IMG/VR virus record: IMGVR_UViG_3300002597_000001
Span: 32,001-96,000 of that record
Length of the DNA stretch: 64,000 bases
Strand: one strand, 5' to 3'
Source of the DNA: a virus
Lineage: Duplodnaviria; Caudoviricetes
Shown: in pieces, positions 1 to 64,000 of the stretch
How the letters are laid out: each line of letters opens with the position of its first letter
Position numbering within the stretch: the first letter of the stretch is position 1
The notes under the pieces: model-generated
Database searches by the model: none
The model's input: only the letters and a program-made list of their open reading frames with translations
Told to the model about the DNA's origin: nothing
Program-made: the position numbers and the translations under genes

Positions 1-171
1 GACAAGTGGTTTCCATCCTCTAAGACCTGTCGTTACTGCGGATATGTGAATTCGGAATTGACTTTGGGAAATCGCGTTTGGACCTGTCCGAGTTGCGGAA
101 ACGAAATTAACAGAGATCTGAACGCCGCAATCAATATAAGAGAGGCAGGATTAAATCTTGTATATGTATAA
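1..171 (+). CDS. tnpB: TnpB (IS200/IS605 RNA-guided nuclease), C-terminal fragment
   Basis: Frame 1 reads DKWFPSSKTCRYCG...WTCPSCG...RDLNAAINI, the TnpB Zn ribbon and RuvC-III, with TAA at 169-171. Confidence 0.93.
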   Translation, partial: DKWFPSSKTCRYCGYVNSELTLGNRVWTCPSCGNEINRDLNAAINIREAGLNLVYV

Positions 172-273
172 CGAAACCAAGAACCGTGGGGACCACGGGG
201 ATAGCCTGTCTGATACTTCGCGGGTTTCCGCGATTGAGCAGGAATCCCGTGACTTTAGTCATGGAAGGTTCAA
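172..273 (+). mobile_element. IS200/IS605 right end / omegaRNA scaffold
   Basis: GAACCGTGGGGACCACGGGGATAGCC...CCCGTGACTTTAGTCATGGAAGGTTCAA, closely similar to the IStron right end at 58767-58860. Confidence 0.85.
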
Positions 274-532
274 TGTACGTGTGGAGTTGAGTGATTTGGA
301 TTTGGAAAATGCGTGGCTGTTGGACGAGAATCTGGCTACGGTTCCGATGGATTCCGGTTTCGAACTGCTTGTTGGGCGTGTGGCACCGAGTGGAATGCTT
401 GTAGATAAAGAGCGAGAATACCTTGTGGAGGAGGGATTGTTAAATTGGGAGGACATCGAAGATGAGGTCATGTTGGACACCACTCTGCACAACCACATCT
501 TTGCATACTTGGAGGGACACTATGGGGAATAA
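274..532 (+). pseudogene. 3' part of a phage gene probably interrupted by the IS605 element
   Basis: Acidic open frame (VRVELSDLDL...HYGE) starts right at the IS end with no start or RBS of its own. Confidence 0.55.
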
Positions 533-728
533 ACAGCTTTCTTTGGCGCGGGATATCATGTATCACAATCTGATTTCCATGTTCCCCGACGTCACGGTGA
601 TCAGCGACCACTTGCAGGATGAGGCATACCTCGGAACGTGGGATTCTGAGGATGCCCAGCTGATCCTGTACACGTTTTGCGATCACATTTTCGATCACGG
701 AGCAGACATCATGATCACGCCTGTTTAA
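522..728 (+). CDS. hypothetical protein
   Basis: GGAGG RBS, ATG at 522. Confidence 0.7.
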   Translation: MGNKQLSLARDIMYHNLISMFPDVTVISDHLQDEAYLGTWDSEDAQLILYTFCDHIFDHGADIMITPV

Positions 729-745
729 AAAATATTTACAATTAT

Positions 746-790
746 CTCATTTAACCTATTGACAGATTCCAAATTATGTGATATATTGTA
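746..790 (+). promoter_or_regulatory. sigma-A-type promoter with CTCATnnnRCCTAT operator abutting the -35
   Basis: CTCATTTAACCTATTGACA...TGTGATATATT; same architecture at 1188, 14722 and 33096. Confidence 0.75.
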
Positions 791-817
791 GACACAGACG
801 AAAGGAGGTGCGACGAT

Positions 818-1177
818 ACGAACGTCATTAATGTAAAACGAGGGGATATTTTCTTCGCCAATCTGTCTGGCAGCAAAGAAGACAGCTCGGTGCAGTGTGG
901 ACGCCGACCGGTGATTATCATTCAGAACAACGTGGGTAATCGCCATTCGCCGACCACAATCATCGCTCCGCTGACATCCAAAATGAAAAAGCGGAATCTT
1001 CCAACACATGCATTCATTCGGGCGGATGAGGTAAATGGTTTAAGGCGGGACAGCGTTGCCCTCCTCGAACAGGTCCAGGCTATGGATAAAACCGATCTGT
1101 GTGAGTATGTGGGTTCCATTGAGGATATGACCAGTGTTGATAAGGCCCTGATGGTTTCAGTTGGCCTTACAAGTTGA
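818..1177 (+). CDS. mazF: MazF/PemK-family endoribonuclease toxin (start uncertain)
   Basis: VKRGDIFFANL...RRPVIIIQNNVGNRHSPTTIIAPLTS...LPTH...LLEQV; frame extends upstream of the GTG at 890. Confidence 0.9.
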   Translation, partial: TNVINVKRGDIFFANLSGSKEDSSVQCGRRPVIIIQNNVGNRHSPTTIIAPLTSKMKKRNLPTHAFIRADEVNGLRRDSVALLEQVQAMDKTDLCEYVGSIEDMTSVDKALMVSVGLTS

Positions 1178-1187
1178 AACAAAAAAC

Positions 1188-1230
1188 CTCATAGAGCCTG
1201 TTGACTGAACGTTGTACATATGATAGAATA
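1188..1230 (+). promoter_or_regulatory. promoter/operator of the repressor gene
   Basis: CTCATAGAGCCTG TTGACT ... TGATAGAAT. Confidence 0.7.
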
Positions 1231-1251
1231 ATATGCATGGAGGTGCTTCAT

Positions 1252-2175
1252 ATGTACAACGAAGAAACCAAGGAGAAGTATCTGTCTGCCAAGGAAGCTG
1301 ACAATCACAAGGGCAGAAACCGTCAGACAGTCTTCTTTAACAAGATTGCGCCGTATGAGGAAAAGCTCGGCAAGGATCTTGGCCAGATGACCAAAGAGGA
1401 AATCATTGGTGGGCTCCAGTTTATCGGCAGCTCCTATTCTACGATTCAGGTACAGTCCGTATTTGCAAGGCAGTATCTCCTGTGGTATGACGAGGCGGTT
1501 GCTCCGGTCCGCAGAAGCACGACGGAGTTTTCGTGGGACGATGTGGACCTGACTGAAACCTATCGGCGTGATTACATCCGTGACATCACGCAGATTGGAG
1601 AGGATTGGAGCCAATGCGACCCCATCAACGGAGACTATATCCAGCCATATCTCGTCCTGATCTGGTATGGATTTGCACCGAAGGATTTTCTGAAGCTAAA
1701 GAAAACTGAAGTGGAAATCGGCAAAGATCGAGTGACGCTGACATTTGACGGGATACGCTATACAATCGAGGATTCTGTTGTAGCTCACACGCTGAGGGAT
1801 TATGATGCTTTTACAGAATACCGAGCGGAGAACTCCATGGTGACATGGCACAAGCCGGATACGGAGTTGTTCTTCTACAACAAAGTGTCCGAGGATAGCG
1901 TGAAGGTGAAGAAAACAGTCACCTCTATTGACGCTTCTAGTCGCCTCCAGTGGTATAAGAAGCATAGTATCTATGGTTCCGCTCGCCCTTATGATTACGC
2001 TTCTGTCAGATTGTCTGGGTTGTATCACAGGGTGATTGAACTGCAAGAGCAGGGCGCCACACAGAAAGAGATTGAAACGCTTATGGATTTCTATGGCGTG
2101 TCTAGCAAGAGCAAAGCTATGCGGGCTATCTTTCAGAAGTCGTTTGAGTCCTATCGGAAGGCATTCGGTCTATAA
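1252..2175 (+). CDS. MrpR/YopR-like phage repressor with degenerate tyrosine-recombinase fold
   Basis: MYNEETKEKYL...EEKLGKDL...LIWYG...SVRLSGLYHR resembles SPbeta YopR in size and motifs; no R-H-R-H-Y catalytic set. Confidence 0.7.
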   Translation: MYNEETKEKYLSAKEADNHKGRNRQTVFFNKIAPYEEKLGKDLGQMTKEEIIGGLQFIGSSYSTIQVQSVFARQYLLWYDEAVAPVRRSTTEFSWDDVDLTETYRRDYIRDITQIGEDWSQCDPINGDYIQPYLVLIWYGFAPKDFLKLKKTEVEIGKDRVTLTFDGIRYTIEDSVVAHTLRDYDAFTEYRAENSMVTWHKPDTELFFYNKVSEDSVKVKKTVTSIDASSRLQWYKKHSIYGSARPYDYASVRLSGLYHRVIELQEQGATQKEIETLMDFYGVSSKSKAMRAIFQKSFESYRKAFGL

Positions 2176-2177
2176 AA

Positions 2178-2209
2178 GGGAACGGTGCGCTACTGCGCAC
2201 CTTCTCCTT
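2178..2209 (+). terminator. hairpin after repressor gene
   Basis: GGTGCGC-TACT-GCGCACC stem. Confidence 0.5.
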
Positions 2210-2247
2210 GAGAAGAAAATCTCATACAGCCTATAGGAGGAACACGA

Positions 2248-2481
2248 ATGAAGATTCCTAAGTCCGAAATCTTATGGAAAACAGACAACACTCCAAACGG
2301 AACCTTCCTTATCACATCAGATAAGATACGAAGTAAATACACGCTGTGGAGGCAGGACGAAGAAGGGGTGACCAAACTAAAAACCGCCGCCACACCAATC
2401 AAGTTAGACGAGGTGCTGGCCCCATATTGGGACCCCGCCTCTGAAAATAAACCAAAACGCAAGAGAAAGGGGAAAATTTAA
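2248..2481 (+). CDS. hypothetical protein
   Basis: GGAGG RBS; operator motif at 2221. Confidence 0.7.
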   Translation: MKIPKSEILWKTDNTPNGTFLITSDKIRSKYTLWRQDEEGVTKLKTAATPIKLDEVLAPYWDPASENKPKRKRKGKI

Positions 2482-2482
2482 A

Positions 2483-3019
2483 TTGTACAATCGTTGGTTT
2501 GATAATTTGCCGGTTGAGGAACTTATTTGTGCCTACAATTACCCAAAGGTCAGTGAACTCAGCACAAACGCCACGAAAGACAGCAAGCCGGTTAATACGA
2601 AAGTGTCCAATGTGAAAACCATCTATCACGAAGGACAGCCCGTTGGCGTCAAGGTCTACTTCACGGACGGCACGGCAGAGAAAGCCATCTGTGAGGAAGG
2701 CGACCGCCCGAACTTCAATCTGGATTTCGGCATCACCATCTGCCTTTGTAAGAAGCTCATGGGTGGTAGCCACCAGTATAACAACGCGATTCACAAGATC
2801 CGCAAAGACATGGAAGCTAGGGCTTACGCAACTGCTCTTGCCGAGGAGAAGAAGCGGGAAGCAAATGAGGCCAAGCAGAAAGCCAGACAGGAAAAGGCTC
2901 GCAAGAAGCGCGAAGCCCGCGAACGGGAAATCGAAATCCAGAAGGAAGCATATCTCCGGGCTATGAGAGAGTTTCAGAGCGAAAAGCTACCTGACATGCA
3001 GCTCCCGGACCACGGATAA
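2483..3019 (+). CDS. hypothetical protein with C-terminal coiled coil
   Basis: 178-aa ORF, charged helical C-terminus. Confidence 0.7.
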   Translation: MYNRWFDNLPVEELICAYNYPKVSELSTNATKDSKPVNTKVSNVKTIYHEGQPVGVKVYFTDGTAEKAICEEGDRPNFNLDFGITICLCKKLMGGSHQYNNAIHKIRKDMEARAYATALAEEKKREANEAKQKARQEKARKKREAREREIEIQKEAYLRAMREFQSEKLPDMQLPDHG

Positions 3020-3038
3020 AATAACAGTTTTGTTAATA

Positions 3039-3116
3039 GGGGCGGTATCCCAACTGGAAGCAGGAAGCGGACTTAAAATCCGTTCAGTGCGGGTTCGAAT
3101 CCCGTCCGCCCTACCA
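3039..3116 (+). tRNA. tRNA-Leu(TAA), short variable arm
   Basis: GGGGCGG/CCGCCCT acceptor, GCGGA-CTTAAAA-TCCGT anticodon arm, GGTTCGAATCC, CCA. Confidence 0.9.
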
Positions 3117-3141
3117 TCTATAAATTTAAGGAGGAATGCAA

Positions 3142-3918
3142 ATGGCAGATACAGTAACAACAACTGCTACATACGATGGTGATTTTGTAACAGGAATGGA
3201 CGTGATTATGGGGTCACTCGATGTGGGTGCAATCCCACTTTCTGCCCCTGCAACCGAGGAGCAGAAGAAGAAACTTGCCGAGGTTTGGGATGAACTCTAC
3301 AAAGTAGACGTTAGCGATTACACCGAAACCAAGAACAATCTAACCTATCTTCCGTGGTCAGACGCAATGACCGAAGTGTACAAGCGTTACCCTGACATGG
3401 AATATAACATTCTTTGGTTCGACGGGGATCCCTATCTGTATCGCGAAGGGCTTGGATATATGGTTTTCACCACTGTCACTATCGAAGGGAAAACCAAAAT
3501 TATGTGGCTCCCGGTTCTGGATTACAGAAACCAGATCCTAAAGAATCCCACATGGTACGAGATCAATAAATCCCTGATGCGTTGCCTGGTCAAAAACTTT
3601 GCGGCATTTGGTCTCGGCATGTACATCTATAAGAAGGACAGCCTCCCGGAGGATGCCTTGGAAGCCCAGAAGCAAGAGGCGGCTGCGGCTCAGGAATTGG
3701 AAGCCAAGCGCAAAGAGATTACCGAGCTGGGCAAGGATGCCATTGGCAAAAAGAAAATCACCGGCCCGAAACTGCGCGAGCTGATCACTAGTTTGAACCC
3801 GGCGGGCGGTGCTCCAGGCGATATCGAGGATGTCGAAACGGCAGAAGCTGTCATTGCGGCCATTAAGAAGTTGAAGGCGCCGCCAAAGAAGAAAGAGGAG
3901 GTATCCGATGAAAAGTAA
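3142..3918 (+). CDS. Sak/DUF1071-like single-strand annealing protein
   Basis: LTYLPWSDA, MWLPVLDYRN, INKSLMRCLVKN..FGLGMYIY. Confidence 0.82.
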   Translation: MADTVTTTATYDGDFVTGMDVIMGSLDVGAIPLSAPATEEQKKKLAEVWDELYKVDVSDYTETKNNLTYLPWSDAMTEVYKRYPDMEYNILWFDGDPYLYREGLGYMVFTTVTIEGKTKIMWLPVLDYRNQILKNPTWYEINKSLMRCLVKNFAAFGLGMYIYKKDSLPEDALEAQKQEAAAAQELEAKRKEITELGKDAIGKKKITGPKLRELITSLNPAGGAPGDIEDVETAEAVIAAIKKLKAPPKKKEEVSDEK

Positions 3919-4123
3919 CAACAACTCATCCACAACATCTGGCGGCATCGGATTCTTTGGTCTTTTGACCATTGTGTTCATTGTGCTAAAGCTCCTTGGG
4001 AAGATCTCTTGGAGCTGGTTATGGGTGCTGTCCCCGCTATGGATTTCTCTGGCGCTGGTCGTTCTGGTGGCCGTTATTGTTGCGGTGATAACCATTGTCA
4101 AGACAAAGAAAGAGTATAGGTAA
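3908..4123 (+). CDS. small membrane protein
   Basis: GGIGFFGLLTIVFIVLKL...WSWLWVLSPLWI, two hydrophobic segments. Confidence 0.8.
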   Translation: MKSNNNSSTTSGGIGFFGLLTIVFIVLKLLGKISWSWLWVLSPLWISLALVVLVAVIVAVITIVKTKKEYR

Positions 4124-4154
4124 CCCAAACGATGCTTTCAAGGAGGAATGTGCA

Positions 4155-4685
4155 ATAGATATCTGGACAACAGAAGTATGGAAAGATATTCCTGGATACG
4201 TTGGAGAATATCAAGTTAGCAATTTAGGGAATGTTAAAAGCTTAGAAAGAAAAATACTAAAATCCAATGGCGTGGTATCCACTATCAGAGAAAGAGTTTT
4301 ACGTCAAAATACAGTCAATGGGTATCCTTATGTGAACTTAGGCAATGGCAACTCTAAGAAGGTTCATGTGTTAGTGGCGCTGGCATTTCTTGGCGAAAGA
4401 CCGGATGGAATGGACGTAAGGCACAAAGATGGGAACAAAAGTAATAATAACGTAGATAATCTTGAATATGGTACACGAAGCGAGAACAATCTTGATAATT
4501 ATAAACATTATGGGTATTTCTGCAAAACTCAAAAACTAAACCGAGAAAAGGCTAAGGAAATCAAAAATTTAATACAGCAAGGCGTTCCATTAAAAAAGAT
4601 AGCCAGTCAATACGACGTTGCAAGATCCACGATTTCTGCAATTAAGCGCGGTGATCTTTATGCAGAGGTTGGTGATACCACATGA
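4155..4685 (+). CDS. NUMOD4/HNH homing endonuclease with C-terminal HTH
   Basis: EVWKDIPGY..YQVSNLGNVKS; VHVLVALAF; RHKDGNKSNNNVDNLEY; AT-rich; probable ATA start. Confidence 0.88.
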   Translation: MDIWTTEVWKDIPGYVGEYQVSNLGNVKSLERKILKSNGVVSTIRERVLRQNTVNGYPYVNLGNGNSKKVHVLVALAFLGERPDGMDVRHKDGNKSNNNVDNLEYGTRSENNLDNYKHYGYFCKTQKLNREKAKEIKNLIQQGVPLKKIASQYDVARSTISAIKRGDLYAEVGDTT

Positions 4686-5387
4686 ATATTCTCGTTGCTT
4701 GTGAAGAAAGTCAAGCGGTATGTATTGAGCTGTTGGCCCTTGGCCATAATGCCTTTTCTTGCGATATTCAACCATGCTCCGGTAGTAGACCAGATCGGCA
4801 CATTCACGCGAATGTTCTCCCGCTGTTGAATGGGAATTGCCATTTCTTGACAGTGGGGGGGGGTAGAACGACTGCATAGTATAGATGGTCCGTGGGACAT
4901 GATCTTTGCATTCCCGCCGTGTACACACATCGCAGTCAGCGGCGCGAGACATTTTGAGAAGAAGCGCGAGGATGGGCGGCAGAGGTTGGCAATCGAATTC
5001 TTCTGCCGCTTCCTCGAAGCTGATTGCGAGAAGATCTGCGTTGAAAATCCAATCAACATTATCAATGGCGAGTATGTCATGAGGTGGTTCCCGGATTTGG
5101 TCGAGAAGCATCATCTTCCGGTGCCACCATCACAGACTGTCCAGCCATACTGGTTTGGAGATCCATATAAGAAGACCACAAATTTGTGGCTCAAGGGTCT
5201 GCCGCTTCTGGAACCAACCAATATGGTGGAGCCGAAGCTGGTCCATTACACCAGCGGCGATGGTAAACAGCTTACATTCTCCGCCGACTACGGTGTTGGA
5301 TTTAACACCCAGCATGGTAGCCGCAGGAGTAAAACTTACCCCGGCTTTGCAAAAGCACTTGCTACCCAGCTTGCTGGGCCAGCTTAA
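4682..5387 (+). CDS. DNA cytosine methyltransferase, frameshifted at G9 tract 4855-4863
   Basis: MNILVACEESQ..SCDI in one frame; FPPCTH, ENP, KKTTNLWLKGLP, RSKTYPG in the next; G8 fuses them. Confidence 0.8.
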
Positions 5388-5445
5388 TAATATAGAAGGA
5401 GGATGAGGTTGAGCGCTCACAATACCATGGTTCCTCCTGTACTGA

Positions 5446-5908
5446 ATGGACAACAGCAACAAGATCATCCTGGACCTCTGCGGAGGAACAGGAAGTTGGT
5501 CCCGGCCATGGAAGCTTGCCGGGTATGATGTGCGGAATATCACACTGCCAGACTATGATGTGCTCACCTACGAGCCGCCTGACAACGTCTACGGCATACT
5601 CGCTGCCCCCCCCCATGCACGGAGTTTAGTGTACTGAACTGCATTGCGGAGAACCGACACCGAGACTTTGATTCTGGTATGGAAATTGTGAACGCAAGAA
5701 GTATGAGAAGTGGGAAGAGGTTCCCGACAAGTTGCCGCTCTATACAAGACCCGGCAGAGGGAAACCAAATTTTGCTTACCTACATAAAAGCGCATGGGAG
5801 AATGTCCCACAGCTCCAGTGGCACAAGCCGGAGACAGATGCCGAGTTCCGAGCCATGACACCGCCCGGTTTCGCTTGGGCGTTTTATGAAGCAAACAAAG
5901 ACAGATAA
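5446..5908 (+). pseudogene. second DNA methyltransferase, frameshift at C9 (5606-5614) plus apparent internal deletion
   Basis: IILDLCGGTGSWS..ILAAPP|CTEFS; ENP motif absent; C-terminal FRAMTPPGFAWAFYEANK in another frame. Confidence 0.72.
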
Positions 5909-5939
5909 CAAACTACGATTTGATGAGGAGCAAATTTAG

Positions 5940-6233
5940 ATGACCCCACGAGAGGCAATTGAAGTAATCAATAAGAACTGGCCATCAACTTCGCTGGGAC
6001 AACACACAGAATTGATTGAGGCGCTGAGAACGGCTGTCAAAGCCTTGATGTGGCGTATCCCTTTGAGTGTCACACATGAAGCTACTCTGCCACGATATTG
6101 TACTTGTCCGAGATGCAAGAATGTAGTGGACTCTTTTATGGATTTCAATGAGGAAAGAGTTAGAGTTAAACCGTCAATCTGCCGACACTGTGGGCAGGTA
6201 TTAGACTGGTCGGATGTAAAAGATGAAAACTAG
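5940..6233 (+). CDS. zinc-ribbon hypothetical protein
   Basis: CPRC...CRHCGQVLDW. Confidence 0.75.
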   Translation: MTPREAIEVINKNWPSTSLGQHTELIEALRTAVKALMWRIPLSVTHEATLPRYCTCPRCKNVVDSFMDFNEERVRVKPSICRHCGQVLDWSDVKDEN

Positions 6234-6256
6234 ATTTAATAGATAGGAGGAATTCA

Positions 6257-6799
6257 ATGTATCAGATTCGATCAAATGTGTTCGAAACAAACTCCAGTTC
6301 TACCCACAGCATCGTAATTTCAAAGGAGCCGGTGACCCGGTTTCCGACGACGCTTTACTTGAAGTTTGGAGAATATGGGTGGGAGTTTGACAATTATAGC
6401 CTACCGGATTATCTGTACACAGCAATTTATGAGGTGTTGTCCAGAGAAGAAGCCGAAGAGGCATGCCGCCATATTGAGAAAGTCCTCAGCCAACACGGTG
6501 TTGCCTGTGTGTTTGAGCCTCCGAAATACACCCAATACAGTGGTGGTGAGTACTTCGACAGCGGGTATGTAGACCATGGATATGAACTCGCTGACCTGGT
6601 TGAGGCCGTGCTTTCGAATGATGATCTACTGATTCGGGCTTTCTGCGGCGACGCAACGGTATATACAGGCAATGACAACTCTTATGCCGAGGATGATATG
6701 TGTAATTGTGCAGATGAATACCTGTGGACAGACTATGGAAAAGTACCAAATCCAAATCATGACCCCGAACACTACGACTATTTCTACAAAGGAAACTAA
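6257..6799 (+). CDS. IRxxVFETNSSSxHS-motif protein
   Basis: MYQIRSNVFETNSSSTHS; RBS. Confidence 0.8.
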   Translation: MYQIRSNVFETNSSSTHSIVISKEPVTRFPTTLYLKFGEYGWEFDNYSLPDYLYTAIYEVLSREEAEEACRHIEKVLSQHGVACVFEPPKYTQYSGGEYFDSGYVDHGYELADLVEAVLSNDDLLIRAFCGDATVYTGNDNSYAEDDMCNCADEYLWTDYGKVPNPNHDPEHYDYFYKGN

Positions 6800-6811
6800 G
6801 GAGGCGACAAA

Positions 6812-7189
6812 ATGATCCAGATCAGACCCAAGGTGTTTGAAACAAATTCTAGCTCGGTTCACAGTCTGATTATGTGTACGGGTGACGAATACGAACGTCT
6901 TAAAGAAGAAGAATTACTGATCGTTGTTGACCCGTGGGGATCGAGTTCTGAATATGCAGATCAAGACTTCGTAACCCCGGATCAGGCAAGAGACATTGCC
7001 GCGAAAGATAAATACTACACAGGGCCAGATCCATACAGGCTGTCTATTGGAGAGCTTCTTGAGTCATACAGAGATATCAAGACGCTGGAAGATTACTGTG
7101 ATACAGAATGGTTCGAAGGTTTTGAAGAGAGTTATACAACTCCTGGCGGAGAAAAGGTGGTAGCATTTGGGTACTATGGTCACGACTAA
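6812..7189 (+). CDS. IRxxVFETNSSSxHS-motif protein (paralogous N-terminus)
   Basis: MIQIRPKVFETNSSSVHS; RBS. Confidence 0.8.
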   Translation: MIQIRPKVFETNSSSVHSLIMCTGDEYERLKEEELLIVVDPWGSSSEYADQDFVTPDQARDIAAKDKYYTGPDPYRLSIGELLESYRDIKTLEDYCDTEWFEGFEESYTTPGGEKVVAFGYYGHD

Positions 7190-8114
7190 AGGCGTTGTTA
7201 CAGACGGCATTCTTGGAGTATACAGGAATGGGAATTATAGTGTAATGATCTGTTCTGACGGCACCAAGATTCGCTTTGCGGATGTAGACGAATTCCGCCC
7301 GACACACCCCGAGAGTATTGACCTTCTGATTACAAAATCCTGTGACCTCGGGTGTCCTATGTGTCATGAGGATGCCAGACCGGACGGGAAGCACGGAGAT
7401 ATCCTGAATCTTCCGTTCCTTGACACGATGCTTCCTCATACTGAAATCGCCATCGGCGGCGGCAACCCTCTGGAGCATCCTGACTTGAATGAATTCCTTG
7501 TCTCGTTGCGGGATAGACGGTTAATTGCCAACATGACCGTGAATCAAAAGCATTTCATGATGCCAGAGAATCAGAAGCGGCTGCACGATTTTGTTCATAA
7601 CGGTTTGCTTTACGGTATTGGTGTCTCCCTGACCGAAGGAAGTTCTGACCTGATAGAAGCTCTGGCTGAGTTTCCGAATGCTGTGGTCCACGTCATTGAA
7701 GGATACACTCCAATCGAAGAAATAAGGAAACTTTATGGAACCGGTGTAAAGATCTTGATTCTTGGATACAAAACCTTCCGTCGCGGCGGCGCCTTGTATT
7801 TAAACGATCCAAGCATTGCACTGAATCAGACGCGGTGGAATGATGAATACATCGGAGAAATTGTGAACGATGGGGAGTTTGCGGCAGTCAGCTTCGACAA
7901 TCTGGCGATCCGTCATTTGAATCTCAAAGACCGGATGGGCGATTCCGAGTGGGCTAAATTCTATATGGGCGACGATGGTCAGTTCACCATGTACGTTGAT
8001 GCGGTAAACCGGCAGTTCTCTAAGAACTCAACAAGCTCTACGAGACACGCTATGCTGGATGATATCAAAGATATGTTCGCGGTTGTCAAAACCAAAAGAG
8101 TGAATGAAAACTAA
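7167..8114 (+). CDS. radical SAM protein
   Basis: CDLGCPMC (CxxxCxxC), AIGGGNPLEHP. Confidence 0.9.
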   Translation: MGTMVTTKGVVTDGILGVYRNGNYSVMICSDGTKIRFADVDEFRPTHPESIDLLITKSCDLGCPMCHEDARPDGKHGDILNLPFLDTMLPHTEIAIGGGNPLEHPDLNEFLVSLRDRRLIANMTVNQKHFMMPENQKRLHDFVHNGLLYGIGVSLTEGSSDLIEALAEFPNAVVHVIEGYTPIEEIRKLYGTGVKILILGYKTFRRGGALYLNDPSIALNQTRWNDEYIGEIVNDGEFAAVSFDNLAIRHLNLKDRMGDSEWAKFYMGDDGQFTMYVDAVNRQFSKNSTSSTRHAMLDDIKDMFAVVKTKRVNEN

Positions 8115-8137
8115 GTTTGGTGTGAGGAGGTGAAGAC

Positions 8138-8494
8138 ATGCCTGGATATATCGACAAAGACGCCTTGATCAAAACGACCGAAGAGGCTCCGTTTACAATG
8201 TCAATGTGCGTGTCAGTTGAAGAGTGTAACGGAATGAACAGAGCCAGAAAACTATTCGTTGAAATATTTAAGACCCTCCCTACCTCCGATGTAGCACCAG
8301 TGATACATGGGGAATGGATTGATATGCAACCTCCTGATGCGGATGGGAATGTGCAATGTTGGTGCTCTGTTTGTGGGGCCGGAGAGTTACATGCCGAAAA
8401 TCAAGTAGTCCCATATTGTTGGAAGTGCGGGGCGAAGATGTCCCCGACATCAATGTCGGGGACAAGTGGAGGTGCGAACAATGCGGCTGATTGA
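8138..8494 (+). CDS. zinc-ribbon paralog 1
   Basis: YIDKDAL..DVAPVIHGEW..CSVC..YCWKCGAKM. Confidence 0.8.
   Translation: MPGYIDKDALIKTTEEAPFTMSMCVSVEECNGMNRARKLFVEIFKTLPTSDVAPVIHGEWIDMQPPDADGNVQCWCSVCGAGELHAENQVVPYCWKCGAKMSPTSMSGTSGGANNAAD
8439..8464. repeat. palindrome TGTCCCCGACAT-CA-ATGTCGGGGACA, core repeated at 9148-9168
   Basis: 12-bp perfect arms; CCGACATCAATGTCGGGGACA identical in both copies. Confidence 0.85.
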
Positions 8495-8882
8495 TGGCAA
8501 CGCCCTGTACGAAAAGACGGCAGAGTGGGAGTCGCTTGCGATGGAAACGCTAAAGGTACAGGAGGACAATGCCGAATGGCAACGTTGGCAAACAATTCTG
8601 ACCGAGCGGACGGCGTTCAAGTATGACGTGGCAGATGCTCCCACCATCGATGCCGTTCCAGTGGTACATGGTAACTGGATCACAAAAGAGTATATGTACG
8701 GAGATCCCGATGTCGGACTAGAAGATATGTGGGTTGATCGGCTTGCCGAAGCAACAGATTATTATGCGGAGTGTTCTATGTGCGGTAAAAACGCGGGATA
8801 TGATGGCGAGGGGAGCCTTATACTTTCCGATTTCTGCCCTTCGTGCGGAGCGAAGATGGATGGAGGTGACAGCAGTGACTGA
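8481..8882 (+). CDS. zinc-ribbon paralog 2
   Basis: MRLIDGNAL..APTIDAVPVVHGNW..CSMC..FCPSCGAKMD. Confidence 0.8.
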   Translation: MRLIDGNALYEKTAEWESLAMETLKVQEDNAEWQRWQTILTERTAFKYDVADAPTIDAVPVVHGNWITKEYMYGDPDVGLEDMWVDRLAEATDYYAECSMCGKNAGYDGEGSLILSDFCPSCGAKMDGGDSSD

Positions 8883-9192
8883 CTACATAAGCCGGGAAGC
8901 GGCGGTTAAAGCTGCTCAAGATGGCGCGGACAAGTGGGATGGTGGGTTTAATAGAAATCGAGATTCTTATATTGAGTGCGCCATTGATCTGATTCCCGCC
9001 GCTGACGTTGTCGAGGTGGTACATGGGAAGTGGAGGCAAGACAAACAAGGTAAATGGCGATGCTCTGTGTGCAAAGCCGGAAACAACTATGCGTATGCGT
9101 GGGTATTGCAAGACAACTACTGCCCCAACTGCGGTGCGAAGATGAGACCGACATCAATGTCGGGGACAAATGGAGGTGCTGAAAATGGCTGA
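8875..9192 (+). CDS. zinc-ribbon paralog 3
   Basis: YISREAA..PAADVVEVVHGKW..CSVC..YCPNCGAKM. Confidence 0.8.
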   Translation: MTDYISREAAVKAAQDGADKWDGGFNRNRDSYIECAIDLIPAADVVEVVHGKWRQDKQGKWRCSVCKAGNNYAYAWVLQDNYCPNCGAKMRPTSMSGTNGGAENG

Positions 9193-9502
9193 GTATGTAA
9201 AAAGATCTGACGTGCTGGACGCCTCGAAAATCGTGTACATCGAGTACATAGAAGTAGACAGTGAAGGGTATGAGGAAGGCGACGCTGACGACATCCCTGT
9301 TGTTTTCAAACGAGATATCGAGGCCATCCCCGCCGCCGATGTGGTGGAGGTGGTGCATGGGGAGTGGCTATGGTTCGAGGACTGCTCAAATAGCGGACTA
9401 TACTGTTCTGCCTGCCACAAACTCATTCATAAAGTGATGACACCGAAAAAGAAGTTATCTAACTACTGCCCAAACTGCGGAGCAAAGATGGATAAAACCT
9501 AA
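9185..9502 (+). CDS. zinc-ribbon paralog 4
   Basis: PAADVVEVVHGEW..CSAC..YCPNCGAKMD. Confidence 0.8.
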   Translation: MAEYVKRSDVLDASKIVYIEYIEVDSEGYEEGDADDIPVVFKRDIEAIPAADVVEVVHGEWLWFEDCSNSGLYCSACHKLIHKVMTPKKKLSNYCPNCGAKMDKT

Positions 9503-9526
9503 ATTTGATTATAAGGAGGAGCGATA

Positions 9527-10120
9527 ATGCCGACTGGATATACAGCGGGAATTGAAGAAGGGAAGATTACTTCCGGGGCTGAGTTTCTTATGCTATGTGC
9601 TAGGGGTTTTGGAGCTTGTATTGATATGAGGGACGAACCGCTGTCTAAGCCCATCCCTGACAAGTTTCAGCCTAGTGGCTATTACGCAGAAAGTCTGCTT
9701 CGTGCCCAGAGAAAACTCGCAGAATATAAAGCTATGACTCCGACCGAAATACATGAGCAAAACGAGGCTGAATACCAGAAGCGAGTAGAGCAAGAGAAAG
9801 CTCGTCAAGAGAAATATGCGGAGATGTTCTCCAAATATCAAAGCGTCCGTGACGAAGTTGAGCGATGGGTGCCTCCAACGGCTGACCACGATGGGCTTAA
9901 AAAATTCGCACTAGAACAGATTGATATGTGCATGCCTGATTTTAGACCGAGACAAGAGAATATTGAACGTATTTCAGATGATGAGTGGATCACTCAGCGC
10001 ATCGATATGTATTCAAGAGATATTCCGTACTACGAGGAGAGAATCGAAGAAGAGCGAAAGAACTATGAGTCTAAGAATAAATGGATTCGTGATCTTAGAA
10101 AAAGTCTTAACATGAAATAG
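9527..10120 (+). CDS. phage hypothetical protein (MPTGYT start)
   Basis: RBS, 197-aa helical ORF. Confidence 0.8.
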   Translation: MPTGYTAGIEEGKITSGAEFLMLCARGFGACIDMRDEPLSKPIPDKFQPSGYYAESLLRAQRKLAEYKAMTPTEIHEQNEAEYQKRVEQEKARQEKYAEMFSKYQSVRDEVERWVPPTADHDGLKKFALEQIDMCMPDFRPRQENIERISDDEWITQRIDMYSRDIPYYEERIEEERKNYESKNKWIRDLRKSLNMK

Positions 10121-10291
10121 TCTTTTGATAGGAGGATGGTATGCAACTAATTCCAAACGACGCCAGAGGGCCTAAAGAGCCTGATCGATGAAATTGTCGA
10201 GATCTCTATTAAGGCAAGGGGCTGCCTGCGTGAAGGAAGACTATTTGCAGACAACACAATCTGATGAAACATAATTTTGGTGGAGGACATA

Positions 10292-10492
10292 ATGAATTCA
10301 GAAGAAATGGCCGTTATTGAATTTCTTGAGGATGTATATACTGAGGCACACGATGAAGGTGACTGGGTGATGCAGATCAGACTTGCGAGAGCAATCGCCG
10401 CATTCAAAAGCAATCCAGGGGATGCACAGGAGGCTGTGTTCACGGGTGATTTCATCGAAAAATACTACGATGGAGTCTTAGATAAAACGTAA
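10292..10492 (+). CDS. hypothetical protein
   Basis: GGAGG RBS, ATG at 10292. Confidence 0.7.
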   Translation: MNSEEMAVIEFLEDVYTEAHDEGDWVMQIRLARAIAAFKSNPGDAQEAVFTGDFIEKYYDGVLDKT

Positions 10493-10510
10493 CTTTGGTG
10501 AGGTGGAGTA

Positions 10511-10906
10511 ATGAACCTGTATTGGAGAATTTGGTGGTTGCTACGTGATCGGCACATGCGGAAGTATGCCAAACAGCCGCCGTCGATTCAATACGACAGG
10601 CGGTATCACACACATGTCGCCACGGTAAACCCGTCTGAAGATGGCTATATTGAGTATGTTTTGGGAGAGATTACGCAGGGCGGCTTGGTTTATCATTTTA
10701 TGGTTGCTGGAATCGGGCCATTAGGACTGGTGCATATGCATTCGTTTGATGCAGTGCTGAAAATCGCATACGAGGAAGCCGACACGTTCCAGATCCCAGA
10801 TGATTGCCTTGATGAATACAGCCAACAAGAGCTTGAGTTTCTCAAAGCAGTTGTACAGCGGGGGAAATTGGATATGGCAAATTATAAATCAGGAGAACAG
10901 CGATGA
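10511..10906 (+). CDS. hypothetical protein
   Basis: RBS, ORF. Confidence 0.7.
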   Translation: MNLYWRIWWLLRDRHMRKYAKQPPSIQYDRRYHTHVATVNPSEDGYIEYVLGEITQGGLVYHFMVAGIGPLGLVHMHSFDAVLKIAYEEADTFQIPDDCLDEYSQQELEFLKAVVQRGKLDMANYKSGEQR

Positions 10907-11316
10907 TGAATGTGTGGAAGGGGATGTTTCTCCGGTGGAGGTATCCGTCTAATTGGTTGGAAAACATCAGGCAAATCCCACGGTCAATTAGATGGAGTTA
11001 CCAGAGAATTACTCGTGGGTTTGCAGATGTTGATGTGTTCAATCTCGATTGTTATCTTTCTGGTGTCATCATTGGCACTTTAAACCATCTTGCCGACCAC
11101 CACTTCGGAGTGCCTTACAGTTTCAAAGACAGTCCGGACGAATGGACAGCCTGGCTCCGAGAGACCGCAAACAAATTTGAAGAAGCTAATAAAATTGAAG
11201 AAGATTCATACTCTGTTGAATTTGAGCAAGTCAAAGCAGAACATGATAAAGCTGCGGGTTTGCGTAAAGAAGGACTTGAGCGGCTCTCGGAATACTGGGG
11301 ATGTCTATGGGATTGA
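10903..11316 (+). CDS. hypothetical protein
   Basis: ATGA overlap with upstream gene. Confidence 0.72.
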   Translation: MMNVWKGMFLRWRYPSNWLENIRQIPRSIRWSYQRITRGFADVDVFNLDCYLSGVIIGTLNHLADHHFGVPYSFKDSPDEWTAWLRETANKFEEANKIEEDSYSVEFEQVKAEHDKAAGLRKEGLERLSEYWGCLWD

Positions 11317-11334
11317 CGTAGTTAGAGGTGTGTA

Positions 11335-11658
11335 ATGACAAAAGAAGAATTTTTCATAGAGTTTGGAATGCTGCGGCAGAGGCTGGCTAAGGCAATTAAA
11401 TCCACGCTTGCAGAAGACCCGTATTGCAAATCTTACGAGGGCACATGGGAATTGCTTGTCGGATATCCCAGCTACTTTGATGACAAGACAGGAACTGCCC
11501 AGCCTGAATTCTATAGAATCTCCCTTCACTGTTACGTCCTTGGCCCGTATAGACATTATGACTGGGACGGCAGGAGTTGGGGTGAAGCTTTCGAGCAATG
11601 CAAAGCACAGGTTGAAGAATGGATTAAACCATACGAGGAGGATGCAGATGCAATATAA
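11335..11658 (+). CDS. hypothetical protein
   Basis: RBS, ORF. Confidence 0.7.
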   Translation: MTKEEFFIEFGMLRQRLAKAIKSTLAEDPYCKSYEGTWELLVGYPSYFDDKTGTAQPEFYRISLHCYVLGPYRHYDWDGRSWGEAFEQCKAQVEEWIKPYEEDADAI

Positions 11659-12208
11659 AAAGGGTGACAAGTTCACCATTGAAATCACAGATGTCATGAC
11701 CGGAGAGGATGGCAAGACCGTCTACCGGATGAATGACTTCTCCAGTCTGGTGTTTGATGATAAGGGACTGGATCGGCTGGAGAAAAAGGTTGTGGAGCCG
11801 GAGAAGAAAAGCCCGTTTGAGCGAGCTATTGGGGAGCATTATTGGAATATAGGTGGCAATGGAGCTGTAAACCAAGAGTATGACAATGAAACAGAGTACG
11901 AAGACGAAGCACTCAAGGTTGCCAACTACTGCACAGACAGATCCATGATGAAGCAACGCGCACTACATGAAACTCTGAACCGTCTGCTGTGGCGGTATTC
12001 GGAGGAGCATGGTGGAGATCCTGAGTGGGACGGGGAAGCATACCATTGGTATATATATTGTCCTTCAACTGGTGGGCTATTATATACGAACGTTTGGAGC
12101 GCCAAGATTCCTGGGATTGTTTATTTCGGTTCTAAGCAAATTGCAGAGTCAGCCATTAACGACATCATAAAGCCGTTCTTAGCCGACCACCCAGAATTCG
12201 TATGGTGA
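11648..12208 (+). CDS. hypothetical protein
   Basis: GGAGG RBS, overlap with upstream stop. Confidence 0.72.
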   Translation: MQYKKGDKFTIEITDVMTGEDGKTVYRMNDFSSLVFDDKGLDRLEKKVVEPEKKSPFERAIGEHYWNIGGNGAVNQEYDNETEYEDEALKVANYCTDRSMMKQRALHETLNRLLWRYSEEHGGDPEWDGEAYHWYIYCPSTGGLLYTNVWSAKIPGIVYFGSKQIAESAINDIIKPFLADHPEFVW

Positions 12209-12209
12209 G

Positions 12210-12644
12210 GTGTCCATTGTGGTATGTGTAAGCTACGATTGCCCAAGGTACGTAGACTGTGCAAGAACAGAAGGATACGGACAAGTCGAGGCGTTTGCAA
12301 CACATGGCTATGGGTATATTTCGGCAGAAGGAATCGTCGAGCACAATGATTGTGGACCGCTTGGAGGTTATGCGATGTTTAAACCAAAACCAAAGAATAT
12401 GCCCGATTTGAGGGAGGCTGAGTGGATAGATGATCCACACGGCAGCACATACAGAGACGGAAGAAGAATTTTTGTCAAGGTGTGCTCAAAATGCGGCGGC
12501 GCAAATCCGTTCAACATAGTTGGAGAACCGTACTATCCGCAATACTGCTCCGATTGCGGCAGGGCAATGAGAAACAGCCCTGAACTGACGATGAAAGAGA
12601 TATTTGCAGGAGGTGGTTGCGATAGACAGGCTTACAATTCCTAA
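12210..12644 (+). CDS. zinc-ribbon hypothetical protein
   Basis: CSKC..YCSDCGRAM. Confidence 0.7.
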   Translation: MSIVVCVSYDCPRYVDCARTEGYGQVEAFATHGYGYISAEGIVEHNDCGPLGGYAMFKPKPKNMPDLREAEWIDDPHGSTYRDGRRIFVKVCSKCGGANPFNIVGEPYYPQYCSDCGRAMRNSPELTMKEIFAGGGCDRQAYNS

Positions 12645-12945
12645 CTGGGATTATAACGATATGTCATTGGGGACGATTGGGCCATGCCTAGCTCGCCTCG
12701 CAGAATACGAAGATATTGGACTGGAGCCGGATAGAGTTAGGCGATTGGAGCTTGCGTTGCTCTCAATGGTTTACCAGTATTGCAAGGTCGATGATGCTAA
12801 TGGAGACTATTTGAGCCACCGATGGATGGAGGCCGGAGAGGAAGCGTTCGACGTGCTTGAGATAACGAACTTCTCTCCGGCAGAGGATGTTTGGAAGCGA
12901 ATCGAGGAGGCCGAAGCGGCGCTGGGAGGTGATACCAATGTATGA
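12622..12945 (+). CDS. hypothetical protein (RLAEYEDIGLEP motif)
   Basis: GGAGG RBS, probable ATA start. Confidence 0.7.
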   Translation: MDRLTIPNWDYNDMSLGTIGPCLARLAEYEDIGLEPDRVRRLELALLSMVYQYCKVDDANGDYLSHRWMEAGEEAFDVLEITNFSPAEDVWKRIEEAEAALGGDTNV

Positions 12946-13183
12946 GCTGTTATTCAGATCCAGCGACGGTTCTGAGCGTATGATAGCGCAAGTGGAAAAT
13001 GAGGGCAAAGCAACAGAATATATCCACGCTTTCTGCGAGGAGCGAGACTTTAAAATCTACTACACAAGAATGTGGACGGAAGAAGACGGGCGAAAGTGGT
13101 TCGACGTAGGGAGTCACACGGAGTTCTTCATCTTGAGTCCTATACAAGACGTTGTTGGAGGTGGCGAGGATGAACAAAAGTAA
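12938..13183 (+). CDS. hypothetical protein
   Basis: RBS; YYTRMW..DVGSHTEFF. Confidence 0.72.
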   Translation: MYELLFRSSDGSERMIAQVENEGKATEYIHAFCEERDFKIYYTRMWTEEDGRKWFDVGSHTEFFILSPIQDVVGGGEDEQK

Positions 13184-13352
13184 TCTCTGGTTGGCAATTG
13201 CCGGATACATAGTCGCATTGATGTATATTGGGTTGGGAATCCTGCAGGTCGTAGCTGATGAATTCCAGTATGGTTTTATCTTTGCAGTCGCGTGGATTGT
13301 TATTGGCTCAGTTTGGATGCGGCTTTATAAAAAATACAAAACAGATGTTTGA
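13170..13352 (+). CDS. small membrane protein
   Basis: two hydrophobic helices. Confidence 0.65.
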   Translation: MNKSNLWLAIAGYIVALMYIGLGILQVVADEFQYGFIFAVAWIVIGSVWMRLYKKYKTDV

Positions 13353-13367
13353 TGGAGGCGTAGGAAG

Positions 13368-13556
13368 ATGAACACATGGAAAGTATTTTTAGCAAACGCA
13401 TTGGAGAATGTCGCTATCGCCATCTGTATAACTTGTGCAGCTATTCATTTTGAAAAATGGAGACTGCTTTGGTTCTTGATAATCATACTGCTTAATTCCG
13501 TCACGACGACAAACTATAAGGTATCAAAAGTCAGAGGAGGTGATGAACATCAGTAA
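13368..13556 (+). CDS. small membrane protein
   Basis: RBS, hydrophobic. Confidence 0.65.
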   Translation: MNTWKVFLANALENVAIAICITCAAIHFEKWRLLWFLIIILLNSVTTTNYKVSKVRGGDEHQ

Positions 13557-14370
13557 ATGGGTTTGCGAATCTTGTATTTATTACCCGCCGAGTTCAGCAA
13601 ATGGGAAGCCATGCACCCAGTGCAACCCTGACGATCCGTTCTGGAGTTGTTATAGCGAAAAATCGAGCAATCTGAGCCAGATGGATATTGTTTACTTCGT
13701 TAAAGAAGAACCAATCAACGAAGAACTGCGATACTCTCTAAGGTCTGTAGAAAAGAACTTCCCGCACCGGAGGGTATGGTTCTACGGCGGATGCCCCGAT
13801 GATTTACAGCCAGACAGATGGGCCCATATCAAACAGAACGCCAGAAGCAAATGGGGAAACACATCTGGGCTCTTGAGAAACGCTTGTGCCAACGAAGGAA
13901 TCTCTGAGAACTTTGTGCTGTTCAATGACGATTTCTTCGCGATGAGGCCAGTGAATTCTTTGTCATACTACTCTGACGGGCCGCTGGAGGACAGGATTAG
14001 AGAACTATGGTCTCATCATCCAACTGGTTCAGTCTATACAACCAGATTGCAACTCACAAAGAAGATGCTGATGCGGGAACAGCTTCCTACTGAGAACTAT
14101 GCCATGCATATTCCGATGATTATCAATCGCCGTGAGATGCAAGAGACGTTCAAGAAATTTCCCGACGGCGAGATGTGGCGGTCTTTGTATGGCAACCATC
14201 ACAATAAGCCGGTGGAGTACATGAAGGACTGTAAAATCTATAGCCGAGACGAGATGCCGCCCACAGACACGCCGTTTCTCTCCACGACAGACGCAAGTTT
14301 CCTATATGGGAAAGTCGGCGAGTACATCAGAGAGAGATTCCCGAAGCCAAGCAGATTCGAGGAGGTGTGA
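13543..14370 (+). CDS. Stealth-family (hexose-1-phosphate transferase-like) protein with Cys-rich N-terminus
   Basis: DIVY, ELRYSLRSVEKNFP, ISENFVLFNDDFF, HIPMII. Confidence 0.72.
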   Translation: MNISKWVCESCIYYPPSSANGKPCTQCNPDDPFWSCYSEKSSNLSQMDIVYFVKEEPINEELRYSLRSVEKNFPHRRVWFYGGCPDDLQPDRWAHIKQNARSKWGNTSGLLRNACANEGISENFVLFNDDFFAMRPVNSLSYYSDGPLEDRIRELWSHHPTGSVYTTRLQLTKKMLMREQLPTENYAMHIPMIINRREMQETFKKFPDGEMWRSLYGNHHNKPVEYMKDCKIYSRDEMPPTDTPFLSTTDASFLYGKVGEYIRERFPKPSRFEEV

Positions 14371-14696
14371 ACATAGACATCAAGACTAATATCTTTGATA
14401 AAGAAGAGCTACATACAAATTGCACAGTTCAGATACTTTCGAACTCGGCCACGGGGGAAGTTTCCGTTGGCTGGTGGGAGAATCCAGGGTGGGTTAGAGT
14501 GGAAGACCAGCTCCCCGAGATGGGCAAACATGTACTAGTGATGTTTGACGCAGGAGATATGGCCGTAGCGTTTGTATTTGAACGGGATGAGTACTGGTCA
14601 TACTGGAGAGCAGTCACTGATGATGGTTGGACAGCAGATTGTGATTGCGAGCCAATCTGGTGGATGCCATTACCAGAACCGCCAGAGGAGAGATAA
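14367..14696 (+). CDS. DUF551-like protein
   Basis: WVRVEDQLPE...WWMPLPEPP. Confidence 0.75.
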   Translation: MNIDIKTNIFDKEELHTNCTVQILSNSATGEVSVGWWENPGWVRVEDQLPEMGKHVLVMFDAGDMAVAFVFERDEYWSYWRAVTDDGWTADCDCEPIWWMPLPEPPEER

Positions 14697-14721
14697 TGTC
14701 ACAGTTTGTTTACATTTATAT

Positions 14722-14790
14722 CTCATTTGACCTATTGACGAAACACGAAAGATGTGATATATTATACGCAGGAAACCTCATATAGCCTAT
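14722..14790 (+). promoter_or_regulatory. replication-operon promoter with two operator copies
   Basis: CTCATTTGACCTATTGACG..TGTGATATATT..CTCATATAGCCTAT. Confidence 0.75.
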
Positions 14791-14819
14791 ACAGAATCAA
14801 AGATAAAGGAGGAATGCAA

Positions 14820-15242
14820 ATGGGTTTTCGTACAGGAGCTTATGCAACAGTTTGGGAGGTGACTCCTGAGAAGGAATTTAGCACGAAGTTGCAGATTTCG
14901 ATCAGTCGGAAGAATAAGGACGGCGAATACGAACAGGACTTCTCTGGATTTGTGTATGCCAATGGAACCGGCGCGGCGAAGAAGGCAGCGCAGCTTCAGA
15001 AGCAGGATCGTATTCGGCTTGGTGATGTGGATGTGACCACAACCTACAATAAAGAAAAGAAGGTTACCTATACAAATTATAAGGTATACAGCTTCGCCAC
15101 ATCGGATGACGAGAGGTTCAATCTCGGCGCAAAGGAGTTTGTCGCGGCGATCAATAACAACTCTCAGAGCACTGCTGCCAAGCCCGCAAGCAAGCCCGTG
15201 AATGTAGAACCGGAAGTTTCCACAGAAGATGTGCCATGGTGA
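14820..15242 (+). CDS. ssb: single-stranded DNA-binding protein
   Basis: SISRKNKDGEYEQDF, acidic tail EDVPW. Confidence 0.75.
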   Translation: MGFRTGAYATVWEVTPEKEFSTKLQISISRKNKDGEYEQDFSGFVYANGTGAAKKAAQLQKQDRIRLGDVDVTTTYNKEKKVTYTNYKVYSFATSDDERFNLGAKEFVAAINNNSQSTAAKPASKPVNVEPEVSTEDVPW

Positions 15243-16108
15243 GACACGGAGAATCAAAAACAAAGCTCCACAATGTATGGAATTCAATGATCATGAGGTG
15301 TCATAACCCAAATTCCACTGCTTATGCGCACTACGGAGGAAGGGGTATATCCGTATGTGAGGAGTGGAGAGAATATTTGCCATTTGCTGAATGGGCTAAA
15401 TCGAACGGATATCACGAAGGGTTAACAATAGATCGTATAGATGCAAATGGCGATTATTGCCCAGAAAACTGTAGGTGGGCCACGTTTAAAGAACAGGCAA
15501 ATAACAAAACTAATAATCGATACATCACATATTTAGGTGAAACCAAGACGATGTCTCAGTGGAGCGAAATAGTAGGCGTAGATCCAGGAACTATAGCTTT
15601 TAGGCTAGATAATGGTTGGAGCGTTGAAAAAGCTTTGACAACCACACCTCAACACACAGATATAACGTATCGTGGCAAAACAATGTCTGCCGAAGCTTGG
15701 GGGAAAGAAATTGGAATCTCCCCAACAACATTGAGGGGTAGAATGTTACTGGGGTGGAGCGATGATGCTATCATCGAGACTCCTCCAATGTTCAAACAAG
15801 AGGTTGAATACGGCGGGCAGGAAAAACAGGTGTCAGCATGGGCTAGAGCTGTGGGAATGAATCCACAGACACTTTGGAGCAGATTGCGCAAAGGGACCAG
15901 CCTTGAAATTGCGCTTACAACTCCTGTGCAACCCACAACGCACGTCCTCACTACGTCGGACGGAGAATCCCACACGGTTACTGAGTGGAGTAAGATCAGT
16001 AATGTAGACCGCCATACTATTCGAAACAGGCTCAAACGAGGGTGGACTATTGACGAAGCTGTAAGAACGCCTGGGAGAAAGTCAAAAGATGGTGAATCGG
16101 ATGAATAA
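15236..16108 (+). CDS. HNH-type homing endonuclease with four HTH-like repeats
   Basis: RCHNP..YGGRGISVCEEW..TIDRIDANGDYCPENCRWAT; repeated W...G....RL..GW. Confidence 0.85.
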   Translation: MVRHGESKTKLHNVWNSMIMRCHNPNSTAYAHYGGRGISVCEEWREYLPFAEWAKSNGYHEGLTIDRIDANGDYCPENCRWATFKEQANNKTNNRYITYLGETKTMSQWSEIVGVDPGTIAFRLDNGWSVEKALTTTPQHTDITYRGKTMSAEAWGKEIGISPTTLRGRMLLGWSDDAIIETPPMFKQEVEYGGQEKQVSAWARAVGMNPQTLWSRLRKGTSLEIALTTPVQPTTHVLTTSDGESHTVTEWSKISNVDRHTIRNRLKRGWTIDEAVRTPGRKSKDGESDE

Positions 16109-16859
16109 TACAAAAGAATGTTATTCGTTTAGTCGCCTTTCGTCTTTCGAAAATTGCCCATATGGATACTACGAAAGATATATAGGACATAAACCAAGTC
16201 AGAACAACAGCTTCGCCGAATTTGGATCGTATTGTCATTCACTGTTTGAAGCCTATGCCAAAGGAGAATATGAGCTCGACAGTTTAGCTGATATCTATGA
16301 GTTCGGATACTCGGATGCCATTACATGCAAATGGCCTAACAATCGTTTTGTTGACCTTGAATCTAGCTACTACAACGCCGGGAAGAAATTCTTTGAGGAG
16401 TGGGAGGGGTATGACGACTCCTACCACATCCTCGGAGTGGAAGAGGAGTTCACGATTCAGATAGCCGATTTCGATATGACAGGATTCCTTGACCTTGTAT
16501 ACGAAAGAGACTCCAAACTGATCATCCGGGACTACAAATCCAAGGGCGAGATTAAGAAGACGGAGCAACAGCACTACGCTCGGCAACTCTACATATATTC
16601 TGCCTACGTCAAGGAGAAATACGGGAGGTTCCCAGACAAGATCGAGTTCTTCTGCTTCAGAAAAAACCACGTCTTGGAGATTCCGTTCTGTATGGAAGAT
16701 TATTGCGAGGCTATCCAGTGGGCAATTGATATGGTGGCGAAGATACGGAATGAATGGGAGTTTAACAAGACGCCATCGCAATTTTTCTGCTTGAATTTAT
16801 GCAATGTCCGTGGCGAATGTCCCTACGGAAAGTATTGGAGGTGGATGAAAAATAAATAG
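16101..16859 (+). CDS. PD-(D/E)xK RecB/Cas4-like exonuclease
   Basis: YSFSRL..CPY, GFLDLV..IRDYKS, QLYIY, C-terminal CxxxCxxxxxC. Confidence 0.85.
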   Translation: MNNTKECYSFSRLSSFENCPYGYYERYIGHKPSQNNSFAEFGSYCHSLFEAYAKGEYELDSLADIYEFGYSDAITCKWPNNRFVDLESSYYNAGKKFFEEWEGYDDSYHILGVEEEFTIQIADFDMTGFLDLVYERDSKLIIRDYKSKGEIKKTEQQHYARQLYIYSAYVKEKYGRFPDKIEFFCFRKNHVLEIPFCMEDYCEAIQWAIDMVAKIRNEWEFNKTPSQFFCLNLCNVRGECPYGKYWRWMKNK

Positions 16860-16890
16860 AGAACAGAGACGTGCTATCGAGAGGAAAACC

Positions 16891-17211
16891 ATGAAAGAGC
16901 AGAACATTTCTCGTAGCACAGCCAAGAAACTAGTGTATCTTTCTGAGCTGCGAGATAAAGCCAATGCCCCAGAGATCCCAGATGGAACGGCGGTTAAGAT
17001 TGACGCCGCCAGAATCCTAGCGAACCACGGAAATAAGCTGACCAACTACTTGACATATGTCAAGGAGCATCGGGGAGAGGTATTCCATGTGAGTCGGGAT
17101 GACCCGAAAGCAAATAATGCCATGGTGGTACTTACCGAGGACAAGACTCCGGTGAAGTGGTTATGGCACACTAGCGATTTGATTGTAGTAAAGGAGGGAA
17201 ATGATGTATAG
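16891..17211 (+). CDS. hypothetical protein
   Basis: RBS, ORF. Confidence 0.7.
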   Translation: MKEQNISRSTAKKLVYLSELRDKANAPEIPDGTAVKIDAARILANHGNKLTNYLTYVKEHRGEVFHVSRDDPKANNAMVVLTEDKTPVKWLWHTSDLIVVKEGNDV

Positions 17212-17309
17212 CGGAACTGCAACGCTCTTTTTCTTCATACTCGGGGTGATTTTTGGAATTATTGCGCACAAACTGTATTCTGAAACGAATGATGATGGCG
17301 GTGATTGGA

Positions 17310-17666
17310 TTGAATGATATCAAAGTTACGCTCCCGCCAATCAATAGATGGAAAGAAAATATCATCTATGCCGTGGATTTTGACGGGACGCTTTGTTCAA
17401 AGATGTGGCCTATCATCGGGAGCCCAAATCTGGCATTGATTTCCGATTTAATTCTAGCCAGAGAGCTTGGAGATAAGGTGATTCTCTGGACCATGCGGGA
17501 GGGTCAATTGCTGGAAGAAGCAGTTGAATGGTGCATGGAATACGGGCTGGAATTCGACGCCGTGAACGACAACCTCCAGGAACAGCAGGAACTATACGGT
17601 AACAACCCAAGAAAGATTTATGCGGATGTATACATAGATGATCATAACGCATGGATGGAGTGGTAA
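17310..17666 (+). CDS. HAD-superfamily hydrolase
   Basis: AVDFDGTL, LWTMR, RKIYADVYIDD. Confidence 0.85.
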   Translation: MNDIKVTLPPINRWKENIIYAVDFDGTLCSKMWPIIGSPNLALISDLILARELGDKVILWTMREGQLLEEAVEWCMEYGLEFDAVNDNLQEQQELYGNNPRKIYADVYIDDHNAWMEW

Positions 17667-17696
17667 GTATGAAAACGATGTTTGGTGGGTGGTAAT

Positions 17697-18086
17697 TTGA
17701 GGACGAATCTTCTCGAAGAAACAAAAGCAACGCTGGCCGAGTACAACCTTGATCTCAAGGATGTTAGCTGGGTTGGAATTGGTTTGTACCGCATCCCGTG
17801 GGAGGTATTTCGTCGGGTTGCTGACCAGTTCTATGACAATGGTTATGGCGGTGCTGAGGTGAACGAAAACCTAATCGTGTGCGGCGATGATTGGTGGCTT
17901 GAACGCCATGAATATGACGGATCTGAATGGTGGGAGTATAAGACGATGCCAGTGAAACCCGAGTTAGAGCTGGAACGCCCAGAACTACATATATTCCCAA
18001 GCTTCCACCGTAGATTCTATTTTAATTACGATTCTCCGAATGCCGAGATGGAGTTCAAATCCATCTGCTCAGATGAAGATGAATAA
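17697..18086 (+). CDS. hypothetical protein flanked by two 18-bp sites
   Basis: YDNGYGG..WWLERHEYDGSEWWEY. Confidence 0.75.
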   Translation: MRTNLLEETKATLAEYNLDLKDVSWVGIGLYRIPWEVFRRVADQFYDNGYGGAEVNENLIVCGDDWWLERHEYDGSEWWEYKTMPVKPELELERPELHIFPSFHRRFYFNYDSPNAEMEFKSICSDEDE

Positions 18087-18120
18087 TAAAAGACTTATTT
18101 GATAAAGGAGATGATTGCTA

Positions 18121-18321
18121 TTGGCAGTGACGTTGTTTTCGACTGGGTGCCCTAAGTGTAATGTCCTAAAGCAGAAACTTGATGAAAGTGGCGTCCAGTA
18201 CGAGGTTTGCTCTGATACGGACAAGATGATGGAACTTGGCTTTTTGGCTGCACCGATCCTCGAAGTGGACGGCAATTATATGGAGTTCTCCGAAGCGATT
18301 AAATGGGTTAATGCCCAGTAA
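18121..18321 (+). CDS. glutaredoxin/NrdH-like protein
   Basis: CPKC..APILEVDG, directly before nrdD. Confidence 0.8.
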   Translation: MAVTLFSTGCPKCNVLKQKLDESGVQYEVCSDTDKMMELGFLAAPILEVDGNYMEFSEAIKWVNAQ

Positions 18322-18332
18322 GGAGGAATGAG

Positions 18333-21300
18333 ATGGAAGTTAATATCCGGTTGAATAAGAATTTTACAACGCAGTACAACAAACTACAGGCTGAGTTCGG
18401 TACAGAGATAGCGGCGATTAATGGGTTTGATGACGGGCAGCTTTCCTATACGGATTTCATAGATAATTTTGCGGCTAAGGATGTTGTTGCAGATGCGAGC
18501 ATTGACGGGAATTCCAATGTATCACATAAGGACATCGTCACGCTGGAACGAGAAATGTCCAAGCCTCACGAAAAGCTGATTGCGTTCAGTAAAATCTATC
18601 AGGAGATCCAGGACAAATACGGATTCAAAGCCGCTAATGAGTGGTTGCGACTGGAGTGGATCGGCGCTCTGTATCTGCATGATGCCAGTACCAGCACCCT
18701 CAAGAGCTATTGTTTTGCCTATGATTTGAAGGATCTTGCTGAGAAGGGAATGTACTTCGAAGAAGGTCGGAACGCAAAACCGGCACAGCACTTGATCACA
18801 TTTGTGGATTTTGTGAAAGAATTTGTCAGCTTCACATCCAACCGTACAAGCGGAGCCGTGGGACTCCCGAATCTCATTCCCTATATGTTCTACTTCTGGA
18901 AGAAGGATATTACAGAAGGATATATGGGACTGACGGAAGAGATGGGGGAGCGGTACGCAAAAAGCAATATCCAGAGATTCATCTATGCAGTCAATCAAAG
19001 CCACTGCCGCGATGGTTCGCAATCGGCCTTTACGAATACTTCGATTTTCGACCATCCTTATTTTGAAGCGCTGTTCGGCGGGGCAGTATTTCCAGACGGA
19101 TCATTCATGATCGACTACGAGGAGGAGATCATTGAATTCCAAAAATGGTATCTGGAAGAAATGGCGGCAATCCATTCGGAAAACATGTTCACGTTCCCTG
19201 TTAATTCTATCAGTCTTCTCCGGCAGAACGGGAAATTTGTAGATGAGGAATTTGCCAAATATGCTGTGCGACACAATATGGAATGGTCTGATTCAAATCT
19301 CTTTGTGGACAGTTCTGTTAACAGTTTGAGTAACTGCTGTAGACTCAAGTCCAATATCCAAGACCTCGGCTATTTCAACAGTATTGGCGGAACGGCGCTC
19401 AAGGTCGGTTCTGTAAAGGTGAATACTGTGAATCTCGCAAGAATCGCGCTGGATTGCACAACTGAAGAGGAATATCTGGACGAGCTTTATCACAGGACGA
19501 CTGTCTGCCTCCGCGCTCTGGATGTGGTCAGGAGCATCATCCGCAGTAATGTCAGGAAGGGGCTCCTCCCGAATTTCTCCAAGGGCCTCATTGATTTCGA
19601 GCACCTTTATAATACAGTGGGCTTCCTGGGTATCTATGAGACAATGAAGAAATTCGGATATACCAAGGTCGATCCGTTTGGAAATACATACTACACGCCG
19701 CTGGCGTCTACTTTCGGTCAGAAGATTTTCCAGACGATGCGGAAAGCAGCAGACGATTTTATCGCAGCAGATCCCACGGTGGATTACCAAATCAACACCG
19801 AACAGATCCCAGGCGAATCAGCGGCTGCGAAGCTGATGAAAAAGGACAAGTTCTTCTATCCTGACGCCAACATCTACGATTTGCCGTTGTATGGAAACCA
19901 GTTCATTCCGCTGGGGATCCAGACCACGTTACAGGAACGTGTGCGGATCGCCGCCGAGTTCGACGGCTACTGCAACGGAGGCTCGATCCTCCATGCCAAT
20001 ATCGACGCGCCGTTTGACAGTTTTGAGAAGGCGTGGAAGATGGTAAACTACATCGCTGATGCCGGTGTAACGTATTTCGCATTCAATACCAAAATTCAGT
20101 CGTGCGAAGACAACCATGCGTTCTACGGAGATACTTGCCCAGTGTGCGGGAAACCTGTAGATGCGGAGTTCACGAGGATCGTAGGGTAAAGTGGTGTACT
20201 GCCCAATGCTTTGGCAACAAGGTAACGCGATCTAAAACAAGAAACCTCGAATATGCGGGGACCCCCTTAGAGACTTCAATACTAACCCACAGGGAAACCG
20301 AGTGGCGGCGGAACTAATCACTCCGGGACAGTAATAAGTTGAAGTATTGGGAAATCCGCAGGCATAGCTGAAATGCGATGGCCCCAACGACTACCAAGAG
20401 GCGTCCGATCACGGACGAAGGTATAGTCTATTCCGATTAGAAATAAGGAGAAATACATATGACTAATAGAGAAGATTTCACAGGACAGATATTTGGCAAA
20501 AGAAAAGTAATTCGTAATTATTGTGTTGAAGAAGATTGGATTAATATTGGAAAGCCGATACCGAATGATATCCGCAAGTACAGATTGTCAGAATGCCTGA
20601 ACTGCGGCGCAAAAGTTCCAGTGCTTATGAAAAACCTCTTTGAGCGCCCTCCAAAAAGGTGTTGTTTTTGCTCCAATATTCGGAATACCAGTACGACAAT
20701 TCAGTCTTCCACAAATACTTGGACATTGTATGACGATTATGCGGCTGTCAATGTTACTTATAAAGATGGCGTCGTGACCGGATACGTCAGTAAAGAAGAT
20801 TATGAGGATGTTTCAAATCGTATGTGGCGGGTAAGCAAAAAGAAGAACAAATATTATTTGCTCAGTGGCTCCAAATACAAAGACGATGTCATCTATCTGC
20901 ACAGATTTATCCTACGAGATAAGGAAATCCTGTCTGGGCACGAAGTTGATCACATTGATGGGAATTCGCTGAATAACCGCCGAGAAAATCTTCGGGTTGT
21001 AACGAGGCTTGAGAACATACAAAATGTGTCTCAACGAATCGATAACCAGATTGGAATCAGAGGTATTGCGCCGGATGGGCGTGGTAAATACACGGTGGAT
21101 TTTTCTCATAATAATAAACGGTATTACTTTAAGCCATGGGACACATTGGCCGAAGCCGTCTGCTGCCGAGGTGTTTTGGAAGATTACTTCGGTCTTGAAA
21201 TGATTAGGCGAAATCCAAAAGCGCAGGCAGTTGACGTTCTGCCTCTATGTCAGGTAAGTGAAATCAAACAATATGTATTATCCAAAATATCGTGAAAGCG

Positions 21301-21410
21301 ACGGTATTAAAGTTTACACCAGAGTTAGCACATGGTCCAGCGAGAGAGCTGACGAATACAAGCTCCGTCGCTGGGAGGAGATCAACGCGACTGCGGAGAA
21401 GATCGAATGA
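18333..21410 (+). CDS. nrdD: anaerobic ribonucleotide reductase, spliced (exons 18333-20187 and 21313-21410; 650 aa)
   Basis: YCF, SNCCRL, EQIPGE, CPVC; join restores the glycyl radical motif TRIVG|FYTR. Confidence 0.93.
20188..21312 (+). mobile_element. group I intron in nrdD
   Basis: 5' exon GGGT/IGS GCCC; P AATATGCGGGGAC, Q AATCCGCAGG, R CAACGACTA, S AAGGTATAGTCT; terminal G; P10 GGTGTA/TACACC. Confidence 0.93.
20459..21295 (+). CDS. intron-encoded HNH(-AP2-like) homing endonuclease
   Basis: YLHRFI..VDHIDGNSLNNRRENLR. Confidence 0.88.
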   Translation: MTNREDFTGQIFGKRKVIRNYCVEEDWINIGKPIPNDIRKYRLSECLNCGAKVPVLMKNLFERPPKRCCFCSNIRNTSTTIQSSTNTWTLYDDYAAVNVTYKDGVVTGYVSKEDYEDVSNRMWRVSKKKNKYYLLSGSKYKDDVIYLHRFILRDKEILSGHEVDHIDGNSLNNRRENLRVVTRLENIQNVSQRIDNQIGIRGIAPDGRGKYTVDFSHNNKRYYFKPWDTLAEAVCCRGVLEDYFGLEMIRRNPKAQAVDVLPLCQVSEIKQYVLSKIS

Positions 21411-21883
21411 AATTAAAGGGCATTATTTTTGAGGACTTCGTCAACTACAAAAAGCCATGCATGACCCTTGAGTTCCCAAACTGCTCATTCAAATGCGACA
21501 AGGAGGCAGGGGTGCCAGTTTGCCAGAACAGTGAACTGGCCTCCGCGCCAACGCGAGAGTTTGACGTTCACGATATTTGCGAGGCGTATCTCTCCAACGA
21601 TATAACAAGTGCAATCTGTTTACAGGGGCTTGAGCCGCTTGACAGCATTGGAGATGTAATGTCTCTGGTCTGGGCAATGCGCAAGCATTATAACTGCCAT
21701 GATGATATTGTGATTTATACAGGATACAACGAGTATGAAATTAGCTCAGAGCTCCTCCTACTGTCTAAATATGACAATATCATCGTGAAGTTTGGGCGCT
21801 TTATTCCTAACAGACCACATATCTATGACGAAGTTCTCGGCGTTGAGCTTTCGTCAGATAATCAGTATGCGAGGAGGTTATAA
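21407..21883 (+). CDS. nrdG: anaerobic RNR activating enzyme
   Basis: CSFKC..CQN, GLEP, IYTGY, SSDNQYA. Confidence 0.88.
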   Translation: MKLKGIIFEDFVNYKKPCMTLEFPNCSFKCDKEAGVPVCQNSELASAPTREFDVHDICEAYLSNDITSAICLQGLEPLDSIGDVMSLVWAMRKHYNCHDDIVIYTGYNEYEISSELLLLSKYDNIIVKFGRFIPNRPHIYDEVLGVELSSDNQYARRL

Positions 21884-22168
21884 ATGACCATTTGTTCGGG
21901 CAAATATGAGCGCCATCCGTCTTATACGGTAGCCGACATTCTCACCGGAACGCCCCCAATCGATCTCATAATGGTCCGCACTAACGACCATAATGGCGGT
22001 GACATGTTGTTTGGTTACTGCCAGTGGGACGGGGAGAGGTTGATCCCGCTTGACGGAGATGATTACCGCATGGATGAATGCGTTATGAAACATGAGTATC
22101 CTTTTTGCGGACCAGTCGATCTGATTTACTGGATTCACTCTAACTGGACTGTGGAGGAAGAAACATGA
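21884..22168 (+). CDS. hypothetical protein
   Basis: RBS, ORF. Confidence 0.68.
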   Translation: MTICSGKYERHPSYTVADILTGTPPIDLIMVRTNDHNGGDMLFGYCQWDGERLIPLDGDDYRMDECVMKHEYPFCGPVDLIYWIHSNWTVEEET

Positions 22169-22461
22169 TTATTATTGAGACGTGCCCAAGGTGTGGTGGA
22201 GATTTACGAGACGAGGTAATTGCAACATACCCTCCGGTCCCGAGAAAGTCCTGCCCAAAATGCGGCTGGTTTTGGGAAGGTGTGAGGGAACGGGTGATGA
22301 GAGTACCATTCAGAGAACCAGGTGTTCCTTATATGGAGGCTCCTACAGCGATATCTAGCCTAAATGTATCAACGCCTCCGTGTGCGACCTGCGGATCAAA
22401 TCCGAAGAATGGCGGCTCTGGGAACTGTCATTGTATTCTTGGGACACCGACTATTACATAA
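22165..22461 (+). CDS. Cys-rich zinc-binding protein
   Basis: CPRC, CPKC, CATC, CHC. Confidence 0.72.
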   Translation: MIIIETCPRCGGDLRDEVIATYPPVPRKSCPKCGWFWEGVRERVMRVPFREPGVPYMEAPTAISSLNVSTPPCATCGSNPKNGGSGNCHCILGTPTIT

Positions 22462-22474
22462 AAGGAGGTCAGAT

Positions 22475-22876
22475 ATGGCTATAATTTTGAAAGAAAAGAG
22501 TATGAATGAGTGTCTCTGCCAGAAATGCGGCAGCACGATTGGATATACGGATGACGATATATGTATGGCAAAAGACGACTATGGAAAGACCGGGCAGGGA
22601 CTAGAATGCCCGAAGTGTGGCAGTATTATCTTGGTCAAAGAAATGGCACAGGATGAGTGGCCGGAAGCCTTTTATCACTTCGGAGACGGGGTTCATCTTA
22701 CCGACCAGGAAATTCAGCGATATGTTGACGAATGCATACGCAAGTTGCGTAACGGCGAGACAGATTATACATATGTTGGATCCGGTGACACATTCGTTAT
22801 GGCAAGTTGGGATGGTGGGGATATCGTCGTTCGTGTTTGCCGTGACTATTACGAGGCGTATGTATATGGGACTTGA
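22475..22876 (+). CDS. zinc-ribbon hypothetical protein
   Basis: AAGGAGG RBS; CQKC, CPKC. Confidence 0.72.
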   Translation: MAIILKEKSMNECLCQKCGSTIGYTDDDICMAKDDYGKTGQGLECPKCGSIILVKEMAQDEWPEAFYHFGDGVHLTDQEIQRYVDECIRKLRNGETDYTYVGSGDTFVMASWDGGDIVVRVCRDYYEAYVYGT

Positions 22877-23207
22877 GTGGAATGTTTGGGTGGGGAACTG
22901 GAATCGCAAGACCGTTGAACCGCATAACATTTTCGATCATGGCGGGTTTTCGGAAGACTGCCGCAAGATATATAACAAATACGGCAAAGGAAGGAACCCC
23001 GACAAGGGGTCGTTCCTCGAAGAAATCCGCCAGAGCTTAATGTATTACTATTGGAGCAAGTCAGAGTGGGAGATCGTATTACAGCATTGGCCTCCGTATT
23101 CAGACGGAGACGGGGAAAAGATCGATGTATATCAGCAAGTTAGGATGAACTGGAATCAGTTCTGCGAATACCTGTGGGACCACCGGTCCAGTCTAAACTA
23201 TTTTTAA
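22866..23207 (+). CDS. hypothetical protein
   Basis: LMYYYWSKSEWE..KIDVYQQV. Confidence 0.72.
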   Translation: MGLEWNVWVGNWNRKTVEPHNIFDHGGFSEDCRKIYNKYGKGRNPDKGSFLEEIRQSLMYYYWSKSEWEIVLQHWPPYSDGDGEKIDVYQQVRMNWNQFCEYLWDHRSSLNYF

Positions 23208-23216
23208 GGAGAGATA

Positions 23217-23423
23217 ATGAGACTCTTTGAAATCGAAGCGGACTACCGCCCGAACAATCAGGACAAGCCGCGCTATTATGTGCTGGCAAAATCCAAGAGT
23301 GATGCGAAGCGTAAGTTTAAGAACCGTATAACATGGCTTGACATTTATGGTTGCGAAGAAGTCACGGACGAAGCTCAGGCCACCTATATTTATGATCACC
23401 CAGAGAAATATATCCTGTGCTAG
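23217..23423 (+). CDS. hypothetical protein
   Basis: RBS, ORF. Confidence 0.68.
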   Translation: MRLFEIEADYRPNNQDKPRYYVLAKSKSDAKRKFKNRITWLDIYGCEEVTDEAQATYIYDHPEKYILC

Positions 23424-23434
23424 GAGGAATGCAA

Positions 23435-23962
23435 GTGAATCGAGTTGGAAAGTTTAGCAAAGTTTCATACGATCAGTGGGCGGCGGCGATTAGATCGCAG
23501 ACCGACGCCATTACCGAGGATGCAATTCTCGACCTGTATCACCAGATTAAGTTGCCTCAGCGAGCAACGGCAGGAAGCGCCGGTTATGATATATACTCTC
23601 CGATTTGGGTAAGTCTGGAGTGTGGAGAATCTATCAAAATCCCGACCGGCATTCGCTGTGAGATGGACGAAGGTTGGGTGCTGACGATCTATCCAAGAAG
23701 CGGACTTGGAACAAAGCATAGATTTGTGCCGGACAACCTTGTTGGAGTTGTGGATGAGGATTATTTTTATTCCGACAACGAGGGGCATATCTGGTGCATG
23801 ATGACCTATAACGGTCATGAAGATCGCGAGAATAGAACACTGGAGATCAATCGCGGCGACGCTATTGCTCAGGCAATCTTCCTGCCGTATGGAATCACGA
23901 AAGATGATAACGCCACCGGCGTTCGCAACGGCGGGTTCGGAAGTACTGGAGGTGCCCAGTGA
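23435..23962 (+). CDS. dut: trimeric dUTPase
   Basis: SAGYD, PRSG, GVVDEDY, AQAIF, RNGGFGSTG. Confidence 0.95.
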   Translation: MNRVGKFSKVSYDQWAAAIRSQTDAITEDAILDLYHQIKLPQRATAGSAGYDIYSPIWVSLECGESIKIPTGIRCEMDEGWVLTIYPRSGLGTKHRFVPDNLVGVVDEDYFYSDNEGHIWCMMTYNGHEDRENRTLEINRGDAIAQAIFLPYGITKDDNATGVRNGGFGSTGGAQ

Positions 23963-24642
23963 CAAGAGTTGAAATACACAAGCAGTTCTGCGATGGGCTT
24001 TCTGATTTGTATGCCGCGAAGAATGCGGACTATGGTGACAGCTATGCCAAACTCCGGGCTAAATATCCTGAGAGCATCTGCATCAGACTTGAGGACAAGC
24101 TATCGCGGCTAGAGCAGTTGATGAAGCCGGGATATGAGGCACAGATAAAAGATGAGAGTATCTGCGACACTCTTCGAGATCTTGCCAACTACAGCCTCAT
24201 GGAACTCACTGAGCGGGAATATGAGAAGCAGAATTGCAATATTGCTCAGGATGATAATCAGGAAACAGATTGGGATGAATTTGTTCCTGTCTGGTCGCTC
24301 GATCAGGATGGTGTCACTGAGAGATACAACATCAGCGGCGGGCTGAATGATATTGAGCTGACTTATGACAAAGACACTGATATGTATGAGTTGTGGGTGG
24401 AGACCCTCTACGACTTCGAGAATAAAAAGTCCATCATCCGCTGGCTGGACAACATGGAAGTTGCGCTGTGGAAATATGTAAATGCGGCGGAGCCTGACGT
24501 TACATATAAAATCACTCTGGAAGACGCCCTCAATATCTCAAACACATTTACGGGGAAGACCATGCATGAGTGTGCTGAAAAGTTTTCGTTCCGCGTGAGC
24601 TGCATTGTAGACTTCTTGGAGGGCAACGATAGTGATTTGTGA
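23959..24642 (+). CDS. DUF1599-like nucleotide-modification-associated domain fused to unknown C-terminus
   Basis: KNADYGDS..RLEDKLSRL..ESICDTLRDLANY. Confidence 0.75.
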   Translation: MTRVEIHKQFCDGLSDLYAAKNADYGDSYAKLRAKYPESICIRLEDKLSRLEQLMKPGYEAQIKDESICDTLRDLANYSLMELTEREYEKQNCNIAQDDNQETDWDEFVPVWSLDQDGVTERYNISGGLNDIELTYDKDTDMYELWVETLYDFENKKSIIRWLDNMEVALWKYVNAAEPDVTYKITLEDALNISNTFTGKTMHECAEKFSFRVSCIVDFLEGNDSDL

Positions 24643-24841
24643 TAGATGCGATGGCGGTGTTTATCTTGACGGATTTGCAGTAACTAAATGCAAGGTCTGC
24701 GGTTACAAAATTGTGACCCCGCATACACCGGGTGGGAGGGTTTGCCCCTCCTGCTCGGTAACGCAGGGGCTGTGTGAACAGTGCGGCGAGAAACTAGAGG
24801 AGGTGCCTGATGGCGAAAACAATTTATCTGCCAGACGGTGA
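24632..24841 (+). CDS. Cys-rich zinc finger protein
   Basis: four CxxC pairs. Confidence 0.65.
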   Translation: MICDRCDGGVYLDGFAVTKCKVCGYKIVTPHTPGGRVCPSCSVTQGLCEQCGEKLEEVPDGENNLSARR

Positions 24842-24986
24842 GAGCTGGACGGTGTTTGGAGAAATCGATGCGGAGCGCAGCCTACGGCGAATCATCCAAG
24901 AATACTTGGGTGATGATTGCGTCGAACTGTTGGACGATGTGATTGCAGAGGCCTTCGAGCGTGGTGCTTGTTATGAGCCGGAATAA
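24810..24986 (+). CDS. hypothetical protein (58 aa, below ORF track cut-off)
   Basis: GGAGG RBS, MAKTIYLPDGE...YEPE*. Confidence 0.65.
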   Translation: MAKTIYLPDGESWTVFGEIDAERSLRRIIQEYLGDDCVELLDDVIAEAFERGACYEPE

Positions 24987-25010
24987 AAGACCAGTTTGGT
25001 GAGGTGAACT

Positions 25011-25358
25011 ATGGCAAAACATAAGAATTGCCCGAACTGTGCGGCTCCATATGACCCGGCTCTGAGCAAGTGTCCATACTGCGGGACGATCTACTTTGAT
25101 ATGTCTGTGATTGACTTCGATCATCATGAGCCATTCTGGCTGAAGATCCGTGTGGATGGGTGCGAGATCACCCAATTCGTTGTGCCAGAGATGGGGGAGA
25201 TGACAATCAGTCATAGTCCTGTTTACTGTGATTGGTCCGGGCAGAGGAAGATGGTGTTTGGTGGTCCCCCAGATGTGACCACGGACATTTCGTTCCATGC
25301 GGTTGCTGCACCAGACACAAATATAATGGCTACAGTAACCAGAATTGGAGGTACATAA
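25011..25358 (+). CDS. zinc-ribbon hypothetical protein
   Basis: CPNC..CPYC. Confidence 0.72.
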   Translation: MAKHKNCPNCAAPYDPALSKCPYCGTIYFDMSVIDFDHHEPFWLKIRVDGCEITQFVVPEMGEMTISHSPVYCDWSGQRKMVFGGPPDVTTDISFHAVAAPDTNIMATVTRIGGT

Positions 25359-25754
25359 ATGAGAAATATAATTCCTTTTGATCTGACTCAGAAAACCGAG
25401 GAGCTGCGGCAACTCATTCTCAACAACCCAGATCTGCCCATCGTGGTGCTGGCAGGTGAAGAGGCCAACTGCGGAGGAGATTACTATTGGATGTATTGCT
25501 CCAGCATTAGCTTTCGTATTACAGAAATCCTGGATTGCGAGACCCCATATAGTGACTGCGTATGTTCAGACAGAGATAGCTTCGAGGAGGACTTCGAGGA
25601 GTGGCTCTGGGATGAGATGGCCACAGAACTGAGAGATCGCGGCATCTCTGATGCAGAGCCAAGCGAGGATGAGTTTCAGGCGCGGCTAAAAGAAGAGAAG
25701 GAGAGGTACGGGCCGTATTGGAAGAAGGTGATTGCTATCTATGCAGACAACTAA
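25359..25754 (+). CDS. hypothetical protein
   Basis: RBS, ORF. Confidence 0.72.
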   Translation: MRNIIPFDLTQKTEELRQLILNNPDLPIVVLAGEEANCGGDYYWMYCSSISFRITEILDCETPYSDCVCSDRDSFEEDFEEWLWDEMATELRDRGISDAEPSEDEFQARLKEEKERYGPYWKKVIAIYADN

Positions 25755-25802
25755 GTGGATCAATGTTGACGATAGATTGCCAGATCCGCCGGAGGTGAAG
25801 TA

Positions 25803-26147
25803 ATGGCAGTAGCCTTTATCGCTGGGATATTAGTTGGAGGGGGTTTGTGCTCTGTTTTCTGGATTATCCAAAAACAAAAGCAAAGCACGACAGACATGCT
25901 GGAACGCACACATTTTGTTGAGATACAGGAAGCACCTGTGGTTACGCTTATGGCTGAATCGGCTTTTGCTATAGAGGACATGGATCGGTATGGCGAGGAT
26001 ACAGTTAGTAGGTTTGCCCGAGAGAGCGTTATGAGAAAAATAACAGATGATCTGGAGAATTATGTGAGATTTGAAACCTACGAAGACCCGTGTGCGCATA
26101 CTGTAACACTTCGCGGATCGATACGCGTTGCACAACCACAGATATAA
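25803..26147 (+). CDS. membrane-anchored hypothetical protein
   Basis: N-terminal hydrophobic helix. Confidence 0.7.
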   Translation: MAVAFIAGILVGGGLCSVFWIIQKQKQSTTDMLERTHFVEIQEAPVVTLMAESAFAIEDMDRYGEDTVSRFARESVMRKITDDLENYVRFETYEDPCAHTVTLRGSIRVAQPQI

Positions 26148-26171
26148 AACCCGAATTTGATGGGAGGCAAA

Positions 26172-26435
26172 ATGGACAAAGTTAAAGTTATCACCGTCAC
26201 TAAGCAGGAACGAATGCACATGTTTTATTGTGACGAGTGCGGAGAATTTATACAACACCAGCTCGAATATGATGACGGATGGACTCCTGAGCCTTCTGGT
26301 TTCGAAGCGAAGATATGCATCGGGAAGACGTGGTATGTATACAAGAAAAGGCACCTATGTGAAGAATGCAGAGAGCATGCTTGGATTAATCTTGTAGAAA
26401 AGCTACAAGCAATAGGATTCGAGGTGGAAGATTAG
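26172..26435 (+). CDS. zinc-binding hypothetical protein
   Basis: CDEC..CEEC. Confidence 0.7.
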   Translation: MDKVKVITVTKQERMHMFYCDECGEFIQHQLEYDDGWTPEPSGFEAKICIGKTWYVYKKRHLCEECREHAWINLVEKLQAIGFEVED

Positions 26436-26771
26436 ATGGGTTTTGAGAATGCAACCCCGTTGTCTGTTGTGGCTTATGACAGCGAGACGGGAGAACGAGT
26501 GATGGGATTTGATTTGGCGAGTTGTCCAGACATTACTTGCGAGACGCAGACAGTTCCAAGCGATTATATCTCAGGACTAAATGAATTGTCTGGTGGATTC
26601 ACAATGACCATTACATATCCGAAATTTTCTCGCAAGCGATTTATAAAGAAGCTGATGGGAATTGGAGTTCCTAGAAATGCGGCAAATAAATATGCGAGAT
26701 ACTGCGCTGAAACCAGAAGTCCATACGGGCGGCAATGGAACCGGATTTGTTGGATGGGTATATTTGGATAA
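26436..26771 (+). CDS. hypothetical protein
   Basis: RBS, ORF. Confidence 0.68.
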   Translation: MGFENATPLSVVAYDSETGERVMGFDLASCPDITCETQTVPSDYISGLNELSGGFTMTITYPKFSRKRFIKKLMGIGVPRNAANKYARYCAETRSPYGRQWNRICWMGIFG

Positions 26772-26783
26772 TTAAAGGGGGAA

Positions 26784-28727
26784 ATGCCTACGGATAAGGC
26801 GAAATTGAGAGAGTTGATCTTGAGGGCCAAGGAGAAGCTTGGAGACCAGAATGCTGAGATTATTGCCGAGTCCTACGGCGTCGCTCAGTGGAATCCAAAT
26901 AAACTGAATGGGTTGTGCCCATTCCATAATGAATCACATCCCAGTTTTAGTTATAACAGGAAAGACTATTCCGCTCATTGTTTCAGCTGTGGAGAGTCTA
27001 CGGATGTTATTCGCGCCCTGATGGATGGTCAAAACCTGAGTTTCGTTGACGCGGCTAAAAAGCTATTTGAGATGGCTGAGATGGATGTGCTGTGGGACAA
27101 GGTTCATGTGGATAGGAAATATAGGTACCCACACGAGGAGCAGGAACCAGCAGAGGATGTCATTGATTATTTGGGTTGGCGAAAGATCTCCGAAGATACA
27201 ATACGAAAATGTGGGATTCAGTCCGATGGCAAAGGCAATATCGCGTTTCCTTATCGTGATGAAAATAACCAACTTCTCACCATGAAATACCGTCCTGCAC
27301 GGAAGGTTAATAAGGATAACGGAGAACAAAAAAGCTGGGTGCAGAAAGACACAGACACAACTCCGATCCTATTCAATATGAATAGGTGCAATCCAGATTA
27401 TCCTCTCGTGATCTGCGAAGGGGAAATTGATTGCCTATCCGTGTATGAAGCAGGGTGGAAAAATGTTGTAAGTATCCCCTTTGGGGCGCAATCCATGACG
27501 TTTATAGACCGTTGTTATGATTGGCTGGATATGTACAAAGAGATTATTCTCGCCGGAGACATGGATGAAGCTGGTCAGAAATTCAACAAAGAAGCGACGA
27601 CCAGACTTGGAGCATGGCGTTGTAAGACCATGGAAATCCCAGATAAGTATATGGGTCACATCGCGCAGCTCGACAGAGATATCAAGGATATCAATGAGGT
27701 GCTTTTCTATTTTGGGAAAGATGCCGTCATGGATATGATCCATAATGCTCGTGAGACACCTATTGCGTCAGTTGTAGACATCATGGATGTCAAACCAGTG
27801 GATTTGCAAGAGCTTGATGGAGTTACTACTGGCATCAAACCGTTAGATAAGATGCTTGGCAAACTTTATTATGGGACCGTCACTTTGGTCTCTGGAAAGG
27901 CCGCATCCGGTAAATCTAGTTTAGTCAGCACAATTCTCTGTAATGCTATGGACGCAGGAATAAACTCGTGGATTTATTCTGGAGAATTGAATGAACAAAC
28001 AAACCGTAACTGGATTGATTACATATTTGCTGGCCCGAGAAATGTGAGTCAAAGCAACGCTCCTGACGGCTCTGATTATTATCAGATTAACCCAGGTGTG
28101 TCAAATAAAATAAGCAAAGCCTATAGGGGTCGATGCTTTATCTATAAAGATGGTCAAACATCTGACATTGATTCGCTGCTCAAATCTGCGGAGGATGTGG
28201 TTCGGAGATATGATTGTAAGGTTCTTGTATTAGACAATCTTATGACAATCATGGATTCTAGCGATGAGGAACTGGAATCTCAGAAAAACATCATGGTCAA
28301 AACCGTAGCTTTTGCTACAAAATATAACGTGGCGATTCTATTGGTGTGCCATCTCCGTAAAGTCGCAAAGGGACAACAGATTACGCTCGATGACATTAGC
28401 GGAACTGCGAAATTGGGCAATCTGTGCCACCGAAATATCACGTTGGCAAGGATCACGGATGAAGAAAAAAGCGGCGAAGCTGAATATTCTCATACACCCA
28501 AGGAGTTACTTAAATATGATGTTCAGATTTCGTGTTCAAAAGACCGCATGAGAGGTAAGGTGGGCTCTATAGGGGTCTGGTACGATACTTGGAGCCGGAG
28601 GTTCTATAGCAGCCCAGAAGAATATGATCGAGTATATTCGTGGGATAAGAAGAAATATGATGAACCACTGGATTGGCCACACGCCGACACCAATGATGTG
28701 TTGGGGCCAGAGCAAGGGGGTGCTTGA
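26784..28727 (+). CDS. DNA primase-helicase (T7 gp4/Twinkle-like fusion)
   Basis: CPFH..CFSC Zn finger, TOPRIM EGEID / DMDEAG, Walker A GKAASGKS, VLDNL. Confidence 0.92.
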   Translation: MPTDKAKLRELILRAKEKLGDQNAEIIAESYGVAQWNPNKLNGLCPFHNESHPSFSYNRKDYSAHCFSCGESTDVIRALMDGQNLSFVDAAKKLFEMAEMDVLWDKVHVDRKYRYPHEEQEPAEDVIDYLGWRKISEDTIRKCGIQSDGKGNIAFPYRDENNQLLTMKYRPARKVNKDNGEQKSWVQKDTDTTPILFNMNRCNPDYPLVICEGEIDCLSVYEAGWKNVVSIPFGAQSMTFIDRCYDWLDMYKEIILAGDMDEAGQKFNKEATTRLGAWRCKTMEIPDKYMGHIAQLDRDIKDINEVLFYFGKDAVMDMIHNARETPIASVVDIMDVKPVDLQELDGVTTGIKPLDKMLGKLYYGTVTLVSGKAASGKSSLVSTILCNAMDAGINSWIYSGELNEQTNRNWIDYIFAGPRNVSQSNAPDGSDYYQINPGVSNKISKAYRGRCFIYKDGQTSDIDSLLKSAEDVVRRYDCKVLVLDNLMTIMDSSDEELESQKNIMVKTVAFATKYNVAILLVCHLRKVAKGQQITLDDISGTAKLGNLCHRNITLARITDEEKSGEAEYSHTPKELLKYDVQISCSKDRMRGKVGSIGVWYDTWSRRFYSSPEEYDRVYSWDKKKYDEPLDWPHADTNDVLGPEQGGA

Positions 28728-31700
28728 TGCCTAATATCGTACAACTTCACAACCATACAGACATCAGTCTTCTCGACTCTGCTACTAAAACTTCCGACTA
28801 CATAGCAAAGTGTCTCGAATATGGACAGACCGCTCTCGCCATCACTAATCATGGATACCTCAAGAACTGGGTCGAGAACAAAATCCTCTGTGACAAAGCT
28901 GGAATCAAGTACATCCACGGTGTGGAAACGTACATCACGAAGACATTGCTTCAGCCTGTGGACGGCGAGATGAAGAAAGTCCGTGACAATATGCACTGTA
29001 TTCTTCTTGCCAAGAACTATGACGGAGTATTGGAACTCAATCAGCTTATCAGCACAGCTTGCGATGATGATCACTTTTATTTCGCGCCGAGAATCAGCGG
29101 GCAGGAATTCATCAATCTCTCTGATAACATAATCGCTTTGTCAGCCTGTCTGGCTGGCCCTCTCAACAAGCTGGACCCAGATGACGAAATGTTCCTGCCT
29201 ATCCTAAAGCGCATGGACTATTTGGAGATCCAGCCTCACAACTGCCAGTCTCAGGCAGATTACAATATATGGCTTGCGAGTCTCGCTCAGAAGTATCACA
29301 AGCCCCTAGTTGCCACAACAGATTCCCACAGCTCTGATTACTATAAGAATGAGTGCCGGGACATTCTGATGCTATATAAAGGTCAGCACTATGAGTCCGA
29401 AGACGAGTTGGATCTCGTATTCAAAAGCTATGACCAGATGGTAGAAGCCTTCCGTGTGCAAGATGCACTCCCAGAGAAACTGTGGATGGAGGCTATTGAG
29501 AACACCAATGATATTGCGGATTCAGTGGAGGACTTCGGACTGGACTTCTCTATGAAATACCCCATCTTATACGGGAGTCCGGAAGCAGATGAGGAGGCGT
29601 ATCGCAAAAACGTCTGGTCCGGCCTTGATGATAAGCTGAGAAAGGGCATCATCCCCAAAGAAGAGGAAGCCCAGTATAGAGAGGACGCCGCTTACGAACT
29701 GGAGGTGTTCTCAAAAATAGGAATGGCAGGCTTCATGCAGGCCGAATCTGAAATCATCTCCTGGTGTAAGGAACAGGGAATGCCCATTGGTCCGTCCCGT
29801 GGATCTGTGGCCGGAAGCCGCTGTGCCTATCTGACAGACATCATCGATCTGGACCCCGTAAGGTGGAACACAAACTTCGCTCGTTTTGCGAATTCCGACC
29901 GTATCGTGGCTGGTGATATCGATGTGGATTGTCGTGAAAAAGACCGCCCTAAAATCTTTCAACACATCATTGAAAAATTCGGGCGCGACAAAGTGGCGCG
30001 AGTCAGTTCATTTGGGACCCTTCAAGACAAGGGGACAATTAAGTTGATTGTCGGAGCGTTGGGAAAGCGTTGGAAAATAGAACACGAGGCTGAAGATGAG
30101 GGCAAATATACGCTCAAGTATGCAGAGTCTATAATAAAAGAATACGAGGCAGACCCTGATAGTTGCCGCACAGCGCACCCGGATATATTCTATTACTTCG
30201 ACGGTTTAGTCGGTACATATATATCACAGTCATTCCACCCGGCAGGCGTTATCATCTCACCAATCACGTTACCAGATCACTATGGGACATTCATCAAAGA
30301 TGGAGAAGTGGTTCTGAATCTGGATATGCTCTGGAGCCACGAGATCGAATTGGTGAAATTCGACATGCTTGTGCTCCGAAACATCGATATCATCTTCGAT
30401 ACTTGTAAATTGGCGGGGATCCCATACCCAAAGAGCCATGAGGTCAACTGGGATGACGAAAAGGTCTGGGAGAACATGATTCAAAGCCCGGTTGGGGTAT
30501 TCCAGATGGAGGGAGATTACGCATTCCAGTGCCTGAAGAAGTATAAGCCACACTCCATCTATGATATGTCCCTTGTAACCGCGAGTATCAGACCGTCAGG
30601 TGCGTCATACAGGGATCAGGTCATGGAGCACAAGATGAACAAGAACCCAACGCCGCTTATTGATGAGATTTTTAAGGACAGCCTTGGATACTGCGTCTAT
30701 CAGGAGCAGGTTATTGCGTTCCTTCAACAGGCTTGTGGGTTCCCAGGTTCCAAAGCCGACACAGTGCGTCGTGCAATTGCAGATAAAGATCCTGCTAAAT
30801 TGGAGTCCATGATGCAGGATGTGATTGATGGATACTGTGAGCTGTCGGACAAACCTAGAGCAGAAGCTGAGGAAGAGGTCAAGGATTTCGTACAAGTCCT
30901 GCGTGATGCATCTGGATACTCATTTGGTTATAACCATAGCGTCGGCTATAGCATGATTGGCTATTTGTGTACGATGCTTCGGACATATTATCCATATGAA
31001 TTCATCGTGGCATTGCTCAATAATGCAGCCAATGAATCAGATGTGGCAAATGCCAAATCGCTTGCCTCTCAGCTCCATATCAAAATCCTTCCACCGAAGT
31101 ACGGCGTCTCCTCAGACACATATGTGTTCAACAAGGACACCAAAGAAATTGCAAAAGGGGCCGCAGACATCAAATATGTCGGCAAAAAGGTTGCGCTTGC
31201 CTTATATAAGATGGCCCACGATGGAAAGCAACGGGCATTCGTGGATGTGATTCTGGATTCCACAAATGGCATCCGCGATATGAACAAACGTCGCATGGAC
31301 GCTCTTATTTCAGTCGGCTATTTCTCAGACTTTGGTAATATTTCCGAGCTATCAAGAATCTACAGCATGGTGGAGGAATTCAAATTTGGCGAGACCAAGT
31401 CCTACAAATGCGACAAAGTTGGCGAACGCCTAAAGTTCATCGAAAAGTACGCCAGCAACCTAAAAAAGGACGGCACCCCCGGAAGCTCATACAAGTTTGA
31501 GTCCAAAGATGCCGTCATAGCATTCCTGCGAGAGGCTGAGCAAGTGATTCTTTCGCTCGGAATCCCTGATGTTTCCTTCAAAGTGAAGGCCGAGAATCAG
31601 CAGGAGTATCTCGGATATATAGATCTGGTCACTGGCCGCGAGGAAGACCGCCGTAAACTCTACATCATGGACTACTATGAGATTATGAACAAGTGGGGCG

Positions 31701-31894
31701 GCAAGGGCGTGTGGAAGGTGCGCATTAAAACCAGATCGATTGGCTCCGGCAAGGAAGCCTCACTAAGTTTGTCTCCAGTATTGGTCCAGAGAAATCCTAT
31801 AGAGAAGGGGAGTGTCATTGAGGTCAAAGAAGAATGGCTCTCGCTCGACAAGGGTCAGTACTGGGTTCTATATAAATACAAAGTTATAGAGTAG
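28724..31894 (+). CDS. dnaE: DNA polymerase III alpha subunit
   Basis: PHP LHNHTDISLLD, RGSVAGS, DIDVD, HPAGVII, KFDML, GYSFGYNHS. Confidence 0.95.
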   Translation: MMPNIVQLHNHTDISLLDSATKTSDYIAKCLEYGQTALAITNHGYLKNWVENKILCDKAGIKYIHGVETYITKTLLQPVDGEMKKVRDNMHCILLAKNYDGVLELNQLISTACDDDHFYFAPRISGQEFINLSDNIIALSACLAGPLNKLDPDDEMFLPILKRMDYLEIQPHNCQSQADYNIWLASLAQKYHKPLVATTDSHSSDYYKNECRDILMLYKGQHYESEDELDLVFKSYDQMVEAFRVQDALPEKLWMEAIENTNDIADSVEDFGLDFSMKYPILYGSPEADEEAYRKNVWSGLDDKLRKGIIPKEEEAQYREDAAYELEVFSKIGMAGFMQAESEIISWCKEQGMPIGPSRGSVAGSRCAYLTDIIDLDPVRWNTNFARFANSDRIVAGDIDVDCREKDRPKIFQHIIEKFGRDKVARVSSFGTLQDKGTIKLIVGALGKRWKIEHEAEDEGKYTLKYAESIIKEYEADPDSCRTAHPDIFYYFDGLVGTYISQSFHPAGVIISPITLPDHYGTFIKDGEVVLNLDMLWSHEIELVKFDMLVLRNIDIIFDTCKLAGIPYPKSHEVNWDDEKVWENMIQSPVGVFQMEGDYAFQCLKKYKPHSIYDMSLVTASIRPSGASYRDQVMEHKMNKNPTPLIDEIFKDSLGYCVYQEQVIAFLQQACGFPGSKADTVRRAIADKDPAKLESMMQDVIDGYCELSDKPRAEAEEEVKDFVQVLRDASGYSFGYNHSVGYSMIGYLCTMLRTYYPYEFIVALLNNAANESDVANAKSLASQLHIKILPPKYGVSSDTYVFNKDTKEIAKGAADIKYVGKKVALALYKMAHDGKQRAFVDVILDSTNGIRDMNKRRMDALISVGYFSDFGNISELSRIYSMVEEFKFGETKSYKCDKVGERLKFIEKYASNLKKDGTPGSSYKFESKDAVIAFLREAEQVILSLGIPDVSFKVKAENQQEYLGYIDLVTGREEDRRKLYIMDYYEIMNKWGGKGVWKVRIKTRSIGSGKEASLSLSPVLVQRNPIEKGSVIEVKEEWLSLDKGQYWVLYKYKVIE

Positions 31895-31899
31895 GAGGA

Positions 31900-32202
31900 A
31901 TGCTTACGAATAAGTTCGAACTAATTCAAACAGCTGCGGTCAGAGCCAACTTCACCCAGGCCGCGATGAAGAAGGCGCTCGAAGCAATCATGTCTACCAT
32001 TGTGGACCATGTCTCTATTGGGGAGGATGTCAGGATTAATGACTTCGGCACCTTTTACCGTGATCACCGCAATGCACGTTTGGGCCGCAATCCAAGCACC
32101 AAAGAAGCGGTGCCAATCCCAGAACGCAATCTCCCGGCATTTAAGCCCGGGAAAGAGTTCATCCAAATCACCGCCGAGATGTCTAAGCCGAGGGAACGAT
32201 GA
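31900..32202 (+). CDS. hup: HU family DNA-binding protein
   Basis: FGTF..ARLGRNPSTKE..PAFKPGK. Confidence 0.92.
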   Translation: MLTNKFELIQTAAVRANFTQAAMKKALEAIMSTIVDHVSIGEDVRINDFGTFYRDHRNARLGRNPSTKEAVPIPERNLPAFKPGKEFIQITAEMSKPRER

Positions 32203-32441
32203 TAGCATTTGAAGATTATTGTGTGGGGTGCCCACGAGAGATTGGGTGTTTAGGCCCATCCTGCCCGAACAAGAATGTCCCAGTTATTTACTGTGATAAA
32301 TGTGGCTGTTATGCCGATTATAGATACGAGGGCAGTGACTACTGTGAAGACTGTTTGAATAATGTCTTACAGGAAGAGTTCAGTAATTTACTTATATCAG
32401 AGAAACTGGAAGCCATCGGCGGCGACTGGGATTACATATAG
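32199..32441 (+). CDS. Cys-rich hypothetical protein
   Basis: multiple CxxC. Confidence 0.7.
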   Translation: MIAFEDYCVGCPREIGCLGPSCPNKNVPVIYCDKCGCYADYRYEGSDYCEDCLNNVLQEEFSNLLISEKLEAIGGDWDYI

Positions 32442-32451
32442 GAGGAATAAA

Positions 32452-33093
32452 ATGGCGAAGATTGAGAACGTAGAAGTAAACGGACTGGCGTCATCTATCT
32501 ACAGAAGCGGATATCCTATGATGGATAGAGCGCCAACCAAAGACGAGTTTGATGAGGCCGTAGATCAGATTCAGCAGTGCATCGAGAGCGGCGATTGTGA
32601 CAACCCACACATCAAAAGAGCCATTAAGCTGGCCACGGCGAAGGGCGGCGGACACGATCAGTTCTTGACAGGCATCACGGTGAACTTTGACATGACCTTC
32701 AGTAATAAAGCTTGGGTTGAAGCAGAACGATACACATTTTTGAACTTCATTTCCAGCTTTAGCACAATGCATAGAATTGCAAAAATGAATATTGCTGACT
32801 GTTGTAATAGCTATGCATCGTATAATGCCATTGAGGAGGCAGAATACTGGCAGCACAAATACGAACAGATTGCGAATGAGCCATCAGCAACGCATGAATT
32901 AAAACTAGAAGCATACCGCATGCTCCTGTACAACTTGCCGGCGGCTTTCGAAGTTACTGCTGGCATGACAACGAATTATCGTTGTTTGAAAAACATCTAT
33001 GCACAGCGGCGCGACCACAGATTGCCCGACTGGCATGTGTTCTGCGACTGGGTAGAGACCCTCCCTTTGTCGCAGCTAATTACGGGAAAATAA
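32452..33093 (+). CDS. ThyX-like flavin-dependent thymidylate synthase fold protein
   Basis: GHDQFL, ERY, SSFSTMH, TNYRCLKNIYAQRRDHRLPDW. Confidence 0.65.
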   Translation: MAKIENVEVNGLASSIYRSGYPMMDRAPTKDEFDEAVDQIQQCIESGDCDNPHIKRAIKLATAKGGGHDQFLTGITVNFDMTFSNKAWVEAERYTFLNFISSFSTMHRIAKMNIADCCNSYASYNAIEEAEYWQHKYEQIANEPSATHELKLEAYRMLLYNLPAAFEVTAGMTTNYRCLKNIYAQRRDHRLPDWHVFCDWVETLPLSQLITGK

Positions 33094-33095
33094 AT

Positions 33096-33140
33096 CTCAT
33101 TCAACCTATTGACAAATCTAGAATTATGTGCTATGATAAT
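33096..33140 (+). promoter_or_regulatory. promoter/operator of tRNA-ncRNA cluster
   Basis: CTCATTCAACCTATTGACA-17nt-TATGAT with TG extension. Confidence 0.78.
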
Positions 33141-33235
33141 GGCGCAGGCGGTGAGTTGTTCTTTTTCGGTAGGAAATCTCATGTGCCCTAGATGAAGAAT
33201 GGTGCGGGGCGGCGCACAATAATATCCGCCAACAC

Positions 33236-33311
33236 GCTGGCATAGCTCAGTTAGTAGAGCAATTCCCCTGTAAGGAATGGGTCGTCGGGGCAGAGCCGAC
33301 TGCCAGCTCCA
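33236..33311 (+). tRNA. tRNA-Thr(TGT), atypical
   Basis: GCTGGCA/TGCCAGC acceptor, ATTCC-CCTGTAA-GGAAT, T-loop GGCAGAG, CCA. Confidence 0.75.
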
Positions 33312-33602
33312 ACTCCGATTCCAGCGGAGTGATCTGTAGCCAATTCTTACGAAAGGAGAATAAAGCGCCATCTTCACATCAGGATTTTATTAACGGGCGT
33401 TAGCCCAAATTACACCGCCCACTACAGTCTGAGGACTGGTATGACACCGACAGATGCGTCTGTCAGGACTGGCACAGGTGCGCTAAACCAAGCACATAAA
33501 TAAGTTGATGTTTCCCGTCTGCTTATGGCCAAGTTTACAGGAACCAGTGTCGTGAAAGCTCGCCCTTGGTGTCGGAGGGAATGAGAAAGGCAAAATCTAC
33601 AT

Positions 33603-33679
33603 AGCGCAGTCGCCAAATTGGTTAAGGCATCGGATTTTGGTTCCGATTATTGTGGGTTCGAATCCTACCTGCGCTGCCA
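33603..33679 (+). tRNA. tRNA-Gln(TTG)
   Basis: TCGGA-TTTTGGT-TCCGA, GGTTCGAATCC, CCA. Confidence 0.92.
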
Positions 33680-34206
33680 GAGAGGTAGGGAATCTGCCGA
33701 TATGCGCAGAAGCGCTATGCGATATTGGCGGAGAAAATGGTGATGCATGAATACCTATGAAGCCACCTCTCACCATGGCCCAACACACCTATGCGTAGCA
33801 CAGTAAGTGGCCCATGTTGGGTAATTTGAAAGCGGGGAAATCCATCCGTTTGTAAAAACCAGTCGCTGGAGATGGACACCTTTAGACTGGGTTTAGTTCG
33901 AGGTTGTTGTGTTAGGGGTGTAGTGCGCGGACGGTTCTGTCCAAAACCAACTGCGCCGCCCCGAATTTTGGCCTTGTGGTCTGCCTCCGTCGTGTGTACG
34001 GCGAAAAGACCGCCCCGGATCGCTACCGGGAAATAGCGGCAGCGAGCTAGATAGAGGCTTGGTATCTCGCTGGGGTGTAAAGAAGCCAGAAGCCGGAGAG
34101 ACGGGACGGTATGGTGAGGTGATATCCTATTCCTCACACAAAATCACCCTATTCTCAGCTAGGGGTGTGGCAGTCTGGCGTAGCTGTCGAGAGAAAGTAC
34201 GCCCCA
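33680..34206 (+). ncRNA. large structured ncRNA, ROOL/GOLLD-like candidate
   Basis: No plausible CDS, sits between tRNAs, many stems and crossing helices. Confidence 0.6.
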
Positions 34207-34209
34207 TAT

Positions 34210-34297
34210 GCTGACGTATCCTAATTGGCAAGGAGCCGGTCTTGAAAATCGGTGATACCGAAAGGTACTGTGGGTTCGAGTCCTACCGTCAGCGCCA
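34210..34297 (+). tRNA. tRNA-Ser(TGA)
   Basis: CCGGT-CTTGAAA-ATCGG, long variable arm, CCA. Confidence 0.92.
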
Positions 34298-34406
34298 CGT
34301 CCCTTTAGTTTATGGTTTCAATTCGGACGAGATTGAATCTGAACCATCAAAGTGCCGAAAGGGTGAGGGCACCTGCGGAGTGATGGCCCTAGTCTCCGCG
34401 CCATAT

Positions 34407-34482
34407 CCGGGCATAGCGCAGCTGGTAGCGCTCCTGATTTGGGTTCAGGAGGTCGGGCGTTCGAGTCGCCCTGCTCGGACCA
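34407..34482 (+). tRNA. tRNA-Pro(TGG)
   Basis: CCTGA-TTTGGGT-TCAGG, GTTCGAGT, CCA. Confidence 0.92.
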
Positions 34483-34590
34483 GCGGAGCGGCTACTCCAC
34501 ACAGTCGTACTCAGCGGATAGCATACGATGCCGAGATCGCGATGGTAAATCGTATGGTTCTGATTGTGGGATATGGGCCGCTCCGCCCCA
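34483..34590 (+). ncRNA. long-hairpin ncRNA candidate
   Basis: GCGGAGCGGC/GCCGCTCCGC closing stem, CATACGAT/ATCGTATG inner stem, ends CCA. Confidence 0.5.
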
Positions 34591-34630
34591 TAAAAGATAT
34601 GATTCATAAGGGGGTATCAATATAAGCCAA

Positions 34631-34825
34631 TTGCAACCAGAGATTCCGCTGTGGAAAAAGGTCACGCTCTCGTTCGAGGAGGCATCACTTTATACCGGGA
34701 TAGGCCAGAATAAATTACGCGCCTTATGCAGTAACAATCCATCGTTAATGCTTCGGAATGGGGCACATTCTCGAATCAAACGAACTGCCTTAGAGCGATA
34801 CATAGAAGAACATAATGAAATTTAG
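34631..34825 (+). CDS. xis: excisionase (Tn916 Xis-like)
   Basis: IPLWKKVTLSFEEASLYTGIGQNKLR, upstream of integrase. Confidence 0.85.
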   Translation: MQPEIPLWKKVTLSFEEASLYTGIGQNKLRALCSNNPSLMLRNGAHSRIKRTALERYIEEHNEI

Positions 34826-34907
34826 GATATTGACTTCGGTTGAACACCTGTAGCATTTATGGTACAATTACATAAACCGAAGTCCTTTCCTTCAAGAAGG
34901 AGGTATT

Positions 34908-36125
34908 ATGTCGAAGCGAAAGGATTGTAAGGGTCGGAACCTAAGAACAGGGGAGGGCCAAAGAGCAAACGGTCTGTATTACTATCAGGCCACAGACAAA
35001 TATGGCAACCGGACAACGCTGACCAGTTGGAGGCTTGTCCCGACAGATCCATTACCAAAGGGTAAGCGAGACTGTATACCGCTTAGAGAACAGGAAGAAG
35101 AATTGACCAAACAGATAAAGTCAAAGCTAGATCTTTCTGTCCGGTGTACTGTGATGGAGGCCGCTCTGAAGTATAAAGAATCCAGAATTGGCCTGAAACC
35201 ACAGTCTATGATTGGTATCAATACGTTTAATAAGGTGCTTGGAAAGTATAAGCTTTCTCACATGCAGATAAACGACGTAGAGGTGAAAGACGTAAAGTGG
35301 TTTTGTCGAGCTCTATACAAAGACAATTACTCTGTTACGACAATCATGAATTACAAAGGGCGTCTGTCAAGCGTGTTTGTCTTCGCGGGTGAAGAACTGC
35401 ATTTACTCACTAAGAATCCAACAGAGTTCAAGCTGAACAGCGTCATAAAAGAGACGCCAAATAAGAGGGGTTCGCTGTCCGAACAAGACAAGGAAGAGTT
35501 CATCCGTTTCATCAAGAGCGATAATGTATCGCGCAAACATTTTGATGAAATTAATCTGTTGCTTGGAACCGGGCTTCGGATCTCAGAGTTTGTAGGACTC
35601 ACAGAAGACAATGTGGATTTCGAGAACCACTGCATTGTGATTGACCATCAGCTCCAAAATTTAACACCGAACCGAGAGTGGCTCACACCAAAGTCGGAAG
35701 CTGGAAACCGAGTGGTGTTTATCAGCGATGATGTTGAGGCGTCTGCGAGGCGACTGATTGAGGCAGCTGGCCCAAAACGATCTGGGTTTACGTGTGGAAA
35801 CACATCAAAGTTTTTCATCCTTGACAGAAATGGAAACCCAAGGAAAGATATTGGTGTTAGGGATATGCTAAGGTCAATCGTCAATCGATACCATCGAAAA
35901 ACAGGAAAAGAGCTTCCCCATATTATTCCACACATGCTCCGACACACATATTGCACAGATCAGGCCCAGTCTGGAATGGACATGATGGCATTGCAATATA
36001 TGATGGGGCATACGGACATGTCTACGACAAGTCGTTACCTGCACACTCAACAAAATCACGCGGCGGCAGAGGCAGCAAGATTGTATCGAAAGCATGCCAA
36101 CGCGGCCTCAAAAGACGCTGTCTGA
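34908..36125 (+). CDS. int: tyrosine integrase with Tn916-like arm-binding N-terminus
   Basis: RKDCKGRNLRTGEGQR; TGLRISE; PKS; PHMLRHT; MGH..Y. Confidence 0.93.
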   Translation: MSKRKDCKGRNLRTGEGQRANGLYYYQATDKYGNRTTLTSWRLVPTDPLPKGKRDCIPLREQEEELTKQIKSKLDLSVRCTVMEAALKYKESRIGLKPQSMIGINTFNKVLGKYKLSHMQINDVEVKDVKWFCRALYKDNYSVTTIMNYKGRLSSVFVFAGEELHLLTKNPTEFKLNSVIKETPNKRGSLSEQDKEEFIRFIKSDNVSRKHFDEINLLLGTGLRISEFVGLTEDNVDFENHCIVIDHQLQNLTPNREWLTPKSEAGNRVVFISDDVEASARRLIEAAGPKRSGFTCGNTSKFFILDRNGNPRKDIGVRDMLRSIVNRYHRKTGKELPHIIPHMLRHTYCTDQAQSGMDMMALQYMMGHTDMSTTSRYLHTQQNHAAAEAARLYRKHANAASKDAV

Positions 36126-36126
36126 T

Positions 36127-36464
36127 TTTTCATCACTTTTTTCATCATTTGACATGAAGAATGCGTGAGAATATGTGAGAATACGTGAAATTTGCCAATG
36201 CTCTGGTGCTTGGAAAATGCGCAAAAAAGTTCGGGATTTGCTATAAAATTGCGGTAATACAGCTGTTTTAGAGCAAAAAAGTTGTGGGTACAGACTATAA
36301 CCCTAAGTTATATAACTTAATAGAAGGATTTTGGTAATGGGAATAAATGGTAGCTAAAATTCCGTTGCGGCGCAACGCTTTTCGCGATTAGAGCAATTTC
36401 AAATAACTGATAAAAATGTATTTTTCATCACTTTTTCATCATTTGAAGAAAAGGACTTCGGTTT
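36127..36464. other. attP-like region
   Basis: Direct repeats TTTTCATCACTTTTT(T)CATCATTTGA at ~36127 and ~36422; three ATRYGTGARA repeats 36161-36190; AT-rich. Confidence 0.65.
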
Positions 36465-36538
36465 TCAAACAAATTAGGCGAGTGTTTGTTTGCCATTGGC
36501 CTAATTGGTTTGACATTTTTAATCTCAAAAACAGGCGC

Positions 36539-36595
36539 AAAAAAAATAGGGAACACTGAAAGGCAAGTTGCCAATCTTTGTTCCCTATTTTTTTG
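36539..36595. terminator. bidirectional terminator between convergent arms
   Basis: AAAAAAATAGGGAACA...TGTTCCCTATTTTTTT. Confidence 0.8.
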
Positions 36596-36753
36596 TTAAC
36601 CACCCGGCCTAACCGAGCGATTCGATTTTGTGACCAGCGTCCATATATCTGTCGTAGTAAACGTAATCGGCTACTATGTTTGCAAACACCATTGCGTGTT
36701 GAAGACGCAAAATACTACGCCATAACAAATCTGAAACTTGGGTTTCATCTATG

Positions 36754-37215
36754 TTACAGGAATGTGTCATCCTTGAGGCACTTCGCATATGCCTCCTTGA
36801 TTCTCTCTGTGGTTAACACTGTCTTATTGTTTCGAAATTCCTCGTGATCCGCACAGAATTTCTCATATATGTCAATATCTTCGAGTACCTGGTCAAACAT
36901 CTCTTTGGAGTGCTGCCTGTTCCGACGACACTCATCTCCAAATTGCAAGATTCTCCATCGGCAGGCAATAGCATTACGCTCGCCCATTAGATATGACATC
37001 GCGTCGAATTGATCGGACAGGTCCTGTACTTTATCTTCCAGTACATTGAATTGATCCACCACTTCTTTGGTCGTTCGCTTTCCAACCCACGACAGGATGC
37101 GAGAGATTGGGTTGACCTTGATTGGAGTAAACTCAATAAAGATCGAAACTAACGCAATAAGTCCGGCCAACCTACCAATGAGTTGGCCAACAGTCATTTC
37201 CATCAGTCCTTCCAA
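36754..37215 (-). CDS. holin-like membrane protein
   Basis: N-terminal TM, EFTPIKVNP, RWRILQFGDE; in lysis module. Confidence 0.6.
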   Translation of the reverse strand: MEGLMEMTVGQLIGRLAGLIALVSIFIEFTPIKVNPISRILSWVGKRTTKEVVDQFNVLEDKVQDLSDQFDAMSYLMGERNAIACRWRILQFGDECRRNRQHSKEMFDQVLEDIDIYEKFCADHEEFRNNKTVLTTERIKEAYAKCLKDDTFL

Positions 37216-37231
37216 TGAAATCACCATGACC

Positions 37232-38302
37232 TTACTCGCCGAAGACTCCGGCGCGGTCAAGGAACACCAGCATACGGACAGACTCCTCGGGGAGATTCAG
37301 AATTCTCTCTTCGCCTTCGCCTCCCTCGCCCTTCACGAAGCCCTTGGCGATGGCTTTCTCGACAGATTTCTTGTACACACTATAAGTGATATCCTTCAGC
37401 TTCGGATAGAAGTTTCCAGCTGGGACAATCTCACCGTTCTCATTGATCTTCAGCGTCTTGTTCGTCACGACAGTGCCGTCAGCGCCAAGATAATATGCCT
37501 TTCCGTCATAGACTTGCCATTGGTTGGTCACCGCATATCCCTCCTTATCAAAATAGTAATACTTCCCGCCGATTTTCTTCCATGTAGCAGCGGGCCACGT
37601 ACCGTCTGAGTATTGATACCACCACTTGCCGTTGGATTGTTTCCAACCCTCCGTATAGGTCTTCTTGGAATAGCCGTTATAGCCGCCATTCTTAATGATC
37701 GAGGGATAGTCCTTCAGCATATAGTTCTGATCTACGGTCTGCCCGTTGATCTTGTTGGATCTGATGTAATTGGTCTCGCCGCCGAACTGCCACATGCCAG
37801 CGCCGCTGTACTGGAGCTCGGTAGACCACTGCGCAACCCAGTGCTCGTAGTCCTTGAGCCAACTGTCATTCATGTAAGTGGAAAACATGGCCAGAGAGGA
37901 ATAAATGCCGGGGAGATACCCGTATGCTTTAATCGCATCACACCATGTCTGGATCACCAGCGTCAGAAGGTTCTTTCCAATGCCGAGCTGAGTTTTGTTT
38001 TCCACATCCAGATAGACGGGAAGTTCGAATTGCTTCCCTTTGAGGCACTGCTCGTAGAAGTATTTTGCCTCGGCTTTTGCCATGTCGATGTTCAGCGCCT
38101 TGGAGAAAAAATAAGCGCCAACATACAGTCCCGCAGCCTTGGCGTTCTTGTAGTTGGTCTCAAATTTACTGTCCTTATAATATCCGTCGTCAGCTCCGCC
38201 GCCTTTGAGGATGACAAATTTCACGCCCTCTTTAGCTGCTTTGGCAAAGTCGAAAGATCCCTGCCATGCGGAGACATCAATTCCAAATACTTTTGTCGCC
38301 AT
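37232..38302 (-). CDS. GH25 muramidase endolysin with cell-wall-binding repeats
   Basis: GIDVSAWQG, YLDVE, VDQN; GKWWY / KYYYFD repeats. Confidence 0.92.
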   Translation of the reverse strand: MATKVFGIDVSAWQGSFDFAKAAKEGVKFVILKGGGADDGYYKDSKFETNYKNAKAAGLYVGAYFFSKALNIDMAKAEAKYFYEQCLKGKQFELPVYLDVENKTQLGIGKNLLTLVIQTWCDAIKAYGYLPGIYSSLAMFSTYMNDSWLKDYEHWVAQWSTELQYSGAGMWQFGGETNYIRSNKINGQTVDQNYMLKDYPSIIKNGGYNGYSKKTYTEGWKQSNGKWWYQYSDGTWPAATWKKIGGKYYYFDKEGYAVTNQWQVYDGKAYYLGADGTVVTNKTLKINENGEIVPAGNFYPKLKDITYSVYKKSVEKAIAKGFVKGEGGEGEERILNLPEESVRMLVFLDRAGVFGE

Positions 38303-38312
38303 GAGCGCCTCC

Positions 38313-39633
38313 TTATTTCACACCGCCGTCATACTCGGCAAAGCCGGTCTTGTAGGTCGATGTCGTGCCGTCCACCTTATACTTCACAAGGTATCTGCCG
38401 TTCACAATCGCCAGACATTCACACTGCTCCCACGGGTTGAGAGATCCAGTCTTCAGTTTGAGTGTGGTATCGGCAAAAATCGGCTCTTCGGTGGAACCGT
38501 TCTTGTAGGTTTTTGCCACGTTGAACTCCTCCTTTTCTTCAGTAGTTGCAGGAGTAGTCTCCTGTTCGGGCTTAGTCTCAGCCTGGGTCTCGGCCACCTC
38601 ACCGGACGAACTGGTCACATGGCCATCAGAATCCGCCGTATAGGTTACGCCGTTATACGTCCAAGTTGTATCAGTGACGACGTATCCCTCGGCGTCGAAG
38701 TAATACCAGTATCCACCGATTACCTTCCACTCGCTCTTGGGCCACGAGCCATCCGTGTATCTGTACCACCACTTACCATTGGACTTCTGCCATCCCTCGG
38801 TATACGCCTGATCCAGATACGCCCAGTCGGGGTGCCCGTAACCGTGGATGCGGCTGTAGCTTCTAGAATATTTGCGCCGAAAAACACCGCCACCATTGCT
38901 GATAATGGTTTCCGAAGATGTTGAGCTCGTGTTGCCCTCAATGGTATAGACATAGGTGCTGTCATAGCCGATCACCATGCCAGTATGACTCGGATCGCCA
39001 TAGCTGTCGGAGAAGAAGATCTGGGCACCGATCTCCGGGTTCTTGTCATACTTCCCAGCCGCCTGATAATATCTCACGGCATAAATACATCCCGCCGCAA
39101 GAGACTTGGACGGGAGGTAGAGTGCCTTCTGTGTGCGTTCTGCGCCGAAGCACCGGACGAACACATCAAGGTAGTAGCTTGTACACCATTCATCATTCTG
39201 TTGCTTGTTGACCGCCAATGCGGCGGCGGATAGGTCTCTCGGCCTATCTCTGCGGTTTCATGATTAGGTTATAGCCGCAGTTCAGATCATACCTTCACCC
39301 CTGTCCGGGGGCCAACATACGCCCATAGTTACCTATGTGGCTGTGATCGTTACGGGATCTCTTGCGAGTCTTACCCACGGGGTTGTCCACCTCTGGAGTT
39401 TCCCCGTTTTGAGTTGGTTTCTTCCGCTTATCACTAAGCGGTGGGGCATAAATTCACCCATTTTTGTTGCCGTTCAGCAGATTCGGGGCATTTTCGAACA
39501 GATGCTGTGCAAAGATGGTGTAGTTGTTTCTGCCTGCGTTGCCTGTAAAACTGTCGAGTTGTGAGTTGGTGGCTTTCTCGAGGTAGCCCTCCCACTTCTC
39601 GGCCTCTTCAACAGCTCTTTGTTGTGCTCCCAT
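38313..39633 (-). CDS. CHAP amidase endolysin, spliced (exons 39633-39456 and 39193-38313; 352 aa)
   Basis: GYLEKA..NNYT..NGNKNG|YEWC (catalytic Cys), HTG, TIEGN; binding repeats. Confidence 0.9.
39194..39455 (-). mobile_element. ORF-less group I intron (262 nt) in CHAP endolysin
   Basis: GGGT/GCCC P1, P AAAACGGGGAAAC, Q AACCCCGTGG, P7 GATCA/TGATC, S AAGGTATGATCT, terminal G. Confidence 0.9.
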
Positions 39634-39667
39634 AGCATCGCCTCCTTGTTTTATCTCAAATGCTGTA

Positions 39668-39919
39668 TTATTCTTTCGGCAGCGACTTGAGCTCCGCCAT
39701 CACTTCGTCGGCATGAAGCGCCGCCTGAGTGAAGGAGTTGTTCTTCCACCACGCCCATGTGGATGCCACAAGGGTGAAGATCGTGGAAACCAGTTCCGCC
39801 ACGGTCTCGTTCTCGAAGGGGAGAGGGGAGTGCCCGGTCGCTACAAGGATCTGGTTGACCAGAGCCAGGGCAAGAATGATAGTGCGGATAATAGTTTCGG
39901 GTTTTACTTTCATGTTCAT
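39668..39919 (-). CDS. SPP1-family holin
   Basis: TIIRTIILALALVNQIL..SPLPF..WAWWKNNSFT. Confidence 0.9.
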   Translation of the reverse strand: MNMKVKPETIIRTIILALALVNQILVATGHSPLPFENETVAELVSTIFTLVASTWAWWKNNSFTQAALHADEVMAELKSLPKE

Positions 39920-39987
39920 ATAAATCACCTCATAAAAACAAAAAATCCACGGACAATCCGTGGTTTGTGTCAATTGTTTAATTGTCA

Positions 39988-42108
39988 TTATCCAAGCAAC
40001 GGACTGTCAGATGAGCCACTTGTAATCTGTGTGACCGTGAGGAATGTGTTATTGGCCAGTGTGCTTTCGATAGCGCTAATGCGACTTCCAAGTGCAGTAT
40101 TTACACTGGAGATCTGGGCAGACAGGTCTTCTATGATATCAATTAGATAATCATTGTACGCAATAAACCGTTTCTTAAAGGAGTCTTGTGCAATGATGTT
40201 AGATCCGTCATATGACAGAATCTCTTCTTGTGCGATTGTCTGAATATACAGATCGATGTCACCAATATCATCCACAAGCTGATCAAGATTTGTTTTGTCC
40301 GTAGAACTCATAAACCCGTTTGCACTCGAGGTTGCCGCAGAGTGGGTGTGACTGCTAGACGCAGCGCCAACATCAGAATATGTTAAACCATCTGCATAAC
40401 TCTTTGCTGATGCCAAAGCATCACTTACTGCTTTAGGGGTAGCAGCAGTACCTCCGCTCGCCGCCGCTGTAGTCGCAGTTGTGGAATCAGACAATTTGAC
40501 ATGCCCATAATTAGATGATGTTCCTGTCCCATATGTGGTACCCGTAGACGCGTGAGATGTTGGTGCCCTGCTTGTGTCTGTAGGATGCACATGATCTGAT
40601 CTCGCAACGGTTGCCGCAGATCCAGCCGAGCCAGTTCCGTTGGACGCAGGAGTAGTCGTTCCAAATGAAACAGAAATGGTGCCACTTGTGGTGATCGTCC
40701 CGCCAGTTAGTCCATTTCCCGTTGCAACGCTTGTCACCGTACCGGTATTTGCGGTCTTGCTGTTTGCAAGATCATATGCCGCCTTCACTGCCGCAGGTGT
40801 CGCCGCGATACCACCATTGGTAGATGAGGTTGATGATGTAGAGTCAGACAATTTGAGGTGTCCATAATTCGAGGATGTGCCAGTACCGTAGGTGGTCGCA
40901 GAGGAGGCATGGCTTGTCGGCGCACGAGAGGTGTCTGTCGGGTGAACGTGATCGCCACGGGCAAAGGCAAGCTCAGTACCTGCGGTTGCAGTTCCATCCA
41001 TCTTTGGAGATGTAGTGGAAGCGGAGGCACCCTCAGGAATATCGCTCGTTGTAATAAATCCTGAATCATTGGTGAGTTCACTTGTCTTTGTCGGAATATC
41101 GTCTGCATCAGCTTTGGCGTTCCAAGCCGTGCGCTCGGAAGCGGTGATGTGAATAGTGGTATTACCCGTATGAGAAGACAAGTCGTTGGCAGCAGCCCTA
41201 CTCGTATCCGTTGGATGCACATGGTCAGAACGACTTACCGTCGTAGCCGTTCCGACTGCCGCCGTCCCATCCATAACGGGCTTTGTCGTAGTGAATGTCA
41301 CATGAGTACCATGACTAGAAGCGGCGGCCCCGACATCTGAATATGTTAGGCTCACCGCTCCTGTTTTTGAATTAACACTGGTTACCGTATTGACTTGCGC
41401 CCCAGATTCAATTCCCTCCAATTTGCTTTTGAGCGTATCCGTAAAGTCATTTGCGCTGATACCATCCGCATAGCTTTTGGCAGATGTAAGAGCATCGGAA
41501 ACCGCCTTTGGTGTCGCAGCAACTCCGCCGCTGGCAGCGGCACTCGTGCCATCGGTGGCATCTGATAGTTTTACGTGACCATAATTGGACGACGTACCCT
41601 TGCCGTATGTAGTACCGGTCGAGGCGTGACTAGTTGGCGCTCTGCTGGTATCAGTTGGGTGGACATGGTCGCCCCTTGCAAACGCAAGCTCTATACCAGT
41701 CGCGGCAGTTCCATCCATAGCAGGAAGCGTGGTAGAAGCCGCCGCTCCTTCCGGGATATCTCCAGTGGTGATAAACCCAGAATCATTTGTTAATTGGCTA
41801 GTGGCCGTGGGGATTGCATTCCGAATATCGGAGTGGGCAGTCGCACTGGAGTTGTGTGCAGATACAGCAGCGCTTGCCGCCCCGGAAGCATCGGCAGACA
41901 CACTCGATGTCGATCCGTCTGAGCCGGTCAGAGTAATTGTGTCTCCGCTTTGTGCGAGGGTGTACGTAACGGTTTCATCACCAGCGACAAGATACAATTC
42001 ATCTGCGTTGATTTGGCCTCCGCTCACCATGCTTGCGTATACTTCCGGAGAAGCAACCTTGTTGATTACAAGACTAGATAAATCTTGTGAACTAGATTTT
42101 GTTGCCAT
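39988..42108 (-). CDS. tail fibre protein with internal repeats
   Basis: repeated DHVHPTDTSRA, YGHVKLSD, AATPKAV. Confidence 0.8.
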   Translation of the reverse strand: MATKSSSQDLSSLVINKVASPEVYASMVSGGQINADELYLVAGDETVTYTLAQSGDTITLTGSDGSTSSVSADASGAASAAVSAHNSSATAHSDIRNAIPTATSQLTNDSGFITTGDIPEGAAASTTLPAMDGTAATGIELAFARGDHVHPTDTSRAPTSHASTGTTYGKGTSSNYGHVKLSDATDGTSAAASGGVAATPKAVSDALTSAKSYADGISANDFTDTLKSKLEGIESGAQVNTVTSVNSKTGAVSLTYSDVGAAASSHGTHVTFTTTKPVMDGTAAVGTATTVSRSDHVHPTDTSRAAANDLSSHTGNTTIHITASERTAWNAKADADDIPTKTSELTNDSGFITTSDIPEGASASTTSPKMDGTATAGTELAFARGDHVHPTDTSRAPTSHASSATTYGTGTSSNYGHLKLSDSTSSTSSTNGGIAATPAAVKAAYDLANSKTANTGTVTSVATGNGLTGGTITTSGTISVSFGTTTPASNGTGSAGSAATVARSDHVHPTDTSRAPTSHASTGTTYGTGTSSNYGHVKLSDSTTATTAAASGGTAATPKAVSDALASAKSYADGLTYSDVGAASSSHTHSAATSSANGFMSSTDKTNLDQLVDDIGDIDLYIQTIAQEEILSYDGSNIIAQDSFKKRFIAYNDYLIDIIEDLSAQISSVNTALGSRISAIESTLANNTFLTVTQITSGSSDSPLLG

Positions 42109-42115
42109 TTATTAT

Positions 42116-43465
42116 TCACCCCCGAACATAATTGGTATTCTCATCAAAAACGGCTGTCAGGTCGCTTTGTAACACCCAACTGCCACTTATCCTTTTGTAT
42201 ACAGCTGTCGCCGAAGTCCAGCCGCCGTTAGCCTTAAAATAGATCACATCCGACGACCCGCTACTGCCAATGGTGACAGCAATCGTGGCATCTCCGTCAA
42301 CTGTATAGGTGTATGTGTAGTACTCCACACCACTGCTGGGAGTTGAGTAGGTCACATAAACCGTCGCACCGTTGATCGCACCGCCATAGTAGCCCAAACG
42401 GCACTGGAGTTTCATGCTCGCCAGCTGTGCCACAGTCGGTAACGTCTCGCACTCAAGCGTCTGGGTGCTGTTGCTCGTGCCGACGTCCTTGAAGTTCAGT
42501 TCCTCTGTCAGCTCCGCGCTTCCGCTGATCAGCATGGCGCACATATACTCTGACGAGTTGGATGTGGATTCAGCGTGTCCGCTGACCTCGCACCACACCC
42601 GCTCAATTGTGGCGTTAGACGGCACTGTGATGCCCATGTCATATGTGAAGACCGCTATCGTCCCAGACCCGCCAGAGTAGTAGTTCGATGTGGTCTGCGT
42701 TGCGTCACTGCCGTTCCCGACAAGGCCGCTGAAATAGGTTGCACCAGATCCGTTGAAACTGCCCGACACGAGCGTGTATTCGCCCAGATCCGCATCAAGG
42801 GTACCACCGCCAGCATAATGCGCCACGAGGGAACTCGTGATATCCACGCCGTCCTTTGTCGCTGTGACGGTATCGCTCGTGTTCGTTGGCGTGATGGTCA
42901 GGGTGTACTCTGTGTCCTCATAGGTACTGTACGCACCGCTGGGGCTGATTGTACCGTTACCTGTGAGCGTCGATGTGACTGTAGCTGCAACAGGCATCGT
43001 ATAATCGACAAGGATCTCAGCACCGTAGATATAGACATGCGCCGTTGTGTTACGGCTGGACCGCCTACAGTTTATGCGGATACCGACGTCAGAACCGGCA
43101 TTTACCACATCCTCCCACGAATAATTGCAAGTGAATGTATGTGTAGTGACTGTTGACGAGATGGAATCTGAACTACCCATTGATGTACTCGTTCCATCAT
43201 ACAGATACATCGCCTGTGAATAACCGCCACTATAGTTACACTTGACCTTAACAGTAAACGAATTAATTGTTGCGCCACTCGGAATATCATCGAAGTTGAA
43301 CCCTCTGATGTACGCATAGTATGAAGTTGTCGATGTCCTTGAGTTGGTAATTGTCGCATACGTTGTGCTGTCGGTATTCGCATACATATTGGACGCGTTT
43401 GAAACGGACAGATATGAGCTATTTGACAGATAGTATGTACTCGGTATGAGTCTTATTGTTGCCAT
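42116..43465 (-). CDS. beta-rich virion/adhesin protein
   Basis: Ser/Thr/Tyr-rich, two similar IPSxATI modules. Confidence 0.65.
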   Translation of the reverse strand: MATIRLIPSTYYLSNSSYLSVSNASNMYANTDSTTYATITNSRTSTTSYYAYIRGFNFDDIPSGATINSFTVKVKCNYSGGYSQAMYLYDGTSTSMGSSDSISSTVTTHTFTCNYSWEDVVNAGSDVGIRINCRRSSRNTTAHVYIYGAEILVDYTMPVAATVTSTLTGNGTISPSGAYSTYEDTEYTLTITPTNTSDTVTATKDGVDITSSLVAHYAGGGTLDADLGEYTLVSGSFNGSGATYFSGLVGNGSDATQTTSNYYSGGSGTIAVFTYDMGITVPSNATIERVWCEVSGHAESTSNSSEYMCAMLISGSAELTEELNFKDVGTSNSTQTLECETLPTVAQLASMKLQCRLGYYGGAINGATVYVTYSTPSSGVEYYTYTYTVDGDATIAVTIGSSGSSDVIYFKANGGWTSATAVYKRISGSWVLQSDLTAVFDENTNYVRG

Positions 43466-45261
43466 CAGCTCACCACCCGTAGATAGATGTCACCATCAGA
43501 TCCCAACGAAGATGACGGTGTAGAAGAGCCAGTATAGTAATGCTGGATCACGACAGTTCCCATTACGCTTGTGATGCGGTCGTCGTCCGCACTGTCGCCA
43601 ATCTTAACAGTCGTACCGCTCAGAATCTTATCCGCGCTCAGGCCGGATACAGTAACGCCCTTGATGGTCTGCGCCCCGGTCAGATACTGCGATGCGCTGA
43701 TCGTTTGGTCCGAAGTAGACGGATAGTAAGTAGCCGCTGCCTTAGTGGTAACACTAGCAGTCAAAGAAACCGATGAGTTTCCCGCCGTGCCCGAACTAAT
43801 ATATCCAGCGGTGGATACGTTTGGTGTGACGCTCACCGTCTTACTAAGAGTTAGCGTGTTTGTTCCCGTGTTTACGGTGGCGCTACTCCCAGAGATAGTA
43901 GATGGCGCAGTGGCAGTGCCAGCAGGGATGGACGCCGAAGCGTAATTGGTAACATCCTGTGTCCCAGAGCCTGTCACGTTCAGCGTACCGCTTACCAGCT
44001 CTGATGCAGATACACTCACGGCTGTTCCCGTTTGTGTGTTACCAGCGATCCAGCCCGTTGTGTTCGTCACACTCGGGGTTATTGAGATGCTGTGGTTACT
44101 CACGGCCCCCTTTGTTGCCGTTGGCGTTCCCTCGATACCACGCCCGACAGACGCATAACAACTTTCTTCATAATATCCAGCCGCCACCAGCACGATTTCA
44201 TCGTCCACGGACAGGTCTGTTCCATCACGCCTGGTAATACCAGAGCCAACATATGTCGAGCTGATTGGAGATACCGTCACAGAGCTAAGACCGTCGTATC
44301 CACTGTCTGGTGTTACAACAACCTCAGACTCAGTTGGGCTTGCGCTTTTTGCTTGTGTGCTGAATGTATCGCCTTCAACATTGACCGTAACGCTGGAAAA
44401 ATAATTGCCAGAAGTTGGCGTATATGTCCCATTAGCAGTGATACTTTTAGTCTCCGTTGGAACGGCAGACACCGTAACCGCACCGGTTGTATACTTTCCC
44501 TGTGCAACCGCGACCTGCGAAGAAGACGATGGGGTTATGGTCGCCGCAGCTTGTCTTGAAACACCAGATCCAACGTAGGTCGAACTGATTGCCCCGACTT
44601 CTACGGAGCTAAGGCCGTCAAATCCAGAATCGGCAACGATGGTCTGGGAGGATTCTGTCGGAGTTGCAGATTTGCTTTGTAGAGAAACAGACCCACCACC
44701 GGTCGGGACATTTACAACGACAGAGTTAAAATAAGAACCGGTTTCTGGTGTATATGTACCATTTGCAGTAATCGTGGTTTCGTCTGCGTTAACAGCCGCC
44801 ACTGTCACATTCCCAGTAGTGAACAACCCGGCCTGTACGGCAGTTTGCGCACTATCTCCTGGCGTCACCGTCTTGGCTGCCTGCGTACCCAATTGGCGTG
44901 TGTTGCTAGACTGAGATGTTGCCACATACCCCGCCGTTTGCGACACAGATGCGGTAATCAGGCCACTTGCGTTTACATTGATCGTTGGATCTGCCAAAGA
45001 TACCGTTGGAATCGATTTGGACGCCGCGTCCGCATAATACCCGGCAGCCGCAGTTACCGTATTGCCAGAGACGGTCATATTTGAATCTGTCCTCGTTGGA
45101 ATGGTACCTGTATATTTCGTACCTTTAGAGTATGATGTATATGGGGACAGCATTTGCGCACCGGATGTCAGGGTAGCATCATCTGTATTGATCCCACCAC
45201 CAGATTCTTGTGTACCCACAATTACTTTCCCAATTTTGTTATTACCAATATATAAACTCAT
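43465..45261 (-). CDS. Ser/Thr-rich repetitive tail fibre-like protein
   Basis: ITANGTYTP and DSGxDGLSSV repeats. Confidence 0.7.
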   Translation of the reverse strand: MSLYIGNNKIGKVIVGTQESGGGINTDDATLTSGAQMLSPYTSYSKGTKYTGTIPTRTDSNMTVSGNTVTAAAGYYADAASKSIPTVSLADPTINVNASGLITASVSQTAGYVATSQSSNTRQLGTQAAKTVTPGDSAQTAVQAGLFTTGNVTVAAVNADETTITANGTYTPETGSYFNSVVVNVPTGGGSVSLQSKSATPTESSQTIVADSGFDGLSSVEVGAISSTYVGSGVSRQAAATITPSSSSQVAVAQGKYTTGAVTVSAVPTETKSITANGTYTPTSGNYFSSVTVNVEGDTFSTQAKSASPTESEVVVTPDSGYDGLSSVTVSPISSTYVGSGITRRDGTDLSVDDEIVLVAAGYYEESCYASVGRGIEGTPTATKGAVSNHSISITPSVTNTTGWIAGNTQTGTAVSVSASELVSGTLNVTGSGTQDVTNYASASIPAGTATAPSTISGSSATVNTGTNTLTLSKTVSVTPNVSTAGYISSGTAGNSSVSLTASVTTKAAATYYPSTSDQTISASQYLTGAQTIKGVTVSGLSADKILSGTTVKIGDSADDDRITSVMGTVVIQHYYTGSSTPSSSLGSDGDIYLRVVS

Positions 45262-45271
45262 CCCGATCACC

Positions 45272-45529
45272 TCATGATGCTATCCAGGTGTTAAGCGTCA
45301 CAGTGGTGCCGGGGTCAGGCAGATTCGAGATTAAATTTCGCAAAGGCTCGTCGGTGAATGGCAACTGCGTGTAAGTTTTTACACCGTCGCCCACCTTGAA
45401 CCGGAGCGTTCCATCTGCGGTATCTACCAGAATGATCTCGCCATCCAGCAATACAGGGTTGTTTGTCGTCCAGTTAGAACTTGAGTCCCGCTTATGCCGA
45501 ACGCGAGTATTGAATGTCTTTGTCGCCAT
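45272..45529 (-). CDS. Mtd/hyaluronidase N-terminal-like domain protein
   Basis: NWTTNNPVLLDGE..KVGDG..LPF. Confidence 0.75.
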   Translation of the reverse strand: MATKTFNTRVRHKRDSSSNWTTNNPVLLDGEIILVDTADGTLRFKVGDGVKTYTQLPFTDEPLRNLISNLPDPGTTVTLNTWIAS

Positions 45530-45592
45530 TCATCCAACCTCCCTTGAGATACAACAATACCCGTCCGAAGACGGATATAAGATCAGGATATA

Positions 45593-45618
45593 GTGGGGGG
45601 GGGTACCCCTCCCCCCAC
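45593..45618. terminator. G/C hairpin
   Basis: GTGGGGGGGGG-TA-CCCCTCCCCCCAC intergenic stem. Confidence 0.45.
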
Positions 45619-45622
45619 AACA

Positions 45623-47005
45623 TTACACCAGTGCGCTCGAAGAGCCGCAGTAAAATACCATTACGTCGCCACTAGTCTGCACAAGATCGTTGACGTTGCC
45701 AGTCTTCGCAATGGCCGCGAGCTGCACCTCAGTCTTTGCGGTCAGTATACCGTCAGTCTGAGTGACCCCGGTGAGCACAGAATACTGATTGCCGGAAGCC
45801 GCCGTAGCGGTAACAGAGCTGTCCAAGGCAGCAACGGCAGAAGATGCCGCTCCCGCCGCTTCGAAGTCCGTCGTGTCCGCATACGCCGCAGAACCCAGAC
45901 CATACACGGACACTGGGGTGCCGTCCACCTTGATGGTGCCGTTGGTGGTGCCCGTGGTCACAGACTGCACAGCCGTATCGGCCTTGCCAATGGAAGTCTG
46001 CACAGAAGAGGCCAGCTTACCAAGAGCAATGCTACCAGTCTTAATGGTGGCGCTGATCTGATGGGAAGCGGACTCGGTCAAGTCGATTTCGTCTGTGTCC
46101 GCCACGGAGTTATACTCAATCAGATCAGCTACGTTGATGTAAATGGGATTGCCATTGTCAATGGTCAGCTCAATGAACGTACCGGGATTGCCAGAGCCGT
46201 CCTGATTCACAATTTGGCCGGACACAGCCACAAGATCCTTCGGGATATCAATTGTGCCAATGTTCGAGCCGTTCTGACTCAGCGTGTACCGCTTGAGCAG
46301 GGAAGTGTCTGACGGGCTGGAATCTGTAGTCATGGTCACAGCGCCAGCAGAATCGAGAGCGGTGGCAATCTCGGCCAGAGCACCCTCTACCGTAGTCGCA
46401 GTAAATTTATTGCCTGTGTCAGCAATGGACACGTCAGAAGCCGCACCGGATGTAGCCACATCAGACAGTCCAATATTTGTAATCGCATTAGAGATCTGTG
46501 TTGCGACAGACGTGCTCCCAACCAATGTCTCCAAAGCAGATACGCGGCCAGCCAGAGCGGTGTCATCATAGCTGTCGTCTGGTGTCGTGATGGTGGCATC
46601 CGTTGTCCACCCGGAGTCACCGACATTTCTGTGCTGAACATAGAGGATATGTCCGTCTGTGCCATCCTGCACGATCTGATAGGTTGTATTGGTGTCCTGA
46701 ATCTCGCCGGAGATATAATCATCAAGCCCGGTGATCTCAGTGGCGGCATATGTAGGCTTTGTTTCAGCCTTCGCCCACGAGTACACATCTGCGGCCTTGC
46801 CGGACGCAAATGGGAGTTCTGTGTAAGTATGTGTACCATCGCCGACCTTGATGACTACGGTCGGAGCAGACTGCACACCGGTGGTGTTGGCCTGGATCGT
46901 AGCCAGAGCCATTTCGCCCGCTTTTAAAACGGGGTTGTTTGTATTCCAGTTCGCATATGTATCATATTTGAGCTGGATTCTCGTATTAAAAGTTTTCTCA
47001 GCCAT
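45623..47005 (-). CDS. tail fibre protein with Mtd-N-like domain
   Basis: NWNTNNPVLKAGE..KVGDG..LPF. Confidence 0.75.
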   Translation of the reverse strand: MAEKTFNTRIQLKYDTYANWNTNNPVLKAGEMALATIQANTTGVQSAPTVVIKVGDGTHTYTELPFASGKAADVYSWAKAETKPTYAATEITGLDDYISGEIQDTNTTYQIVQDGTDGHILYVQHRNVGDSGWTTDATITTPDDSYDDTALAGRVSALETLVGSTSVATQISNAITNIGLSDVATSGAASDVSIADTGNKFTATTVEGALAEIATALDSAGAVTMTTDSSPSDTSLLKRYTLSQNGSNIGTIDIPKDLVAVSGQIVNQDGSGNPGTFIELTIDNGNPIYINVADLIEYNSVADTDEIDLTESASHQISATIKTGSIALGKLASSVQTSIGKADTAVQSVTTGTTNGTIKVDGTPVSVYGLGSAAYADTTDFEAAGAASSAVAALDSSVTATAASGNQYSVLTGVTQTDGILTAKTEVQLAAIAKTGNVNDLVQTSGDVMVFYCGSSSALV

Positions 47006-47021
47006 ACTCAATTCACCTCAC

Positions 47022-47555
47022 TTAATATTCGCTGTCGCCGCCGCACATCACGATATCTGTGTCGGCGTCTTGGTATAATTTGCTGATATTCAAACTGTTA
47101 ACGGTCATTGCTCCATTTGCGCCAACCAAAATCCCATCATCCGCAAGTGACGACAACACAAGCCCCGGGTTTGATAGTGTGGCAACGCCGATCCCGGCGA
47201 TGCTTTCATCAATAAGAGCCTGTATGCCATCAACTTTGGCTACCGGTACTCTATTGAGCTCGAGGATTTGTTCTCCAGAGATAACAAACTCATCGGAGAC
47301 TCCCGTAATCAGAGCGCCACCAATCGCTTCTGCAATGGCCTTAGCAACAGCGTCCGATGATACAGGCCCGCCGTTGCCGTCTTCAACCACGTTAGTTGGC
47401 ACAACTGAAATTGTGTTGTTTACAATACTAATGTAATCACCCGCAATATAGCTGCCTTCTTTGATTACACCTTCTGCAATATTAACATCAAGGGACTGAC
47501 CGTTTTCTATGTCTACATCCACCTCTTGTGGAGAGAGCAATTCGATCTCAATCAT
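47022..47555 (-). CDS. tail-associated hypothetical protein
   Basis: ORF coupled in tail operon. Confidence 0.65.
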   Translation of the reverse strand: MIEIELLSPQEVDVDIENGQSLDVNIAEGVIKEGSYIAGDYISIVNNTISVVPTNVVEDGNGGPVSSDAVAKAIAEAIGGALITGVSDEFVISGEQILELNRVPVAKVDGIQALIDESIAGIGVATLSNPGLVLSSLADDGILVGANGAMTVNSLNISKLYQDADTDIVMCGGDSEY

Positions 47556-47901
47556 CAGTCTCTCCCTCCTCAAACAGGGTGCGTCCTATCTGGAATGAAA
47601 CGATAGGTGTCTTAGGATTAACCCACGAATCAATGAGATGGACCTTCGTATCCATGAGAACATCGTGATTCTTGTGGAATTTCCAAGTGTCAGCCTCAGT
47701 CCACACTACATCAACAATATTGTCTGAGTCTGCTCTGCGGGAGGCGGAATCTGACGGGTACGTGAATTTCCAAGTAATGCCGTTCTGTTGCATCTTGAAG
47801 TCAATTGTGGACACATCATCCAGATTGAGACCGTTGAATCTAACGGGCATTAGGTAATTGGTGCCCTGCTTGATGAATGTGGCGCAGTTACAATTTGCCA
47901 T
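47548..47901 (-). CDS. tail-associated hypothetical protein (BppU-like candidate)
   Basis: IKQGTN..WTEADT; position in tail operon. Confidence 0.55.
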   Translation of the reverse strand: MANCNCATFIKQGTNYLMPVRFNGLNLDDVSTIDFKMQQNGITWKFTYPSDSASRRADSDNIVDVVWTEADTWKFHKNHDVLMDTKVHLIDSWVNPKTPIVSFQIGRTLFEEGETDD

Positions 47902-47967
47902 TGCCTCACCCCATTTCCTTGTAGAATATTATTAATGTTAAAAAACACAGTAGAAAGGATTGTAAAA

Positions 47968-48948
47968 ATGGATATTGTTAATCGTATAATTTTAGCTATG
48001 CAAGATGACCTGACCACAGAACAGCTTCAGAAGCTATCTATGGTGATTAGAATACAACTTGCAAAAGAAGAACCGGAGACAGAGAGCCTTGTACCATGTC
48101 AGGATGGGTGGGCTTCTGCTCTAAAATTGTTTCTCGCCACCAAGAAACTGTCCAACTGCGCTGACTCAACCATACAGCAGTATGAAAGAGCGCTGCGTAT
48201 GATGTTTGTAGAACTAAACAAACCACTTCAAAGCATCACAACCAATGATTTGAGGTATTACATGGCTCTGTATCAGGAACGCCGGAAGGTGTCCATGGGT
48301 TATATGAACACCATCAGGCTGTATTTCAGTTCCTTCTTTGGCTGGTGTAATGCCGAGGGGCTGATCCAGACGAATCCCGCCGCCAGACTAGACAAAATCA
48401 AAACGCCCCAGGTAATCAAGCACCCGTTCTCATCTGAAGAATTGGCAAAGATTCGAGACGCATGCAACACGTTCCGTGACCGCGCCCTAGTGGAAGTCCT
48501 GTATGCAACGGGATGCCGCGTTGGTGAACTCTGCTCCATCAATCTGAATGATGTAGATTTCCGCAGTCGCGAAATCATTGTATGGGGACAGAAAGGCAAA
48601 GCAGAACGCCGAGTGTATCTCACAGACGTTGCGATATACCATCTGAGGAAGTACATCTTGTCACGAGACGATGAAGAAGAACCTCTGTTTGTATCGCTGA
48701 GGGCTCCTCATCGCCGCATGACAAAGGAATCAGTAGAGGCCGTGCTCAAAAAGATTGGAGCAGCCACAAACATTCACTGTCACCCGCATAAGTTTAGACG
48801 TACTATTTTGACAGATGCCGCCAAGAGGGGAATGCCGATTCAGGAAATCCAGCGGATGGCTGGACATAAGAAAATCGACACCACAATGATGTACGTCTCT
48901 GTGTCTGACGCATCTGTGAAGTCGAGTTATGACCGTTATATCGCTTAA
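47968..48948 (+). CDS. XerD-like tyrosine recombinase, counter-oriented within tail genes
   Basis: ATGCRVGE, KGKAER, HPHKFRRT, GHKKIDTTMMY. Confidence 0.92.
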   Translation: MDIVNRIILAMQDDLTTEQLQKLSMVIRIQLAKEEPETESLVPCQDGWASALKLFLATKKLSNCADSTIQQYERALRMMFVELNKPLQSITTNDLRYYMALYQERRKVSMGYMNTIRLYFSSFFGWCNAEGLIQTNPAARLDKIKTPQVIKHPFSSEELAKIRDACNTFRDRALVEVLYATGCRVGELCSINLNDVDFRSREIIVWGQKGKAERRVYLTDVAIYHLRKYILSRDDEEEPLFVSLRAPHRRMTKESVEAVLKKIGAATNIHCHPHKFRRTILTDAAKRGMPIQEIQRMAGHKKIDTTMMYVSVSDASVKSSYDRYIA

Positions 48949-49136
48949 ACTTTATATTTTTTTGAGCTTTTCAATTCAGCTAAATGGTCATTTACGTCAT
49001 CAATCTGAGTGACAATTTCGAGCGCAACGAGCAAGGCAGATTTCCATCCTCTAATGTATTCCGCATCTTCGGACGTAGCCTTATCAGCACCTCGCAAATA
49101 CGCTTCGATTTCTTCTATTGCTTCTTGCTTAACCAT
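48945..49136 (-). CDS. hypothetical protein
   Basis: 63-aa ORF. Confidence 0.5.
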   Translation of the reverse strand: MVKQEAIEEIEAYLRGADKATSEDAEYIRGWKSALLVALEIVTQIDDVNDHLAELKSSKKYKV

Positions 49137-49147
49137 TGGTAGATCAG

Positions 49148-49948
49148 TTAATCAACCATAGGGATACACAACTCGTAATAACACCCGGCAGATCCGTATG
49201 TCAGGAAAACGCCTTGGTCCCCAAACGACACACCGATAGCATCTTTTGATGCGTTACCCGAACCCCATGCAGGGACGAAGACCTGACCGCTTACAACGCT
49301 CGGCATTCCACTGCTGACGATGCCAATATTGCTACTTGTTGACGGTGAGATGCACTTGATTTCGCCCATCAAGACATAAATACTGCCACGTCTGACGAGG
49401 CGGACGTCATTTAGCGTGTACTTGCTCGTATCTGATGAGGCGAAAACGGTGTTCACAGCATTACTATTGTCTTCATATGTCATCCAACTTCCCCATGTTC
49501 CGGCTGTGCGATATCGAATGTACAGCGTTCCCTCTGTTCTGCTCGTTGAATTTGAGCGAATCATCTGCATAGCAAAGTTGGCAGACGTGCCTTTCACACA
49601 GATGAGCGTTCCATATGAGTCAGATATCGGGAACGTGCCAGTGTGGCTGTATGGAGATTCACGACCGTACAGCCAGAAACCACTGGTAGTCCAGTTATCA
49701 ATGTTTGTATCAGCAGGGAGATACGATGAAAACTTACCATTTAGTTCAGTAAGGTCTGCCTCATGTTCCGCAATCGCCCCGGTGATTGTGGTGGCCGTGG
49801 TTCCCATAGAAGTGGACCCAATAATATCCGCAGACGACACGAGATTGTTGATTGTAGTTTTTCCGGTAGAACCACTGTCTTCAATAACGGTATACATGCT
49901 CCCAGATGGAGTTTTATTTGCAAGATCACTAATAGTGGTTGTAGACAT
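49148..49948 (-). CDS. tail fibre/receptor-binding protein with pyocin-knob-like domain
   Basis: ITGAIAE..LNGK then SGFW..P..YGTL..LYIRY..WGSW. Confidence 0.7.
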   Translation of the reverse strand: MSTTTISDLANKTPSGSMYTVIEDSGSTGKTTINNLVSSADIIGSTSMGTTATTITGAIAEHEADLTELNGKFSSYLPADTNIDNWTTSGFWLYGRESPYSHTGTFPISDSYGTLICVKGTSANFAMQMIRSNSTSRTEGTLYIRYRTAGTWGSWMTYEDNSNAVNTVFASSDTSKYTLNDVRLVRRGSIYVLMGEIKCISPSTSSNIGIVSSGMPSVVSGQVFVPAWGSGNASKDAIGVSFGDQGVFLTYGSAGCYYELCIPMVD

Positions 49949-50160
49949 TATTTATCATCTCCGTTCTGATTCATTTGTGCCGCCCATTGTTTTCGGTCCT
50001 CCTCGAGCTGTTGCTGTTGCAACATGCTGACTTTCCGGTGCAGATCTGCAATCACGGACTCGACGAGAATAAGCGGAACGCCGGAGGTGTTGACCACCTC
50101 TGTCAGTTTGTTCCTAAAATCTTCAACCCGTAGACTGATGGGCATTGTTGTAGTATCCAT
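49948..50160 (-). CDS. hypothetical protein
   Basis: RBS, ORF. Confidence 0.65.
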   Translation of the reverse strand: MDTTTMPISLRVEDFRNKLTEVVNTSGVPLILVESVIADLHRKVSMLQQQQLEEDRKQWAAQMNQNGDDK

Positions 50161-50171
50161 TTCATTCTCCT

Positions 50172-50591
50172 TTAAAATAAAATGTAGTGAGGATATGGCT
50201 CCCCCCAAAGGGTATAGCGCAAGCAATCATCAAGGAATATTGCGACGCCTGACAGCACAATCCACACAAGCGTGAACTGCGGGCATATTTGTCCGAGTAC
50301 ATTGCCCCATATATGCGAATAGTCCCAGATACCAAGTCCCAACCAAATGTTGAGAATGATACCCGAGACTAATTCAGCACCGGTAACAATTGCGGAGCCA
50401 AGGAGACACTGTAGCACCAACGACATATCCCATGTGAAATAATTGTTAATTCCGCCGATCAGGACAAATAGCACACCGCCAAGTACAAGCATAGTCCAGT
50501 GTGTATATCCACGCCACAACAGCTCGATAAAACCGTATGCTATGCCTCCGCAGAAGAATAAAAATAGAGTTTTATCAAAGCGCTTTCTCAT
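50172..50591 (-). CDS. four-TM membrane protein (ABC-permease-like family)
   Basis: IELLWRGYTHWTM..WDYS..GQICP. Confidence 0.75.
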   Translation of the reverse strand: MRKRFDKTLFLFFCGGIAYGFIELLWRGYTHWTMLVLGGVLFVLIGGINNYFTWDMSLVLQCLLGSAIVTGAELVSGIILNIWLGLGIWDYSHIWGNVLGQICPQFTLVWIVLSGVAIFLDDCLRYTLWGEPYPHYILF

Positions 50592-51178
50592 GATTCCTCC
50601 ATCTGTGCCAGCAATTGCTTGAGCACATCCGTCTGATACTCTTCCGGTATGGAGATTCCATATTGTACAGCTTCTACTTCCCGTATAGTTGTCATCGCCT
50701 GAATGTAAATTCGGAGACTATTAAAATAACTCTCATGGTAAATCTTCCAATGTGTGGCAACCCGGGAGATCGACAAAAACTCTTCGGCGGAATAGAATCT
50801 GCAATCCTCTCCATCTGCATGGTACGGAACGTATGGTTCTCCGGCGATTACAGATGCCTGAAGCGACATCATGTTAATCTGGTCTTCAATGTTTAGGCTG
50901 TAGTGGTAATCGCCAATCTGAATACCAGACGTAATTACTTCATTACACGCCGCAGACATCTGTGCAATCTTTTCTGCTTTGACATCCGCGACCGGCGTAT
51001 CATCCTTATAGAACGGGCGATACACTTTAACCTCTTCGTAGTCGTCATCTGCCCATGCAAACTTCTCAATGTTGTCTGGCGGCACAGCGTCTTCTTTAAT
51101 GACAATTGCCTGGGTCAGTTCACCAAGCGATAAATCATATTCTGTGATGGTAATGCCATCTTCGTTAATTACTCTCAT
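50588..51178 (-). CDS. DUF4376-like tail fibre accessory protein
   Basis: EDQIN..YHADGEDCRFYS. Confidence 0.7.
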   Translation of the reverse strand: MRVINEDGITITEYDLSLGELTQAIVIKEDAVPPDNIEKFAWADDDYEEVKVYRPFYKDDTPVADVKAEKIAQMSAACNEVITSGIQIGDYHYSLNIEDQINMMSLQASVIAGEPYVPYHADGEDCRFYSAEEFLSISRVATHWKIYHESYFNSLRIYIQAMTTIREVEAVQYGISIPEEYQTDVLKQLLAQMEES

Positions 51179-51192
51179 TACGATTACTCCCA

Positions 51193-54100
51193 TTAAATTG
51201 TGCCGAAGCACGTAAGCATGACACTGACAGCTTCAGACGTACCACGGTTTGTGGTTGACACAAGACGGAACGTCACTTTGCTGTTGCTGAATCCGGCATT
51301 TGCGACATATGCCAGCCAGTTTGCAGTGCTTCCGGCAACCACAAAATTACTATTGGTCGAGTATATCCACGGCGCAGCAATCTCAAACACATTGGAATAG
51401 TACAGGCTCCCGTTCGCGGTCCATGATGTAGGGGTAACCGAATGGACACCATAGAATCTAACATGCCCCTTCGCCGTTTTCTCGTATATCCAGTTGCCAG
51501 ATGTGCCGCTCAAGGTGATGATGTCATGAAGCTCACCTGTAAATCCATCCGCAGCATCGACACTCACATTGACATAGGCGCCGTCAATATCGACACGCTG
51601 TCCAGTAATATTGATATAAAAGGGGCTCTCAAGGGTTAAATTGTTAAAGGAATATATTTTCACGTTGCTGTTCGCGTCGGCTGTGATTTGATAATAACCG
51701 TTGTCAAACCAGATATTGCCAGTGGCCGTAATATTGTTTGCGAACAGGTCGTTGACATCTATTAGCGAAGAACTCAGGGTCCCGGTGGTAATATTACTTG
51801 CGTCCATGTTACTGACTGTCACAATTGACGCGTCAATTGTACCGGCCTTGATATATGTTCCATTAACGTAGAGATTGCCATTATCCATATAGATACCCTG
51901 GAGCCGTCCATTATCTGTCAGGCGGTTAAAAACCCCTTGTACATCAAGGCTGTTATCCAGATCCGTGACTGCCTGATTGGCGCTGTTGATCGCCGCAGCC
52001 AATATCGGATCAGTATACTCAACACTAATACTGCCGCCGTCCTGATATGTAATCTTGCTCCGGGTCCACAGATAGTGTCCATCCTCCCATTCGGGCTGAT
52101 TGGTTGACCACCCGCCATTGCGGCACTGCGTGGAAGACGTTGACAAATAGTATTCATCCTCCACGGTTTTTGTCTCTCTGCCGCGTATGCGAGACCACGT
52201 ATAATCGTTTGGATCGGAACTGTCGTTGATGTTAGTATCCGTATATACACCAATCCACATAGCGCCATCAAATTCCGACGTGCTGAATCGGTACACCGTA
52301 GACAGGACGTCTCCAGACTTTGTCACAAGAGAGTCGCCTGCGATTGTAACCAACTCGGCGGGATAGTTATCAGAATAGGCAAAGTGAACGTAGTACGTGT
52401 CACCATCCTCGCCAGCTTGCCCCGGGATGCCCTGTGCGCCATCCTCACCAGCGAATCTGCTCCATGTGTATGATGCGGCAGTAGCAGGGGCCGTTGCATC
52501 AGTGCCGGAATAGATACCAATATAGGCGTCGCCGGTCTGCCACACGGCATGCATATTGGACCCATCCGCAGATGCGGAATACCTGATATAAACGAAATAG
52601 CCGTCGCCCTGGACGCCGCGATCACCCTGGTCGCCATAAGCGCCAATGATGCAAGGCGTGGATGTGTAGGCGTTGCCGTCCGTATAGGTAACTACTTCGT
52701 AATTCCACAGATATTTATTGGAGTTGGAGATGGTCTGTACAGTGGTTGTCCAGTTATATGTGGTGTGATCCGTGGTAACTCCCGTTGACAAATTCGTTGC
52801 CAGATAGTATTCCACAATACTGCTGATACCAACACCGGCGTCGCCCCACACACCGATCACGCACTTGGAGCCAGTGTCTGTAGAGCTATCTGTGTAGGTC
52901 ACCACTTCGTAGTTCCACAGGTAACGGTTGGTTGCATCTAACGTCGGAACCGTCGTGCTGAAATCGATATCAGCCGGGGCACTCGTCTTGGACGTGCTCA
53001 CAGCGTAATACTCCGTCACACTCTGGATTCCAACGCCGGTGTCGCCCTTTGCGCCGGTATCCCCATATACGCCAATGATGCACGGGGTTGAAGTATAAGA
53101 CGTGTTGTTGGTGTACCCAACCACCTCATAATTCCAAAGGTACTTATCCGTCTTTGTCACCGTCTGTACAGTGGTAGTCCACCCGGTCGATCCCGTGGTG
53201 ATTCCGCTGACGTTTGGTGAGGCCAGATAGTAATTCGTAATAGAATTGATCCCAACGCCATCGTCACCATCGTCGCCGTCTTCTCCGAACACGCCGATCA
53301 CATGCTTGGTGGTTCTTTCGGTGGAGCCATCAGAATATAGCGTTACCTCATAATTCCACAAATATTTATTCGTGGCGTCCATGAGTGGTACGTCTGTGCC
53401 AAACGATGCATCAGCCGGGGCCGTACTCGAAGACGAACTTACGGCGTAGTATTCTGTGACGCCAGTCACGCTGACGCCAGCTGCACCCTGAATACAAACA
53501 GGGGAGGAGTAGGTGATCGTTCCCTCGCCATCTGTCAGCTTTGTGCGTTGCCAAACATATTGGCCGCTTGTCCACGTCGGGGTGCTCGTGCTCCAGCCCG
53601 TCGTGGGGGCTGTGCTCGATGTGCCGCCAACGGCATATTCGACATCCACATCTGTGATTGTGCTTTCTTTGGTGGCATACGCGGACAGATGGAAGTCGCC
53701 TGTCTCCATATCCCAATAGTTGAGTCCGGCTGCATCCTGTAACCTCCCGGTGATGGTCACCGTGTCGGCGTTCAAGATTGCATACTGACCAAATTCACCA
53801 TAAATATTTTCGGCAATCACTCCATATTTTTCTTCACCATTTACAACGATTTTTCCAATGGCTGTTTTAACGGTTGCCCAAGAATCATCTGTAAAAGCCA
53901 ATGTGGAGTTAATGAGCCGGACCTGTTCTGGGGAATAAGATCCGATGGAATCATCCCAACGCTTACCAAGCAAACCAAAGTCTCCAAAGCTCATGTCTTG
54001 GTTATTTGCATTGGACATGATCAGCGTCTTTGTCGCGTCAATTCCATTCTTGTACCACTCCGACATACTCTTATTTGCGTCCTCACCCTTGGATGCCTGT

Positions 54101-56391
54101 CTTGTGACAGCGCCATAAGACGTTGCCATTGACCGGGCCGCAGATAGAACGGAGGCAATGTCAGACACGCCAGTCTGGATCGCCAACACATCCGAGAACT
54201 CCACATCGATGCTTTGAATATCTCCGAAGTCTATCTCAAAGGAGACCATACGAAGCTTATATCCGCGTCCGTCTACGATAACATAGATCCAGTTACCAAC
54301 ATCGAATGCATTCGTCAGATTCTCGAACTCTTTCATCGCAAGCAGATTGGCAAGACTCGCAGAAATAGAATGTTGCAAGGTGCTTGACTTATAAAGTTCT
54401 GTATTTGCTGCTTCGTAAAATCTCTTCGCGTTCTCAATGATTTCTGCGTTGTTCAATCCGTCAGATACGTAATTGTTATTGGAATACTCATCTTCGCGCC
54501 TGTAGGCGACAAATTCCTTCCAAAGTGTTTCACCTATATAAGCTTCAAAATCCAACGTATCGTGAACATCGTTGATCATTGAAACGATGGTTTGAAGAAT
54601 GCCTCTGTGATTGTCGAGAGTTCCGACGGTCTCCAGTTCCTGCGTTCTGAGTATTATTTCAGACTCAATCGCCTGAAGCTTGTTGTAGTACCCAGTATAG
54701 ATACTATGTGTCTCGGCACCGGATGCACCAGCACCTTGGTCGATCAGCACAGCCAAACACGCCTGACAACATTCATCAAACGATTCCAGACAGTCTAGGC
54801 TATAGTGCGTCAGTGCCTGTGCAAAATCTGCAATTGACATGCCGAACAGACCTGTGATGTCATACTGATTCGCGCCGTACTCTGCGATTTTCTTCTGTAC
54901 CAGCTCTTCGGCATAAGACGAAGACGAACCGGTTGCTGTGACCGTCATAGCGCTAGTTGTCGCTGTATCCGACTCATCACTCCAGTTGGTCAGCGTAATG
55001 GTTCCACGCCAAGTTGGCTTGCTATACGATGTCGTGTTCACATCAACATTGTAGACCTCGGTATGAACATATAACTTTGCCAGCGACTTAATGGCCAGAG
55101 CAACTGTGGCAGCGGAGGCGGTGTTCAAGTTCGTGACGGCCACGCTCGTGATGTTAGACACAATTGTGGCGCATTGAGCCGCCGCGCTGGGGACCACGTA
55201 CTGATAGGTCGGCATCATAGATGTCTGCAAATAGCCACTAAAATCAAGTGCCGCGTACTCAGCCTCTACAAGAGACGCAGATCCAGTGAGCTCAATGTCA
55301 TTTCCCGAAACGGTGGTACCGCCAGAATAAATGTGTTGGAGACTGCTGTTGTCTCCCTTGTACTTATCGACCAGTGTATTGTAATCGCTGGAATCGATAT
55401 CAAAAATTCGGTCATCGGCGTAAGTCTGATAGAGCTGGTCATAGGCGTCAATCCGATCCACAAGAGCGTCGGACATGTCGGCTTTCATTTCGTCTGTGAT
55501 TCGCCAAATATAAGATGAGCCGTTTGGATTGCAAGAGCGGATCGCCGCCGTCATAACCTCGTCCCCGGCCTCAAGCCGGAAGCAGTTCTTCACAGAATCT
55601 ACGTTAGTAGAATAATTGATATTGTCAGCCAGATTCTCCTTTGCGATCACAATTCCGGTGCTCTTGCCGTATCCTGGCGTGTAGGATGTACTCCCACACT
55701 TCGGACAAACCTCGCCCTCGAACCTCCTGCCACAAGAGGAGCATTGGTTCATCAGGTCGTATGCACTAATTGTGCGCACAATCTGGTTATCATCGTCCAG
55801 CCCGGAACCGTACACGAACAGACACCCGACTTCCTCTCCGACAGCAACAAACGCATCTATGACTGCTGTGTTGTCAAATGAGAATGTCCTTTGAATAGAT
55901 TTCAGTGAACTGTCTACATGATCAATCTCGTAGTGCGGAGCCTTATACAGTAACCTATCCAGTAACGAGATGGATGCGTCTGCATTATAAAACACAGTCG
56001 GCTTCTTATAGTCCGCCCTCGCGATATCGCTTTCTGTGTTGATCTCAACCCCGTACAGTTCAAGCTGCGACAACTCCGATTCAGACAACGCCTTACCAAT
56101 TACGTTCTTTACGGTCTCATCAGACTCGTCAACCTCGGCACTGATCTCAAATGTCTTATTGATATCCTTATACCAAACTACCTTAAAATCAACGACAGAA
56201 CCCCATAATGGATTTGTTTCCCCATCAACTGTTTTATGGACACGAAATGAGATCTCGTCTGCGCTATTCAGGCTGCGAACATAGTGTGTTCTGTCAAAGC
56301 CATATAGTCTTCCAAGCTTGGTGCCGCTCTTGGTCATCAGAATAAGCTCGGGATCCGCAACAACATGATCCCGGTCAAATTGCAAAACCAT
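51193..56391 (-). CDS. large tail spike/host-specificity protein with tandem repeats
   Basis: 1732 aa; repeated EYY..YLWNYEV..IGVxG units with collagen-like linkers. Confidence 0.82.
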   Translation of the reverse strand: MVLQFDRDHVVADPELILMTKSGTKLGRLYGFDRTHYVRSLNSADEISFRVHKTVDGETNPLWGSVVDFKVVWYKDINKTFEISAEVDESDETVKNVIGKALSESELSQLELYGVEINTESDIARADYKKPTVFYNADASISLLDRLLYKAPHYEIDHVDSSLKSIQRTFSFDNTAVIDAFVAVGEEVGCLFVYGSGLDDDNQIVRTISAYDLMNQCSSCGRRFEGEVCPKCGSTSYTPGYGKSTGIVIAKENLADNINYSTNVDSVKNCFRLEAGDEVMTAAIRSCNPNGSSYIWRITDEMKADMSDALVDRIDAYDQLYQTYADDRIFDIDSSDYNTLVDKYKGDNSSLQHIYSGGTTVSGNDIELTGSASLVEAEYAALDFSGYLQTSMMPTYQYVVPSAAAQCATIVSNITSVAVTNLNTASAATVALAIKSLAKLYVHTEVYNVDVNTTSYSKPTWRGTITLTNWSDESDTATTSAMTVTATGSSSSYAEELVQKKIAEYGANQYDITGLFGMSIADFAQALTHYSLDCLESFDECCQACLAVLIDQGAGASGAETHSIYTGYYNKLQAIESEIILRTQELETVGTLDNHRGILQTIVSMINDVHDTLDFEAYIGETLWKEFVAYRREDEYSNNNYVSDGLNNAEIIENAKRFYEAANTELYKSSTLQHSISASLANLLAMKEFENLTNAFDVGNWIYVIVDGRGYKLRMVSFEIDFGDIQSIDVEFSDVLAIQTGVSDIASVLSAARSMATSYGAVTRQASKGEDANKSMSEWYKNGIDATKTLIMSNANNQDMSFGDFGLLGKRWDDSIGSYSPEQVRLINSTLAFTDDSWATVKTAIGKIVVNGEEKYGVIAENIYGEFGQYAILNADTVTITGRLQDAAGLNYWDMETGDFHLSAYATKESTITDVDVEYAVGGTSSTAPTTGWSTSTPTWTSGQYVWQRTKLTDGEGTITYSSPVCIQGAAGVSVTGVTEYYAVSSSSSTAPADASFGTDVPLMDATNKYLWNYEVTLYSDGSTERTTKHVIGVFGEDGDDGDDGVGINSITNYYLASPNVSGITTGSTGWTTTVQTVTKTDKYLWNYEVVGYTNNTSYTSTPCIIGVYGDTGAKGDTGVGIQSVTEYYAVSTSKTSAPADIDFSTTVPTLDATNRYLWNYEVVTYTDSSTDTGSKCVIGVWGDAGVGISSIVEYYLATNLSTGVTTDHTTYNWTTTVQTISNSNKYLWNYEVVTYTDGNAYTSTPCIIGAYGDQGDRGVQGDGYFVYIRYSASADGSNMHAVWQTGDAYIGIYSGTDATAPATAASYTWSRFAGEDGAQGIPGQAGEDGDTYYVHFAYSDNYPAELVTIAGDSLVTKSGDVLSTVYRFSTSEFDGAMWIGVYTDTNINDSSDPNDYTWSRIRGRETKTVEDEYYLSTSSTQCRNGGWSTNQPEWEDGHYLWTRSKITYQDGGSISVEYTDPILAAAINSANQAVTDLDNSLDVQGVFNRLTDNGRLQGIYMDNGNLYVNGTYIKAGTIDASIVTVSNMDASNITTGTLSSSLIDVNDLFANNITATGNIWFDNGYYQITADANSNVKIYSFNNLTLESPFYINITGQRVDIDGAYVNVSVDAADGFTGELHDIITLSGTSGNWIYEKTAKGHVRFYGVHSVTPTSWTANGSLYYSNVFEIAAPWIYSTNSNFVVAGSTANWLAYVANAGFSNSKVTFRLVSTTNRGTSEAVSVMLTCFGTI

Positions 56392-57278
56392 CAGAACACC
56401 ACCTTCCGCCAGGGTGTATATTTAACCGCAATCGTACAGGGGAGGGTGGAGGTATATATATTTGCGATTCCACGAGTAATCAGAAGGGTACCATCGCCTT
56501 GTGTGGTAATGGCCTGTGACTGCAAAGTCTCAATAGATGTCTCTTCTGTCATCCCCGCAAGCTCATCAATGTTAGCAGTAGATACAAGCTTTGGGTATAC
56601 AAAATTGAAGTGGTCATAAATCGCACGACCACTAGATGATGTAATGGTCATGGTCTTGCCATCGATGGTGATGATCTCGCCGTTCTGACAATCTGTGAAT
56701 GTCGTCACGCGGTTGTCATAGTGGTTTTCCAAAGACAGTGTTCCAGCTGCGTTACATGTAATCACAAAAGAATCAAACGGGATGTCGCCAAACTCATCGG
56801 AGTTGTCATCTATGATGTGGGATGAGTTGGCGGTGAGAGAGAAAGAGTCTTGAATTTGGTTGCCATATCCAAACGGGGCGTTACTGGTAAATTCCAGATT
56901 GAAGCCCACGATGCGCCCGAGATGCTCGACCTTCTCGATGTTGAAAGTTCCATAAAAACAGATCCCGACTAATTCATCTGCCAGAATCCGAAGCTTTTTA
57001 TATTGTTTTTGGTTCAACCAATGCATGATATATCTGTATTCGCCGGTTGTCACCGTAGCGCCATCTGGTTTACAGATACTAATGTTAGCGGTGAACACCT
57101 CGTCGTAGTGTGTGGCAACCAGAGGGAAAGCTCTCCCACTGCGAGTAGAAATCGTGTCGAACGACAGGGCAGACCCTGCGGTTGTCGCTTCCAATCCAGA
57201 ACCAGAATCAAACTGGACAATCTCCATGCCTATATCCGAAAGAAGCCTGCCATCATATTCAAAGTCTTCCGCTCGCAT
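56391..57278 (-). CDS. distal tail (Dit)-like protein
   Basis: DFEYDG..LSD, FTSNAPFGY; between TMP and tail spike. Confidence 0.72.
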   Translation of the reverse strand: MRAEDFEYDGRLLSDIGMEIVQFDSGSGLEATTAGSALSFDTISTRSGRAFPLVATHYDEVFTANISICKPDGATVTTGEYRYIMHWLNQKQYKKLRILADELVGICFYGTFNIEKVEHLGRIVGFNLEFTSNAPFGYGNQIQDSFSLTANSSHIIDDNSDEFGDIPFDSFVITCNAAGTLSLENHYDNRVTTFTDCQNGEIITIDGKTMTITSSSGRAIYDHFNFVYPKLVSTANIDELAGMTEETSIETLQSQAITTQGDGTLLITRGIANIYTSTLPCTIAVKYTPWRKVVF

Positions 57279-57296
57279 ATGTTCACCTCCTTAGTG

Positions 57297-57629
57297 TTAT
57301 TGCATTCTTTTAATTGATTTCAAAAATTTGTTCATCTTATCGCGATACGCATCCCGTTCTTGCTTCATATTTGCCAGTGCCTGCTTATACTGAGCGCATA
57401 ACTTTTCGGCCTCAGACAGTGCATCTGCGTAGGCGATCTTGGCCTTTTCTACCTCGGCCTTCGCCGCCTCCAGTTCCGCTTCGCGCTGTTTCAACGCATT
57501 GCGCTCACTGGCAATATCTCTTTCAAGACTGGCCATCTCAGAATTCAATGATTTAATAGTTTCCGCTTGGCGCTGAATCGTTTGCTTCTGGCGCTCAAGC
57601 CGTCTGTCTCGTATCATAATTACCCCCAA
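57297..57629 (-). CDS. coiled-coil hypothetical protein
   Basis: heptad-rich ORF. Confidence 0.65.
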   Translation of the reverse strand: MGVIMIRDRRLERQKQTIQRQAETIKSLNSEMASLERDIASERNALKQREAELEAAKAEVEKAKIAYADALSEAEKLCAQYKQALANMKQERDAYRDKMNKFLKSIKRMQ

Positions 57630-57639
57630 ACGTGATTAA

Positions 57640-57660
57640 GGAGGCGGTTTCCCGCCTCCC
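57640..57660. terminator. hairpin after TMP
   Basis: GGAGGCGG-TTTC-CCGCCTCC. Confidence 0.55.
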
Positions 57661-57665
57661 GTCAC

Positions 57666-60600
57666 TTACATATACGTATACTTTGATAATGAACTTCCGC
57701 CATTCATGCGGTCAATTGTAATTGACTGAATGAACTTCTCGAACTCGCGGCTCTGCATCTGTTTCCGCAACTGAGCAACGAAGTCATTGTAGTTCTCGAC
57801 ATGTTCAATTGGGATATTAAGCTGCCCAATGGACACATCCCCGCCTTGTATTGGCGTGTAAGCAGACTTGCCCATCGCCGCCGACAGCGCGGAGGGAATC
57901 GAGACCTGAGAGCGGTTGCTGATTGCACGAAGCGAGTCGCGAAGATCGATAAAGTTTTTGGTGTCGGCTGCGCTCAGAATAGACTCGGGGCTAGAGGAAG
58001 AGCCGTCAACCCATGCAGGACCCGTAAAATCAATCAGACCGCCGTTCTTGTACTTCGGCGAGTTAAAGGTCGGATACGCAGACAGCGCTGGCTTACCGCG
58101 CTTAACCCACGCCGCGTACAGTTCGTTATAATGTGCGTTGATATAATCCTGCACCTTCTCGCCCGTGCCAGCCGGATACTTGGAGTTAATACGCCCGACC
58201 CGAACGGGGGCAGTTCCCCATCCGGTAGCGCTACTGCCGTAGATCCAGATTGCCTCTGCAATCTTGGCGATTGTATCGCTCGTCACCTGATCATTCTTTG
58301 TGACAGCCGCCGCTGGTTTTGTGGTTGTGGTTTTCGTGGTCGTAGTCTTTGCCGGTGCCTTCGCCGCCGTTGTCGTGGTCGTACTCGACACCTTGGCCTT
58401 TGCAGTGGCGTCGCTCTGAGCCTTAATTGCTCCCATCTTTTCGGCAATTTTTCTCAATACCTCATTGATGGTCGTAAAGCTAGTAGTAAAGCCATCTCCA
58501 TACGCCTTCATCACAGCTATCGGTCCGTTTTCACCAGCAATCTTAGTCCAAATATCAGACATGCCTTGTGTTAACTTATAGCCAACACTATCTGCTGTGG
58601 TGAACAGTGTATTCCGAATGCTGCTTGTATCACCACCGACAAGATCTGCGGCAAGGTTCTCACCAAGCGCCGCCATGGCCTCATTAACAGATACAAAGCC
58701 GCCGCCATTGTCTATTGCAAACGCATTGATGACAGCGATCACATCGTTCAGAAGCGTGTCTACGTTCTGAACCTCCCACGACTAAAGTCGCGGGTTCCCG
58801 GTCAAGGCTCCCAACGAAGCCAGATTCCCCGGGCTATCCCCGTAGTTCCTACGGTTCTACATATGTTATTAGGACGCAAGTCCTTGAACTAAAATATTGT
58901 TAGCAGCATTTACATCTCTATCGTGGTGTGTTCCACAACAAGGGCAAGTCCATTCTCTGACAGACAAATCCTTTGCCTCCTTGTTGATGTAACCACACAC
59001 GCTACACGTCTGACTGCTTGCATACCACTTATCTACTCTTTTGATTTCTCGTCCATACCAGTTAGCCTTATATTCTAACTGTCTGGTGAATTCGCTCCAT
59101 GAGACATCTGCGATATTACGAGCAAGACTATGATTTTGGATCATATTCTTTACCTGCAAATCTTCAACGCAAATAATGTCATGCCCACGAATTAGCTCTG
59201 TAGATAATTTCTGCAAGTAGTCATTTCTCTGATTGGCGATATGCTCCTGAAGCCTAGCAACTTTGATTCTCGCCTTATTCCAATTCTTCCCACCTCTTGT
59301 TTTTCGAGACAGGCTTCTTTGCAATTTAGCAAGTTTATCTAATGACTGCTGTAGATACTTCGGGTTTGCATATTTTTTGCCGTCAGATGTAATAGCGAAC
59401 TCTTTGATTCCAAGATCAATCCCGACCACAGAGCCAGTCAACGGCAGTTGCTCCATCTCTACATCTGCACAGCAAAGGGAAATATAATACTTCCCTGAAG
59501 GCATTTGCGAGATCGTTGCATTGAGTATCCTACCATTTGGAATCTGTTTGTCTCTGATTTTTACAAAACCAAGCTTCGGAAGCTTAATATGATCTCCAAA
59601 GAATTCGATATTATTATTTGTAAAAGATGTCCTATATGAGTGTTTATGAATTTTCTTTGACTTAAACTTCGGGTAACCAGAATGCTCAATAAAAAATTTC
59701 TTATAAGCATTGTCTAAATCTCTTAAAGAGTTCTGCAATGCGAACTTATCAACCTCTTTTAGCCATTCTAATTCACGCTTTAGTTGTGTCAAATCCGCAC
59801 AACACTTATTGTAAGTCAAAGTTTCTTTGCTGTCTTCATATAGCTTAATGCGTTTGGAAAGGTAGTAATTATATACAAAGCGAGAACATCCAAATGTTTT
59901 AGCAATAAGCATTCGCTGTTCCTTATTTGGATATGCTCGAAACTTGTATGCCTTTTCCATATGCTCACCTACTTTTCTTTTTGACTACGTACGTATTCGA
60001 TGATTTGCGATTCTGTTTTCTCAGATACTGTGGCAACGAAATAGCTTGGATTCCATAGGTGACCATTCCACAATTGCCTCCGCAACGTATCTCCATACAT
60101 CTTGAATAAATATCTCGCCGAAACACCCTTCATGGCTTTGATCATATTCGGGATGTAGTGCTGCGGGGAGCAATCGATTAATAAATGGATATGGTCTAAA
60201 TCGCCATTACACTCAAGTATCCTAAACCCATTGTCTTGTGCAATGTTGTTGAGAATGTCAAACAACGAACACTCAACAGATGGGGTCAAAACCTTACGCC
60301 TATATTTCACGCACCAGACAATGTGGTACTGGATCGAATATACATAGCCGCGCCCATGTGTTACATCCACTGAAATCACCTCAGTGTAATAATAACATAT
60401 GTATAAAGAAATGACAAGTGATCTCAACAATAATTTACATTTTATTAATAACATATGTAGAGCCATAGGACCCACTTTAATCGTATTAGAGGTTGTCGTT
60501 CACATAGGGTCGCTAGTCCTATGCAGTTCTCTTATGAACTTCTTACACTTTCATGTAAGCACAGACTATATCTTATCCCTCGGCATTATCCGTTAGGGCC

Positions 60601-63600
60601 TATCCACTTCGGACACCAATAGCTTGTGCCCTACTTCCCTCAAGAGGAATAGTCGTTGAACCTTGCCTTTCAGCCTTGGCTGCTGATTGCCCATTATATA
60701 GCGTTTAGGATTTAACCATGCGCCATCTATTCAATTTTTTCTGCTTTCGCAACATTCACGAACACACCATTTGAGGCGTCACGTTGTAGTTTGAATAGCT
60801 TTAGGGGTTTCCAGCAATTCAAATAGTATTGGGCAGGTGTAACCAAACCTGCCGCTACATACACGTTTCCGTATATGCTGACTTGCTGATTGCCTTACTC
60901 ATGACTAAAGTCACGAGTGTGCGGCAATCGGTCAATCAAACCGCTCATTGAGTGCAAGCTCATAGTCTGTATAGAGGTCGTCGAGCAACTGCTTCTGATC
61001 GCTGATATAGCGGTCATACTGAGTTTCCTCAAGGTCAGACCGTGCATCATCTAGGCTAGACCGAAGTTTTTGGACATTGAGCCGCCCCTCTTCTGATGTG
61101 TCACCGCTATAGGCAGACAACTGTTTCTCAAGAGACGCGATATTCTTGGACTGCTCTTCAATCTTGGCTTGATAATCGTGGAGCGACTTAGCGCTACTGA
61201 GGCTGTCGTTGTATTGATCTATCAGCGTTTTGAGAGCATCAAGCTGTTTGTCAATGCCATTATGAACAAGGTCGATGATGGCATCGCGCTCATCCTCTGC
61301 GGCTGAGATAGACTCCTGCTGAAGCTTGAGCAGTTCTTCGCGCCGCTTTAGAATCTCGGTGTTATACGGATCATCCGCCAGTTGCTTATTGACTTTGAGC
61401 ATCTCGTCGCGGTACTGATCCGCCTGTGCCATGAGGATGTTATAATTCTGGCCGCGCAGACCCAAGGTAGCCATACCTGCATCTGTGAGTTTTCCGCCGT
61501 CATCAAAGAGCTCGTCGCGGTCGAGGAGGTCAATCAGGAAGTTGGACTCCTGCGTGAGCTGGGAGATTCTGTCCTGTACAAAGTCAAAATAGCCCCACTC
61601 AACCTCACGCATGGTCTTGGCATATTCGAGAAGGCTTGTGTTGGCTTCATCAATAGCTTCTTTGACACCATTTATCTCGGCCTGCATTGAATACCACGCC
61701 GAACTATACATCTCTATCTCGCCGCTATTCATAGCCTCAGACATGGCGTCTACCATATCGTCAAGCTGTTTATTCAAGATAGAGATGTTTTGCTTTTCGA
61801 CATTAGATAGCGCGGTATAATACTCCGTGCTGATGAGATACCCCTTCTGCTCAAGCTGCTCGATTCCGTTCTGATATGTGTTTGTGAGGTGTTCATACAG
61901 TTTGAGCTGGTTGTTGTACTCCTCTTGTACATTGTCAAAGTTGTCCTGATATAGTTGCGCCATTGACTCGTGGAGCTCATCTACAGCATCGCTGGCATCA
62001 AGGGCTTTGTCATAAAGGTCCTTGTATTGCTTTATCTTTTCGTTAAGCTCTTTGTCAGTAATGGTTTCAAGGTTGATCTTCCCCTCGCGTACCAGTGCTT
62101 TATAGGACTCATCTAGGCTGATGGTCTCGGCGGCATGCATATACTCATCATACGCCTGCTGTTGATAATCTATCTTATCCGCAACTGTGGCAATTTCTTC
62201 GCCAAGAGCACTTGTGCGGGTTGTGAGAGACTTAAACGTAGACCCAGCAATACGAGCAAGGCTTTTGATTCTGCGCTCGATACGATCAAGCAGGACTTCA
62301 ATCCAATCGAGATCTTCTGCGAAATCATCGGCAGAAGAAGACGCCTTAGATGAGGCTGTTTTGTTACCGTTGTAGGAAGAGGAAGATTTGTAGGAGTTAG
62401 AAGAGCTCGAAGAAGACGAGCTAGACCCTAGGGAAGTAGTTGATGATGTCTTCCTGCGTCTCTTACCGCCAGACCCAGAATCAAATGCGGTTCCGGTCGC
62501 CAACGCATTTCCGCGATTCTTACCATACTTAATTCGTCCGTATTTAAATATCTGCTCAGTTTGTTCGGCATTGAAAATAATGTCGCCCTTCTTGTAATTA
62601 AAGAAGCCAGCACCATTTTCACCGATGGTATAATAATGGCCATCACGTACAAGGAGCTCAGTTCCTAATTCTCCGCCAAGAGCAACACCACTGTTTTTGG
62701 TTCCCCAGTAGCCATGAGCCATTGCAGTGCCTCTGGCGTGTGCGGTTCCAGAGAATCGTGCAGTACCATATGCACCACCACGCCCAGTATCACCACGAGC
62801 AACATAATTCACATAGCGTGTGATGCTAGAAAAATATGTTGGGAGATTACTAGTATTCGGCGTATATGTTACAGTACGTGTTCCGCCATACGTTACAGCA
62901 TTAACAGCGTCGATAAGCCCCGTTTCTGGAGTATACGTTGTTGTCCTGTTACCACCATCTGATTTTGCATCTTCCGCGTCTGTGTCTTCGGTATCAGCAA
63001 AGTAAGTAACGAACACAGACGGATCCATACTTTGCAAGCTTGCCAGCAGAGAATCAGCAGACGTTGTATCCAAATTAAGGTCGGCAGGAATAACCGCTTC
63101 CATGCTTTGGATTTGCGCAAGAAGCGCATCCGCATCCGCCTGTGCCTGCCCATCATCAATGCCAAGCTTTGCCGTTGCATCTGCCGCCGCAAAGCTTTGC
63201 AACAAGCCAAGGAGCATATTCAGATCTCCCTCGGCAGTTGAGGAATTCACATCAACAGACATCAGCGTCGGGTACTCAAGACTCAGCTTCTCGGCCTCAA
63301 GCGCACCAAGAACTTGGACGGCCTCTTCAGCCCCAGCAAGTTCCATGTTGATAGTACCATCACTATTTCGCATACCATCAAGGATGGATTGCACCTCTGT
63401 TATTTGGCTGTTAATACTGTCAAGGTCTGTCGAGTCAATATCAAATGATATATCTGTGAGACCGAGGCGTGTGAGCTGGTCGGCAGATTCTTGAGCTGTT
63501 TCCTTGAAACTCTGGAGTGCCGAAAGTGGAGTGTCAATATTGACATTCATCCCAGCATCTTTCATGGCTTGCTCAAGGAGTTGGATGGATTCAACAGACA

Positions 63601-64000
63601 TGCCGGTTAGTTCGGATACACGTTGTAAATCGGACGCAGTCCAATCAAATGCATACGACCCATCGTCACCCACTTGCACCAGACTGTCATCCAATGTGTC
63701 TACAGCGTCGAGGAAATTGTAAAGACCATCCGAGGAAAGCTTTTCGCTGTCTTCATCATATTGGAAGAAATCCATAATGCTGAAATCAGTACCGGCAATC
63801 TTTTGTGTCAGCCTATCGAAGTCTGCATAGACATCACTGGTACGAGCGCTGGCCGCAAGCATTAGGTCAAGATACTCCGTTACTTCAGAATCAGACACCC
63901 ATCCAAGATCAATAAGCTCTTTAACATTTTCGTAGCTATCGCCGATATTGGCGTATGCATCTCTGTTGTCGCCGCTGGACTGAGCCTGTACAAACTTGTT
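57666..64000 (-). CDS. tape measure protein (5' partial), exons 64000-60935 and 58766-57666
   Basis: Long helical ORF open to window edge; removing the IStron gives ...NERFD|[12 protein letters not shown]... in frame. Confidence 0.88.
58869..59960 (-). CDS. tnpB: TnpB RNA-guided endonuclease
   Basis: [33 protein letters not shown]. Confidence 0.95.
59969..60370 (-). CDS. tnpA: IS200/IS605 Y1 transposase
   Basis: [28 protein letters not shown]. Confidence 0.95.

Follow-up and report, generated by a model that had tools for sequence, protein, structure and literature searches.

An 18-bp dyad that recurs at the gene junctions of a temperate phage of 109 kb (108,778-bp genome) looks like a labelled joint for gene exchange between phages. 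With confidence about evenly divided, we take it to be a boundary site that acts at the DNA level, is putatively recognised by a protein and joins gene modules in SPbeta-like temperate phages. No published description of this gene-junction dyad was found in the literature. (A note on coordinates: the window is a 64,000-nt stretch, positions 32,001 to 96,000 of IMG/VR record IMGVR_UViG_3300002597_000001; window positions carry the prefix w, and others refer to the genome.)

The strict motif, ATRAAA-N6-TTTGRT, occurs nine times (0.06 expected from shuffles), all nine on the + strand; the whole 108,778-bp genome holds no further strict match and none to the reversed control motif, and the single orientation claimed in the first-pass annotation is thereby upheld. 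The twelve dyads that it listed all lie where it placed them, nine as exact copies and three (w5907, w6223 and w13336) as variants with one or two mismatches. A position weight matrix (PWM) scan finds the relaxed dyad at about 25 sites, between 20.5 and 58.2 kb of the genome, adding to that list w3016, w12591 and nine more that lie upstream of the window; as had been noted, the minus-strand late genes have none. In a series of spacer lengths from N1 to N13, N6 gives nine matches and every other length none or one: the spacer is indeed fixed. Its sequence, which the annotation called variable, does vary between sites and is conserved, site by site, across relatives. Base conservation is restricted to the 18-mer and the Shine-Dalgarno sequence that follows it. 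The sites in the window, all on the + strand, and their counterparts in three related metagenomic phages (relA, relB and relC) are as follows.

w3016..3033, +: dyad ATAAAA-TAACAG-TTTTGT, from the PWM scan, 5 nt 5' of tRNA-Leu(taa) at 3039-3116; cognate CAACAG sites in relA and relC also precede tRNA-Leu genes.
w5907..5924, +: dyad AACAAA-CTACGA-TTTGAT, 5' of the gene at 5940-6233; CTACGA cognate in relA, with different flanks.
w6223..6240, +: dyad ATGAAA-ACTAGA-TTTAAT, with two spacer mismatches to the 8104 site; the two sites enclose a window-specific three-gene insert (6257-8114).
w8104..8121, +: dyad ATGAAA-ACTAAG-TTTGGT, cognate in relA, relB and relC, followed by four tandem paralogous genes (8138-9502); the blastn alignment with relB begins precisely at its first motif base.
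w9492..9509, +: dyad ATAAAA-CCTAAA-TTTGAT, cognate in relA, relB and relC; downstream sequence differs in the window and relA, and its first bases are common to relB and relC.
w10112..10129, +: dyad ATGAAA-TAGTCT-TTTGAT, cognate in relB, both flanks unrelated.
w10264..10499, +: cassette made of a CATAAT dyad (10264-10281), a 66-aa gene and a CGTAAC dyad (10482-10499).
w12591..12608, +: dyad ATGAAA-GAGATA-TTTGCA, absent from the earlier list, cognates in relB and relC; in the window an additional gene separates it from the Shine-Dalgarno sequence belonging to the next, conserved gene.
w13336..13353, +: dyad ACAAAA-CAGATG-TTTGAT, cognate in relA (where no Shine-Dalgarno sequence stands beside it), relB and relC; four different downstream sequences, with a different first gene in three of the four phages.
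w17669..18103, +: variable slot between an ACGATG dyad (17669-17686) and a GACTTA dyad (18086-18103), with an ORF of 134, 72, 89 or 94 aa depending on which of the four phages it is in.
w24983..25000, +: dyad ATAAAA-GACCAG-TTTGGT, with the gene at 25011-25358; in relB dyad and gene sit after the Pol III gene, and the alignment begins 1 nt before the motif.
w26144..26161, +: dyad ATAAAA-CCCGAA-TTTGAT, 5' of the primase-helicase module, cognate in relA and relC; presence of the first gene past the cognates varies.

Every copy lies on the coding strand of non-structural (early/replication) genes, between the preceding stop and the next start signals; the dyad is rarely found within genes. The preceding gene's stop usually falls within or abuts it, chiefly at motif positions 2-4 (the TRA of ATRAAA), bearing out the described overlap with the upstream stop ahead of the ribosome-binding site. 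The Shine-Dalgarno sequence is 0-5 nt away at most copies, and the start codon follows 8-18 nt past the motif end. One can read this arrangement, constant in strand, as an RNA-level signal 5' of the ribosome-binding site (a translation enhancer, a translational-repressor operator or an RNase processing site), and the position recalls the start-associated sequences of cluster K mycobacteriophages (PMC3203893). That reading is nevertheless very improbable. Ten dyads fold no better than shuffles (z -1.3 to +1.3), no stable hairpin being present, and no compensatory changes were seen in the arm variants inspected; symmetric arm changes between clades suit double-stranded recognition. Cognate dyads stand 5' of tRNA-Leu genes and, at genome 29400, 5' of a terminator, so that this is not purely a translation signal; SPbeta dyads stand at no constant distance from the Shine-Dalgarno sequence, and some are far from any start. 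Hairpin, promoter and terminator were each considered and rejected: to the folding results can be added the lack of a fixed -35/-10 element at the dyads and of any excess of promoter- or terminator-like copies.

The spacers provide the labels. Each pair among the four phages has 8-10 exact spacers in common, where at most 0.15 would be expected; the sites with matching spacers are perfectly collinear across all four, and the genes that flank them are mostly unrelated. Identity between cognate sites rises from about 0.4 outside to 0.92 at motif base 1 and drops past base 18: crossovers between the phages fall within the 18-mer, which makes the dyads joints where gene modules reassort. One slot, between the ACGATG and GACTTA 18-mers, is filled by four unrelated ORFs in the four phages, and the cassette at w10263-10504 is 97% identical to relB when the rest of the two genomes is at about 65-87% and both outer flanks are unrelated. 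The left-arm variant co-segregates with the left flank (9/10 vs 19/51, p=0.004) and does not co-segregate with the right.

Gene gain, loss and replacement in relA, relB and relC break at dyads, as the first-pass annotation had anticipated of indels. Its expected single-site empty allele was also found: the CATAAT spacer occurs twice in relB, flanking a gene, and once in the window. CTTTAA likewise occurs twice around an inserted gene (genome 23103 and 23832). Spacer duplicates that flank inserts, and the fact that the variable gene is mostly the first one past the dyad, are what gene-sized elements would generate if TTTGRT...ATRAAA were their terminal inverted repeats and they inserted into a 6-bp centre, duplicating the target; this is hardly credible, however, because no transposase is associated, adjacent units share one dyad, the spacers on a unit's two sides differ, and replacements are mainly fixed-slot swaps rather than insertions.

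The preferred reading, a boundary site at which modules are joined, must also accommodate less congenial facts. Gene-sized indels and module breaks occur at dyad-less junctions too, and many such indels use Shine-Dalgarno microhomology, leaving the displaced gene with no adjacent copy of the dyad. At junctions with 15-45-nt gaps, synteny is broken at 28/29 with the motif and 23/26 without it, that is, equally often, which tells against our explanation and against the site-driven mechanism that the first-pass annotation had proposed. Dyads are absent from the early-left region of relA. Uninterrupted identity between cognate sites is sometimes only about 12 nt, short for annealing-type recombination. 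Finally, the spacers are more conserved (0.95-1.0) than the degenerate arm positions of cognate sites (0.68-0.89); a plain operator does not account for this order, nor does neutral short-homology exchange, and the order too counts against the explanation that we favour.

In Bacillus phage SPbeta and its isolates a variant dyad, WTAAAA-N6-TTTTAW, behaves alike; SPbeta has 33 copies of it against 2 for the control, and three Firmicute genomes show no excess of it; the dyad is phage-specific. Between clades the arms shift symmetrically (ATCAAA/TTTGAT vs TTAAAA/TTTTAA), which fits a dimeric DNA binder. Among cultured SPbeta-like isolates, three flanks upstream of the AGACTG dyad and four downstream of it are joined in five pairings; of 204 homology ends there, 55 fall no more than 10 nt from a dyad, where a uniform null predicts 4.5.

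These observations suggest the following scheme: 1) The boundary site is an 18-bp dyad of 6-bp inverted arms around a strict 6-bp centre, separating one unit's stop from the next unit's start signals (Shine-Dalgarno sequence, tRNA gene or terminator). 2) The arms, shared by all dyads of a phage clade, would be bound by a putative dimeric protein, with an everyday role that is probably insulation or an expression roadblock between modules; each map position has its own centre, retained between phages. 3) Cognate copies may exchange through recombination over short stretches of identity, carried out by the annealing protein and nuclease of the phage and perhaps promoted by the protein on the arms; a dedicated strand-exchange enzyme would not be required. 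In favour of this scheme, genes for an annealing protein and a nuclease are encoded by the phage. The proteins concerned are these.

w827-1171: PemK/MazF-like toxin gene (PemK match), preceding the MrpR-like gene.
w1252..2175, +: MrpR-like recombinase-fold protein (PF22822, E 1.4e-11), 36%, 25% and 92% identical to its homologues in relA, relB and relC.
w3136..3918, +: Sak single-strand annealing protein (PF06378, E 1e-40); relA, relB and relC carry ERF in its place (that of relC being of the same family as those of relA and relB).
w16101..16859, +: PD-(D/E)XK nuclease (PF12705, E 5.6e-21), likely the exonuclease partner of the annealing protein.
w34908..36125, +: Tn916-type lysogeny integrase (PF00589, PF02920), without link to the dyads.
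Upstream of the window, within the dyad array: an orphan 312-aa Phage_integrase-family protein (short integrase).

The window thus holds two tyrosine-recombinase-fold proteins, not the three first counted, the third being the one upstream. Might a tyrosine recombinase bind the common arms and swap strands across the 6-bp centre? The enzyme could be a phage one (here the short integrase, in SPbeta YopP) or a host recombinase; differing centres would make the sites heterospecific, so that only cognate pairs recombine and gene order is kept. Two arms at a strict 6-bp spacing are the architecture of a tyrosine-recombinase core site, the common arms co-vary between clades, the position-specific centres are conserved above the degenerate arm bases, the crossovers lie between the arms, and an orphan integrase sits in the array besides that of lysogeny. 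Same-spacer copies flank inserts (CTTTAA in this genome, CATAAT in relB), as do, with two mismatches, ACTAGA and ACTAAG at w6223 and w8104. Set against this, the arms are just 6 bp with no conservation beyond the 18-mer, identical-spacer direct repeats persist in the genome, several dyad-adjacent insertions have no second dyad, and the short integrase shows 37% identity in two phages whose arms are identical and, by BLASTP, no similarity to YopP of SPbeta. The two orphan recombinase-fold proteins are together about 25-37% identical among same-arm phages, which speaks against the recombinase role first suggested. We regard such an exchange as unlikely, and entertain it tentatively.

Less likely still is an array of operators, or "stoperators", at which a repressor (MrpR-like or HTH_3/ImmR-like) would block early-gene read-through in the lysogen. 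HTH_3 repressors such as 434 cI recognise 4-6-bp arms around a 6-bp centre, a geometry that the dyad resembles. This temperate phage encodes proteins of both kinds, and its dyads, like L5 stoperators, are confined to non-structural operons in one orientation. The equal frequency of synteny breaks at motif and motif-less gapped junctions also suits operators: their match to mosaic boundaries would be incidental, since all gapped junctions are boundaries. SPbeta MrpR does bind a dispersed dyad-like box, SPBRE; however, ChAP-seq gave only about 10 SPBRE peaks in a phage with 33 dyads, and SPBRE differs in sequence and geometry (PMC10516654). Moreover, identity among same-arm phages is 25-36% for the MrpR-like protein and 34-45% for the HTH_3 repressor, whose recognition helix is not the same in relB, and conserved position-specific spacers are left unexplained.

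Among known systems, integrons and pdif (XerC/XerD; Acinetobacter plasmids; attC cassettes) likewise bracket genes with two-armed, 6-bp-centre sites and show cassette-like gain and loss. The dyad arms measure 6 bp, not 11 bp, though, the dyads all point the same way, and there is no attI, Pc, IntI or long folded attC; no recombinase linked to the dyads was found and no Xer-like sequence detected. Both tests for membership being negative, the integron/pdif-like mechanism of the first-pass annotation is unsupported. In mycobacteriophage L5 and cluster A, stoperators are asymmetric, spacer-less 13-bp sites bound by the repressor gp71. As with the dyads, dozens of them occupy small intergenic gaps, oriented with transcription; the dyad, unlike them, is symmetric with a spacer, and the repressors are too divergent among same-arm phages. 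In the modular theory of Susskind and Botstein, short conserved "linker" sequences between interchangeable modules are said to direct recombination to boundaries, a hypothesis with few clear examples; the dyads, unlike linkers, have protein-site architecture and position labels.

Like dyads, the PeSL (promoter-early stem-loop) cassettes of T4-type phages are short and conserved and lie between genes, in hyperplastic regions made up of non-essential genes; recombination of one copy with another accounts for the insertions, deletions and replacements that distinguish related phages. A PeSL comprises a sigma-70 promoter and a terminator hairpin, and any copies exchange (Arbiol et al. 2010, PMC2839356; Comeau et al. 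2014, PMC4122927). The 18-bp dyad has neither promoter nor hairpin, and each copy has its conserved position-specific centre. The SAS (start-associated sequences) and ESAS of cluster K are confined to the non-structural half, in one orientation, close 5' of starts, and the upstream stop lies within the repeat; the inverted repeats of ESAS have a variable spacer and were judged more likely to serve DNA binding than to form RNA hairpins (Pope et al. 2011, PMC3203893; PMC12699233). Unlike the dyad, SAS take in the ribosome-binding site, ESAS have 17-bp arms and 4-13-bp spacers, and neither a position-specific conserved spacer nor a link to module exchange is reported for them (PMC3203893; PMC12699233). 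SPBRE, the MrpR/YopR box of SPbeta (PMC10516654), is again dispersed, A/T-rich and dyad-like, and its binder has a recombinase fold and a homologue in the window; its boxes, about 10 of them with a sequence close to ATACAAAAAATATGTAT, stand at early promoters and at variable distance from starts, and are distinct from SPbeta's 33 dyads.

All 12 sites of the type ATRAAA-N6-TTTGRT listed by the first-pass annotation are present, and the pattern is strongly enriched: 9 strict matches against 0.06 expected, 9 of 9 of them on the + strand. The whole genome holds no strict match elsewhere, and a reversed control pattern gave 0 matches. Relaxed and PWM scans bring the number to ~25 sites, spread over 20.5-58.2 kb of the genome; as had been proposed, none lies in the late genes, every site points the same way, and a 6-base spacing alone is enriched. 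Information content is limited to the two 6-base arms and the Shine-Dalgarno sequence 3' of them; upstream of the 18-mer there is no conservation. In four related genomes the start codon follows 8-18 nt past the motif end and the upstream stop falls most commonly at motif positions 2-4, which accounts for the purine that the left arm has in place of the C of a perfect palindrome. In the same genomes the site is present in 34 of 55 junctions whose gap measures 15-45 nt vs 3 of 129 tighter junctions (junction counts, here and below, come from crude gene calls of our own).

The source record is 108,778 bp long with direct terminal repeats, and the window takes up bases 32001-96000 of the IMG/VR record. 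Minus-strand genes are mostly large, fitting late and structural genes; the + strand carries early, recombination and replication genes up to ~36000 of the window. The features drawn on here are these:

Window, up to ~36000, + strand: MrpR-like protein, Sak annealing protein, PD-(D/E)XK nuclease, NrdD, primase-helicase and Pol III alpha
Window, further genes: Tn916-type integrase, PemK-like toxin and tRNA genes
Genome 29455-30137 (L220:10455-11137), just upstream of the window, minus strand: HTH_3 repressor (related to SPbeta YonR) and 105-aa HExxH protein, lysogeny operon

A close relative of this phage is absent among GenBank phages, and tblastn against SPbeta gave matches for nine proteins only. 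Its gene families (MrpR-like, Pol III and, in intermediate contigs, YopX/YorH) nevertheless put it in the wide SPbeta-like group.

Three related metagenomic phages carry the same motif: relA and relB, contigs reached via the primase-helicase (84% and 72% protein identity, respectively), and relC, an IMG/VR record reached via an exact 18-mer scan. Single-protein scans of viral contigs yielded no further relatives; searching viral, metagenome and genome collections for exact 18-mers brought up chance matches only, except for the one IMG/VR relative; primase relatives at <=48% identity lack the motif; and a de novo k-mer screen of distant relatives for other motifs produced output that was too noisy. 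Each pair of genomes has 8-10 exact spacers in common (<=0.15 expected), and the order of the sites is perfectly collinear (Kendall tau 1.0 in 6/6 genome pairs). At cognate sites, that is, dyads with the same spacer at the same map position in different phages, ungapped identity climbs from ~0.4 in the flanks to 0.92-1.0 inside the 18-mer, then drops to ~0.6 over the Shine-Dalgarno region; the flanks are unrelated on both sides in 40 of 62 cognate pairs. Conservation is higher in the spacer (0.95-1.0) than at the degenerate arm positions (0.68-0.89).

That indels and replacements between relatives are bounded by the sites, as had been anticipated, is borne out by blastn matches, a cassette, a four-ORF slot and flank identities. 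Blastn matches start or stop at the motif, one of them exactly at window 8104 and another 1 nt before 24983. Window 10263-10504, a gene with a dyad at either end, matches relB at 97% identity, against ~65-87% for the other shared segments of the two genomes. In the slot from the ACGATG to the GACTTA dyad each of the four phages has an ORF of its own, unrelated to the other three. The single site expected of an empty allele is also found: two CATAAT dyads bracket an inserted gene in relB, and the window has one copy. Two CTTTAA dyads (genome 23103 and 23832) similarly bracket inserted genes, and the sites at window 6223 (ACTAGA) and 8104 (ACTAAG), whose spacers are unlike at two positions, bracket a window-specific insert of three genes. 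The left-arm variant tracks the left flank (9/10 vs 19/51, p=0.004) and has no association with the right flank; crossovers therefore fall between the arms.

Other events leave a different signature: some gene-sized indels sit precisely in the interval from the right arm to the next gene's Shine-Dalgarno sequence and leave no second site, and others occur at junctions that have no dyad. Microhomology between Shine-Dalgarno sequences explains both kinds best. Synteny is broken in 76 of 79 comparisons at motif junctions vs 253 of 342 at all the rest, a difference that is gone once junctions of similar gap are compared (28/29 motif vs 23/26 other).

The compared contigs are metagenomic: might assembly chimeras be the source of the mosaicism? 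This is unlikely, because complete genomes of cultured SPbeta-like phages show the same pattern. SPbeta has 33 copies of a related dyad, WTAAAA-N6-TTTTAW, vs 2 of the reversed control pattern, with the same strict N6 spacing, and 11 of the 12 dyads in the annotated part are intergenic. A distant SPbeta-like contig (L331, 32% GC) has this dyad 5' of start signals 10 times, 0.2 being expected. Among five cultured SPbeta-like phages the flanks reassort and cognate dyads retain their spacers: the AGACTG dyad, for example, occurs in five combinations of three upstream and four downstream sequences. Internal homology in these phages ends <=10 nt from a dyad in 55 of 204 cases vs 4.5 expected under a uniform null and, within the same region of SPbeta, 6/6 dyad junctions are break points vs roughly half of the remaining junctions. 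Three Firmicute genomes are not enriched in the SPbeta-type dyad (33 vs 36, 89 vs 102 and 9 vs 10), which argues against the site of a host-wide regulator.

What is recognized at these sites? An RNA hairpin is rejected, the folds of 10 sites being no better than shuffles and the arm variants, on inspection, lacking compensatory changes; so is a known RNA family, the Rfam matches being tRNAs only. A promoter, or an operator at a promoter, fares no better: there is no information beyond the 18-mer and Shine-Dalgarno sequence, and a scan found no excess of promoter- or terminator-like sites at the dyads. At window 3016 the site is followed 5 nt later by tRNA-Leu, and its relA and relC cognates also lie 5' of tRNA-Leu genes; directly 3' of the CAGGAC cognate site there is a terminator in two phages and a gene in a third. 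A role tied to translation starts is thus unlikely, and recognition as double-stranded DNA is favoured.

It is a solid conclusion that these dyads are phage-specific elements of the DNA level with strict spacing, that they lie at module boundaries and are labelled by position, and that exchange takes place inside them. Going one step further, we see an even chance that they are protein-bound boundary sites, used by the phage annealing machinery as crossover points of short identity. The main fact that this leaves over is the strong conservation of the centres, and this speaks most strongly for the other leading reading, a dedicated site-specific recombinase whose sites have heterospecific centres. 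A single recombinase would then recognize the arms that dozens of sites in SPbeta-like phages have in common; the 6-bp centres would be heterospecific addresses, like natural lox variants; and co-infecting phages would swap genes slot by slot, leaving gene order unscrambled. We regard this as possible but rather doubtful. The recombinases present are the Tn916-type Int, a short Phage_integrase-family protein inside the array, and the MrpR-like protein; the short integrase is 37% identical among phages with identical arms and, lacking BLASTP similarity to YopP, is not taken for its orthologue.

The MrpR-like protein is a homologue of SPbeta MrpR, the master repressor of that phage and a dead recombinase; its target is the SPBRE box, and its ChAP-seq in SPbeta gave only ~10 peaks, at SPBRE only (PMC10516654). 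The SPBRE box, derived here as ~ATACAAAAAATATGTAT, is distinct from the dyads, and the MrpR-like protein is 25-36% identical among four phages with identical arms; on both counts it is unlikely to be the dyad binder. The HTH_3 repressor (34-45% identical among phages with the same arms) may at best be a weak candidate, its recognition helix not being kept in relB. In a repressor operator or stoperator array the phage repressor occupies the sites, and the two would vary together from one immunity group to another; here both candidate repressors, taken together, span 25-45% identity in phages whose arms are identical. The repressor and HExxH protein form a pair conserved in all relatives. The 105-aa partner is itself well conserved; its HExxH motif, as in ImmA-type proteases, rules it out as dyad binder.

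How do the dyads compare with known systems? The integron-like mechanism initially proposed is not supported. An integron has an IntI-type tyrosine recombinase beside attI and a Pc promoter at the array head, and no attI or Pc-like head of the array was seen here, nor any sigma-70-like excess. The attC sites are imperfect palindromes of 57-141 bp that fold as single strands, with structure conserved over sequence, whereas conservation at the dyads extends over only 18 bp and their folding does not exceed that of shuffles. The companion suggestion of a pdif-like mechanism stands only in the centre: pdif/dif is a 28-bp site with 11-bp XerC and XerD arms and a 6-bp centre, and its modules are flanked by alternating (inverted) sites. 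The 6-bp centre is common to both, but the dyad arms have only 6 bp with no conservation beyond, and the dyads all have one orientation.

The closest published analogues are the PeSLs of T4-type phages and the SAS/ESAS of cluster K mycobacteriophages. A PeSL consists of a strong sigma-70 early promoter and then a terminator stem-loop. PeSLs mediate modular shuffling and form mini-circles (PMC2839356, PMC4122927). The dyads resemble them in bounding indels and replacements between relatives, but have no -35/-10 in register, no hairpin and no promoter or terminator excess. SAS/ESAS were described in cluster K mycobacteriophages (PMC3203893), and their function was still unknown in 2025 (PMC12699233). 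The SAS is a 13-bp GGGATAGGAGCCC-type box that holds the ribosome-binding site and may have 17-bp inverted repeats 5' of it; the dyad is unlike it in sequence and size and lies 5' of the Shine-Dalgarno sequence, also before tRNA genes, so that the likeness is one of positional logic only. The junction dyads combine phage specificity, a strict 6-base centre, location at non-structural operon junctions, position-specific collinear centres, and a switch of homology at the site; searches of the SPbeta literature did not find a description of them.

Phage genomes are mosaics, and what directs exchange to gene boundaries has long been asked (the "linker" idea of the modular theory). Here the boundaries bear a defined 18-bp site, whose protein-type architecture is shared and whose position label is conserved. 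With its 33 copies and many sequenced relatives, SPbeta, a genetically tractable phage of Bacillus subtilis, opens the question to direct tests. Should the sites prove to be true crossover addresses, they would explain how SPbeta-like phages trade accessory genes (counter-defence genes may be among them) without breaking operons, and would serve phage engineering as natural orthogonal docking sites.

Several smaller observations concern the gene content of these phages. The primase and Pol III of relC (contig L163, 4000-9400) have only 39% and 28% identity to their window counterparts, many early genes being 80-96% identical; a whole replication module has been swapped out. The ACTAAG-CCTAAA slot of the window (8138-9502) is filled by four paralogues in tandem, all from one small gene family; the relatives have one or two copies there, with no dyad between copies. 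Between the CCTAAA and CAAAAA dyads lie non-coding gaps of ~480-580 bp in relA (L014:4192-4671) and relB (L015:3845-4424) and of ~140 bp in relC, dissimilar in sequence. A degenerate dyad, ATAAAA-GATATG-ATTCAT, is found at window 34590-34607, 3' of a tRNA/RNA cluster; relB has at the matching place an intact dyad and the gene found in the window at 25011-25358. A 290-aa protein with C-terminal HTH motifs (window 15236-16108) is encoded at a different map position in each of the window, relA and relB, has no dyads flanking it, and behaves like a free-standing mobile gene. A PemK/MazF-like toxin gene directly 5' of the MrpR-like gene makes a conserved pair (window 827-2175; L218:8586-9919 in relA; L219:3335-4717 in relB). 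The anaerobic ribonucleotide reductase gene of relA (L010:710-3994) is interrupted by a GIY-YIG endonuclease gene, and in the window (18333-21295) an HNH endonuclease gene follows nrdD. Adenylosuccinate-synthetase-like proteins can be PurZ, a marker of diaminopurine (Z) genomes; relB encodes one such protein (PF00709, L219:8809-9990).

Follow-up and report, generated by a model that had tools for sequence, protein, structure and literature searches.

The tape measure gene of a temperate gut or rumen phage very probably carries a complete, apparently autonomous group A IStron, a composite of an IS200/IS605-type transposon and a group I intron, inserted in the sense orientation 3' of a TTGAT (minus strand, Table 1); its splicing, transposition and cleavage are inferred from published relatives. 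The window referred to here is the whole stretch analysed, 64,000 nucleotides corresponding to positions 32,001 to 96,000 of IMG/VR record IMGVR_UViG_3300002597_000001. The ribozyme, the intact catalytic residues of TnpA and TnpB, the end hairpins, a covarying omegaRNA scaffold and a phase-0 exon junction within a conserved motif are all firmly established at the level of sequence. An initial annotation had described a complete IStron at this place, and each item it listed (TTGAT target, left-end hairpin within P1, full intron core, intact tnpA and tnpB, omegaRNA ending in G, in-frame exon joining) was recovered.

Group A IStrons, known from CdISt1/CdiIStrons of Clostridioides difficile and from relatives in Megamonas, Fusobacterium and Enterococcus (PMC4227781; bioRxiv 10.1101/2023.11.20.567912), have the same order of ribozyme, IS200-type tnpA and IS1341-type tnpB. 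They likewise insert after TTGAT, end in TCAG and have element ends that are also the splice sites, the 5' exon ending in U and the U.G pair being flanked by other pairs; subterminal hairpins, the lack of a target duplication and an omegaRNA in the tnpB 3' UTR complete the resemblance.

Table 1. Features of the IStron and its flanking exons (window coordinates).
Feature	Position	Strand	Details
Tape measure middle exon (exon B)	60935..64000	-	open frame reaches outside the window, as far as genome position 98493; 1853 codons overall
TTGAT	60935..60939	-	sequence; reads 60939-60935, element directly 3' of TTGAT
Whole IStron	58767..60934	-	2168 nt; GC 40.6% against 45-56% in flanking exons
Left-end subterminal hairpin	60888..60929	-	outer stem GATTGCC/GGCAATC, inner stem ACTCGTGAC-TTTA-GTCATGAGT; same hairpin in relatives
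Group I ribozyme core (P1/P2 to P9)	60542..60922	-	RF00028, full model 1-253, 77.2 bits, E 7e-18
Internal guide AGUCAG	60878..60883	-	by inspection; P1 with UUGAU/U (slash, splice site), U.G wobble at splice site
Long-range helix, 5' arm	60446..60470	-	25 bp; predicted to loop tnpA and tnpB out of the intron; RNAduplex
Promoter-like site ahead of tnpA	60389..60417	-	TTGTCA, 17 nt, TG-TATTAT; weak evidence
tnpA, Y1 HUH transposase	59969..60370	-	133 aa; Pfam PF01797 (Y1_Tnp), E 1.9e-38
tnpB, predicted RNA-guided nuclease	58869..59960	-	363 aa; Pfam PF01385, PF07282, PF12323 (OrfB_IS605, Cas12f1-like TNB, HTH)
Long-range helix, 3' arm	58847..58871	-	overlaps tnpB stop codon and 5' half of first omegaRNA hairpin
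omegaRNA scaffold and right end	58767..58856	-	90 nt; three stem-loops, alignment of 20 right ends
Predicted omegaRNA guide	58751..58766	-	first 16 nt of 3' exon, AACGTAGACACGCTTC; by position
Tape measure last exon (exon C)	57666..58766	-	366 codons and stop; aligns to C-termini of uninterrupted homologues

The phage record (108,778 bp with terminal repeats, rated 100% complete) includes a Tn916-type integrase at 34908-36125. Exon A of the interrupted gene, upstream of exon B, matched TIGR01760 (58 bits, cut-off 28.8), PF10145 and 12 tape-measure PHROGs, the last 1000 residues of exon B shared up to 60% identity with uninterrupted homologues of 1200-1970 aa, and PF10145-bearing homologues extend over exon C. 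The three exons sum to about 2590 codons, with open frames and no further stops. Exon C is followed by tail genes at 56391-57278 (DUF6558) and 51193-56391, with tail fibre genes among those that follow, and the core domain, length and place upstream of distal tail and tail-tip genes are those of a tape measure gene.

Exact removal of the element restores the host frame, as in group A. The exons join in phase 0 (...LNERFD/NVDTLL..., slash at the junction), exon C beginning AACGTAGACACGCTTC at 58766, and 16 uninterrupted homologues are gapless across the joined motif, as are two IMG/VR phages (L019 and L020). The intron opens with TGA in frame with the upstream exon. One could suppose that the RNA is never spliced and that the gene yields two products, a tape measure protein cut short at this TGA and a C-terminal protein translated on its own, for which there is an in-frame GTG at 58742, eight codons into exon C. 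That GTG, however, has no preceding ribosome-binding site, and the homologues are all single chains across the junction, inside the conserved motif, which makes separate polypeptides scarcely credible.

A second insertion of ~1.4 kb lies upstream in the same gene; it falls outside the window and had gone unseen in the initial annotation. It contains a homing-endonuclease-like gene and splits the TIGR01760 domain. Searches with RF00028 returned nothing for it, whether over its whole length (E up to 1) or over its 3' part (E up to 10), and its splice sites could not be fixed by hand. The tape measure protein would therefore need two removals, and if the upstream insertion stays in, the gene is broken regardless of how the IStron behaves.

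The ribozyme stands at the 5' end of the IStron, on the same strand as the tape measure gene. Its Rfam score (gathering score 50) is comparable to the 66-80 bits of bacterial IStron ribozymes, and both its core motifs and its 79.5% identity over 485 nt to the IStron ribozyme of Clostridioides phage ES-S-0173-01 fit subclass IA2. P1 was drawn by inspection as six base pairs, two of them G.U, with the splice-site U.G flanked by other pairs. It is supported by pairing rules and by conservation, (U)AGUCAG directly ahead of P2 being kept in eight of ten other IStrons compared, rather than by covariation, because the target sequence is invariant. No P10 joining the 3' exon to the guide region was found by inspection, as expected of an element that transposes to varied sites; the shortness of P1 and this missing P10 nonetheless count against the main reading. 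The predicted long-range helix (-34 to -39 kcal/mol by RNAduplex) has a counterpart of ~17-27 bp in each of the 11 IStrons compared, placed identically and bearing compensatory changes.

The ends of the transposon coincide with those of the intron. TTGAT appears to play four roles: its five bases close the 5' exon, TnpA would use it as target and TnpB as TAM, and it supplies the 5' strand of P1. It has been published as the TAM both of group A IStrons and of ISDra2 (PMC4227781; bioRxiv 10.1101/2023.11.20.567912), it is one of the three motifs (TTGAT, ATTAT or TTTAT) 3' of which group A elements insert, leaving a 5' exon that ends in U, and it also adjoins eight of ten related IStrons. At the other end the element, read from 60934 to 58767, terminates in ...GGTTCAG with the TCAG of group A, its last G at 58767. 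The subterminal hairpins are imperfect (one G:T in each) and share a GAC-TTTA-GTC core, while terminal inverted repeats are lacking; the flanks TTGAT and AACGT are unrelated, with no target-site duplication. The GC content, below that of both exons, argues for a foreign origin of the IStron.

A similar picture might arise had an independent IS605 element jumped into a pre-existing, ordinary group I intron of the phage, the coincidence of ends and splice sites then being only apparent. The phage does have other group I introns, one of which, in the capsid gene, is 71-74% identical to the IStron ribozyme, and elsewhere in its genome there is an intron-less tnpB element with end hairpins similar to those of the IStron (a putative ORF-less intron in the lysin gene had no Rfam match at E up to 5). 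We nevertheless regard two independent arrivals as very improbable. The ribozyme core is preceded by the left-end hairpin, which sits in the P1 loop between the 5' splice site and the internal guide, and TTGAT is the last sequence of the 5' exon, therefore the transposon contains the whole ribozyme. Furthermore, the same composite with the same ends recurs at ten other unrelated sites, in three other phages and seven gut bacteria.

Both protein-coding genes are intact, with the IS200-type Y1 HUH ORF A and IS1341-type ORF B of group A. TnpA, which starts at a GTG preceded by GAGGTGA, aligned over its full length with ISDra2 TnpA (2xm3, E 4.6e-41) and retains the HUH motif (DHIHLL) and the catalytic tyrosine (IEYV). 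TnpB aligned with ISDra2 TnpB (8bf8, 8exa, 8h1j; E 7.5e-106) across residues 2-361 and retains the aligned RuvC Asp, Glu and Asp as well as a CxxC..CxxC zinc finger. Promoter-like sites such as the one ahead of tnpA were no more numerous in the region than in shuffled sequence.

The putative omegaRNA scaffold lies in the tnpB 3' UTR and reaches the right end, where its last G is also the terminal G of the intron. Its stem-loops (SL1 at 58854-58840, a variable SL2 and the right-end hairpin at 58794-58775, followed by a terminal AGGTTCAG) showed compensatory changes in 15 of 26 consensus pairs across 20 homologous right ends. All 24 relatives had a CAG terminus and unrelated 3' flanks, in a set collected with a search pattern that itself ended in CA[G/A]. 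The only Rfam match to the omegaRNA was a weak one, to the Enterococcus sRNA Ref70 (24.7 bits, gathering score 115).

The guide length of 16 nt is borrowed from ISDra2 (PMC8612924). That guide plus TTGAT equals the empty tape measure allele, as the initial annotation had stated, is correct but true by construction, following automatically from the position of the element. A search for self-targets in the phage genome showed no TTGAT with a guide match above 9 of 16 bases. Uninterrupted homologues with a contiguous junction exist, but an exact empty site was not encountered. Neither the exact 25-mer junction nor its codon-degenerate form had a match in viral contigs, nor had the 21-mer of TAM plus guide in metagenome contigs, which we count as weak negative evidence because very close kin of this genome may be missing from the collections searched. 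Relatives of exon C were likewise not found in viral contigs; a search with exon B retrieved L019 and L020, both uninterrupted. At the site, the nearest uninterrupted tape measure genes read TGGAT/AATGTTGATGC and TTGAC/AACGTAGATGCTTT, missing the TAM or the match to the guide.

Sister IStrons occupy tape measure or terminase genes in three other phages. A phage-specific IStron lineage was considered and rejected, the TnpB tree mixing phage with bacterial and IS with IStron sequences and supporting no phage clade; for some IS-labelled loci in this tree the sequence upstream is too short to rule out an intron.

The insertion may instead be dead or harmful, having jumped from the host chromosome into a resident prophage, splicing poorly or not at all and leaving a defective or decaying phage with no functional tape measure protein. 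As the phage is temperate, the insertion could be recent and in a silent prophage; bacterial copies are among the closest TnpB relatives, the upstream insertion unrecognised by Rfam splits the TIGR01760 domain, and no relative with the same insertion was seen. Yet every part of the element is intact, with a ribozyme score on a par with bacterial IStrons, the record is rated complete and bears terminal repeats, the three tape measure frames have stayed open throughout, and the sister IStrons in other phages' tape measure and terminase genes would be hard to maintain if lethal. A defective insertion is thus improbable in our judgement.

A functional IStron could be expected to act as follows, the steps being drawn from published work on CdISt1/CdiIStrons, CboIStron and ISDra2. 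In the late tail transcript the ribozyme would fold, with P1 formed by UUGAU/U and AGUCAG and both genes looped out by the 25-bp helix, and would excise itself to restore the full-length tape measure protein, whereas translation of unspliced RNA would halt at the intron-initial TGA. TnpA would excise the single-stranded element and reinsert it beside TTGAT. Unspliced RNA would also give rise to the omegaRNA, its guide being the start of the next exon, and TnpB would cut any TTGAT plus AACGTAGACACGCTTC site, that is, a vacated or intron-less allele, after which the element would be restored or spread by recombination with a copy that carries it. CCGUAGG is common to the 3' arm of the helix and the first omegaRNA hairpin, therefore the splicing and guide-RNA folds should exclude each other. 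For CdiIStrons, splicing at the left- and right-end boundaries in vivo, and competition between omegaRNA and splicing, have been reported (bioRxiv 10.1101/2023.11.20.567912).

Taken together, this is a textbook member of the IStron family in a less usual home, and no new kind of system or mechanism. Its home is a phage tape measure gene, unlike the bacterial chromosome of CdISt1/CdiIStrons; TnpA is full length, which is the case in none of the eight C. difficile 630 copies (bioRxiv 10.1101/2023.11.20.567912), and the AU-rich gene-enclosing helix measures ~25 bp against 6-10 bp for group A in a 2014 survey (PMC4227781). CbISt3 and CbISt4 of the Clostridium botulinum phages c-st and D-1873 are also phage-borne (PMC4227781), but these are group B IStrons of the IS607 type, with a serine recombinase, insertion after GG, a CGG end and an unusual 5' splice site. 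ISDra2 of Deinococcus radiodurans (IS200/IS605; PMC8612924) shares the TTGAT TAM/target and a guide RNA derived from the right end; having no intron, it cannot sit harmlessly within coding sequence.

Self-splicing group I introns with homing endonucleases in essential late genes are likewise known from TMP-IVS1-3 of Bacillus cereus-group prophages (PMC2504315) and from PhiPA3 gp210, whose intron endonuclease interferes with a co-infecting phage (PMC11620839). Common to these and the IStron is a nuclease directed against alleles that lack the intron, which could serve homing or the exclusion of competitors; the IStron differs in carrying its own transposase and in targeting by an RNA guide and a 5-nt motif, so its nuclease retargets with every transposition. 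The novelty was initially overrated, given that tape measure genes with group I introns have been on record since 2008 (PMC2504315) and phage IStrons (CbISt3, CbISt4) since 2014 (PMC4227781), and that homing of transposon nucleases into co-infecting phages was discussed in a 2026 review (PMC13565253).

Splicing-dependent tail assembly and RNA-guided homing into co-infecting phages, or interference with them, are plausible by homology with ISDra2 TnpB and published IStron work. A stronger version, in which the TnpB-omegaRNA of a phage IStron is an RNA-guided gene drive or exclusion weapon, is speculative and on balance rather unlikely. On that view, sister phages that co-infect the cell or superinfect a lysogen would have their intron-less tape measure allele cut, and would either be converted or have their tail gene knocked out. 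If this were true, homing would be far more efficient than in a chromosomal setting, owing to the many genome copies under replication, and the presence of IStrons in essential late genes of large Bacillota phages (tape measure, terminase) would reflect a recurrent strategy and not accidents. The sister copies suggest that phage late genes can harbour IStrons as they do classical endonuclease-bearing introns. An intact IS605-type IStron in an essential late gene, where splicing would be read out as tail assembly and each cell holds many genome copies, could be used to test TnpB-driven homing between co-resident genomes and the competition between the splicing and guide-RNA folds.

The initial annotation described a complete IStron, a group I intron combined with an IS200/IS605 transposon, within a phage tape measure gene, and our analysis confirmed both the observation and its exact coordinates and parts list (58767–60934, minus strand). 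The insert begins straight after ...TTTGAT (60935), in keeping with the proposed TTGAT target, and it terminates in the G that had been suggested as the end of the omegaRNA, the predicted TnpB guide RNA encoded at the right end. A full intron core was likewise borne out by a full-length Rfam match. Both transposon genes are intact as claimed, with TnpA and TnpB aligning over their whole lengths to the ISDra2 proteins of known structure (E 4.6e-41 and 7.5e-106, respectively). In these alignments the HUH motif and catalytic tyrosine of TnpA are kept, as are the RuvC Asp-Glu-Asp residues and CxxC..CxxC zinc finger of TnpB. The imperfect end hairpins match each other (left ACTCGTGAC-TTTA-GTCATGAGT, right CCCGCGAC-TTTA-GTCGTGGG). 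P1 is formed by UUGAU↓U pairing with AGUCAG (60883–60878), and the left-end hairpin does occupy the P1 loop. The structural reading of a complete IStron in the tape measure gene is therefore supported.

Features of the IStron and its exon boundaries, in window coordinates (↓ in the text marks a boundary)
Feature	Position or sequence	Strand	Description
5′ exon end	...CGG TTT GAT, last base 60935	−	open frame upstream of insert
Insert start	TGA, in frame with upstream exon	−	first 3 insert bases
Insert	60934→58767	−	3′ terminus ...GGTTCAG
3′ exon start	AAC GTA GAC ACG, from 58766	−	downstream open frame
Group I intron ribozyme	60922–60542	−	Rfam full-length match, 77.2 bits, E 7e-18
tnpA	133 aa, start GTG 60370, preceded by GAGGTGA	−	Pfam Y1_Tnp match; 3′ of ribozyme
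tnpB	363 aa, 3′ of ribozyme	−	Pfam OrfB_IS605, TNB zinc ribbon and HTH domain

The interrupted gene is the tape measure gene. Each exon flanking the IStron is without a Pfam match on its own; the upstream frame of 1853 codons extends past the window end, and on the far side of another insertion a 376-codon exon matches TIGR01760 (58 bits against a cut-off of 28.8), PF10145 and twelve PHROG families of tape measure proteins. The 3′ neighbours of the gene encode a DUF6558 tail protein and a 1732-aa tail or host-specificity protein. Querying for longer proteins with the last exon recovered 24 relatives, in 16 of which the upstream exon passes into the downstream exon with no alignment gap, the join (...LNERFD↓NVDTLL...) falling within a motif, LN.R(L/F)D↓N(V/I)D.L, that is kept in all 16. 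Two IMG/VR phages (L019 and L020) possess the same motif uninterrupted. As the motif is contiguous in these 16 homologues and both phages, the predicted spliced junction (...CGGTTTGAT↓AACGTAGAC...) is nucleotide-precise and in phase 0, which upholds the earlier claim of in-frame exon joining.

Alignment of 20 right ends revealed three stem-loops with 26 consensus pairs, all compatible with the omegaRNA copy in the window, and compensatory changes in 15 of the 26 pairs support the prediction of a functional omegaRNA scaffold. A long-range helix is formed between a 25-nt stretch (60470–60446), ~70 nt past P9, and 58871–58847; its 3′ arm begins at the tnpB stop codon and the helix loops tnpA and tnpB out of the intron. 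All 11 IStrons compared have an equivalent helix of about 17–27 bp in the corresponding place, and double changes in it are numerous. The group A helix enclosing the genes was given as 6–10 bp in a 2014 survey (PMC4227781), hence the long AU-rich helix may be a minor difference from the surveyed stems. Both the 3′ arm of the helix and the first omegaRNA hairpin, in its 5′ half, use the sequence CCGUAGG, so the two folds are mutually exclusive. We infer this competition for these IStrons; it agrees with the antagonism reported between splicing and the formation of guide RNA. Separately, the omegaRNA scaffold (58780–58860, minus strand) showed a weak match to Rfam RF02841, the Enterococcus sRNA Ref70 (24.7 bits; gathering score 115), and members of that family may themselves serve as guide RNA for an IS605 or IStron element.

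By every defining trait set out previously (Tourasse 2014, PMC4227781; Zedaveinyte 2023, bioRxiv 10.1101/2023.11.20.567912), the element is a group A IStron: it is inserted after TTGAT, has the 3′ end TCAG and lacks a target duplication; its ends double as splice sites; the 5′ exon ends in U, and the U.G pair has other pairs on either side; and an IS200-type ORF A is combined with an IS1341-type ORF B. Three further group A IStrons were detected in public phage sequences. Two of these, among relatives fetched by TnpB, are the same composite in IMG/VR phages, one (L011:2521–4699) in a tape measure gene whose exons map to contiguous positions 816 and 817 of PHROG 4211, the other (L015, about 2923–4707) in the large terminase gene of a 123-kb phage. 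The third, unannotated in GenBank and with a decayed tnpA, is in the large terminase gene of Clostridioides phage ES-S-0173-01 (L005:5988–7889). The twenty closest loci scanned in bacterial species-representative genomes included seven IStrons (Faecalimonas, Tyzzerella, a Negativicutes MAG, Phascolarctobacterium, two copies in Megamonas and an Erysipelotrichaceae MAG). Most relatives have a common 5′ layout (TTGAT↓T..., left-end hairpin, (U)AGUCAG, P2), from which L011 and L015 differ, and a common 3′ layout (AGAACCGUAGGAACUACGGGGAUAGCC, variable stem, GCGACUUUAGUCGUGGGAGGUUCAG↓). Their 3′ flanks are unrelated between loci, as expected because the guide of the transposon is whatever adjoins the element.

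Phage and bacterial copies were intermixed in the TnpB tree, as were intron-bearing and intron-less copies, hence no phage-adapted lineage was seen in it. The IStron in L011 and an element in another IMG/VR phage locus, L012, are nearly identical in TnpB, left end and right end, whereas the ribozyme is present in the former and absent from the latter, a difference that could reflect recent acquisition or loss of the intron part. The TnpB of a 124-kb IMG/VR phage contig (L017) was identical to that of a copy (L044) on a 656-kb Flavonifractor sp. An82 contig, and the viral contig may represent a Flavonifractor prophage.

The predicted TnpB target is TTGAT followed by AACGTAGACACGCTTC, the guide being the first 16 nt of the downstream exon. 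It had been stated that guide plus TTGAT is exactly the empty allele; this is true, and holds for any IS605-family element. The suggested survey of tape measure alleles for a natural empty site yielded no match to the empty junction in exact or degenerate searches of viral and metagenome contigs, a set that may omit near-identical records. In the two nearest uninterrupted genes the insertion site reads TGGAT↓AATGTTGATGC and TTGAC↓AACGTAGATGCTTT, and neither combines the TTGAT motif with a guide match. The phage genome contains 383 TTGAT sites and is without a self-target, since none exceeds 9 of 16 guide bases.

A second tape measure insertion of ~1.4 kb lies just past the window end (98494–99901 of the whole record, L008:6494–7901, minus strand), dividing the TIGR01760 domain in two. 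It encodes a 395-aa CapR/DUF4379 zinc-finger, PD-(D/E)XK-like protein resembling homing endonucleases (PHROG 559, 9084 and 7140). An Rfam search of 98494–99901 detected no group I intron and no other family, and no splice sites, including the 3′ site, could be placed by hand. Were this insertion kept in the RNA, no tape measure protein would be made, irrespective of the IStron. A classical group I intron spans the record ends (L009:1–283 and L008:15651–16778, minus strand), interrupting a late gene whose flanking exons match only PHROGs of unknown function. It is 71–74% identical to the IStron ribozyme, and its core is followed by a 329-aa endonuclease gene paralogous to that of the second insertion. 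A sub-threshold RF00028 match (window 20194–20450, plus strand, 28.6 bits, E 1e-6 for the genome) adjoins the end of the nrdD frame (18333–20189) and may be a further intron; in the lysin gene, a candidate group I intron that has no ORF (window 39100–39560) gave no Rfam match with a cut-off of E 5. This genome clearly accommodates introns, an argument for the IStron and the second insertion being tolerated.

The phage also carries an IS605-family element that has only tnpB and no ribozyme (about 30990–32272 of the record, L004; window 1–272, plus strand), which is intergenic, directly after a stop codon. The encoded TnpB shares 46% identity with that of the IStron and keeps the catalytic residues, but lacks an ATG, GTG or TTG start. 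Hairpins at its two ends are IStron-like, the right end being TTCA and the left end lacking a preceding TTGAT, and the IStron TnpA might mobilise this element in trans.

The window covers positions 32001–96000 of an IMG/VR virus record of 108,778 bp. This record has terminal repeats and was rated 100% complete, and its 30-nt terminal overlap indicates a circular assembly. The phage is temperate and encodes a Tn916-type integrase, a Pol III alpha subunit, a primase-helicase and an anaerobic ribonucleotide reductase. Its host group looks like anaerobic Bacillota; relatives of both the tape measure protein and TnpB come from gut and rumen Clostridia.

Splicing, transposition and cleavage by the IStron are plausible by homology, as is the proposed dependence of tail assembly on splicing. 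RNA-guided homing or exclusion between co-infecting phages, as proposed in the initial annotation, is plausible though less likely than not; harm to a co-infecting phage by an intron endonuclease was shown in 2024 (PMC11620839), and homing of transposon nucleases into co-infecting phages is a concept tabulated in a 2026 review (PMC13565253). Tape measure genes have been known to harbour group I introns since 2008 (PMC2504315). The initial annotation noted that IStrons such as CdISt1 are described mainly from Bacillota chromosomes, and it overrated the novelty: phage IStrons were on record by 2014, although the only ones reported were CbISt3 and CbISt4, IS607-type elements of C. botulinum phages (PMC4227781). 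No paper that we found places a group A IStron in a structural gene of a phage, a setting that is under-described, though not unprecedented.
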